Assembly (NCBI GenBank): GCA_021735045.1
Contig: JAIPHU010000007.1
Span: forward strand, 1 to 32,000
From: Candidatus Omnitrophota bacterium
GTDB taxonomy: Bacteria; Omnitrophota; Gorgyraeia; Duberdicusellales; 4484-171
Direction of reading: 5' to 3'
DNA: 32,000 nucleotides
Positions 1 through 32,000 of this stretch are shown here, in pieces (the first letter of the stretch is position 1; each line of letters opens with the position of its first letter). Both the position numbers and the translations under genes were made by a program. The notes beneath the pieces are model-generated. The model had not been told where the DNA came from. It made no database searches and saw nothing but the letters and a program-made list of their open reading frames with translations.

Positions 1-317
1 TTAAATTTATCGGCCTGCCAGCGGCCTCTTAAAGTGATTAAATGTTTTTGACTGAGGCTAGAAATACTGCTTTTTTGCAGCCGAAACGATAGGTAATCTG
101 CGTTTACTTTTTCAATTTTTCCGTAAAGGATGAGGCTGGATTTGGGATAGTTTTTAGTTTTAGTAGTTTTTAAAACTAAGTTATGGTTTTTATCTAATTT
201 CCAGGTGCCGATGAGTTTAATTTTATCGGGTAAGTCTTGTTCTTTTTTCCACTTTGGTGGTTTATCTAGGATATAAATAAGATTATTGTTTTTATCTGTT
301 GTGAATAAACCTTTCAT
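1..317 (-). CDS. hypothetical protein, 3' end cut by window edge
   Basis: Open minus-strand frame from the ATG at 317-315 (MKGLFTTDKNNNLIYILDKPPKWKK...) runs to position 1 without a stop. It starts 5 nt after the stop of the upstream aminotransferase gene. It is not in the supplied ORF track and I recognise no family. Confidence 0.45.
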   Translation of the reverse strand, partial: MKGLFTTDKNNNLIYILDKPPKWKKEQDLPDKIKLIGTWKLDKNHNLVLKTTKTKNYPKSSLILYGKIEKVNADYLSFRLQKSSISSLSQKHLITLRGRWQADKF

Positions 318-322
318 CAGCG

Positions 323-1540
323 TTACTTTTTAAAAAAACTAAGAACTACTTTAATTACGTAATCTATTTTAGATTTTTCCATAAGCGGATAAATGGGCAG
401 GCTAACAACCTCTTTAATAACTTTATTAGTATTTTCCAACTTATAAGGAACTTTTGCCGTCTTAAAAGCTTTCATCTTATCGAGGCTGACTGGATAGTAG
501 CTTCTGGCAGAAATTCCTTTTGAATTCAAATAGCTGATAAATTTAGCTCTTGTTTTAGCAGAAACTTTTATAGTGTACAGGTGATAGACATGTGAACATG
601 GCATAGCGCATGGCGCATGGCGCATAGAGTTTAATATATTCTCAGAAATTCTTCTTTTCTTTACGCTATACTCTCTGCGCTTTGCGCTTTGCTCAGAAGG
701 TATCTGGATGTCTTTAATTGAAGAAAAGGCTTGATTATACTTTTGGGCGATTTGGATTCTTTTTTTATTGAAGGTATCAATATGTTTTAACTTCGCTAAT
801 AATACTGCGGCTTGAATTGAGTCTAGACGGGAATTGTAACCGCAGTAATCTGCTTTGTATGAGTCAGTTTGGCCATGGTTGCGTAAAACCTTGATTAATT
901 CAGCATCTTTTTTATTTTTTGCAGTAACCAAGCCGCCATCACCAAAACCACCGAGATTTTTAGAAGGGAAAAAACTAAAGGCGCCAAAATCTCCGATAGT
1001 ACCTAACTTCTTATTTCTAAAAGAAGCCCCGAAACTCTGTGCACAATCTTCTACAATAAATAATTTATTATCTTTAGCTATTTTTTTAATCGCAGCCATC
1101 TGGCAACTTCTACCATAAAGATGAACTGGAATAATGCCTACTGTGTTTTTAGTAATAGCTCTTTTAATATTTTCAGGGCTAATATTAAAAGAATCAGGGT
1201 CAATATCTACAAATACCGGTTTTGCTCCGGCCCTAATTATTACCTCTGCAGTTGCTAAAAAGGTAAAAGGCGTAGTTACAATTTCATCATCTTTATCAAA
1301 AAACTCTTTTTTCTTAAATTTTAAACAAGCGACACGTAAAGCAAGCAGCAATGCATCTGTACCGGAGGAAACCCCAATTGCATAGTTTATACCTAGATAT
1401 TTAGCAGCCTTTCTTTCAAATTTCTCTACCTTAGGCCCAAGCACCCATTGTTGACTGCTAAAACAATCTTTTAACTGCTTATCAACATCTTCCTTTAAGA
1501 ATTTATATTCTGGCTTTAAATCTAACAAAGGTACTTTCAC
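323..1540 (-). CDS. DegT/DnrJ/EryC1/StrS-family PLP-dependent sugar aminotransferase carrying a 32-codon in-frame insert
   Basis: 405-aa ORF with a GTG start at 1540 preceded by AAGG. Family-typical stretches are VPLLDLKPEY, GVSSGTDAL, SFFPSKNLGGFGDGG (Schiff-base Lys region) and HVYHLY. The insert is at 601-696. Confidence 0.9.
   Translation of the reverse strand: MKVPLLDLKPEYKFLKEDVDKQLKDCFSSQQWVLGPKVEKFERKAAKYLGINYAIGVSSGTDALLLALRVACLKFKKKEFFDKDDEIVTTPFTFLATAEVIIRAGAKPVFVDIDPDSFNISPENIKRAITKNTVGIIPVHLYGRSCQMAAIKKIAKDNKLFIVEDCAQSFGASFRNKKLGTIGDFGAFSFFPSKNLGGFGDGGLVTAKNKKDAELIKVLRNHGQTDSYKADYCGYNSRLDSIQAAVLLAKLKHIDTFNKKRIQIAQKYNQAFSSIKDIQIPSEQSAKRREYSVKKRRISENILNSMRHAPCAMPCSHVYHLYTIKVSAKTRAKFISYLNSKGISARSYYPVSLDKMKAFKTAKVPYKLENTNKVIKEVVSLPIYPLMEKSKIDYVIKVVLSFFKK
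601..696. repeat. word-built imperfect palindrome (GCGCATG heptads) lying in frame inside the DegT gene
   Basis: The arms at 601-629 and 671-696 pair around a 41-nt AT-rich loop, with mismatches at 625, 618 and 611 (7-nt spacing). The length is 96 nt, or 32 codons. G+C is clearly above that of the flanks. Confidence 0.75.
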
Positions 1541-1574
1541 TTTAACCTTTATCCTTTATCCTTTAACCTTAAAC
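1540..1574. repeat. five tandem heptamers CTTTAAC CTTTATC CTTTATC CTTTAAC CTTAAAC
   Basis: Read directly from the sequence. On the coding strand this is AAGGTTA/AAGGATA units. It spans the last codons and stop of the epimerase gene and the SD and start of the DegT gene. Confidence 0.8.
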
Positions 1575-2511
1575 GAAAGTAATCGACTGTTTTTTCTAGA
1601 CCTTCTTTAAAGTTAATTTTTGGTTGCCAATCTAATCCTTTTATAGCTTTACTAATATCGGCAAAAGTTTTCCTTACGTCACCAGGCCTAGGTTTTAGAT
1701 AGTCCGGCTTTAGGTCTTTTTTCGTTAAATCTTTTAAGAGTTTATAAAGCTGGTTTACTGAATAAGGGGCGCCTCCGGCAATATTAAAAACTTCCCCTCC
1801 AATATCATCTTTGGTCAAAGCCAAAATATTAGCTTCAACTACATTATCAATATAAGTAAAATCTCTTTCTTGCTGGCCGTCTCCATAAATCGGAGGGCTT
1901 TCATCGCTAAGTAAAGATGTTATGAATTTAGGAACTACTACTGCATAGCGATTCTCAAGCGATTGACGCGGGCCGAAAACATTAAAATAACGCAAACTAA
2001 CTACATCAACTCCATAAAGCTGGCTAAAAAGAGACCCGTAATGCTCATCCATCAATTTGGTTGCCGCATAAGGCGATACCGGTTTGGGAGAATCAGTCTC
2101 TTTTTCGGGAAAGTCAAAACGTTCGCCGTAAACTGAGCTGCTTGAGGCAAAAACTATTTTTTTTATCCCTTTCTCTTTGGCTTTTAAGAATAATTTTAAA
2201 GTCCCGGTAACATTAACCTCATGAAATTCAAAGGGGCTCTCAACTGATTTGGGTACGCTGCGTAAAGCCGCCTGATGACAAATTAAATCAATACCTTCTA
2301 AGGATTCTTCTAAAGCTAAATCATCAGTTAAACTTTTTTCGATAAATTTGATTTTATCTAAATTATCTTTTATATTTTCTAATTTGCCGGTTATTAAATT
2401 ATCTAAAACAGTAACTTCTGCACCTAATTCAATTAATCTATCTACAATATGGGAACCAATAAACCCCGCCCCACCGGTAACTAACACTTTCTTGTCTTTT
2501 AATTCTTCCAC
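1549..2511 (-). CDS. NAD-dependent sugar epimerase/dehydratase (extended SDR; WbpP/TviC-like UDP-N-acetylhexosamine 4-epimerase suspected)
   Basis: 320 aa with an N-terminal Rossmann VTGGAGFIGS, LDNLITG, and the catalytic YAATK (YxxxK). It is adjacent to a hexosamine-type nucleotide-sugar dehydrogenase. The substrate assignment is inference. Confidence 0.88.
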   Translation of the reverse strand: MEELKDKKVLVTGGAGFIGSHIVDRLIELGAEVTVLDNLITGKLENIKDNLDKIKFIEKSLTDDLALEESLEGIDLICHQAALRSVPKSVESPFEFHEVNVTGTLKLFLKAKEKGIKKIVFASSSSVYGERFDFPEKETDSPKPVSPYAATKLMDEHYGSLFSQLYGVDVVSLRYFNVFGPRQSLENRYAVVVPKFITSLLSDESPPIYGDGQQERDFTYIDNVVEANILALTKDDIGGEVFNIAGGAPYSVNQLYKLLKDLTKKDLKPDYLKPRPGDVRKTFADISKAIKGLDWQPKINFKEGLEKTVDYFRLRLKDKG

Positions 2512-2514
2512 AAC

Positions 2515-3813
2515 TTAAAGCCTCTTAACATTTTTATAATCTTTTTTGTAAACATTTCTGGTATCAAATATTAATTTTGCGTTTTTTCTAATCCTTTGAT
2601 AGTCAACCCCTTTATGGCCGGTAACCACAACTACGCAATCATATTTTTTTAAATTTTTAATGCTAATAGATGCCCTCTTTAAATTAATACTGCTAACCTT
2701 TAGATAAGGAACTAAAGGGTCGTAATAATCTACTTTTATTTTTCTTTTTTGCAATTTTTCAATAATATCTAAGGCCGGAGATTCTCTTAGGTCTTTTACA
2801 TCTTTTTTATAAGTTACCCCTAAGATTAAAATTTTAGAATTATTTATTTTTTTCTTGCCTAAAGCTTTATCTACCCGCTTGATTACATAATCAGGCATAA
2901 AGTGATCGATATAAGAAGCTAAATCAATCATTTTAGTTTTAAACCCCATCTTTTTTGATTTCCAGGATAAAAACTTGGGATCAGTAGGAATACAATGCCC
3001 GCCGATACCCGGGCCGGGATAAAAAGGCATAAAACCAAATGGCTTTGTTTTTGCCGCCTCAATTACCTCCCAAATACTTATCCCCAGCTTCTCAGCCACT
3101 ATGGTAAATTCTAAGATTAAAGCAATATTAACTAACCTGTAGGTGTTTTCAAGCAGTTTAGAAGTTTCAGCCACCTCAGGACTTGAGACCGAATGAACTT
3201 CTTTTATTATCTTAGAATAAAGGCTCTTTGCCAGCTTAGTTGACCTAGAAGATAGGCCTCCCACTAGTTTAGGTATCTTTGTGACAGGATGTTTTTTATC
3301 ACCTGGGCTTACTCTTTCCGGAGAAAAACACAAAAAGAAATCTTTTTCTTCTACCAAACCGCTCTTTTTTAACTCTGGCAATACCACTTCTCTGGTTGTA
3401 GTAGGGTAAGAAGTACTTTCTAAAATAATTAACTGGCCTTTTTTTATATATTTTTTAATAGTTTTGGAAGCTTTTTTTACAAAGGATATATCCGGAGTTT
3501 TTACTTTTCGCAGTGGAGTAGGTACACATATAATAATAATATCAGCTTTTCCTATACACCTTTCATCCTTAATAGGCATAAATTTATTCTTTTTAATTAG
3601 TTTCAAAGGCTGATTTGATTCTATATCGGCAATATATTTTTTTCCTTTCTCAAGGCGTTTTATCCGCTTACTATTGGTATCATATCCATAGACAAAAAAA
3701 TTCTTTTTAGCAAAATTTACCACCAAAGGCAACCCCACATAACCTAGGCCGATTATGCAAATTTTTGCTCTCTTTTTGTCTATTTTCGCTTTTAGCTGTT
3801 TGTAGTTATTCAT
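2515..3813 (-). CDS. nucleotide-sugar 6-dehydrogenase (WbpO/TviB/WecC-like UDP-N-acetylhexosamine dehydrogenase)
   Basis: 432 aa with an N-terminal IIGLGYVGLP Rossmann fold and the catalytic-Cys motif GIGGHCIPTDP, typical of the UDP-glucose/GDP-mannose dehydrogenase family. It lies 3 nt upstream of the epimerase gene. Confidence 0.85.
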   Translation of the reverse strand: MNNYKQLKAKIDKKRAKICIIGLGYVGLPLVVNFAKKNFFVYGYDTNSKRIKRLEKGKKYIADIESNQPLKLIKKNKFMPIKDERCIGKADIIIICVPTPLRKVKTPDISFVKKASKTIKKYIKKGQLIILESTSYPTTTREVVLPELKKSGLVEEKDFFLCFSPERVSPGDKKHPVTKIPKLVGGLSSRSTKLAKSLYSKIIKEVHSVSSPEVAETSKLLENTYRLVNIALILEFTIVAEKLGISIWEVIEAAKTKPFGFMPFYPGPGIGGHCIPTDPKFLSWKSKKMGFKTKMIDLASYIDHFMPDYVIKRVDKALGKKKINNSKILILGVTYKKDVKDLRESPALDIIEKLQKRKIKVDYYDPLVPYLKVSSINLKRASISIKNLKKYDCVVVVTGHKGVDYQRIRKNAKLIFDTRNVYKKDYKNVKRL

Positions 3814-3827
3814 TTTTGGTTAATGGA

Positions 3828-5999
3828 TTAATACGAGGATTTTGCCCCGTCGAAGGTCTGGTCAAAGCCTACATTTATATCCGGATAAGCTTTAAGCCTA
3901 AAGGCCAACCAAAACGTTAAGTCTTTTCCACCTTCATCTTGACGGTCTAGATATACACCTACATCCATCCACCAGCAATGAAGGTCAACTCTAAAAGCAT
4001 ACTCCTGTCTTTCTAGGTCACCGGTTGAATATTCATAACGCATATAGTTTTTAAACTGTAGCTTAGGGGTTAAGTTATAAGTAAAATCTAGAGTACCTTG
4101 TGAATCCTCCCCTTTATAATAACGATGCCCCAGAGCCACCGAATACCTGGACTCATCTTTTATCTCATCTTCATATTGGATTGGTACAGTCTCTTGACTC
4201 TTAAAAGTTAAATCCGCATTAATTTCTTTAAACGCGTCTTGGGTAAAATTATATTCGACATCAGAGTTAAAGGAAATCTTTTTTATTGGATATATCTCTA
4301 GGTCAGCTTTTGCATTATCAAAATGGCTGCCGATACCGCCTTCATCATTTATCCGGTATTCAACTGACGGAGAAAAATATAAAAAATCCCAGGTTCTTTG
4401 CTCGTTTTTTGCCTGCAATTTATTTTTAAGGCGAAAGATAATACTTTCTTTACGTTCCAGGTCATCCTCGTCATCAAATTGAAATAAATTATTATTTGAA
4501 ACTGTTGGATCATGAATATAGTTATATTCAATCTCAGGAGTTAAAACATGGCGCATTTCATCTATATCTTGGCCAAAAAAACTAAAAGAATAATCTAGGT
4601 TCTTATACAACTTTGTATTTAAAGTTATCCCCATAGTAGGCGCTACCCTTAAGATATTATCCTTGCCAAACTTATTACGAGAATAATAACTGGTATAAGC
4701 TCCCAGATAAGGATTAATTGAAAGCCAAGCTATTCTATCTTGATAACTTAATATATTTTCAGAATAAATCCGAAAAGCATCGTTGGTTTCACCAGAGTCA
4801 GCTGTGGTGTCTCTTAAGTTGCCTAGCTTATCAATTGATTCAAAATAAAATTTACTTTTACCTAATTTTTGCCGGTAAAAATTATATTCTAGCTGAGGTA
4901 GGTATTCGGATTCATCAAAAAAACGATTTACCCTTTTTTGAACAAATAAAGAAAGACTTGAATTATTAAAAGAATAGGTGGTAAGTAAGTAACTCTCCGG
5001 CTCCGGTTCTATATCAAATTCTTGCTCAAAGAAATCTTTCATAAAATACTTATCTGAAAACTTATGGAACTCACTGGTTACCGAGAGCCTGTTTGTAGGC
5101 TGCCAACTATAGGAAAATTGAGCTTTATACCGGTCATCTTCGAAATCAGAGTCATTTTTTCTTTCCGGATAATCATCAAAAAGCTCTGACCTGTTTTCTA
5201 ATTTATAAAGATCATCCTTAATTCTATAATATTTAATTAAAGCTTTTCCGTAATCTTTACTTTCAAACTTATGGTTTATTCCTGTACCCAAGCCTCTATC
5301 TTGATACCAATCAAAACTAACTTTACCTTTATTATTTTCATCTAAACTATAGCGCCAACGGGTAAGCATATAGTAACCCCAATCACTATTTTTCCCCGGA
5401 ATAACTTCAACCGGAAAAGATTTATCTTTCAGGCTTTGGGAAAAATAAGGAATATAGAAAATAGGAAAATCCCCTACTTTCAGCACCATATTCTTAGCTA
5501 CTACTTTTTGGCCCGGATAGATAATTATTTTTTTGGCAACTAGCCTATAGTGAGGGTCTTCTAGGTCACAAGTTGTAACATAGCCCTTATTTAATACATA
5601 CTTATCTTTTTTTTCTTTTTTGACTTGATCGGCCTGGCCATGAAAGGGCGGTTGGGTTATCTTTACTCTTTCTATATCAGCTTTCATGGTATTGAAATCA
5701 TAAACCACGTCTTGGCCATAAGCTGTAGAGCCTTCTCTTTCTATCTTTACATCACCGATTATATGAGCCTTATTACTTTCAGCATCATAGGTGGCCTTAT
5801 CACAATAGACCTTAACGTCTTTATATTCCATAGTTACGTTACCCTCAGCTACTATCTTGCGTTGCTGCTGGAGATAGTTTATCTGGTCGGCATTAATTGT
5901 AACCGGAAGAGGCCTTTCTTGAGCCAAGGCAAATAAGGAAAGAAAACTAAAAAAGATAGTAAAAATTAAAGAAAAAAGCTGTATTGGCTTTATTTTCAT
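3828..5999 (-). CDS. lptD: LPS-assembly outer-membrane protein LptD (OstA family)
   Basis: 723 aa with a signal peptide MKIKPIQLFSLIFTIFFSFLSLFALAQE. An OstA-like N-terminal region follows (VTINADQINY...AEGNVTMEYKDVKVYCDKATYD...IIGDVKI). The C-terminal part is long, aromatic-rich and beta-barrel-like, ending in ...GAKSSY. Confidence 0.75.
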   Translation of the reverse strand: MKIKPIQLFSLIFTIFFSFLSLFALAQERPLPVTINADQINYLQQQRKIVAEGNVTMEYKDVKVYCDKATYDAESNKAHIIGDVKIEREGSTAYGQDVVYDFNTMKADIERVKITQPPFHGQADQVKKEKKDKYVLNKGYVTTCDLEDPHYRLVAKKIIIYPGQKVVAKNMVLKVGDFPIFYIPYFSQSLKDKSFPVEVIPGKNSDWGYYMLTRWRYSLDENNKGKVSFDWYQDRGLGTGINHKFESKDYGKALIKYYRIKDDLYKLENRSELFDDYPERKNDSDFEDDRYKAQFSYSWQPTNRLSVTSEFHKFSDKYFMKDFFEQEFDIEPEPESYLLTTYSFNNSSLSLFVQKRVNRFFDESEYLPQLEYNFYRQKLGKSKFYFESIDKLGNLRDTTADSGETNDAFRIYSENILSYQDRIAWLSINPYLGAYTSYYSRNKFGKDNILRVAPTMGITLNTKLYKNLDYSFSFFGQDIDEMRHVLTPEIEYNYIHDPTVSNNNLFQFDDEDDLERKESIIFRLKNKLQAKNEQRTWDFLYFSPSVEYRINDEGGIGSHFDNAKADLEIYPIKKISFNSDVEYNFTQDAFKEINADLTFKSQETVPIQYEDEIKDESRYSVALGHRYYKGEDSQGTLDFTYNLTPKLQFKNYMRYEYSTGDLERQEYAFRVDLHCWWMDVGVYLDRQDEGGKDLTFWLAFRLKAYPDINVGFDQTFDGAKSSY

Positions 6000-6077
6000 A
6001 TATTAAATCGAAATCTTTCTAAATTATTATTATTTTATCATATAAAGAAAAAATAATCTATTTATAACTACGCCTTT

Positions 6078-6737
6078 TTATTCTTGATCTAACTTTTTCT
6101 TTAGCTTATCCCAGTCAGCCAAAAATCTTTTAATCCCGATATCGGTAAGCGGGTGTTTCATCAATTTTTCAATAACTGCAAAAGGAACAGTGGCAATATC
6201 GGCGCCAATTCTAGCAGCTTCTAAAAAGTGAATCGGATGCCTGATAGAGGCAACTATAATTTCGGTATCAATCCCAAAGTTATTATAAATTGTTTTAATA
6301 TCAGCTACTAAATCCATTCCCTCGGCTGAAATATCATCAAGCCTGCCCACAAAAGGGGAAACAAAAGTCGCTCCAGCTTTTGCTACCAATAATGCTTGTG
6401 AAGCAGAAAAACAAAGAGTAAGGTTTGTTTTTATTCCAGCTAAAGAAAGTTCTTTAGTTGTAGCAAGGCCTTCGGTGGTACAAGGTACCTTAATTACAAT
6501 ATTTGAAGCAATTTTAGCTAACTCTTTAGCTTCTTTAACCATCCCTTCCTTTTCTAAGCTGGTAACTTCAGCACTAACCGGGCCTTTAACTACTTCAACT
6601 ATTTTTTTAAGTTGATCGATGGGTTCACTACCTTCCCTAGATAAAAGAGTTGGATTGGTGGTAACCCCATCTAAGACCCCATAAGAATGAGCTTTTTTAA
6701 TTTGTTCTAAATTTGCCGTATCGATAAATAACTTCAT
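6078..6737 (-). CDS. tal: transaldolase / fructose-6-phosphate aldolase (short subfamily)
   Basis: 219 aa with [19 protein letters not shown] and IVIKVPCT (Schiff-base Lys context), typical of the roughly 220-aa Tal/Fsa class. A strong SD AAGGAGGT lies upstream. Confidence 0.9.
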
Positions 6738-6769
6738 CCTTTAACCTCCTTAATATAAAATAAGATTCA

Positions 6770-6798
6770 CACAGATAAAAAAAGATATACACAGATAA
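6770..6798. repeat. two exact CACAGATAA 9-mers, 20 nt apart, in the ROK|tal spacer
   Basis: CACAGATAA occurs at 6770-6778 and 6790-6798. The reverse complement TTATCTGTG(T) is tandem at 7945-7961, on the other side of the ROK gene. Confidence 0.7.
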
Positions 6799-6799
6799 T

Positions 6800-7774
6800 T
6801 TAATCTTTCCTAACTACTAAACTTTCCTTTGCTAACAGGCCTGCACCGATTATTCCGGCATTTTTTAGTTTGGCTTTCCGGAGTTTAAGGCCTTCTAAAT
6901 TCGGCCACATTGCTTGCTCTTTTATAACTGAAATTAGATAAGGCCTAAACAATTTATAGGCACCAGATACTCCTCCGCCTAAAATTATTGCCTGAGGATT
7001 AAAAATATTTACCATTCCGGCTAAAAAGCGGCCTAGATAAAAAGAAAACTCTTTCCAAATACAAATTGCATTTTTTTCGCCTTTTAGGCCGCGCTGATAG
7101 ATATCTTTTACTCCTTCGACTCCCTTGATGGTTCGACTGCGCTCACCAGTTGGTCGCTCAGGACTCCGCTCACTTCGTTCGCTTCGTTCCTTTTTAACAA
7201 GCTTATTATATCTTTTAACTAAATAGCTATTTCCCACAAAAGTTTCAATACAGCCGTAGTTTCCACATCCGCAACGGTTCTTTTTTAAACTTATGGGAAA
7301 ATGGCCTAACTCTAAAGCACTAGTTTTTCTGCGTAAGATTTGCTGATCAAAGATAACTGAACTGCCCAAACCTGTCCCTAAGGTAAGAAAAATTGCCCGG
7401 CTTAAATTCTTACCGGCTCCTAAGCGAGCTTCGGCTAAAGCAAAAACATTAGCATCGTTATCAACTGATACAGGAATTTTTACTTTTTTCTCTAAAGATT
7501 TCTTTAAAGGGAACTTCTTCCAGCCTAAAATATTAGGTAGATAGTAGATAAAACCTTTTTCTATATTAATAATCCCTGGAGCACCGATTCCTATTGCTTT
7601 AACTTTGTATTTTTTGAAACTAGCTAATAAGGAAACTATCTCCGAAATAAAAAACTCTTTTTCTCTTAACTTGCTGGAAGAATATACTTTTTTAGCCAAT
7701 ATTTTGCCTTTTGAGTCTATAACCCCAGCTTTTATATATGTACCGCCCCAATCAATCCCAAGGTATGTGCTCAT
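6800..7774 (-). CDS. ROK-family sugar kinase (glucokinase-like) with a GC-rich in-frame repeat tract
   Basis: 324 aa with the N-terminal ATP motif GIDWGGT, DNDANV, and the ROK Zn/Cys signature GHFPI...CGCGNYGCIE. An atypical ERSERSERSPERPTGERSRT segment is encoded at about 7113-7190. Confidence 0.82.
   Translation of the reverse strand: MSTYLGIDWGGTYIKAGVIDSKGKILAKKVYSSSKLREKEFFISEIVSLLASFKKYKVKAIGIGAPGIINIEKGFIYYLPNILGWKKFPLKKSLEKKVKIPVSVDNDANVFALAEARLGAGKNLSRAIFLTLGTGLGSSVIFDQQILRRKTSALELGHFPISLKKNRCGCGNYGCIETFVGNSYLVKRYNKLVKKERSERSERSPERPTGERSRTIKGVEGVKDIYQRGLKGEKNAICIWKEFSFYLGRFLAGMVNIFNPQAIILGGGVSGAYKLFRPYLISVIKEQAMWPNLEGLKLRKAKLKNAGIIGAGLLAKESLVVRKD
7113..7190. repeat. GC-rich in-frame repeat tract inside the ROK kinase gene
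   Basis: The coding strand reads GAACGAAGC GAACGAAGT GAGCGGAGT (a 9-nt period giving ERS ERS ERS), followed by repeated GAGCG and GTCGAA words. G+C is far above that of the surrounding gene. Confidence 0.7.
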
Positions 7775-7860
7775 AACTAATTCCTCTTATATTTATTGTA
7801 TTTTGTACTATTAAAAAGTTTATAACAGTATATCCTAAAACAACTATTTTTCAACCAAAA

Positions 7861-7998
7861 CCACAGAATCCGTTTCATTTCATTCTAATGCAACAAAACA
7901 GGTTCAAACAAAAATGTTGCATAAGGCTACAAAAAAATTCTATTTTATCTGTGTTATCTGTAAAACATGCAATTAACTGTATTCTGTGACTTCTGTGG
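7861..7998. repeat. word-repeat/fold-back tract downstream of tRNA-Pro (CACAGAA/CACAGATAA words)
   Basis: CCACAGAAT at 7861-7869 is complementary to ATTCTGTG/TTCTGTGG at 7981-7998. An inner hairpin pairs ATGCAAC (7888-7894) with GTTGCAT (7916-7922). TTATCTGTG and TTATCTGT are tandem at 7945-7961. Confidence 0.6.
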
Positions 7999-8001
7999 TA
8001 C

Positions 8002-8075
8002 TCGGGAGGGCGGGATTCGAACCCGCGACCTCTGCGTCCCGAACGCAGCGCGCTGCCAAGCTGCGCTACCTCCCG
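8002..8075 (-). tRNA. tRNA-Pro (anticodon CGG)
   Basis: 74-nt cloverleaf folded by hand from CGGGAGG TA GCGC AGCTTGGCA GCGC G CTGCG TTCGGGA CGCAG AGGTC GCGGG TTCGAAT CCCGC CCTCCCG A. It has a 7-bp acceptor stem, a GTTCGAATC T-loop, U33 and G37. CCA is not encoded. Confidence 0.92.
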
Positions 8076-8115
8076 ATAAACATGAAATTATTTAGAGTAT
8101 ACCTTAATGTTTATC

Positions 8116-8146
8116 GGCACTGAGCTGAATTACTCAGCGAAGTGCC
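8116..8146. repeat. 31-nt GC-rich hairpin, family D copy 1
   Basis: GGCACT GA GCTGA ATTAC TCAGC GA AGTGCC forms a 6-bp stem, a 2x2 GA/GA internal loop, a 5-bp stem and a 5-nt loop. It lies 18 nt after the ribE stop. The second copy is at 27885-27915. Confidence 0.75.
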
Positions 8147-8164
8147 TTCTCGAGAAGATGTTCG

Positions 8165-8731
8165 TCATTTTTTCAATAGATAATCAAATTCAACGTTGAG
8201 CCAGTGGCCAGCTTTTCTAAACTTTAGGTTTGTATTGTTGTAAGTAAAAGGGATAATATCTAAAGTAAAAGAAGTCGGTAAAACTTTTTTCACAGTTAAA
8301 GAAACACCATCTAAAGCAATGGACCCTTTTTCAACTATCTTATTTTTATTTTTATTCGGTAAGTATATTTCAAACTCCCAGTAACCGCTTCTATCAGTAA
8401 CCCTTTTTATCTTTAGTACTGAATCAATGTGGCCTAAAACAAAATGGCCGCCTAATTTATCTCCAACCTCTAGGGCCGGCTCTAAGTTAACTGGTTCTTT
8501 GTTTTTAAAAAATTTAATATTTGTATCAGCTAGAGTAGAAGCTGCTAGATCAAAAATAAGTTTTGATTTATCTTTTTCTACTACAGTAAGACAAGCCCCA
8601 TTTATGGCAACACTGTCTGATACTTCTGTTTGTTTATAAACTAAATCAGAAGCTATCTCTAATTTAGAAATCTTGCCTCTTTTTGTAAGCTTTAACACAG
8701 ATCCTACTTCCTTAATGATACCGGTAAACAC
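8165..8731 (-). CDS. ribE: riboflavin synthase alpha chain
   Basis: 188 aa with an MFTGII N-terminus, two lumazine-binding-type repeats (SVAINGACLTV and SIALDGVSLTV) and GGHFVLGHID. Confidence 0.85.
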   Translation of the reverse strand: MFTGIIKEVGSVLKLTKRGKISKLEIASDLVYKQTEVSDSVAINGACLTVVEKDKSKLIFDLAASTLADTNIKFFKNKEPVNLEPALEVGDKLGGHFVLGHIDSVLKIKRVTDRSGYWEFEIYLPNKNKNKIVEKGSIALDGVSLTVKKVLPTSFTLDIIPFTYNNTNLKFRKAGHWLNVEFDYLLKK

Positions 8732-8793
8732 TAAATAACTCCTTTGTTTTCAATAGTTTAACAGCTGTGGGCATAAAACTTAACTTAATCCAA

Positions 8794-8802
8794 ATTATAC
8801 CA
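8794..8802 (-). promoter_or_regulatory. candidate extended -10 promoter element for ribE
   Basis: The minus strand reads TGGTATAAT (TGnTATAAT), about 60 nt upstream of the ribE start and downstream of the 8881-8914 terminator. There is no convincing -35. Confidence 0.3.
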
Positions 8803-8880
8803 TAGAAAATATAAGATAAAAGAATATTCCCTTAGATAATTATTAAGTAGGGTGTACCTTTGTAGGACGTCTGCGGGGTA

Positions 8881-8914
8881 TAACAAAACCCCGTGTTTTT
8901 TAACACGGGGCTTT
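8881..8914 (-). terminator. intrinsic terminator after the Lys-rich protein gene
   Basis: The minus strand reads CCCCGTGTT AAAA AACACGGGG followed by TTTTGTTAT. This is a 9-bp GC-rich stem with a 4-nt loop and a U-tract, about 30 nt after the stop at 8945. Confidence 0.8.
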
Positions 8915-8944
8915 ATTTTATCTTATGAAGTTAAAACTTAACTT

Positions 8945-9121
8945 TTACTTCTTTTTCTTTTTAGTTGTTTTCTTTTTCTTAGTTGTCTTTTTCTTAGTGG
9001 ATTTCTTTTTCTTAGTTGTCTTTTTCTTTTTAGCTGCTTTTTTCTTAGTTGTCTTCTTTTTCTTTGCTGCTTTTTTCTTCGTTGTCTTTTTCTTTCGAGT
9101 TGTCTTCTTTCTTGCGGCCAT
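8945..9121 (-). CDS. 58-aa Lys/Thr/Ala-repeat basic protein (histone-H1-like / nucleoid-associated candidate)
   Basis: The ATG at 9121 is preceded by AGGAGGTG with a 5-nt spacer. The product is MAARKKTTRKKKTTKKKAAKKKKTTKKK.... The gene has its own candidate promoter (9172-9200) and terminator (8881-8914). The ORF-track start at 9151 lacks an SD. Confidence 0.6.
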   Translation of the reverse strand: MAARKKTTRKKKTTKKKAAKKKKTTKKKAAKKKKTTKKKKSTKKKTTKKKKTTKKKKK

Positions 9122-9171
9122 CCAATCACCTCCTGTTTTTTGACCCAACACTATTGGGTACCTATATATTT

Positions 9172-9200
9172 AATTTAACAAACTTTTTTTTAAATGTCAA
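9172..9200 (-). promoter_or_regulatory. candidate sigma70-type promoter for the Lys-rich protein gene
   Basis: The minus strand has TTGACA (9200-9195), a 17-nt spacer, and TAAATT (9177-9172) preceded by TGT. It sits about 50 nt upstream of the ATG at 9121. Confidence 0.4.
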
Positions 9201-9235
9201 CCATTTAAAAAAATATTTTGTAAAAAAAATAAAAA

Positions 9236-9610
9236 TTATTTTTTAGGAAGAGAAATTTTTTTGGCTTGGCGCCAAAGATATTCTAAATTATAAAACTCTC
9301 TGGCATTTTCGGTAAAGATATGAACTATTACATTTGAAAAATCAATTAAGATCCAATTGTAGGTTTTATCAACTTCTGAATGTTGAACTTGTATTTTTTC
9401 TTTTTTACTTTTTCTAATTATTTGATCATATATCGCCTTAACTTGGGTTGTGCTATCTCCTGAACAAATCAAATAGTAGTTACAAATTGTACTTATCTTT
9501 TTTAGATCTAAAATCACTACATCTTTTGCCTGCTTTTCTTGAGCAAACTTTGCAATTTTTTTTGCATCCGATAAACCGGTTGTATTTTTTGTTTTGATAG
9601 TATCCTCCAT
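9236..9610 (-). CDS. rsfS: ribosomal silencing factor RsfS (iojap family)
   Basis: 124 aa with DVVILDLKKIS...YYLICSG.S..QV.AI and NWILIDFSNVIVHIF...REFYNLEYLW, typical of RsfS/DUF143. Confidence 0.85.
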   Translation of the reverse strand: MEDTIKTKNTTGLSDAKKIAKFAQEKQAKDVVILDLKKISTICNYYLICSGDSTTQVKAIYDQIIRKSKKEKIQVQHSEVDKTYNWILIDFSNVIVHIFTENAREFYNLEYLWRQAKKISLPKK

Positions 9611-10879
9611 TTAATTCCTTATTATCGCTTTTATCTTTGTAGCTAATTCATTATCCAAGTTACCTACGGCTGATATAGAAATATTCCTAAAATCAAAGAG
9701 CTTTTTGGAAAAATCCCTTATTTGACAAGGCTCAATTGCTTTAACTTGCTTTTTTATTTTATCTAAGCTTTTAATATCTTCTGCTTTAATATAGCTTTGA
9801 GCAAAATAAAACATCCTTCCTTGTGATTGTTCTAGGCTCATCGATAACTGCCCCAGAAAATAATCCTTAGCCCTGGTTAACTCACTTTTAGTTATTGGCT
9901 TATTCTTTATTTTGTTCAGTTCTTTTTTAATCACGGATAAAGCCAGGCTGATATTTTCTTTATCTAGGCCAACCTTTATTATAAATGCACCACTATCTTT
10001 AAAATTCTTTACAGAAGTTGAAACAGCATAACATAGCGACCTCTTCTCCCGCAAACTTTCAAATAAACGGCTGCTCATATTTGCCCCGAGGATAACATGA
10101 AGAAGTTTCTGAACTATTCTTTTATCGCTTTTATAAGGTATGCTTCTAAAACCAAGACAAAGGTGTGATTGTTGAGTATCTCTTTTTTCTGTTTTTATCT
10201 TTATACCTTTTGATTTAACTGGTTTCTTTTTATATATTTTTTTTCTTTTCTTTTTAATTTTTGTTTTTATTTTTTCTGAAATTTTTGTTTTTATTTTATC
10301 AAGAGAATAATCCCCGCAAAAAGATACAACTATGTTAGAGGGAATATAAAAACTATTTTTAAAATTAACTAAGTCTTTTCTTGTTATCGCCTTCACGCTT
10401 TTTTCAGTTCCAATTATATCTTCTCCTAAAGGATGGCCTTTCCAAAGAAGGCTATCTAAGATAGTTGCCGCACAGGAGCCGGGGAGATCGTTATACATCT
10501 TTATCTCTTCTAAAACAACATCTCTTTCTTTGTTGATCTCATAAGACAAAAGTGAAGGGTTTAATACCATATCTAGGAGTATATCTAGAGTGATTAAGGT
10601 ATTCTTTTTTAGAAAGTGCGCATAGTAAGCTGTCATCTCTTGGGAAGTAAAACCATTTAAGATACCACCGCGGCCTTCAATCTCTCTTTTTATTTTTTTG
10701 TAGTTATAACAAGAGCTTCCTTTAAAGACCATATGCTCTAGAAAATGAGCAATACCCTTTTGCTGTTTTTTCTCAAATCGGGCTCCGGTTTTTAAAAAGA
10801 CCCCTAAGGAAGCTGTTTCAAACTCACCAAAAGAAGAATGAATTAAATTAAGAGGCCCTACTTTGACAATTTTATACAT
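9611..10879 (-). CDS. M16-family zinc peptidase (insulinase-like)
   Basis: 422 aa with the inverted zinc motif HFLEHMVFKGS (HxxEH) near the N-terminus and M16 two-domain length. A Lys-rich linker (KTKIKKKRKKIYKKKPVKSKGIKIK) joins the halves. Confidence 0.85.
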   Translation of the reverse strand: MYKIVKVGPLNLIHSSFGEFETASLGVFLKTGARFEKKQQKGIAHFLEHMVFKGSSCYNYKKIKREIEGRGGILNGFTSQEMTAYYAHFLKKNTLITLDILLDMVLNPSLLSYEINKERDVVLEEIKMYNDLPGSCAATILDSLLWKGHPLGEDIIGTEKSVKAITRKDLVNFKNSFYIPSNIVVSFCGDYSLDKIKTKISEKIKTKIKKKRKKIYKKKPVKSKGIKIKTEKRDTQQSHLCLGFRSIPYKSDKRIVQKLLHVILGANMSSRLFESLREKRSLCYAVSTSVKNFKDSGAFIIKVGLDKENISLALSVIKKELNKIKNKPITKSELTRAKDYFLGQLSMSLEQSQGRMFYFAQSYIKAEDIKSLDKIKKQVKAIEPCQIRDFSKKLFDFRNISISAVGNLDNELATKIKAIIRN

Positions 10880-10898
10880 AAAAAAGGCTAAAAAGAAA

Positions 10899-11681
10899 TC
10901 AAGATCTTAATCTCCGAACATGATCTTCTAATTTTTTTAAAAAGTTTTTCTGCTTATAATGTTTATCGATAAAATTTACAATTTCGCTTCCTACGATAAC
11001 TCCATCGGAAAACGAACTAATTTTTTTAACCTGTTGATGATTATGAATACCAAATCCTACACATACCGGGGTCTTGGTTATCTTTTTTATATTTTTTATA
11101 TGCAAAGATATATCACTATATTTAAGAGCTTTTGGGCCGGTTATTCCGGTAATTGAAACATAGTAGATAAAACCTTTTGAATTCTTGGCAATTTTCTTTA
11201 CCCGTTTAGCTGATGTAGTTGGAGTAATGAAAAAAATAGGATCTATATCAAACCTTTTAGCTTCACCAATATAGTTATTGCTTTCTTCAAAAGGTAGATC
11301 TACCAAAATTGTTCCTGAAATTTTATTTTCTTTGGCCTTTTTAAAAAAATTAGAGAGCTTATATTGAAATACAGGATTATAATAAGACATAACCACCATA
11401 GGAATCTTTATATCTTTTTTTATTTTTTTAATATTGTCAAAAAAGCTATCTACAGTTATTTTTTGTTTTAGGGCACAAGCAGAAGCTTGTTGAATTATCG
11501 GGCCATCGGCTAGAGGATCAGAAAAAGGAAAGCCAAACTCAATAATATCAACCCCTCCCTTTTGAAGAGCAAGAAAGATATCATTTGTATAAGCTATTTT
11601 AGGAAATCCAAAAGGAAAGTAGGCAATAAAAGCCTTCTTGCCTTCTTGATTTAGTTGTTTGAATTTATCTTCTAATCTCAT
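10899..11681 (-). CDS. trpA: tryptophan synthase alpha chain
   Basis: 260 aa with GFPFSDPLADGPIIQQA and YYVSITGITG, in trp gene context. Confidence 0.9.
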   Translation of the reverse strand: MRLEDKFKQLNQEGKKAFIAYFPFGFPKIAYTNDIFLALQKGGVDIIEFGFPFSDPLADGPIIQQASACALKQKITVDSFFDNIKKIKKDIKIPMVVMSYYNPVFQYKLSNFFKKAKENKISGTILVDLPFEESNNYIGEAKRFDIDPIFFITPTTSAKRVKKIAKNSKGFIYYVSITGITGPKALKYSDISLHIKNIKKITKTPVCVGFGIHNHQQVKKISSFSDGVIVGSEIVNFIDKHYKQKNFLKKLEDHVRRLRS

Positions 11682-11703
11682 GAATTAACTCGCTTCTCTG
11701 TGT

Positions 11704-11779
11704 TTCGTTCTACGTTCTATGTTCAACGTTCTACGTTTGATAATTTTCAACGTTGAACGTCGCACGTCGAACGTTGCAC
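11704..11779. repeat. family A word-palindrome, copy A1 (trpB|trpA spacer)
   Basis: The left arm is GTTCTAC GTTCTAT GTTCAAC GTTCTAC GT (11707-11736). The right arm is AACGTTGAACGTCGCACGTCGAACG (11749-11773). It is near-identical to the copy at 19944-20015. Confidence 0.8.
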
Positions 11780-11783
11780 AAAA

Positions 11784-12956
11784 CTATAAATTATATTTGC
11801 GTACTATATCTAAGTCTTTATCGCCTCTGCCAGATAAACAAAGAATAACTGTTTTACCTTTTCCAAATTTAGCTAATTTTTTAAGATAGTAAACCGCATG
11901 AGCCGGTTCAAGAGCAGGAATTATCCCCTCAAACCGAGATAACAGATTAAATCCTGCAAGGGCTTGTTTGTCCGATACCGCCTGATAGTCAGCTCTTTGG
12001 ATTGATTTATAGAAAGAATGCTCTGGGCCTACCCCCGGATAATCCAGGCCCGGTGCTATGGAGTGGGCATTTTTTACTTGCCCGTCTTTACCTTGTAGGA
12101 TATAAGATTTTGAACCTTGAAAAACACCTGGTTTACCTTTAACCAATGAAGCAGCGCTAAGGCCTCCCTGGCCAAAACCTGCAGCTTCAACTCCAATAAA
12201 CTTAACTTTCTTATCCTTATAAAATGGATGGAAAAAACCGATGGCATTACTTCCTCCACCTACACAAGCCACCAGATAGTCAGGCAACTTACCTCTTGCA
12301 GCTAATATCTGTTTTCTTGTTTCTTTTCCAATTACAGTTTGAAAATCTCTGACAATTTTAGGATAAGGATGCGGCCCAACCACTGAACCGAGAAGATAAT
12401 AAGTATCAGAAACATTAGTCACCCAATCCCTGAAAGCTTGACTACAGGCTTCTTTTAACGTCTTTGTCCCAATCGTAACTGGAATAACTTTAGCTCCCAG
12501 TATTCTCATCCTAAACACATTGGCTTTTTGCCTTTCCATATCTTCCTGGCCCATATAAACCTCACAATCTATACCTAAAAGAGTCGCAGCTGTTGCAGTT
12601 GCCACCCCATGTTGGCCAGCACCAGTTTCAGCTATGATTCTTTTTTTACCCATAAACTTTGCTAAAAGGGCTTGGCCTAAAGCATTATTAATCTTATGAG
12701 CTCCACTGTGAAGTAAATCTTCACGTTTTATATAAACTTTTAAGCCCAGATAATCACTTAAAGAATGAGCATAATACAAAGGAGTAGGCCTTCCGGCATA
12801 TTCATCCAGCAATGTCTTGAGTTCTTTTTTAAACTTCTTGTCCTTTTTTATATTTCGATAAGCATCTTCTAACTCTTTTAGGCAAAAAGATAAAGTCTCA
12901 GGAATAAACTTTCCGCCAAAAGAACCAAAATAACCTTTTTTATCAGGAAGAGACAT
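11784..12956 (-). CDS. trpB: tryptophan synthase beta chain
   Basis: 390 aa with [15 protein letters not shown] (PLP Lys), GAGQHG and [10 protein letters not shown]. Confidence 0.95.
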
Positions 12957-13569
12957 TTTTTACCCTCTCAATAAATTTTTTCATTGCTTTTTTATCTTTT
13001 TTCCCGACAAGCTCTTCTATCCCACTTGCTACATCAACTCCATAAGGAGAGATTTTTATTACGTTTTTTATATTAGTTGAATCAAGCCCCCCGGAAAGAA
13101 TAACTTTTTTTTCTTTTTTTATCTGAGTTTTGATAAATTTAAGAAAATCTGCTGATAAAGTCTTTTTTTCTTTTTTCTTTTCTTTAAAAGGAATATCAAA
13201 CATTAAAGCATCAAGGCCTTGATAACGCAAGATAGTTTCGGCCAAATAATCCGGAAAACAAACTTTAACTACTTTATATTGAGGCATAAATTGATTACAA
13301 TAAGTTACAGTTTCTTTACCGTGGAATTGTAATAGATCAAGGCCAACTGAGGAAGCAATATCAGAAACCTCCTCCTTTTTTTGATTCATAAAGACCCCTG
13401 CTTTAGAGATAAACGGGCCTAATCTAGCTATAATCTTTTTAGCTAAAGCCGGCCTAATATAACGAGGGCTCTTTTTAGTAAAAATAAAACCTAAAGCATC
13501 AGCCCCTAGTTGTTCGGCCAACAGCGCATCTTCTAAATTAGTAATACCGCAAATTTTGACTCTAATCAT
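12943..13569 (-). CDS. trpF: phosphoribosylanthranilate isomerase
   Basis: 208 aa with the start [10 protein letters not shown] and GADALGFIF. It overlaps trpB by 14 nt and sits in trp context. Confidence 0.88.
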
Positions 13570-13577
13570 GATTATTA

Positions 13578-14357
13578 TTAGGCATCGATATGGAGTTCTT
13601 TTATTTTTTCTTCTATATTATCTGCTTCCATAAAAGCATGCCCGACCAATATTGCATCAACTCCCAACCCTTTAAGAAGGAGTACATCCTTTAGAGAATT
13701 TATCCCGCTTTCTGAAACCTGGACTACACCTTCGGGAATAAAAGGAAGTAGTTTTTTTGAACGATTTATATTTATTTCAAGAGTATGCAGATTGCGATTA
13801 TTTACTCCGATAATATCAGCTCCCATCTTTAAAGCTTTTCTTAACTCTTTTTCAGTGCTAACTTCAGTTAAAACATCAAGGTTTAAACTTTTTGCAAACT
13901 CATAAAGTTCTTTAGCTTGTTCAAATTCTAAAATACCCATGATCAAAAGAATCGCATCAGCCCCGATTGCTTTTGCCTCAATAATCTGTATCTTGTCTAA
14001 GATAAAATCTTTTTTTAAAACAGGCTTGGTCGTTTCTCTTTTTACTTCTTGGATATAACTATTTTTTCCCAGAAAAAAATCTTCTTCGGTTATAACCGAT
14101 ATTGCATTAACCTTTTGACTATCAAAAATTCTAGCTATACGAGTTGGGGAAAAATCTTTTTGTAAAATTCCTTTTGAAGGTGAAGCCTGTTTCATCTCAG
14201 CAATCAAAGATATCTTATTTTTCCGCTCTATGGCTTCTTTAAACGAGTTAACTTCACCTGATTTTTCTGCTAAAGAAACCAGAGCTTCTTTATTCCTCTT
14301 TAATATCCGGATTCTTTTCTTCTTGCTTTCAACTATAAGTGAGAGTACTTTATGCAT
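13578..14357 (-). CDS. trpC: indole-3-glycerol-phosphate synthase
   Basis: 259 aa with IAEMKQASPSKG, GADAILLI and IGVNNRNL. It overlaps trpD by 8 nt. Confidence 0.9.
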   Translation of the reverse strand: MHKVLSLIVESKKKRIRILKRNKEALVSLAEKSGEVNSFKEAIERKNKISLIAEMKQASPSKGILQKDFSPTRIARIFDSQKVNAISVITEEDFFLGKNSYIQEVKRETTKPVLKKDFILDKIQIIEAKAIGADAILLIMGILEFEQAKELYEFAKSLNLDVLTEVSTEKELRKALKMGADIIGVNNRNLHTLEININRSKKLLPFIPEGVVQVSESGINSLKDVLLLKGLGVDAILVGHAFMEADNIEEKIKELHIDA

Positions 14358-15393
14358 TTTTATCTAAAAAAGTTTTAAATTTTTTCAATAAATGATACGC
14401 TTTCTTACTATCTAAAATATCGGCTGCTTTAGTTACCCCTTGTTTAAAACTTTTTACCTTATCTAATATATAAAAACAAGCAGCTGAATTAGCTAAAACA
14501 ACATCTCTGGCTGGGCCCTTCTTTCCGCCTAACAGTTCTTTTATAAGCTTTGCACTCTTTTTCGGGTTACTAGTTTCAATATCTTTTAGTTTTATCTTTT
14601 TTAGGCCAAAATTTGAAGGCGATAAAGTTATTTTTTTTATCTTACTTTTATTTAACAAACAAGCTTGAGTAGAACCGGTAAGAGATATCTCATCTTTTAG
14701 GTCCTTACCAAAAACTACCAACGCTTTTTTAACCCCCAACTGTTTTAAGACTTTTGCCATCGGTAAAACAAGATCTTGACTGTATACCCCTAAAAGTTGA
14801 AAATTAGCAAAGGCAGGGTTCGACAAAGGGCCCAACAAGTTAAAGATAGTTCTCATCTTTAACTGCTTTCTGATTTGAGCAACAGTCTTTAAGGCTGGAT
14901 GATAAAGCGGTGCATATAAAAAACCAATTCCGATCTCATTTATAGATTTTTCCATAACTGAAGCACCAACCCCAACATTTATACCCAACTGCTCAAGTAC
15001 ATCTGCACTACCTGAACCAGAAGACATAGCTTTATTGCCGTGTTTTGCAACTTTTATCCCCGAAGCTGCTACCACAAAAGCAACTGCCGTAGAAATATTA
15101 AATTTATCTACGCCCGAACCGCCTGTACCACAGGTATCTAAAACTTGCCGGTATTCATCTTCTATCCCTAAAAAACTATTGTAAATTTTTATTTTTTTAG
15201 CTCTTTTTCTAACTACTGTAGCTGCAGCTGAAATTTCAGTTTCAGTTTCACCTTTCATCTTTAAGGCTGTTAGGAAAGAAGCGATTTGAGCCGGATTAAT
15301 CTTTTGGTCAAAAATTTCCTCGAAAACTTCTTTAGTCTCCTCAAAAGTTAAATTCTTTCTATCCACTAATTTAGCTATAATATTTTGAATCAT
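14350..15393 (-). CDS. trpD: anthranilate phosphoribosyltransferase
   Basis: 347 aa with LDTCGTGGSGVDKFNISTA and KHGNKAMSSGSGSADVLE. Confidence 0.9.
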   Translation of the reverse strand: MIQNIIAKLVDRKNLTFEETKEVFEEIFDQKINPAQIASFLTALKMKGETETEISAAATVVRKRAKKIKIYNSFLGIEDEYRQVLDTCGTGGSGVDKFNISTAVAFVVAASGIKVAKHGNKAMSSGSGSADVLEQLGINVGVGASVMEKSINEIGIGFLYAPLYHPALKTVAQIRKQLKMRTIFNLLGPLSNPAFANFQLLGVYSQDLVLPMAKVLKQLGVKKALVVFGKDLKDEISLTGSTQACLLNKSKIKKITLSPSNFGLKKIKLKDIETSNPKKSAKLIKELLGGKKGPARDVVLANSAACFYILDKVKSFKQGVTKAADILDSKKAYHLLKKFKTFLDKNA

Positions 15394-15400
15394 AATAGTT

Positions 15401-15976
15401 TTATTTCTTTGCCATCTTTAAAAAATTAGCTAAAACAGCTTTACCCGCATCAGTTAAAATAGACTCAGGATGAAACTGCACCCCATAAACAGGATACTTT
15501 TTTAACTTAATTGCCATTATTGTATTATCGCTGGTTTTAGCAGTGATTTCAAATTTATTAGATAAACTCTTTTTTTCCAAAATTAACGAATGATAACGAG
15601 TGGCTGAAAAAGGATTCTTTATATTTTTAAATATCCCTTTATTTTTATGATAAATTAAAGAAGTTTTTCCATGCATAATTTTTTTTGCTTTAACTATTTT
15701 TGTGCCAAAATAAGAACCTAAACATTGATGGCCTAGACAAACTCCTAATATCGGCAGCTTCTTGTAGTATTTACCGATTAAATCAAGACTTATCCCACCG
15801 TCTTTAGGCCGGCCTGGGCCAGGAGAAATAACGATTTTATCAAATTTAATCTTTTCTAAATCTTTTAAGCTCACCTTATCATTTCTGAAACAAAGAGTTT
15901 TTGCCCCCAGCTCTTGGATATATTGAACAAGATTATAGGTGAATGAGTCGTAATTGTCGATAACTAGTATCATCAT
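15401..15976 (-). CDS. trpG: anthranilate synthase component II (glutamine amidotransferase; TrpG/PabA type)
   Basis: 191 aa with ILVIDNYDSFTYNLVQY, the catalytic GVCLGHQ, and FHPES. It is the first gene of the trp run. Confidence 0.85.
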   Translation of the reverse strand: MMILVIDNYDSFTYNLVQYIQELGAKTLCFRNDKVSLKDLEKIKFDKIVISPGPGRPKDGGISLDLIGKYYKKLPILGVCLGHQCLGSYFGTKIVKAKKIMHGKTSLIYHKNKGIFKNIKNPFSATRYHSLILEKKSLSNKFEITAKTSDNTIMAIKLKKYPVYGVQFHPESILTDAGKAVLANFLKMAKK

Positions 15977-15990
15977 TAATTAGCCTTGGT

Positions 15991-16082
15991 CATCAACGAA
16001 TTTACCAATCTCATACGAATATACGAATATTTATTTCTACTTATTCGTAAATTCGTAATTGATTCGTATATTCGTCGATTGA
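15991..16082. repeat. family B word-palindrome, copy B1 (murA|trpG spacer)
   Basis: The sequence is CATCAACGAATTTACCAATCTCATACGAATATACGAATA ... TATTCGTAAATTCGTAATTGATTCGTATATTCGTCGATTGAT. The core 16015-16029 pairs with 16042-16056 at 14 of 15 positions. Confidence 0.8.
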
Positions 16083-17345
16083 TCATTTGATTCGTTTTAT
16101 GTTTGCTCCTAATTTTTGCAGTTTATCTTCAATATTTTCATAACCTCGGTCAATATGATATATCCTTGAGATCTTACTGGAGCCTTCTGCAGCTAAACCA
16201 GCAACCACCAAAGCGGCTGAGGCACGCAGGTCAGAAGCTTGAGTTTGGGCCCCTTGTAACTTATTACGCCCCTCTATTATAGCATAAGGGCCAGTTTTTT
16301 GAATAAGCGCACCCATTCGATTTAATTCTGCTACATGCATAAACCGATCCGGATAAATCTTTTCATTAATCAACGATATTCCATTTGCTTTAGCCAAACA
16401 AGCCATAAACTGTGCCTGAAGATCAGTAGGAAAACCCGGATAAGGCAAAGTTGTTATATTAACCGCTTTTAGCTTCTTAGGCGGTTTTATTTCAATCTGT
16501 CTAGATTTACTACTTACTGTAATTTTAGTTCCCATCTTTCTAGATGCTTCAAATACAGAAGTAAGGTGACTAGGGTCAGCTCCTTCTATTGTGATCTTAG
16601 AACTAGCCGCCATCGCAGCAGCAACAAAAGTACCGGCCTCTATCCTATCTGGTATTACCTCAAATTCACAACCCTCTAACCTCTTTTTTCCTTTTATTTT
16701 TATCAAGGGAGTACCATAACCTTGAATTTCTGCTCCCATCTTTTCTAAAAATTGGCCTAATGCATTTATCTCCGGTTCACAAGCAGCGTGTTCAATAAAT
16801 GTATCCCCTTGAGCTAATACCGCAGCCATCATCACATTCGCTGTAGCTAAAACCGATGAGCCAAACGGGCCACCGAGGTATATATGATTTCCTTTTAACT
16901 TTTTTACCTCAGCCTGGCAATACCCCTTCTTTATAGAAATATCTGCCCCTAAACTAGCTAAACCTTTAATATGTAAATTTACCGGACGCGGCCCAATAAC
17001 ACAGCCTCCTGGCAAAGCTACTTTGGCTTTTTTGACCTTGGCTAAAAGAGGCCCCAGGCAACAAAAAGAAGCCCGCATAGTTTTAACCAATCGATAAGGA
17101 GCCACGTGCTTTCTGGGCTTTTTTGATTCAACTACTAAAATATTATCTTTAAAACTTATCTTTTTACCTAAGACTTCCAAAATCTTAATCATTGTAGTTA
17201 TGTCCCTAAGACAAGGAACATTTTTAACTACACACTTATTATCTGTAAGTAAAGTCGCTGCCATAATCGGTAAAGCTGCGTTCTTAGACCCACTTATCCT
17301 GACAGTTCCAGAAAGTTTTGATTTTTCTACAATAAATTTATCCAT
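16083..17345 (-). CDS. murA: UDP-N-acetylglucosamine 1-carboxyvinyltransferase
   Basis: 420 aa with ISGSKNAALPIMAA, the catalytic Cys loop LPGGCVIGPRPVNLH, and HIDRGYE near the C-terminus. Confidence 0.95.
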   Translation of the reverse strand: MDKFIVEKSKLSGTVRISGSKNAALPIMAATLLTDNKCVVKNVPCLRDITTMIKILEVLGKKISFKDNILVVESKKPRKHVAPYRLVKTMRASFCCLGPLLAKVKKAKVALPGGCVIGPRPVNLHIKGLASLGADISIKKGYCQAEVKKLKGNHIYLGGPFGSSVLATANVMMAAVLAQGDTFIEHAACEPEINALGQFLEKMGAEIQGYGTPLIKIKGKKRLEGCEFEVIPDRIEAGTFVAAAMAASSKITIEGADPSHLTSVFEASRKMGTKITVSSKSRQIEIKPPKKLKAVNITTLPYPGFPTDLQAQFMACLAKANGISLINEKIYPDRFMHVAELNRMGALIQKTGPYAIIEGRNKLQGAQTQASDLRASAALVVAGLAAEGSSKISRIYHIDRGYENIEDKLQKLGANIKRIK

Positions 17346-17392
17346 AATTTTATCATCTCTCTACCTCATTCTAAAAACAATAACACTCCTTA

Positions 17393-17494
17393 CATCATCA
17401 ACGAATTTACTAATCTCATACGAATATAGGAATGAATAAAAATAACGGTTAGTCGTGAACCAAGAATCAGAAACTAATTCGTACATTCGTTGAT
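17393..17494. repeat. family B word-palindrome, copy B2 (prmC|murA spacer), right arm partly replaced
   Basis: The left arm matches B1 at 36 of 39 positions. The outer ATCAACGAAT (17397-17406) pairs with ATTCGTTGAT (17485-17494). Confidence 0.7.
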
Positions 17495-17500
17495 TATCTT

Positions 17501-18337
17501 CTATCCTCTTTTCTGCAAAACGACTCCTCGCCAATTTTTTCCGTAATCTTTAATCCACTGTTTGATTTTATATTGCCTATTTTTACAAATAATGTCTTCT
17601 ATTTTCTTTTTTTGCCCATAACCAAACTCCATAATTAAGTATCCTTTGTCAGTTAGGTATTTATAGGCCTGAGCAATTATTTTTTTAATTAAATTAAGGC
17701 CGTCTTTACCTCCATCTAATGCTAATTTTGGTTCATAACTTAAGCTGCCTTTGATGTTTTCACTTTCTACATAAGGAGGATTGGTTATGATTAAATCAAA
17801 ACTATCTTTTTTAAACGCAGAAAATAAGTTTGAATTAACAATTTTAACCTTTGTACCCAAATTAACAGCATTTTCTCTGGCTAAAGCTAAACTTTTTAAA
17901 CTTAGATCTGAAAGATATACCTTTAGGTCAGCTGTTATTAATTTATCTAGACTAATACCAATATTTCCACAACCAGAACATAAATCTAGAATTTTCTCTA
18001 AACTATTTTTACTAATAAGTTCTTGAGCCGCTTCAGTCAATAGTTCAGTTTCAGGCCTAGGGATTAAGGCATCTTTATTTACTTTGAAACTAAAACCAAA
18101 AAACTCTTCTCTATCTAAAGATAAAGCTAAAGGAACCCCTTTGGATCTATCAACTCTTATCTTATCTAATTTTTCTATTTGTTTTTTACCTAAAAGCCGA
18201 TTGCCCTCTCTAGATAAAGAAACTAACCCATCTCTGGCAAAACCCTTAAATATAACGTTTAACTCTGATAGACTAAAATTTCTTTTATTTTCCTTATACC
18301 AATCCTTTAGCTTCATATATCTTCTTTCTTTCCTCAT
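17501..18337 (-). CDS. prmC: release-factor glutamine N5-methyltransferase
   Basis: 278 aa with the SAM-binding [12 protein letters not shown] and the catalytic IITNPPYV. It lies directly after prfA, as is common. The start is uncertain (ATG 18337 or ATG 18316), and both options overlap the prfA 3' end. Confidence 0.85.
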
Positions 18338-19361
18338 TGATCAATGGTTTAACAACCTCATCAAGATTACCTTCTAATATTTGATCAAGTTTATAAATAG
18401 TGAAGTTAATCCTATGATCTGTTACTCTTTTTTCGCCAAAGTTATAAGTACGAATCTTTTCGCTTCTTTGGCCACTTCCTACTTGAGTCTTGCGCAACTT
18501 ACTAACCTTGGAAGCTTCTTCCTCCATCTTTTTTTCCATGATTTTTGCCTTGAGGACCCGAAGAGCCTTGGCCCTATTTTTTATCTGAGAACGTTCATCT
18601 TGACAACTCACTATAACACCAGTAGGAAGATGAGTCATCCTCACCGCCGAGTCTGTCACATTGACATGCTGGCCACCGGCTCCGGAAGCTCTATAGGTAT
18701 CAATTTTTAAATCATCCGGTGAAATTTTTAGCTCGACTTCTTTTGGTTCAACCAATACCGCAACTGTCACTGTAGAAGTATGAATCCTTCCTCCTGATTC
18801 GGTAGTAGGAACTCTCTGGACCCGATGAACTCCACTTTCAAACTTAAGGCGGGAAAATGACTTTTTACCTTTTAAAGAAAAAACTATCTCTTTAAATCCG
18901 CCGATTTCGGTTAGATGAGAACTCAAAACCTCTACCTTCCAGCCTTTCTTTTCTGCATACTTGGTATACATCTTGTAAAGATCACCAGCAAAAAGCGAAG
19001 ACTCTTCTCCTCCCGCTGCAGCTCTAATTTCGATAATTAAATCCCTCTCCGGCTCATTTTCCTCAAAGAGTTTATTTTCTATATTCTTTTTTGTTTTTTC
19101 TATTTTTTTATTAACTTCTTCTAATTCAGACTGGGCTAACTCTTTCATCTGATCTGCCTCTTCTTCCAACATCTCTTTAAGCTGTTTTTTTTCTTTCTTA
19201 AGCTTTTCCTTCAATTCAACAAGATCAATTAAATCTTTTAGGTAAGAATAACGCTTTGCTAATTTTTTGTAGTAATCTCTATTAGCTAAGGTTTCAGGCA
19301 GGGAGAGTTCTTTTTCTATTTTGTCATACTCTTTTTTTAGTTTTGTAAGATCAATTTCCAT
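18294..19361 (-). CDS. prfA: peptide chain release factor 1
   Basis: It has GGQ (SGAGGQHVN) and an RF1-type tripeptide region [18 protein letters not shown] place the start at ATG 19361 ([10 protein letters not shown]...). The ORF-track start at 19388 is a TTG inside the family E repeat. Confidence 0.9.
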
Positions 19362-19386
19362 GCTCAAATTCGAAATATACAATGCC

Positions 19387-19540
19387 AAATAAACAAATTA
19401 CAAACAATATACAATATACAACTTCCAAACCGGAAAGTATGTTGCTTTTTCTGAATTTATAAATCCTTTATTCTTTTTTGTTTATTGGATATTGCAATTT
19501 GTGATTTGTTTGTAATTTGGAATTTGTTTATTGTTTATTT
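19387..19540. repeat. family E word-palindrome in the rpmE|prfA spacer
   Basis: The left arm is AAATAAACAAATTACAAACAATATACAATATACAACTTCCAA. The right arm is TTGGATATTGCAATTTGTGATTTGTTTGTAATTTGGAATTTGTTTATTGTTTATTT. They share complementary TTGTTTGTAATTTG and GTTTATTT blocks, and the arms differ by whole-heptamer indels. Confidence 0.65.
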
Positions 19541-19547
19541 CGTGCTT

Positions 19548-19763
19548 TTATCTTCCTTTACCCTTGCTCTTTTTGTACTTCTTATAGAACTTGTCTACTC
19601 TTCCTTCCGAGTCAACAAATCTTTGCTTTCCGGTAAAAAAAGGATGACACTTAGAACAAATTTCTACATTTATCGTTTCTTTTGTAGAACGAGTGTGAAC
19701 TACATTCCCACAAGCACACATAATTGTAGATTTTTTATAGTTAGGATGTCCTTTCTTTTTCAT
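19548..19763 (-). CDS. rpmE: 50S ribosomal protein L31 (Cys-containing type)
   Basis: 71 aa with [14 protein letters not shown]...[13 protein letters not shown] strong SD GGAGGT lies upstream. Confidence 0.92.
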
Positions 19764-19831
19764 CTCTTACCTCCATAATTTTCTTTGTTTTTTAAAACTA
19801 AAATTTAATTCGTTAACTTCTTCTAACTTAT

Positions 19832-19906
19832 CTAGCTATTGATGGAACCAATAATTGCTTTTTTCCAAGACAAGTAGCTTTTGCTGTCGCAAAAGATTGG
19901 TTTCAT
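19832..19906 (-). CDS. candidate 24-codon upstream sORF (MKPIFCDSKSYLSWKKAIIGSINS)
   Basis: It starts with an exact 23-nt copy of the rpmE SD/ATG/AAA region (19901-19923 = 19758-19780). A hairpin CTTTTGC-GACA-GCAAAAG lies inside it. I recognise no homology. Confidence 0.25.
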   Translation of the reverse strand: MKPIFCDSKSYLSWKKAIIGSINS

Positions 19907-19943
19907 CTCTTACCTCCATAATTACTTTAATATTTATCATTTT

Positions 19944-20015
19944 GTTCTACGTTCAATGTTCTACGTTCTACGTCAATAATATTTTTCAATAACGTTGAAC
20001 GTCGCACGTTGAACG
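19944..20015. repeat. family A word-palindrome, copy A2 (32 nt after the rho stop)
   Basis: The left arm 19944-19973 matches A1 at 28 of 30 positions. The right arm 19991-20015 matches A1 at 24 of 25. Confidence 0.8.
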
Positions 20016-20047
20016 AATAGTTAAATAGCTATGAATCATGTATTATA

Positions 20048-21352
20048 TCACTTTTTTTCTAAAGTAAGAAGGAATTCTATGTTATTTTGAGTTTTAGATA
20101 ATTTTTGGATTAAAAGTTCAAGAGCTTCAGCAGAGCTTAATTCATTTAACCCTTTTCTTAGCAACCAGATTCTTTTAAGCTCATCCGGGTTAATCAATAA
20201 CTCTTCCCTTCTTGTATTTGATCTTTTTATATCAATTGAGGGATAAATTCTTTTTTGAAAAATAGTCCTGTCTAAAGTAATCTCCATATTACCTGTACCT
20301 TTAAACTCTTCAAAGATTACATCATCCATACGAGAACCGGTATCAACCAAAGCTGTTGCAATTATAGTCAAGGATCCGCCTTCTTCTTCAGCCCGAGCTG
20401 CCCCAAAAAATCTTTTTGGTTTATGCAAAGCATTGGAATCTATACCCCCTGACAAAATTCTGCCTGAATGCGGCTCAACTAAATTATAAGCTCTAGCTAA
20501 ACGGGTAATAGAATCAAGCAAAATTACTACATCTTTTTTATGCTCAACTAATTTTTTTGCCCTTTCAATCACCATCTCCGCTACTTGAATATGCCTTTGA
20601 GCTGGTTCATCAAAAGTAGAACTTATAACTTCACCTTTAACAATATTTTCCATTTCAGTCACTTCTTCCGGCCTTTCATCGATTAAAAGGACCATCAAAG
20701 TAACGTCAGGATAGTTTTTCATAATCCCATTTGCTACCTTTTGCAAAAGTACAGTTTTACCACTATAAGGAGGTGCAACAATTAAACCCCTTTGGCCTTT
20801 ACCAATAGGACACAATAAATCTAGAACTCGAGTTGACAGTACCTTTGGCTCTGTCTCTAAGATAACTCTTTCTTTGGGATAAATAGGGGTCAAGTTGTCA
20901 AAAAGAACTCTATTTCTAGCTTCTTCAGGATTCTCATAGTTTACTGCTTCAACTTTTAGTAAAGCAAAATATTTTTCACTGTCTTTAGGAGGACGAATTT
21001 GTCCACTAACGGTATCTCCTGTCCTTAAGGAAAATTTCCTAATCTGAGAAGGAGATACATAGATATCATCCGGTGAAGGCAGATAACTATAGTTTTTCGA
21101 ACGTAAAAAACCAAAGCCTTCCGGTAAAACCTCTAGGACTCCATCACCAAACATAAAACCCTTTTTCTCGGTTTGAGCCTGTAAAATTTTAAAAATAAGT
21201 TCTTGCTTCCTTAACCCACTTATCCCGCCTACGTTAAGGCGTTTAGCAATCTTATTTAATTCAACTGACTTTAACTCTTTCAATGTTCCAATATCAACAC
21301 TATCGTCAACTTTTTGTTCTTTTTTCTTTAAGTCTTGTCTATCTTTTGCCAC
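20048..21352 (-). CDS. rho: transcription termination factor Rho
   Basis: 434 aa with RNA-binding EGFGFLRS, the Walker A region [16 protein letters not shown], and [10 protein letters not shown]. The GTG start at 21352 follows AAGGAGGT and lies inside the coaE 3' end. Confidence 0.95.
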
Positions 21353-21915
21353 AATAAACTAACCTCCTTTTCTAGATTTTCTAAACCTAAATTATTTTCT
21401 AATATAAAATCCGCTTTTTCTAACTTTTTCTCTTTAGATAAATATAAAGATAACCTTTTGGCGATCTCCTTATCACTGAACTTATAGTTTTTCTTTAACC
21501 TTTCTACTAAAATATCTTTTTTAACCTCCATTAAAATAGTTTTATCAAATAATCCTTCTAGATTTTTCTCAAAAAGAAGAGGAACCTCAGCAAGATAGGC
21601 TTCTTGTTTTTCTTTTGATTCAAACCATTTATTCAATAACCTGATAATTTCAGGATGAACAATTTGTTCAAGTTTTTCTAGCTTTTCGGAGTCATTAAAT
21701 ACTACCTGAGCTAACTTATCCCGAGAAATATATCCTTCTAACTGAACATCAGGAAAAGCCTCTACTACCTTTTTATAAACTGGATGATTGGGATTTTGAT
21801 AAAATTGATGAATTTTTTGGTCACAGTTAAATGTTTTTGCCCCAAGTTTAGCAAATAACCTACTAACTGTAGTTTTTCCACTCCCGATTACACCAGTTAA
21901 GCCAATCTTAGACAT
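21328..21915 (-). CDS. coaE: dephospho-CoA kinase
   Basis: 195 aa with the P-loop [14 protein letters not shown] at the N-terminus, and length and layout typical of CoaE. Confidence 0.85.
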
Positions 21916-21922
21916 TTTTATT

Positions 21923-23305
21923 TTACTCTGCTGCTTTAGCTAGGCCTTGATAAAGATCTAGGTATTTTTTTGCAGCCTTCTTCCAGGAAAAATCTTTTTT
22001 CATGTTAACTTTAACAACTGAGTTCCATTTCTTTCTATCTTTAAATAACCTTTGCGCCTTTTTAAAAACTTTAATCAAACTGTTTTTATCATATTTTTTT
22101 AAAGTAAACCCGGATCCTCCTCTAGATATATCAGACACAGTATCAACCAAGCCACCGGTTAAGTTAACTAAAGGAATTGTCCCATATTTAAAGCTAATCA
22201 ATTGGGATAAGCCACAAGGCTCAAACCGTGAAGGAAGCAAAAAAACGTCTGAGGCAGCATAAATCTTATGAGCTAGAGTTTCATCAAAATCAATATGGAG
22301 AGAAAAATTATCTTTATTATTTCTTTGGATTTGCTTAAGCTTTTTATGATATTTAATATCACCGGTTCCTAAAATTATCAACTGCGACTTATCCAGTATA
22401 GATTCTATACTTTCGGTTAAAATATCTAAGCCTTTTTGTTCGGTTAACCTGCTTACCATTCCAAATAAAAGCGTGTCTTTATCCTGGCAAAGCCCTGTCT
22501 CTTTTTGCAAACTAAGTTTGTTCTCTAATTTTTTCTTTAAAGATTTCCTATATTTGGTATAGATAAAATCGTCATCCTTAGGATCCCAAACATTATAATC
22601 TATACCATTTAAAATACCTCTTAGACAGTTTTTTTTCTCAGCTAATACCCCTTCCAGGCCACAGCCAAACTCTTTTTTCTGAATTTGCCTGGCGTAAGTA
22701 GGGCTAACTGTAGTTATTGCATCTGAAAAAATAATCCCCCCTTTTAGGAGATTAATCTTTCCGTAAAACTCTAGATAGTGCATATTAAAATAGTCCCAGG
22801 AAATACCTAGATGCTCAAAATCCTTCTTAGCAAATATCCCTTGAAAGACTAAATTATGAATAGTAAGAATAGTTTTTGTATCTTGAAAAAAATCATCATC
22901 TTTATAAAAAATATTTAGATAGATACTAACCAAAGAAGTTTGCCAATCGTTGTTGTGAATGATATCTGGAGAAAAATTAATCTCTTTTAAAACTTTAAGT
23001 ATCTGACGAGAAAAAAAAGAAAATCTTTCTAAGTTATCCGGATAATCACCAGTTTCAGTTGTATAGAGATAATCCCTTTTAAAAAAATGTTCATTTTTTA
23101 TAAAAACAACTTCAACACCTTGATGTTTTATTGTAGCAAAATCATCAAAATGCTTATCTGGTTTTATTCCTTTATACCAAGGCATAAATATCTTTACCTG
23201 ATGGCCTAAGGCAGCCAAGCTTAAAGGCAGAGCTCCACTGACATCAGCTAATCCACCAGTCTTAGCAAAAGGATATACTTCTGAAGAACAAAATGCTATA
23301 TTCAT
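21923..23305 (-). CDS. glgA: glycogen (starch) synthase, GT5 family
   Basis: 460 aa with the N-terminal SEVYPFAKTGGLADV motif and the C-terminal PSRFEPCGL. Confidence 0.9.
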   Translation of the reverse strand: MNIAFCSSEVYPFAKTGGLADVSGALPLSLAALGHQVKIFMPWYKGIKPDKHFDDFATIKHQGVEVVFIKNEHFFKRDYLYTTETGDYPDNLERFSFFSRQILKVLKEINFSPDIIHNNDWQTSLVSIYLNIFYKDDDFFQDTKTILTIHNLVFQGIFAKKDFEHLGISWDYFNMHYLEFYGKINLLKGGIIFSDAITTVSPTYARQIQKKEFGCGLEGVLAEKKNCLRGILNGIDYNVWDPKDDDFIYTKYRKSLKKKLENKLSLQKETGLCQDKDTLLFGMVSRLTEQKGLDILTESIESILDKSQLIILGTGDIKYHKKLKQIQRNNKDNFSLHIDFDETLAHKIYAASDVFLLPSRFEPCGLSQLISFKYGTIPLVNLTGGLVDTVSDISRGGSGFTLKKYDKNSLIKVFKKAQRLFKDRKKWNSVVKVNMKKDFSWKKAAKKYLDLYQGLAKAAE

Positions 23306-25809
23306 ATTATTTTTGCATCAGCCCAATTTTTACCGGCTTTGATATTTACTTTAAGAGGAACAGATAAATTAAAACCGTTTTCCATCTTATCTTTTAATAC
23401 TGGCAAAAAACCTTCTAAAGCATCTTTTGCTACATCAAAAACAAGTTCATCATGAATCTGCATAGTTAAGTTAGCATTTATTTTTTTCTTGGTTATTTCC
23501 TCATCTAGTTTAATCATAGCTATCTTTATTATATCGGCACAGCTACCTTGAATCGGAGCATTTACTGCCTGTCTTTTAGCAAATTCATAAAGACGCGGGT
23601 TGCTGCTATTAATTTGAGATAAGTTCCTTTTCCTCTTAAAAATTGTCTCGGCATAACCATCTTTTTTAGTTTTGCTAACTACTTTTTCTATATATTTTTC
23701 TACTTTTGGATAACGGCCAAAGTAGTTTTGGATAAACTCTTGAGCTTGGCCAAAACCTATTCCCAGTTCTTTAGCTAATCCATAAGGACTCATCCCATAG
23801 ACTATCCCAAAATTTACTTTTTTAGCAATATTTCTTTGTGCATCAGTTACATCTTCTTCTAAAAGATCAAAAAGTAAAGATGCTGTGTATCTATGAATAT
23901 CTAAATCTTTACCAAAAGCTTCTCTTAAATTCTTATCTTTGGAGATATGAGCTAAAATTCTTAGTTCTATCTGGGAATAATCCCCGCAAACTATAAAACC
24001 ACCTTCTTCTGAAGGGACAAAAGCTTTCCTTAACTGAGATGAAAATTCTCCTTTTACCGGGATGCTTTGTAGGTTCGGCGAAGAAGAAGAAAGACGTCCA
24101 GTTTGAGTTCCAGTTTGGTTAAATTGAGCATGCAACTTATTGCCAAACTCTTGCACCTTTTTAATTAAAGGAAGCAGATAAGTATTTTTTAATTTGCTTA
24201 ACTCCCTATATTGCAATATATCTTCTGCTATTGGATGATTTAGGGCTAAACTTTTTAAAACTTCTTCGCTAGTCGAATAGCCTGTTTTTGTTTTCTTCAG
24301 CGGTTTAATGCCTAGATCAGAAAAAAGCAGTTCTTGAAGCTGTTTAGGAGAGTTCAAGTTAAGCTCTCTTTTAGCTATTTTAAAAATCGCTTTTTTTATT
24401 CCAGATATTTTTTTATCTACTTTAGATAAAACTTTTTCTAATTGCCTTATATCTATATTTATCCCTTGAGACTGCATCTTATAAAGTATCTCCACCAAAG
24501 GCATCTCAATATCAAAGAAAAGTTTATCTAGATTATCTTCGGCTAACCTTTCTTTTAAAATTTCATATAACTTTCCAATAAAATATGGATATGACTCTAG
24601 TTTAATCTCTGAATAATATTTACCTAAAAACAAAACAACCAATGAAGATAGACTATAGTCTGATATAGATGAATCTACCAGATAGGAAGCTATCTTTATA
24701 TCAAATGTTTTACCTTTGATACCTAAGCCAGGACAGTTTACCATTTGATCTTTTAGTTCAAATGTCACCTTTTCTATAGAAGAATCTGTAAGAACCGGCC
24801 TAAACTTCTCTAGCTTTTCTTTGTATAAACTATCTTTATCTAAATCATAAATATATATATCTTGAGCATCAATAAAATATATAAAAGGTAACTGAGAATT
24901 AACTTTAGCCGGATCTAGACTTTTCCCATTTTTTACTTTTATCTTATTAGATTCATCTTGGCTAAAAAACTTATCTTTGGGTATTTTAAACTCTAACTCA
25001 GAAAAAAGACTAACTAAACTATCTTTATCGACTTTATCTTTTTTTAACTGATCTACTTTCATTTTTAGCTTTGGTTCTGCTAGCTGGGCCAGTTCTTTAC
25101 TTAAGATGATTTGTTCTTTATTGTCTTTTATCCGCTTGGCTTCTTTAGGACTTAACTTATCTAGATTTTTAAAGATATTATCAATACTGCCAAACTCTTT
25201 AATTAATTTAGTAGCGCCTACTTTTCCAATTCCCTTTGCTCCAGGGATATTATCCGAAGCATCGCCTAATAAAGAAAGATAATCCGCCATATAACAAGGT
25301 TTAAAACCATACTTTTTAATAAAATCCTGCTGCTTATAAAATTTTTGCTCTCGGTAGTTATAAACAGAAATACCTTCATTAGCCAAAAGCTGGTAAAGGT
25401 CTTTGTCTGAACTAACCACTACCACTTGCCTGTTTTGGTTTATCGCTTCTTTAGCTAGTGAAGCTATAACATCATCAGCTTCATATTTTTCTTTTTCAAC
25501 AGTTTTTAAACCTAAAGCTTTGATTAATCTGCGAATTATAGGAAATTGTGATTTTAGTTCATCGGGCAAAGGCGGCCTTTGTATTTTATAGTCTTTATAT
25601 TTCTTTTGCCGATGAGTTTTTCTCGATACATCAAAGCAAATACCGATAAATTCAGCTTCTTGTTCTAAAATAAGCTTTTTTAAGGTCCGGTAGAACCCAT
25701 AAACAGCCCCAGTGGGAACTCCAGATGAACTACTAAGTTTTATCGCAAAATGAGAACGATAACATAAGGAAGTGCCATCAATCAAATATAATTTTTTATT
25801 AGACATCAA
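23302..25809 (-). CDS. polA: DNA polymerase I
   Basis: 835 aa with a 5' nuclease domain (LYLIDG, GDASDNIPG). Pol motifs are A (CGDYSQIELRILAH), B (RNIAKKVNFGIVYGMS) and C (QIHDELVFD). The central exonuclease-like region looks degenerate. Confidence 0.95.
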   Translation of the reverse strand: MMSNKKLYLIDGTSLCYRSHFAIKLSSSSGVPTGAVYGFYRTLKKLILEQEAEFIGICFDVSRKTHRQKKYKDYKIQRPPLPDELKSQFPIIRRLIKALGLKTVEKEKYEADDVIASLAKEAINQNRQVVVVSSDKDLYQLLANEGISVYNYREQKFYKQQDFIKKYGFKPCYMADYLSLLGDASDNIPGAKGIGKVGATKLIKEFGSIDNIFKNLDKLSPKEAKRIKDNKEQIILSKELAQLAEPKLKMKVDQLKKDKVDKDSLVSLFSELEFKIPKDKFFSQDESNKIKVKNGKSLDPAKVNSQLPFIYFIDAQDIYIYDLDKDSLYKEKLEKFRPVLTDSSIEKVTFELKDQMVNCPGLGIKGKTFDIKIASYLVDSSISDYSLSSLVVLFLGKYYSEIKLESYPYFIGKLYEILKERLAEDNLDKLFFDIEMPLVEILYKMQSQGINIDIRQLEKVLSKVDKKISGIKKAIFKIAKRELNLNSPKQLQELLFSDLGIKPLKKTKTGYSTSEEVLKSLALNHPIAEDILQYRELSKLKNTYLLPLIKKVQEFGNKLHAQFNQTGTQTGRLSSSSPNLQSIPVKGEFSSQLRKAFVPSEEGGFIVCGDYSQIELRILAHISKDKNLREAFGKDLDIHRYTASLLFDLLEEDVTDAQRNIAKKVNFGIVYGMSPYGLAKELGIGFGQAQEFIQNYFGRYPKVEKYIEKVVSKTKKDGYAETIFKRKRNLSQINSSNPRLYEFAKRQAVNAPIQGSCADIIKIAMIKLDEEITKKKINANLTMQIHDELVFDVAKDALEGFLPVLKDKMENGFNLSVPLKVNIKAGKNWADAKII

Positions 25810-25843
25810 TATTTAGAATTATGAATAAAGGAGTGACTATTAT

Positions 25844-26695
25844 TTATCTTATTTGGGAAACATCTTTTTGGGTAATGCGAAAAACAGAATTAAGTGCGCT
25901 TTTTAACCTATCTGCCGCTGAAAGATAATCATTATTTTCTATGTATTCTAGTGCATCTTTAGTATCTACAAGAGCACTCTGCCTTAAATGGAAACTTTTA
26001 GATTTTTCCATTATTTTTTTTGCTTTCTCTTTAAGCTCTGGAGCTTTAGGAGCTAAAGAGATAACTTTGCTTAGCTCTTCTATTGCATCTTCATAACTAC
26101 CTTCTTCAAAAGCCCGTTTACCTAACTTAAAATGCAGCTTAGCCTCTTCAATTGCCTCTAACCTTTCTTGTTCTCTTTGGTAAGATATATCCTTAGACAA
26201 ATTAGCAGCCTTTTTTTCTATCATCTCTTCTCTAACTTCTGGATAAGTACCTAATTTAAGCAGATGCTGTCTAGCTACCTCTTGCCAATACTCACCTTTT
26301 TTACCATTGATATACCTTTCTTTCCAGTGATAAGTAGCTTTTTCAATATTATTCTGTTTTTCATAAAGCAAGGCAAGATTAGCATGAGCCGGTAAAAATT
26401 TAGAATTTATTTCTAAGGCTTTCTGATAGTATCTTTTTGCTTTATTCAACCGTCCTCTCATCTCATAAGCTACCCCTAAATCATTATAAGCTTGAACATA
26501 TTCAGGATCTAGCTTAATAGCCTTTTGATAAAAAGGCAAAGCCCCTCCTACATCCCCTCTCGACTGCAACCTATAACCTTTTTCTCTGTAGTCCCGGGCT
26601 TGTTGCTTAACTAAATCTTCAGCTTGGGAAAATGATAAAGGTAAGAAAATGAAAAGAATAGCAAGAACAACTCTCATTCTTTTTAACTTTAACAT
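25844..26695 (-). CDS. secreted tetratricopeptide-repeat protein
   Basis: 283 aa with a signal peptide MLKLKRMRVVLAILFIFLPLSFSQA. Several TPR-like units are present (AYNDLGVAYEMRGRLNKAKRYYQKALEINS, etc.). Confidence 0.7.
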   Translation of the reverse strand: MLKLKRMRVVLAILFIFLPLSFSQAEDLVKQQARDYREKGYRLQSRGDVGGALPFYQKAIKLDPEYVQAYNDLGVAYEMRGRLNKAKRYYQKALEINSKFLPAHANLALLYEKQNNIEKATYHWKERYINGKKGEYWQEVARQHLLKLGTYPEVREEMIEKKAANLSKDISYQREQERLEAIEEAKLHFKLGKRAFEEGSYEDAIEELSKVISLAPKAPELKEKAKKIMEKSKSFHLRQSALVDTKDALEYIENNDYLSAADRLKSALNSVFRITQKDVSQIR

Positions 26696-26731
26696 ATGCT
26701 TTTTATTCTGTCAAGATTGTAATTAGACAAA

Positions 26732-27016
26732 TTATTTTGCTTTCTCATCTATCTGCTGGCCTGCCTCAATTAAAGACTTATCTTGTTTTTGCGCCTTCTG
26801 TTTGTAAAGATAGGCTAAAGAGATAGATGTTAAAAAAAATATAACCGTAAAAATCACGGTAAGTTTAACCAGCATTGAGCTCGTTTTTGTTCCAAAGATA
26901 GACTCTACACCACCTAGAGCTTCGACTAAACCACCGCTTCGTCCCCGCTGGACTAAAATCATTCCGATTAACGAAATAGCAACAATAATATGAAGGATTA
27001 AAACTAATTTATACAT
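26732..27016 (-). CDS. secG: preprotein translocase subunit SecG
   Basis: 94 aa with two TM segments and the typical LVQRGRSGGL loop. It is located after tpiA, as in many bacteria. Confidence 0.8.
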   Translation of the reverse strand: MYKLVLILHIIVAISLIGMILVQRGRSGGLVEALGGVESIFGTKTSSMLVKLTVIFTVIFFLTSISLAYLYKQKAQKQDKSLIEAGQQIDEKAK

Positions 27017-27069
27017 AAATTTCTTTCTTTTATCAGCTTATCACAAATCAACTTTTTCTCAAGCTGTAT

Positions 27070-27831
27070 TTACCCTAAAGAAGAGTTTTTAATTATTTCT
27101 GTAAAATCTAAAGGTTTAAGTGAAGCTCCGCCGACTAAAGCACCATCAATATTTTCTTTAGCTATCAACTCTTTTATATTGGTAGGTTTAACACTTCCGC
27201 CATAAAGCACTCTTAATTTTTCAGCTGCTTGATCTGAAAAATTTTTCTTAAACCATTCTCTAATAAAGCTATGCATTTGATCTGCCTGCTCTCCGGTTGC
27301 AGTTTTTCCAGTTCCAATTGCCCAAACCGGCTCATAAGCAACGGTAACCTTTTCTAAATCAGCCTGGCTCAAAGAATCAAAACCTTCTCTTAACTGCTTT
27401 TCTACAACCTCTTTTTCTTTTTGCTGCTCTCTTTGCTCTAGGCTTTCTCCAACACAAACAATCGGCAAAAGATCTGCCGAAATTGCAGCTTTTATTTTTT
27501 TGTTAACTTGCTGATTAGTTTCAGAAAAATATTTTCTTCTTTCTGAATGGCCAATAATTACAAATTTAACTCCTATGTCTTTCAGCATTGCCGCAGAAAC
27601 TTCCCCGGTAAAAGCACCATTGGCCTCCCAATGCATATTTTGAGCCCCCAGCTCAATAACTGAATCTTTAATTGCTTCCTGAGCTGCCAGCAAAGAAGTA
27701 TAAGGAGGGCAAATCAATATATCTGCATCTTTAAAACTCCCTACATTTTCTTTTAATTTAGATACCAAATCAGCTGCCTCAGTAGCAATTTTGTTCATCT
27801 TCCAATTACCAGCAATAAATGGTTTTCGCAT
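27070..27831 (-). CDS. tpiA: triosephosphate isomerase
   Basis: 253 aa with AGNWKMN, IIGHSERR and AYEPVWAIGTG. Confidence 0.95.
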   Translation of the reverse strand: MRKPFIAGNWKMNKIATEAADLVSKLKENVGSFKDADILICPPYTSLLAAQEAIKDSVIELGAQNMHWEANGAFTGEVSAAMLKDIGVKFVIIGHSERRKYFSETNQQVNKKIKAAISADLLPIVCVGESLEQREQQKEKEVVEKQLREGFDSLSQADLEKVTVAYEPVWAIGTGKTATGEQADQMHSFIREWFKKNFSDQAAEKLRVLYGGSVKPTNIKELIAKENIDGALVGGASLKPLDFTEIIKNSSLG

Positions 27832-27884
27832 AATTACCCCCGTTAAAAATGAATATATTTAGGTGTTATTCCTCTATTTTTAAT

Positions 27885-27915
27885 GGCATCGAGCCGACTT
27901 CCTCGGCGAGATGCC
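27885..27915. repeat. 31-nt GC-rich hairpin, family D copy 2
   Basis: GGCATC GA GCCGA CTTCC TCGGC GA GATGCC has the same architecture as 8116-8146, with compensatory changes. It lies 22 nt after the pgk stop. Confidence 0.75.
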
Positions 27916-27937
27916 TTAACTATCTAAATAAGATTTC

Positions 27938-29122
27938 TCATTTCATTGAAAGAGCTGAAATTCCCGGCAAATCCTTCCCTTCAAGAAATTGCAGAGAAGC
28001 TCCTCCACCAGTTGAGATATGAGACATCTGATCGGATAGTTTAAATTTTTTTACAGCGGCAGCAGTATCTCCACCACCAATAACCGAAATAGCTTCTGAT
28101 TCAGCTATCGCTTCAGCTATCGCTTTGGTCCCTTGAGCAAACTTATCCTTTTCAAAAATACCCATAGGGCCGTTCCAAACTATAGTTTTAGCATCTTTAA
28201 TTTTTTGACTGAATTCTTTTTGAGTTTTAGGGCCAATATCTACGCCAATCCAACCTGATTTAATATCGGCAGATTCGGTAGTTTCTACATTTTCTCCCTG
28301 CTTAATATCATCTGTTATTAGATGATCTATAGGTAATAATAGTTCTACTTTCTTTTCTTCTGCTTTGGCTAATATTTTTTTAACTACCTCAAACATATCT
28401 TCTTCTAGAAGCGAAGAACCAATATCTACTCCTTTTACTTTTAAAAATGTATAAGCCATAGCTCCGCCGATAACTATCGAATCAGCTTTATCCATCATAT
28501 TTTCAATAACCGGTATCTTATCAGATACCTTGGCTCCGCCTAAAATAAAAACAAATGGTTTCTGAGGCTCAGTTAAAACTTTTTGAAAATATTGAATTTC
28601 TTTATCAATTAAAAAACCTGCTGCAGAATCTAGAAAATGAGTTACTCCTTCTGTAGACGCATGAGCTCTGTGGGCTGTACCAAAAGCATCATTTACATAT
28701 AAATCAGCTAAAGAAGCTAACTGCTTTGCAAAGTCTTGATCATTTGCTTTTTCTTGAGAATAAAATCTTAAATTTTCTAAAAGAATAACTTCACCATCTT
28801 TTAATTTATCAATCTCTTCCTCTACATTTTTGCCAATACAGTCGTCAGCCATTTTAACCGGCTGATCAATCAACTGACTCAAGCGCTTTGCTACTGGCTT
28901 TAAGCTAAACTCCTCTTTTTTCTGGCCTTTAGGCCTCCCTAGGTGGCTAACTAAAATTAACTTTGCCCCAGACTCCCGAATATAGTTTATAGTATCTAAG
29001 GCTGCCTTGATCCTTGAGTCATCGGTAATATTTCTATCTGAATCTAGAGGAACGTTAAAATCAGCCCTGATCAATACTTTTTTACCAGCTAAATCTAGAT
29101 CTTTTACAGATTTTTTTGCCAT
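27938..29122 (-). CDS. pgk: phosphoglycerate kinase
   Basis: 394 aa with VLIRADFNVP, SHLGRPKG and GGGDTAAA. Confidence 0.95.
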   Translation of the reverse strand: MAKKSVKDLDLAGKKVLIRADFNVPLDSDRNITDDSRIKAALDTINYIRESGAKLILVSHLGRPKGQKKEEFSLKPVAKRLSQLIDQPVKMADDCIGKNVEEEIDKLKDGEVILLENLRFYSQEKANDQDFAKQLASLADLYVNDAFGTAHRAHASTEGVTHFLDSAAGFLIDKEIQYFQKVLTEPQKPFVFILGGAKVSDKIPVIENMMDKADSIVIGGAMAYTFLKVKGVDIGSSLLEEDMFEVVKKILAKAEEKKVELLLPIDHLITDDIKQGENVETTESADIKSGWIGVDIGPKTQKEFSQKIKDAKTIVWNGPMGIFEKDKFAQGTKAIAEAIAESEAISVIGGGDTAAAVKKFKLSDQMSHISTGGGASLQFLEGKDLPGISALSMK

Positions 29123-29156
29123 ACTTCTCCTCTTACTGATTAAATGGTTAATTAGT

Positions 29157-29244
29157 CATCATCACCGAATATACGAATTTTTTACGAATATACGAATAAA
29201 TATCTATGCCGATTCGTAAATTCGTATAGATTAGTAAATTCGAT
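29157..29244. repeat. family B word-palindrome, copy B3 (gap|pgk spacer)
   Basis: The sequence is CATCATCACCGAATATACGAATTTTTTACGAATATACGAATA ... GATTCGTAAATTCGTATAGATTAGTAAATTCGAT. The core 29184-29197 pairs with 29212-29225, with the same A.A mismatch as B1. Confidence 0.75.
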
Positions 29245-29258
29245 AATTATCTTTATCC

Positions 29259-30287
<1,029 letters not shown>

Positions 30288-30373
30288 TCACCTACCGGCA
30301 ACATTAACCGTTTATAAATTTTTATTTTTAAAACTTTCAGGCTTGAAACTTATCTAAAGCGTAATTTCATGCA

Positions 30374-30400
30374 ATTATAACACAAATCTCAAAATGTCAA
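30374..30400 (-). promoter_or_regulatory. candidate sigma70-type promoter for gap-pgk-tpiA-secG
   Basis: The minus strand has TTGACA (30400-30395), a 15-nt spacer, and TGT-TATAAT (extended -10, hexamer 30379-30374). It sits about 110 nt upstream of the gap ATG. The spacer is shorter than optimal. Confidence 0.5.
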
Positions 30401-30433
30401 AATAAAATATTTATCTTTTTTGCAAGATAAATC

Positions 30434-30457
30434 AACAAAAGGGAACGTTTCCCTCTG
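30434..30457 (-). terminator. possible intrinsic terminator after the GalT-family genes
   Basis: The minus strand reads AGAGGGAA ACG TTCCCTTT followed by TGTTGATTT. The stem is short (5 GC/AU core pairs, extendable to 8) and the U-tract is partly within it. Confidence 0.35.
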
Positions 30458-30596
30458 TTATAAGCTACTGCAAATAAAGGAGTTATAAAGCAGCGTTTTC
30501 CGAAAATAAACGTAAAATGCCAGTTTATAACCCCTTGGCCGGCAAAGGGTTGTAAACGAGGGAAACGTCCCCTTGGTTTCTGAAGTTTAGGTTCAC

Positions 30597-31592
30597 TCAT
30601 GTTGTGTTTAGGCGGCGAGCTGCATCCTCCGGCAAAAGCGGATTAATATAACCACCAGTTGCCCATTCAAATCCAGCAATCTCTCCTAATTTAGGTAAAA
30701 ATTCAATATGCCAATGGTAAAAATCATAATTTTTCCCATCGCTGTTAATTGGAGTTGTATGAATTAAAAAATTGTAAGGGTAATCGCCTAAAACATTTCC
30801 TAACTTAATAAATAACTCTTTTAAAATAGACGATAAACTATCTATTTGCCGATCAGTTATTTTCCTAAAATCTGATTGATGCAAAGTAGGCAGTATAGTG
30901 AGCTCAAAAGGTGAACGAGAAAAAAAAGGACAAAATGCGATAAAATCTTCATTTTCTAATACTAGCCTATCTTTTTGTTTCTTTTCTTCTTCTATTATTT
31001 TACAAAACATACACTCATTATTTTTAGCAAAATACTCTTTGGTGCAATCTAGTTCTTCTGTCACTCTTTTAGGAACTATAGGTAGGCAAATTAACTGAGT
31101 ATGAGGATGCTCCAGGGAAGCCCCTGCAGCCAAACCATGATTTTTAAATATTAATATGTATTTAAAACGCTTATCTTTTGTTAGGAAACTAAATCTTCGC
31201 CGGTATACCTTAATTACTCTTGTAATCTCTTCCTGCGATAACCCGCGCATCGTCTTATAATGATCGGGAGTTTCAATAATTACTTCATGGAAACCTACCC
31301 CTTCTCTTTTTTGAAAAATTCCTTCTTTTTCTTCCTTTTTTTCTAAATTATCTTCTAGAGCAGGAAATTTATTCGGCACAGTTCTAGTTAACCAGCCGGG
31401 GCTATTGGGCTCACCGCCTTGGGGCCGATCTGCATCTGTCTCCGGCGGAGTCATTGCTTCATTGCCCAGACAAAAAGGACAATTTTCCAATTTAGTCTGA
31501 GCTTGAACATTGTTAATTTTATCAAAAGAGAAATCTTCTTCTGTTAAAATAACCCAGCGTTTGGTAATCGGATTTAGGCGTAGTTTTTTCAT
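30597..31592 (-). CDS. galT: GalT-family (HIT superfamily) hexose-1-phosphate nucleotidyltransferase
   Basis: 331 aa with the Zn-site CPFCLGNE, HEVIIETPDH, and the catalytic His-Pro-His (LEHPHTQL). The exact substrate is not deducible from sequence alone. Confidence 0.8.
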   Translation of the reverse strand: MKKLRLNPITKRWVILTEEDFSFDKINNVQAQTKLENCPFCLGNEAMTPPETDADRPQGGEPNSPGWLTRTVPNKFPALEDNLEKKEEKEGIFQKREGVGFHEVIIETPDHYKTMRGLSQEEITRVIKVYRRRFSFLTKDKRFKYILIFKNHGLAAGASLEHPHTQLICLPIVPKRVTEELDCTKEYFAKNNECMFCKIIEEEKKQKDRLVLENEDFIAFCPFFSRSPFELTILPTLHQSDFRKITDRQIDSLSSILKELFIKLGNVLGDYPYNFLIHTTPINSDGKNYDFYHWHIEFLPKLGEIAGFEWATGGYINPLLPEDAARRLNTT

Positions 31593-31596
31593 TTTT

Positions 31597-32000
31597 TTAT
31601 CGTCTAGATTGGCTTGATTCTTCTATCCTGCTTTCCCGTAAACTTTCAGCTGCAGCCTCCGGCGGAGTAGGATTTATATAAAATCCGGTTCCCCATTCAA
31701 ACCCGGCAACTCTGGTTAATAAAGGAATAAGTTCAATATACCAGTGATAACCTCGCGAAACATCATTATTACTACAGTCGTCTAAGGGGCCGGTATGTAT
31801 TACATAAGTATACGAAAAATCACCCAATAAATTTTTCATCTTCAACAAAACCTCTTTAAAAGCTAAAGATAAATTCTTTAACTGCTTCTGATTACTTTGG
31901 GTATAGTCATAAGAATGATCTTTTGGTAAAATCCAAGTCTCCAGAGGAAACCGGGAAGCAAAAGGACAAAAAGCTATAAAACTCTCATTTTCTAAAATAA
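31597..32000 (-). CDS. second GalT-family paralogue, 5' end outside window
   Basis: The frame stays open upstream of the ORF-track TTG to the window edge (...ILENESFIAFCPFASRFPLETWILPKDHSYDY...). The C-terminal half aligns by eye with the downstream gene (IAFCPF, HWHIE/HWYIE, AGFEW.TG.YINP). The stop lies 4 nt before the next start. Confidence 0.72.
   Translation of the reverse strand, partial: ILENESFIAFCPFASRFPLETWILPKDHSYDYTQSNQKQLKNLSLAFKEVLLKMKNLLGDFSYTYVIHTGPLDDCSNNDVSRGYHWYIELIPLLTRVAGFEWGTGFYINPTPPEAAAESLRESRIEESSQSRR

Follow-up and report, generated by a model that had tools for sequence, protein, structure and literature searches.

The palindromic element that an Omnitrophota-like bacterium carries inside the gene for a sugar aminotransferase is best explained, and fairly probably so, as a hairpin built of heptanucleotide repeats that has been resized by slippage, is lodged in a permissive loop of the protein and is translated as a disordered peptide. 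The element is not of a novel type: its class, that of 7-base tandem repeats, is widespread and had been noticed before, and it is probably passenger DNA. It was recognized decades ago that, among the long simple repeats of many bacteria, heptanucleotide repeats are the most over-represented. The whole stretch of DNA analysed here, 32 kb long, is referred to as the window, and the features of interest (in window coordinates) are the following:

323..1540, minus strand: DegT/DnrJ/EryC1/StrS-family sugar aminotransferase gene (ORF, 405 aa, GTG start)
596..691, minus strand: inserted segment, 96 nt, codons Q284-C315 (limits from homology with the second carrier, L038; the window compared codon by codon with L038 and L039)
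599..629, no strand assigned: arm 1, a heptad array (TRF at 601-625; custom period scan; pattern search)
630..670, no strand assigned: A/T-rich spacer of 41 nt, the fold-back loop (composition; folds)
671..694, no strand assigned: arm 2 (TRF at 676-692; pairing table)

The 405-aa protein matches PF01041 with an E-value of 2e-111 (Pfam), Beta_elim_lyase being a further, sub-threshold Pfam match. The operon also contains genes for a UDP-glucose dehydrogenase and an epimerase, and it is syntenic with loci L039-L041 of a relative. The relatives of the host protein in the PDB are 7b0d, QdtB, and WbpE, and its AlphaFold model (pLDDT 86.8), compared with 7b0d by Foldseek, gives TM values of 0.83/0.91. 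The model is confident apart from residues 284-314, with pLDDT below 50 at residues 284-288 and 294-314. In 7b0d, three residues lie opposite 31 in the query; all the PDB alignments are gapped at query positions 285-315, three residues bridging 284 to 316. This loop, which joins the PLP-binding domain to the C-terminal domain of DegT, is 5-7 residues long in the shortest homologues from Omnitrophota. The segment is an insertion and not ancestral sequence, as the first-pass annotation had suspected, and homology with L038 sets the limits of the insertion at Q284-C315.

These limits are shifted by 5 nt with respect to the 601-696 originally given, the element being 96 nt long in both cases. The ORF translation agrees with the earlier reading that the frame is kept and that the inserted peptide lies between IQIPS and SHVYHLYTI; the in-frame translation between these flanks is EQSAKRREYSVKKRRISENILNSMRHAPCAMPC, and that of the segment 596..691 is QSAKRREYSVKKRRISENILNSMRHAPCAMPC. 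On the + strand, arm 1 reads GGCATAG CGCATGG CGCATGG CGCATAG AG and arm 2 reads CTCTCT GCGCTTT GCGCTTT GCTC; in the mRNA sense, they correspond to (ATGCGCY)3-ATGCC, encoding MRHAPCAMP, and to (AAGCGCA)2, encoding QSAKRRE, respectively, and the spacer 630..670 encodes roughly YSVKKRRISENILN. As for the composition, a G+C content far above that of the gene had been reported; this holds for the arms (62% and 58%, vs. 34% in the remaining gene) but not for the element overall (44%), the spacer having a G+C content of 22%. The 7-mer TTCTGAG is present at the 5' boundary (692-698) and within the spacer (641-647). The arms are imperfect inverted repeats. A search at the L038-based boundaries revealed no flanking duplication.

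The tandem organization of the arms is clear. TRF detected a period of 7 both at 601-625 (3.6 copies, 94% matches) and at 676-692 (2.4 copies, 100% matches), and both arms qualify as heptanucleotide arrays, that is, at least about 2.5-3 head-to-tail copies, on the basis of TRF and of a custom scan. In 95 kb of Omnitrophota loci, 14 period-7 arrays are present vs. 0 expected from shuffles, and periods 5, 6, and 8-12 yield 0-3 arrays in the same loci; in the window alone, too, 7 is the sole over-represented repeat period (custom scan). The arrays of the window are short and imperfect, with about two perfect units per arm plus variants, and the window's own array is known from one full-length allele (P0121). 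The period-7 arms, together with the fold energies reported below, confirm that the element is built of words and able to fold back. It had not been recognized as any named family; its arms, however, are heptanucleotide tandem repeats, a class over-represented in bacteria, and the 26-nt array occurs in many phyla.

The two arms pair as i+j=1300 on the + strand, from 629/671 to 606/694, with 18 Watson-Crick and 2 G.T pairs (20/24 positions paired; arms 599-629 / 671-694). The non-pairs fall at 625, 618, and 611, i.e., one per heptad, with another at 607, in agreement with the arms, the approximately 20 pairs and the three mismatches first described. The minus strand, which is that of the mRNA, has C.A mismatches in place of the two G.T pairs and is left with 18 pairs. 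The RNA fold of 595-702 has an energy of -32.2 kcal/mol on the mRNA strand (z -3.5) and of -32.8 kcal/mol on the + strand (z -3.3), with 2/200 shuffles as good in each case, and the DNA fold of the same region has a z of -2.9. The fold of the element beats chance moderately and is not extreme, several intergenic hairpins of the same window folding better. The phasing of one mismatch per heptad exists because each arm is a tandem array of its own word, GCGCATG and GCGCTTT being complementary at 5/7 positions; since tandem arrays produce it automatically, the phasing is not an independent signal.

The analysis of the same loop in the relatives of the gene disclosed a variety of inserts. In the 46 homologue loops with at least 11 residues, the identity at lag 7 is 26%, vs. 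about 5.5% at other lags; this 7-residue periodicity of long loops is the signature of 7-nt repeats. At the DNA level, the loop consists of (GACGTTG)x4.7 in L039, of 16 heptads in L049, where another loop, located some 330 nt upstream, contains complementary words, and of (AACCATC)n in L051; in L050, it is filled by a non-heptad, G+C-rich palindrome. In L049 and L039, what lies between the opposed arrays is conserved coding DNA or an entire gene, which indicates that what recurs is the arrays and not a fixed hairpin unit. In the DegT genes of Omnitrophota, this is a loop where heptad arrays, and small palindromes of other kinds, have repeatedly landed and grown. The sequences L051/L052 and L053 differ in length by exactly 21 nt (three heptads), with 0 mismatches over the first 900 nt of the gene, so that arrays at this loop do vary in length in steps of entire heptads. 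When nine orthologous gene pairs of the window and L040 were checked for heptad or hairpin inserts, the DegT gene was the only one to contain them, the ROK kinase showing a 9-nt-repeat expansion in place of a heptad insert.

The same composite element is present at the same codon in one phylogenetically distant DegT gene, that of L038 from another Omnitrophota lineage, whose product (P0013) shares 64% amino-acid identity with the window protein. The two copies have in common the left-arm start, spacer motifs, the right arm and the codon position; the spacer partly aligns with that of L038 (AGCGTAAA..AAAA, ATATAT..AACTCT), and the right arms are 92% identical, vs. 58-65% in the flanks. A neutral passenger would be expected to diverge like synonymous sites, and the 92% identity of the arm set against 64% in the protein thus requires either a recent lateral acquisition or some further constraint. 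Within the L038 copy is nested a CCTGCC/GGCAGG palindrome of about 20 nt; L051 has it too, in frame, in another loop of its DegT gene. In the neighbour-joining tree, P0001 is the sister of the window gene, which is nested among ten homologues without the element, and P0013, whose homologous segment has the same length, lies on a distant branch; the homologues closer than P0013 have other content at the site, including other arrays. The first-pass annotation had pointed out that a homologous segment in orthologues from unrelated lineages would speak for an ancestral loop. Such a segment was found in one distant homologue only, P0013, which argues against an ancestral loop.

Further copies of parts of the locus come from public assemblies. 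Contig L042 is identical to the window over 10,917 nt (0 mismatches), through the left arm and the spacer up to the array, and P0002 is a truncated copy of the window protein on a contig ending within the element; independent assemblies (L042, P0123) break at the arrays.

The 26-nt array (ATGCGCY)3ATGCC was found at 37 places in species-representative genomes, the chance expectation being far below 1, in hosts including Oscillatoria, Microcoleus, Desulfobacterales, Calditrichia, and Luteitalea, among others. Upstream of many of these copies, related words form an opposed array. Most of the 37 places have no spanning ORF, i.e., they are located between genes, and 3/29 array sites lie between divergent genes; in a deltaproteobacterial MAG (L007), the array lies in frame within a GT2 glycosyltransferase gene. 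In Oscillatoria, the spacer between the opposed arrays, about 14 nt long (GCTGWRARTCTTCC), is conserved at many loci. Across genomes, the spacer alignment revealed no conserved spacer core, with the only exception of the window and L038. A metagenome scan with the spacer-arm junction AACTCT(ATGCGCY)3 yielded five loci, with no further DegT copies and no large family.

On the basis of these data, the history of the element might be depicted as follows. Replication slippage would create the arrays and resize them; only net changes of 21 nt would survive in an ORF, since 7 cannot be divided by 3. Opposed arrays may arise or spread via strand or template switching, via gene conversion between dispersed arrays, or via a mobilising activity. 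The hairpin would be transcribed and then unwound by the ribosome, and the open frame suggests that the segment is retained in the mRNA and in the protein, where its product may be a disordered surface loop of 32 residues, rich in Lys/Arg and Cys/Pro. The insert would be a tolerated passenger with no catalytic role. Other ways in which such a segment could be removed or skipped were rejected: an intron, on the grounds that no Rfam self-splicing family matches; an intein, the protein having no Pfam intein family and 32 residues being too short; and a translational bypass, the segment having neither a stop codon nor matching take-off/landing codons.

The segment is unlikely to be a MITE- or RPE-like mobile element, discrete and non-autonomous, that is moved as a unit by an enzyme encoded elsewhere, has a strong target preference and entered DegT independently at the same position in two lineages. 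Such an element would account for the same composite at the same codon in two distant genes, with the high identity confined to the element; the spacer shared by the opposed arrays of Oscillatoria is as expected in a dispersed family, and assemblies that break at arrays are expected of repeated DNA. Nevertheless, no second copy of the word GCGCATG was found in the 32-kb window, even allowing up to three mismatches, the ORFs of the window include no transposase or RAYT (Y1 transposase) gene, and there is no clear target-site duplication. At the level of sequence, spacers that are unrelated between genomes offer no evidence for a discrete transposable unit. A bolder proposal, according to which heptad-array hairpins are a self-propagating class of DNA spanning several phyla (cyanobacteria, Desulfobacterota, Calditrichota, and Acidobacteriota, judging from the 26-nt array, often with an opposed partner), endowed with a copying machinery and a homing-like target preference and remodelling enzyme surface loops of Omnitrophota in frame, is quite unlikely; if true, it would provide a mechanistic handle on the long-unexplained excess of heptamers in bacteria. 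A selected RNA or DNA structure, be it a site of mRNA processing/stability, a pause of translation where the two domains meet, or a 7-nt-periodic protein-binding site, is very unlikely. The element folds better than shuffles in both carriers (the window and L038), its arm is far more conserved than the host gene, and its intergenic relatives, close to upstream stop codons and rare between divergent genes, would fit a role at 3' ends. Yet the closest relatives function without it, and in other lineages the site is occupied by tandem-only arrays or unrelated palindromes. Moreover, no terminator-like site exists on either strand between 300 and 1700, the loop being 41 nt long with no T-run after either arm; the promoter/terminator scan around the DegT gene returned nothing at the element, and at the gathering threshold Rfam matched only tRNA in the whole window. 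In addition, it is the non-transcribed strand that gives the slightly more stable structure, the G.U pairs forming in the antisense only, and 3/4 intergenic hairpins favour the transcribed one.

The possibility that the array acts as a contingency (phase-variation) switch, in which one 7-nt unit more or less would change the frame and thereby turn a surface-polysaccharide enzyme off and on, is highly improbable. It would agree with a unit length that is not a multiple of 3, with the location of the gene in a sugar-nucleotide/polysaccharide operon, with the in-frame occurrence of the same array in a GT2 glycosyltransferase, and with the variation in heptad number at the same loop among near-identical alleles of another lineage. 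Nonetheless, about two perfect units per arm are far below typical phase-variable tracts, the only variants observed are three units apart and in frame, and the deviating truncated cluster members differ away from the arrays. The two assemblies ending at arrays could reflect population heterogeneity, but the breaks are equally well explained by the effects of repeats and hairpins on assembly graphs. An ancestral loop of a DegT subfamily, or an assembly artefact, is hardly credible. The homologous segment of equal length in P0013 and the public contig ending inside the element would speak for these readings, but the ten closer homologues and all the solved structures are without the element, the DegT gene continues in frame with conserved motifs past it, contig L042 is identical to the window up to the array, and L038, with the same element, comes from an unrelated sample.

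The insert is probably irrelevant to the biology of the enzyme itself. The DegT locus is, on the other hand, a compact natural experiment, in which a single loop has been occupied by different heptad words, opposed arrays, and unrelated palindromes across Omnitrophota lineages, and it illustrates that heptad repeats can be written into proteins, like RPEs, in a little-studied phylum. There is also a practical caution, in that assemblies and gene calls break at heptad arrays.

In many bacteria, no long simple-sequence repeats are as abundant as heptamers (PMC4692102 and PMC4679880, which cite Mrazek 2007 and Mazel 1990); heptanucleotide repeats, including the cyanobacterial STRR, are described as mostly intergenic, different in copy number among close relatives and with no known function (PMC4692102, PMC4679880). 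The element shares with them the tandem 7-nt units and the over-representation of period 7; its words differ from those of the STRR, GGGAATC, and TAACTGA repeats, and its array is located inside an ORF, in frame. The literature search retrieved no description of heptanucleotide arrays in Omnitrophota. In Xanthomonas, opposed arrays of the GGGAATC heptamer form 70-75 pairs per genome, mostly intergenic and of no known function (Rehm et al. 2015, PMC4692102); related strains keep the type of pair but differ in repeat length (PMC4692102). As in these pairs, two arrays of complementary heptads converge within about 100 nt and may form a stem-loop. Unlike the Xanthomonas type, whose G-tract word is capable of forming G-quadruplexes, the words GCGCATG and GCGCTTT contain no runs of three or more G, and the copy described here is coding. 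As in contingency loci, 7-nt units occur within an ORF, but they do not form a long uninterrupted tract.

The window also harbors intergenic palindromes built of words, located near gene 3' ends within operons and close to upstream stop codons. In this position, and as short imperfect palindromes, they resemble REP/BIME and REPIN sequences; the GTTSAAC palindromes among them were considered as integron attC-like sites and rejected, the core-like words being internal and not terminal, in a trp operon context. REPs have a conserved sequence, are RAYT-associated and are extragenic by definition, whereas the element in the DegT gene has tandem-heptad arms, in a window with no RAYT. In MITEs, the internal sequence is conserved among dispersed copies; here, the spacers of the window and L038 align, but no such conservation extends across genomes. 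In Nostoc, Elhai et al. reportedly described in 2008 very small dispersed repeats whose targets of insertion include genes, hairpins, and other repeats. The CCTGCC/GGCAGG palindrome of L038 and L051 is a parallel to them, although the sequence family and the phylum differ.

The Rickettsia palindromic elements had been regarded as the only established precedent for palindromic repeats occupying ORFs in frame. This view does not hold, given that intragenic in-frame small repeats are known outside Rickettsia too (review PMC10969869) and that opposed arrays exist in Xanthomonas (PMC4692102). According to the review, RPEs are about 150 bp long, with conserved sequence families and a conserved encoded peptide, and are present in many copies per genome (Ogata et al. 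2000, via PMC10969869). As with RPEs, which the review places in unrelated metabolic genes and describes as translated (PMC10969869), the element is palindromic, in frame and at a position tolerated by the fold. Unlike them, it is built of heptads, with a variable spacer, in one copy per 32 kb and in an unrelated phylum, and its resemblance to RPEs is in effect only.

Host gene of the element
323..1540, minus strand: DegT/DnrJ/EryC1/StrS-family sugar aminotransferase of 405 residues (Pfam PF01041, E 2e-111), the first complete gene of the window

The nearest named relatives of this protein belong to Candidatus Omnitrophota MAGs, and the gene order (LptD, UDP-glucose dehydrogenase, epimerase, DegT) matches that of the loci of the closest relative. 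In all alignments to solved DegT-family structures, a gap opens at residue 284/285 and closes at 315/316; 7b0d spans it with 3 residues. The AlphaFold model, built on 50 homologues (pLDDT 86.8, pTM 0.86; TM 0.83/0.91 to the crystal structure 7b0d), has pLDDT values <50 at residues 284-288 and 294-314, and the insert lies where the PLP-binding domain joins the C-terminal domain. The first-pass annotation had described a palindromic, in-frame insertion, and all three attributes are borne out; the insert occupies a tolerant surface loop. Its size of 96 nt also stands, but homology with L038 (the locus of P0013, the sole other carrier) sets it at codons Q284-C315, i.e., window 596-691, 5 nt off the 601-696 originally proposed.

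Both arms and their fold-back are present, the arms at 599-629 and 671-694. The pairing of position i with 1300-i on the plus strand, from 629/671 to 606/694, yields 18 Watson-Crick and 2 G.T pairs, with non-pairs at 625, 618, 611 and 607. The 108 nt at 595-702 fold at -32.2 kcal/mol as RNA of the mRNA strand (z = -3.5, with 2/200 shuffles as good), at -32.8 kcal/mol as RNA of the plus strand (z = -3.3), and with z = -2.9 as DNA. The fold-back is real, though only moderately exceptional, and several intergenic hairpins of the window outrank it in a sliding-window fold scan. Since each G.T pair turns into a C.A mismatch in the mRNA, the structure is marginally better on the non-transcribed strand, whereas the transcribed strand gives the better fold in three of the four intergenic hairpins compared. 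The G+C content, held to be far above that of the gene, is so in the arms (62% and 58%) and not in the spacer (22%); the whole element has 44%, against 34% in the rest of the DegT gene.

Tandem Repeats Finder recognizes 3.6 copies of a 7-nt unit at 601-625 and 2.4 copies at 676-692. The words of the two arms, GCGCATG (arm 1) and GCGCTTT (arm 2), are complementary at 5/7 positions, plus one G.T on the plus strand, and because both arms are tandem repeats of these words, one mismatch falls in each heptad. Thus, the phased mismatches previously noted do exist, but as a by-product of the repeat structure rather than as separate evidence of design. As read from the sequence, neither the word ATGCGCC nor its complement contains a stop in any frame, and 3/6 frames of the spacer are open, so that an in-frame survivor is not improbable. 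The 7-mer TTCTGAG (minus strand) is found both at the insert's 5' boundary (692-698) and within the spacer (641-647), bracketing the 44-nt left half; this pair could be a trace of the construction of the element, or a coincidence.

In the homologues with matchable flanking motifs (72 of 120), the stretch from 'IQxP' to 'HVYHLYT' measures 4 to 51 residues. The 46 loops of >=11 residues show 26% identity at lag 7, versus ~5.5% at every other lag, a 7-residue period that arises because a tandem 7-nt word is read through all three frames. This heptad reading was confirmed on the DNA of the relatives fetched: the loop of the sister gene P0001 (locus L039) reads GACGTTG GACGTTG GACTTTG GACATTG GACTA, that of P0063 (L051) is (AACCATC)n, and that of P0068 (L049) contains ~16 heptads of YNTCTGN. 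In L049, five heptads of the complementary word are located at a second variable loop, ~330 nt upstream, so that opposed arrays flank conserved coding DNA. In P0018 (L050), the same loop is occupied by a non-heptad, G+C-rich nested palindrome (-40 kcal/mol). The loop is a hot spot for such arrays and for small palindromes; a second hot spot in DegT is bounded by 'FGAxY' and 'KKLGTxGD'. Over 95 kb of Omnitrophota loci, period 7 is the sole over-represented one, with 14 arrays versus 0 in shuffles; periods 5, 6 and 8-12 gave 0-3 arrays.

A small G+C-rich palindrome, CCTGCC..GGCAGG, is nested in the element copy of L038 (L038 1219-1241) and recurs in frame in the second DegT loop of L051 (~2030-2075), beside the mini-hairpin TCCGCC TCG GGCGGA. 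It is translated into peptides such as ACRQAG, LPAGRQ and CLPARQG; the alleles P0063 and P0128 carry GACLPARQGSASGG and GGSLPCRQAGASGG, as though the palindrome had been flipped.

The carrier P0013 shares 64% protein identity with the window DegT and is embedded in another gene neighbourhood. At the same codon position, its locus reads CAAAGCGCAAA...AGCGTAAA..AAAA..ATATAT..AACTCT-(ATGCGCY)3-ATGCC, with the nested palindrome, of ~20 nt (GCCTGCC/GGCAGGC), in the left arm, and this copy also folds back (-39.1 kcal/mol, z = -2.7). The right arms of the two genes exhibit 92% nucleotide identity over 12 codons, the flanking gene 58-65%. In a neighbour-joining tree, the window gene is sister to P0001 and nested among ten homologues without this element, while P0013 lies on a distant branch, in agreement with the earlier view that the segment is not ancestral. 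Independent or lateral acquisition by the two lineages appears more parsimonious than retention from a common ancestor, since the latter would require many replacements and an unexplained conservation.

One 90%-identity protein cluster comprises alleles of 412 and 405 residues, whose genes differ by exactly 21 nt (three heptads), with 0 mismatches in the first 900 nt; only in-frame variants were observed among its full-length proteins. Contig JAIPHE010000008.1 shares 10,917 nt with the window without a difference and ends at window ~624, where the (ATGCGCY) array begins; because it stops there, its DegT is recorded as a 305-aa fragment (P0002), and another record has the full 405-aa protein (P0121), on a contig of 56,582 nt. 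The end of a partial protein, P0123, also falls within its array. These two independent public contigs, ending inside heptad arrays, are compatible with assembly breaks caused by the repeats as well as with population heterogeneity.

In species-representative genomes, (ATGCGCY)3ATGCC occurs at 37 places, ~13 of them in Oscillatoria PCC 10802 and the others in further Oscillatoria species, Microcoleus, Aetokthonos, several Desulfobacterales and deltaproteobacterial MAGs, Calditrichia, Luteitalea, Lentimicrobiaceae and Burkholderiales. At many of these sites an opposed array of RGSGCAW-type words lies upstream, with a spacer between them that is conserved inside Oscillatoria and not between phyla; a stricter junction pattern retrieved only 5 metagenome loci. 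Most copies have no spanning ORF, and a rough ORF-based count places 12 between convergent, 14 between co-directional and 3 between divergent genes. A deltaproteobacterial MAG (L007 5916-5941) carries (ATGCGCC)3ATGCC in frame within a GT2 glycosyltransferase gene, where it encodes VAMRHAPCAMPS; in L004 (~1755, reverse strand), the region that would specify the hydrophobic N-terminal segment of a BatD-family protein is overlapped on the opposite strand by an opposed-array element.

Other repeats were observed in the window and in related loci. Intergenic word-built palindromes are located just 3' of stop codons within operons (trpB-trpA, aroA-trpG and others); most fold better on the transcribed strand, and none is followed by a U-run.

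Other repeats of the window
11699-11780 and 19945-20017: two palindromes sharing CGTTCTA/ACGTTGA heptads
15990-16079, 17395-17490 and 29159-29240: three palindromes sharing the 8-nt words ACGAATAT/ATTCGTAA
19371-19542: one palindrome of CAAATTA-type words
8945-9121, minus strand: 58-residue ORF, nearly all Lys/Thr/Ala (MAARKKTTRKKKTTKKKAAKKKK...), of 33-nt (15+18) tandem repeats

This last ORF is annotated as a gene in the public record, though it has no Pfam match. A ROK-family kinase gene (6800..7774) possesses, at ~7120-7180, 12 residues more (ERSERSPERPTG) than that of the sister genome, encoded by 9-nt repeats GAACGAAGY, an in-frame expansion with another period. At 1539-1574, 5 heptads (mRNA sense AAGGTTA AAGGATA AAGGATA AAGGTTA AAGT) run across the final codons and the stop codon of the epimerase as well as the DegT Shine-Dalgarno region, thus placing AAGGA every 7 nt just 5' of the GTG start; another array, (ACATAAC)x5, lies just 5' of the DegT start in L038. 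The epimerase gene upstream of DegT in L050 (1-2013) harbours a LAGLIDADG-domain intein (Pfam), which is a selfish in-frame insert of a different sort in an operon of this type. In L039, opposed GACTTTG/GACGTTG arrays, the word filling its own DegT loop, flank a whole small 23S_rRNA_IVP-family gene (13057-13077 and 13468-13491, also 13884-13939), and (TAGAAGA)n arrays precede a neighbouring second gene of this kind; with heptad arrays at their borders, these small genes resemble cassettes.

Replication slippage, the explanation given in the literature for the general heptamer excess (PMC4679880, PMC4692102, citing Mrazek 2007), would lengthen and shorten heptad arrays, only net multiples of 21 nt persisting within an ORF. 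Opposed arrays might derive from strand/template switching or from conversion between dispersed arrays. The single locus of the window is probably passenger DNA, which would be tolerated and translated as a disordered 32-residue loop.

No terminator-like feature was found at the element, no Rfam family matches it, and no mobile-element genes are present in the window, so that none of these results points to a more specific mechanism. The high conservation of an arm between two diverged genes, which the passenger reading does not account for, keeps two other readings under consideration, that of a mobile element, which we regard as unlikely, and that of a functional structure, which is clearly less probable. 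A contingency switch, suggested by the 7-nt unit and the polysaccharide context, is the most doubtful of the three, the tracts being very short and the variants seen only in-frame.

The repeated filling of one loop by in-frame inserts, the element common to distant lineages and the cross-phylum array deserve systematic follow-up; no description of such inserts in Omnitrophota was found in the literature. Membership in the Rickettsia palindromic element family is unsupported (no multiple copies within the window, a different architecture, an unrelated phylum), although the effect on the protein is alike (PMC10969869). The element had not been recognised as any named family; its heptad arms assign it to a recognised repeat class, the nearest known kind being the heptanucleotide tandem repeat (long SSR, cyanobacterial STRR type). 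Among these repeats, it is best matched by the opposed heptameric array pairs of Xanthomonas, which are intergenic, number 70-75 per genome and have no known function (PMC4692102).

Follow-up and report, generated by a model that had tools for sequence, protein, structure and literature searches.

Small DNA repeats that can form hairpins were found in the gaps between housekeeping genes, and in one protein loop, of the window (the whole 32,000-nucleotide stretch analysed, from a Candidatus Omnitrophica MAG). Their arms are runs of 7-8-base words, and the design recurs across candidate-phyla bacteria in many unrelated word versions. No description of such word-array hairpins was found in Rfam or in the literature searched. 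We suggest, at about even chances, that the elements are non-coding, non-autonomous, proliferating fold-back minisatellites whose arms were grown and homogenised by whole-word slippage. An element measures about 60-150 nt, and its arms are minisatellites with units of 7-8 nt, every unit consisting of a conserved 5-6 nt core and a 1-2 nt linker. Multi-copy families exist within a genome, the elements sit where co-directional housekeeping genes meet and, in one case, in a permissive protein loop, and gain, loss and replacement are rapid between related genomes. The window contained the following features.

601-694, the DegT insert: a fold-back within the ORF of the DegT aminotransferase (323-1540, minus strand), with GCGCATG words on the left (601-627) and TGCGCTT words on the right (673-694); TRF array 601-625 (period 7, 3.6 copies), partner array 676-692.

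1540-1574, a plain array of five CTTTAAC-type heptamers covering the epimerase stop and the DegT start; TRF period 7, 5.0 copies, 89%.

6755-6798, direct repeats with CACAGATAA words in the spacer from ROK to fsa; period 20, 2.2 copies.

7861-7999, the tRNA-Pro trailer: a long-range asymmetric fold-back, with CCACAGAA (7861-7869) opposite two copies of TTATCTGTG (7950-7966) and two of TTCTGTG (7983-7999).

11699-11780, Family A copy 1 (A1), in the trpB/trpA gap: 5′ arm of ACGTTC-T words (11705-11737) and 3′ arm of C/T-GAACGT words (11748-11778); TRF array 11706-11737, partner 11750-11779.

15991-16083, Family B copy 1 (B1), in the murA/trpG gap: four ACGAAT words, a 14-nt loop and four ATTCGT words, with termini CATCAACGAAT and ATTCGTCGATTGA; TRF array 16013-16030, partner 16042-16075.

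17393-17496, Family B copy 2, degenerate, in the prmC/murA gap: outer words and termini retained, inner part diverged.

19389-19540, Family E, in the rpmE/prfA gap: ACAAATT/ATACAAT words (19389-19422) opposite TTTGTGA/TTTGTAA/TTGTTTA words (19492-19540), enclosing a small hairpin; TRF array 19391-19421, partner 19492-19539.

19944-20016, Family A copy 2 (A2), in the rho/rpmE gap, with a loop related to that of A1; TRF array 19944-19973.

29156-29247, Family B copy 3 (B3), in the gap/pgk gap; TRF array 29183-29198, partner 29212-29242.

All elements listed in an initial annotation of this DNA were recovered in place, including its five CTTTAAC-type heptamers. The degenerate Family B copy (17393-17496), the third of its family, is an addition to that list. 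The CACAGATAA direct repeats lie in another spacer than the tRNA-Pro trailer. The trailer had been counted as a fold-back of the common design; a single CACAGAA word does face four complementary words 90-120 nt away, but the arrangement is asymmetric and only partly of that design. It had also been proposed that sequence-unrelated families share one design. Several word families do so, but not all are unrelated, as GTTGAAC, GTTGGAC and GAACGTC are only 1-2 bases apart. Word spacing varies (6, 7 or 8 nt). The DegT insert word consists of a GCGC(A) core and a 2-3 nt linker. On the sense strand the array at 1540-1574 reads AAGGTTA/AAGGATA, and its AAGGA words are Shine-Dalgarno-like.

The window was scanned for tandem 6-9 nt word arrays with an inverted partner opposite. 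Under relaxed settings four fold-back array loci were recovered (DegT, A1, B1 and B3), whereas 100 dinucleotide shuffles of the window averaged 0.14 and never exceeded 2; strict settings recovered two (DegT and E) against 0.00. The excess over shuffled controls was accompanied by further arrays in about 1 Mb of related DNA, at a density of 0.12-0.20 fold-back arrays per kb in genome fragments that were chosen by the presence of the element itself. Arrays of words other than ACGAAT numbered 44 in 787 kb of other genomes; many were distinct, and period 7 was dominant. The tRNA-Pro was the sole match in Rfam 15 at the gathering score, and none of the elements matched. A permissive Rfam search gave generic miRNA-precursor hairpins at 20-33 bits, against thresholds of 70-100. 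Folding z-scores were -3.6 for A1, -4.1 for A2, -8.5 for B1, -2.9 for B3, -3.4 for the DegT insert and -1.2 for the degenerate Family B copy. In folding calculations a strong hairpin forms in the transcript of either strand.

Stem mismatches repeat at the word period and lie in the 1-2 nt linkers that separate conserved cores of 5-6 nt (ACGAAT, ACGTTC and GCGCA). One mismatch per heptad had been described for three copies, and was recovered in the DegT insert (unpaired at 607/611/618/625), in A2 (19960/19962/19969) and in the best gapless register of A1 (11711/11718/11725/11732). In the MFE fold of A1 the register is shifted by one word, and three more registers, offset by exactly 7 nt, retain 18-25 Watson-Crick pairs. 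The phasing held with more copies (165 stems): of the intervals from one mismatch to the next in period-7 families, 28.6% equalled 7, compared with 5.7% under random placement. In period-8 families 44% of the intervals were 8-9, compared with 10.7%, but this set is mostly B copies with the inner linker mismatch fixed by the search pattern, which leaves the period-7 value as the one free of this bias. Family B linkers were complementary in 17/54 outer pairs and its internal loops in 1/54, and the Family A linker pair was essentially never Watson-Crick (1/141). Word number is unequal between arms and between copies (nine words in L123, a one-arm expansion in L120). In L124 the heptamer phase carries on across the loop, and complete hairpin units recur in tandem.

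The initial annotation had offered either slippage or protein-recognition units as the origin of these phased mismatches. The whole-word registers, the unequal word numbers and the L124 locus speak for slippage, whereas no binder was identified for recognition units. Arms would lengthen, shorten and homogenise through whole-unit replication slippage, and a base difference between the words of the two arms would be copied into every word, leaving a mismatch once per period. Such a pattern would be expected if homogenisation within an arm outpaces correction from arm to arm. The claim that nothing would make a structural hairpin keep one mismatch per word was thus too strong, since arm-wise homogenisation can explain it without selection. 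Cores may be kept complementary by common descent together with selection or correction for pairing, with linkers free to change. Self-complementary cores (ACGT, GCGC) could let one tandem array fold back on itself, a possible route from heptamer repeat to hairpin. Among the long simple-sequence repeats of prokaryotes, heptamers are the most frequent unit, and they have been attributed to polymerase slippage (Mrazek 2007, as quoted in PMC4679880).

Family B (ACGAAT/ATTCGT) was present in no fewer than 117 loci, which carry the labels Omnitrophota, Patescibacteria, Bacteroidota, Gammaproteobacteria and Pacearchaeota. Across phyla the ACGAAT hexamer and the termini (ATCAACGAAT...ATTCGTTGAT) are conserved, and linkers and internal loops vary freely. 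The termini are ATCAACGAAT/ATTCGTTGAT or CTACGAAT/ATTCGTAG, paired at both ends, and polarity is fixed, with ACGAAT words always 5′ of ATTCGT words. One CPR variant has its ATTCGT words within the loop of a different, covarying stem, and they are hence unpaired with the ACGAAT words. Half-elements, with one word orientation, occur at gene junctions (in L020, and as an ACGCACN array in L129) and are flanked only by housekeeping genes in the fetched loci. A Family E-like word set is present in a CPR locus (L059, 987-1057). In two CPR loci Family B lies at ribosomal-protein gene junctions, and the ribosomal-protein operon stretches of two CPR loci carry elements at nearly every junction examined, a placement that hints at function.

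These features could also be read as the recognition units of a sequence-specific nucleic-acid-binding protein, set as direct arrays in inverted orientation, with hairpin potential being secondary. We regard this as possible but rather unlikely. A transposase-type enzyme that acts on the arms could be the binder, as could an RNA- or ssDNA-binding protein, for example of the cold-shock or S1 type. The constancy of hexamer and termini beside free linkers and loops, the fixed polarity, the half-elements, the CPR variant and the non-pairing Family A linker all favour it. There are precedents as well: Ac transposase binds subterminal hexamer repeats. For TAACTGA repeats, binding by a cold-shock or S1-type protein has been proposed (PMC4679880). 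However, dozens of unrelated word families per genome would demand many proteins, or one shape-reading protein; the 0.79 Mb around the elements contains no linked candidate gene; and the spacing of words is not constant. Conservation of the hexamer and termini across phyla, together with the non-pairing Family A linker, could reflect sequence-specific recognition instead of neutral homogenisation. Kept cores with free linkers favour recognition units, but concerted evolution of words could give the same picture.

Relatives at 80-86% protein identity showed clean presence/absence at the same gene junctions, the polymorphism for which a comparison of related genomes had been proposed. Other word families occupied these junctions, and family repertoires were genome-specific. 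At ROK/fsa the genes overlap in L120, and L130 has a 147-nt element of the GACGA family, whose ends are GT[TA]CCGA...TCGGAAC. At the tRNA-Pro trailer L130 shares the word family and L120 has an unrelated hairpin. The trpB/trpA junction holds a different family in L128 and no hairpin in L130, and the overlap of prmC and murA in L128 is an empty site. CTTTGGA words were found at rpmE/prfA in L128 and L129, and a TTCGAAA-word hairpin at rho/rpmE in L129. The 1540-1574 junction has other heptamer arrays (GAAGGAT words in L120, CAATACT words in L132). The DegT protein has about 23 residues more than its closest homologs at the insert site, with the frame preserved. This site corresponds to the linker between domains in solved homologs, with query residues 285-315 opposite only 3 residues in 7b0d. 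In L121 the insert occupies the same site with arms about 95% identical to those of the window. The DegT loop carries a different heptamer array in each ortholog (NTTGGAC, GAACGYC, GCGCATG), with its length conserved.

The constant length and changing word of the DegT loop, and the frequent presence of some array at orthologous junctions, would fit an origin in place by slippage at each junction, with no dispersal and with shared words due to mutational convergence. This is very unlikely as a general explanation. Arms, loops and termini are common to copies at unrelated junctions (A1/A2; B1-B3; terminal inverted repeats of the GACGA family), the CDS flanking the L121 arms are far more diverged than the arms, and the Family B termini beyond the words are common to several phyla. 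Families A, B and GACGA already largely contradict origin in place, which may still apply to single arrays such as 1540-1574.

Among the 96 classifiable B-type sites (ORFs on both sides within 600 nt), 84 were co-directional, 9 divergent and 3 convergent. Inside operons, elements begin 0-17 nt past the upstream stop codon and end 10-50 nt ahead of the next start codon. This position would suit functional RNA hairpins in polycistronic mRNAs, serving in 3′-end protection of the upstream cistron, as processing sites or in translation uncoupling, with the regular mismatches preventing a continuous duplex cleavable by RNase III. Some hairpin, of any family, is present at many orthologous junctions, the folding z-scores are strongly negative, and in a few families G.U pairs give the sense strand a much better fold (L128 rpmE, -34.6 vs -20.6; L129 murA element, -39.3 vs -15.8). 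E. coli REP elements, which reportedly act as 3′UTR regulators, offer a precedent. However, among 104 elements there was no strand asymmetry of G.U pairs (146 vs 137) and no preference of folding energy for the transcribed strand. Orientation was unbiased relative to both transcription (49:35) and GC skew (58:57). Many orthologous junctions in close relatives are empty, with overlapping genes, and the hairpins are therefore dispensable; one copy lies within a coding region, and conservation covers sequence and not structure alone. Nothing points to selection on the transcript, and we consider this explanation unlikely.

Ordinary Rho-independent terminators or attenuators would also be strong intergenic hairpins downstream of genes, but that they account for the elements is exceedingly improbable. 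A terminator scan of the window listed none of the elements, and no U-tract follows them. Elements are found within the trp and gap-pgk operons. The genome has classical terminators, such as that at 8889-8910 on the minus strand, which is conserved in a relative. The missing U-tract, the intra-operon position and the rarity at convergent genes already contradict the terminator reading, and this rarity, taken with the lack of a transcribed-strand folding preference, indicates that the elements are not terminators.

As fold-back minisatellites, copies might spread to new junctions, those of Family B at least perhaps between phyla, with no adjacent gene needed. Mobilisation might leave no target-site duplication, and the host effect could be mainly that of tolerated, selfish spacer filler. 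No consistent target-site duplication was seen in alignments of filled and empty junctions, no transposase or target motif was found in the loci compared, and no neighbouring ORF, transposase-like ones included, recurred in 0.79 Mb around the elements. For these reasons, mobile is here a description of their distribution only.

The nearest known parallels are heptamer simple-sequence repeats (TAACTGA), REP/MITE/RPE elements and eukaryotic Foldback transposons. The initial annotation found no place for the elements among REP/BIME, MITE, RPE or CRISPR, and indeed none of these classes, nor TIGR, matches them on defining features. TIGR arrays have conserved repeats with variable 9 nt spacers and adjoin a tas gene (PMC12045711). 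CRISPR and TIGR were rejected, as the words here are contiguous without variable spacers (about 30 nt in CRISPR) and the neighbours are all housekeeping genes, with no cas or tas. The Family A words GTTCAAC/GTTGAAC match the integron attC consensus RYYYAAC/GTTRRRY. An attC site, with its R''/L''-L'/R' boxes and 57-141 nt hairpin, bounds gene cassettes in the vicinity of an integrase. Such an identity was rejected, since Family A words are tandem and about 31 nt apart, lie between syntenic housekeeping genes, and integrase is absent.

Like REP/BIME and REPIN (GTAG-/CGTC-tagged palindromes; PMC3733652), the elements are high-copy extragenic palindromes between co-directional genes, with occasional intragenic copies; they also form mosaics or nested sets with other small repeats and lack a target-site duplication. 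REP, however, are GC-rich imperfect palindromes of 20-40 nt that bear an unpaired GTAG or CGTC tag at one end (PMC3733652) and are associated with a RAYT (Y1 transposase) gene, which the repeats flank, whereas the elements here are longer, AT-rich, tandem-word fold-backs of 60-150 nt, built of 6-bp word helices separated by linkers. Neither Family A nor the DegT element has a GTAG or CGTC tag, and the B ends are both paired. RAYTs are single-copy genes, and none was seen near the elements (0.79 Mb). REP are located for the most part downstream of CDS, in unidirectional and convergent gene gaps; the co-directional preference is common to both, but the depletion between convergent genes is not. 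MITEs such as Correia, ERIC/RU and RUP (PMC3184786, PMC2759123) are likewise small non-autonomous inverted repeats with long hairpins, are polymorphic in insertion between relatives, and may carry or supply stop/start signals. The whole element here is an inverted repeat, and in this sense has the terminal inverted repeats of a MITE (GACGA and B ends). In contrast to MITEs, there is no target-site duplication, and the arms are tandem words, not unique terminal inverted repeats. No parent insertion sequence with the same ends was found in the fetched loci.

Rickettsia palindromic elements (RPE) are palindromic repeats lying in frame in housekeeping proteins, at permissive surface or linker sites, where they add a peptide segment. 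The DegT insert resembles them in being in frame, in its extra residues and in its tolerated inter-domain linker. It is set apart on description, as the host phylum differs, the sequence is probably unrelated, the coding copy is one of a mostly intergenic class, and the site bears heptamer arrays in all orthologs. Organelle hairpin elements (sponge RHE, Allomyces double-hairpin elements and Fusarium palindromic microsatellites; PMC2800124, PMC7218506) also invade intergenic and some coding DNA. They too are patchy among close relatives, but belong to organellar genomes, and the word-array architecture is not documented for them. Foldback (FB) transposons (see PMC3169594) are kilobase-scale and eukaryotic, and some are linked to transposase. 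Their inverted arms consist of short tandem subrepeats whose number varies between arms, as seen here. We take this likeness to imply no homology.

Cyanobacterial STRR are long simple-sequence repeats of heptamer units. TAACTGA direct repeats are known from Beggiatoaceae, Cyanobacteria and Bacteroidetes (PMC4679880). Like the elements here, TAACTGA-type repeats are tandem 7-nt words, intergenic, often just 5′ of start codons and present in ribosomal-protein operons. One word occurs in distant phyla with no known transfer mechanism, and slippage has been invoked for the origin. TAACTGA repeats, however, form arrays in direct orientation (BOGUAY has 169 direct sets and one indirect) with no predicted secondary structure (PMC4679880). 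Apart from 1540-1574 and the ACGCACN array in L129, the elements described here face inverted partners, fold into hairpins of 60-150 nt and comprise many word families per genome.

Every long ORF of the window lay on the minus strand (GC about 34%), and naming with NCBIfam gave a syntenic housekeeping stretch. The first group of genes (minus strand) comprised galT, gap, pgk, tpi, secG, polA, glgA, coaE, rho, rpmE, prfA, prmC and murA. The second contained trpG-D-C-F-B-A, an M16 peptidase, rsfS, ribE, tRNA-Pro, a ROK kinase and fsa, and the third an LptD-like protein and three nucleotide-sugar enzymes, the last being a DegT-family aminotransferase. For both DegT and MurA, a Candidatus Omnitrophica MAG encodes a protein of 100% identity. 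Word-array fold-backs, hairpin repeats in which each arm is a run of 7-8 nt words, were all located where the initial annotation had placed them, and family B gained a third, decayed window copy (B2):

601-694, DegT element, inside the DegT aminotransferase ORF (323-1540, minus strand)
11699-11780, family A copy A1, between trpB and trpA
15991-16083, family B (ACGAAT/ATTCGT) copy B1, between murA and trpG
17393-17496, family B copy B2, between prmC and murA
19389-19540, family E, between rpmE and prfA
19944-20016, family A copy A2, between rho and rpmE
29156-29247, family B copy B3, between gap and pgk

The shared design was confirmed, except that the tRNA-Pro trailer fits it only loosely. Following the proposal of the initial annotation, we built a scanner for arrays of tandem 6-9 nt words that face an inverted array at most 150 nt away. 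It found 4 window loci, where 100 dinucleotide shuffles averaged 0.14 and never exceeded 2; with stricter settings it found 2 loci against 0.00. Folding z-scores of A1, A2, B1, B3 and the DegT element ranged from -2.9 to -8.5. The observation is confirmed, and it reaches well beyond the window.

Other features were recorded in the same stretch. A small lysine-rich ORF made of 33/51-nt tandem repeats (about 8947-9110, minus strand; 58 aa in the NCBI contig annotation, 47-50 aa in relatives) has a classical intrinsic terminator 3′ of it at 8889-8910. The RBS and start region of rpmE is present twice, as a direct repeat of 20-23 nt (19761-19780 and 19904-19923) enclosing a 143-nt segment with a small ORF and a hairpin; it is single-copy in the relative L129. 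Upstream of gap, at 30264-30596, about 150 nt form a strongly paired region (GGGGACGTTTCCCTCG...GAGGGAAACGTTCCC), whose best Rfam match (E=0.036) was far under the gathering score.

Each 7-8 nt word can be read as a conserved core and a linker, and the mismatches are the linkers; this anatomy accounts for the positions at which they fall. Base-by-base pairing reproduced the once-per-word mismatches reported for the DegT element (611, 618 and 625, with an additional one at 607) and for A2 (19962 and 19969). The A1 series (11711, 11718, 11725 and 11732) is the best gapless register. Registers of A1 shifted by 7, 14 or 21 nt retain 18-25 Watson-Crick pairs, and the minimum-energy fold takes one of these. 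The phasing persisted with more copies, as mismatch intervals peaked at the word period across 165 stems, the period-8 figure being inflated because one linker mismatch of the B copies was built into the search pattern.

The family A unit is ACGTTC-T opposite C/T-GAACGT, that is, a self-complementary ACGT core with a 3-nt linker, and the DegT unit is a GCGC(A) core with ATG or TTT. In the window and five metagenome loci, the family A linker pair was essentially never Watson-Crick (weighted combinations T.C 86, A.A 22, G.A 16, T.T 9, G.U 6 and Watson-Crick 1). The family B unit is ACGAAT plus 1-2 nt opposite 1-2 nt plus ATTCGT. Its linkers were counted from outer word pairs, which the search pattern left unconstrained; 17 of 54 were complementary, 19 mismatched and 18 of unequal length, and the internal loop of 4-5 nt was complementary in 1 of 54. 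The hexamers were retained, including a compensated ACGAAA/TTTCGT variant, and ACGAAT words always preceded ATTCGT words, the reverse never being found.

Once-per-word mismatches had been taken to fit either protein-recognition units or a slippage-based origin. The retained hexamers would suit a protein that reads the words, a main rival which we consider possible but unlikely. The slippage-based origin was supported by registers that slip, word numbers that differ, expansion of one arm only, hairpin units in tandem and words that change in concert. Heptamers are the commonest long simple-sequence repeat unit in prokaryotes, for which polymerase slippage has been blamed (Mrazek 2007, as reported in PMC4679880). 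Slippage by whole words would homogenise the two arms separately, so that a difference between arm words would show once per period and give phase-locked mismatches without selection. Complementarity of the arms would not by itself tell selection from correction of one arm against the other. With self-complementary cores a single array would be a direct and an inverted repeat at once, which is a plausible route from plain array to hairpin. Copies would also disperse within and between genomes, judging from the distribution of family copies. The best-supported account is that the elements are non-autonomous fold-back minisatellites, and we give it about an even chance of being right. They offer a concrete path from ordinary heptamer repeats to long hairpins. 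Four tandem family A hairpin units, each (ACGTTCT)n-ACGTTGA-GGATTAA-(ACGTCGA)n, were seen in the metagenome locus L124 (681-942), where the heptamer phase is unbroken across the loops.

The coding-region copy gives the window DegT protein about 23 extra residues at the linker joining its two domains. DNA of five orthologs showed this loop to be encoded by heptamer arrays in every case.

Arrays encoding the DegT loop in the window and its relatives
L120: NTTGGAC x4
L131: GAACGYC x4-5
L132: GTTGGAC, interrupted between TTG and GAC by a nested 21-nt mini-hairpin, CCTGCC...GGCAGG (L132 3750)
Window and L121: GCGCATG fold-back

These loops show that arrays can stay at one site while the word changes in concert. 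The arms of the L121 and window elements are about 95% identical (29/30 bases in one arm) versus only 64% for the host proteins, which argues that discrete elements are also kept or swapped irrespective of the gene that hosts them. The nested mini-hairpin in L132 adds 7 residues to the protein. Mini-hairpins of this type, CCTGCC(N)GGCAGG (16-21 nt), were nested in word arrays at L132 3750, L128 407, L129 8081, L003 2263 and L121 1227, in 4 of the 5 cases splitting a TTGGAC-type word precisely into TTG and GAC, which suggests a target preference or a composite element. Window positions 624-11540 are identical to contig JAIPHE010000008.1, on which DegT is annotated as a partial protein. Since this contig ends inside the DegT element (window about 624-626), the assembly of the organism broke at the repeat; word-array fold-backs thus fragment short-read assemblies.

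Presence/absence polymorphism, which the initial annotation had proposed to look for, was found as clean filled and empty junctions in syntenic relatives from the same lake study (80-86% protein identity).

Gene junctions in the window and in relatives
prmC/murA: window 155 nt (B2); L128 genes overlap; L129 54 nt (ACGCACN x6, direct only)
trpC/trpF: window 8 nt; L128 104 nt (GACGA family); L129 130 nt (TTCGAAA words)
polA/glgA: window genes overlap; L129 101 nt
ROK/fsa: window 62 nt; L120 genes overlap; L130 147 nt

Some elements separate genes that in close relatives overlap or directly adjoin one another, so it seems that the elements themselves produced these spacers. Word-family repertoires were genome-specific: B, A and CACAGA words occur in the window but GACGA, TTCGAAW and TTGGAC do not, and the relatives show the reverse. 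No consistent target-site duplications were detected between filled and empty junctions of the window and its relatives. In the fetched loci no recurring transposase-like ORF lay near the elements, the neighbours being housekeeping genes, and a search for an autonomous element by ORF clustering and among genes flanked by half-elements returned housekeeping genes only. Element orientation showed no bias against GC skew, such as strand-specific insertion relative to replication would give, in what is a weak test with a single base as orientation marker.

At least 117 loci of a species-representative genome collection matched a family B pattern of 28 bases that spans both arms. Record titles among the matches listed included Omnitrophota, many Patescibacteria/CPR groups, Bacteroidota (among them a 1.3 Mb contig), Gammaproteobacteria, Planctomycetia, Anaerolineae and Pacearchaeota. 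Flanks unconstrained by the pattern again carried ACGAAT/ATTCGT words, with common termini ATCAACGAAT...ATTCGTTGAT. Viral contigs gave 0 family B matches, which is uninformative as a permuted-word control likewise gave 0. Family A was narrower (5 metagenome contigs). Run on all fetched DNA, the scanner gave fold-back densities of 0.12-0.20 per kb and 44 arrays of non-ACGAAT words, many distinct and mostly of period 7 (for example GTAGGCA, AAAGTTA, CTGGATC, TAGGGTA with five copies in 4 kb, CATGTAA and CGAAATT). One CPR locus has an array of ACAAATC/TTTGTGA words similar to family E of the window. In major uncultured lineages with small genomes, where non-coding DNA is scarce, the elements take up much of it.

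In ribosomal-protein operons of two CPR loci an ACGAAT array was found at almost every junction examined, and in L059 the conserved left terminus (A/G)TGAGCT-ACGAAT contains the TGA stop of the upstream gene. The arrays there (L059 32-7492 and L020 2796-4573) are fold-back or in one orientation only, and in L059 the next ATG follows 10-15 nt past the right end of the array. Five further CPR loci (L014, L036, L053, L062 and L103) carry a variant of the ACGAAT family in which ATTCGTAAATTCGT words occupy the loop of another stem (CCGAAGCCGC...GCGGCTTCGG). Between genomes this stem has changed in a compensatory way, and the two pairings either exclude each other or form a pseudoknot.

Word-array fold-backs could pass for regulatory RNAs or terminators, and the genes around them were mostly co-directional (84, with 9 divergent and 3 convergent). 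An RNA role at operon junctions, the other main rival, is quite unlikely. The strand of the elements relative to transcription showed no preference (49:35), and dependence on sense-strand G.U pairs was confined to a few families. Sense/antisense folding showed a weak trend in a small set (13/20, p=0.11) but none in the large set of 104 elements. Selection on the transcript was rejected as these showed no sense/antisense difference in G.U pairs (146 vs 137) or folding energy (-24.8 vs -25.0 kcal/mol). Nothing points to transcript selection, and the symmetry looks like a property of the DNA. A symmetric hairpin would, however, fold as RNA either way, so that an RNA role keeps some probability. 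A terminator reading was rejected because the elements are without U-tracts, only 3 sites are convergent, and classical terminators occur elsewhere in the genome. Rfam held no matching family at gathering or permissive thresholds.

A broader reading, distinctly improbable, is that the fold-backs might be horizontally spreading cis elements common to ultra-small, largely symbiotic lineages (CPR bacteria, Omnitrophota and DPANN archaea) and co-occurring Bacteroidota. A hypothetical conserved nucleic-acid-binding or strand-transfer protein would read them word by word, and the unpaired linkers would be structural marks setting the recognised strand or register, much like the extrahelical bases of integron attC sites. 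The elements would then form either a new mobilisation system based on hairpins or a regulatory array that can be carried to operon junctions, those of ribosomal-protein operons included.

Family A words GTTCAAC (11721-11727) and GTTGAAC (11752-11758) fit the attC motifs RYYYAAC and GTTRRRY. We took the fit to be coincidental, as cassettes and an integrase are absent and housekeeping synteny is conserved. The likeness of TTCGAAT/GTTCRAC words to the tRNA T-loop was dropped, as most word families do not fit. TIGR and CRISPR were ruled out by architecture and neighbour genes. As the initial annotation had found, the elements could not be placed among REP/BIME, MITE or RPE, whose lifestyle they share; they differ in size and tag, and show no consistent target-site duplication and, in the fetched loci, no parent element. 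A separate family of three related REP-like, GC-rich 31-nt hairpins, distinct from the word arrays, was seen in the window (8116-8146 and 27885-27915) and in the ribE->tRNA spacer of L130. Located after ribE and between pgk and tpi, they have the form GGCAYYTCGCYGAG...CTCRGYGCC, with two stems (6 bp, then 5 bp) separated by a 2x2 internal loop and capped by a 5-nt loop. In a limited search of the searchable literature, neither prokaryotic word-array fold-backs nor the ACGAAT family turned up, and the literal word strings returned nothing relevant.

In design the elements come nearest to the Foldback transposons of eukaryotes, in which tandem subrepeats make up the inverted arms. As a precedent, the TAACTGA heptamer of Beggiatoaceae, Cyanobacteria and Bacteroidetes comes closest, a direct repeat without structure, whereas the word-array elements fold back. 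It is intergenic, lies within ribosomal-protein operons and occurs across phyla with "no mechanism evident" (PMC4679880). We rate the elements a new variant within the known small-repeat classes, notable for their breadth, a cross-phylum family and an apparent dispersal. The occurrence of family B across bacterial phyla and archaeal-labelled MAGs parallels that of TAACTGA, and provides a second, structurally richer system for studying the movement of repeats between genomes.
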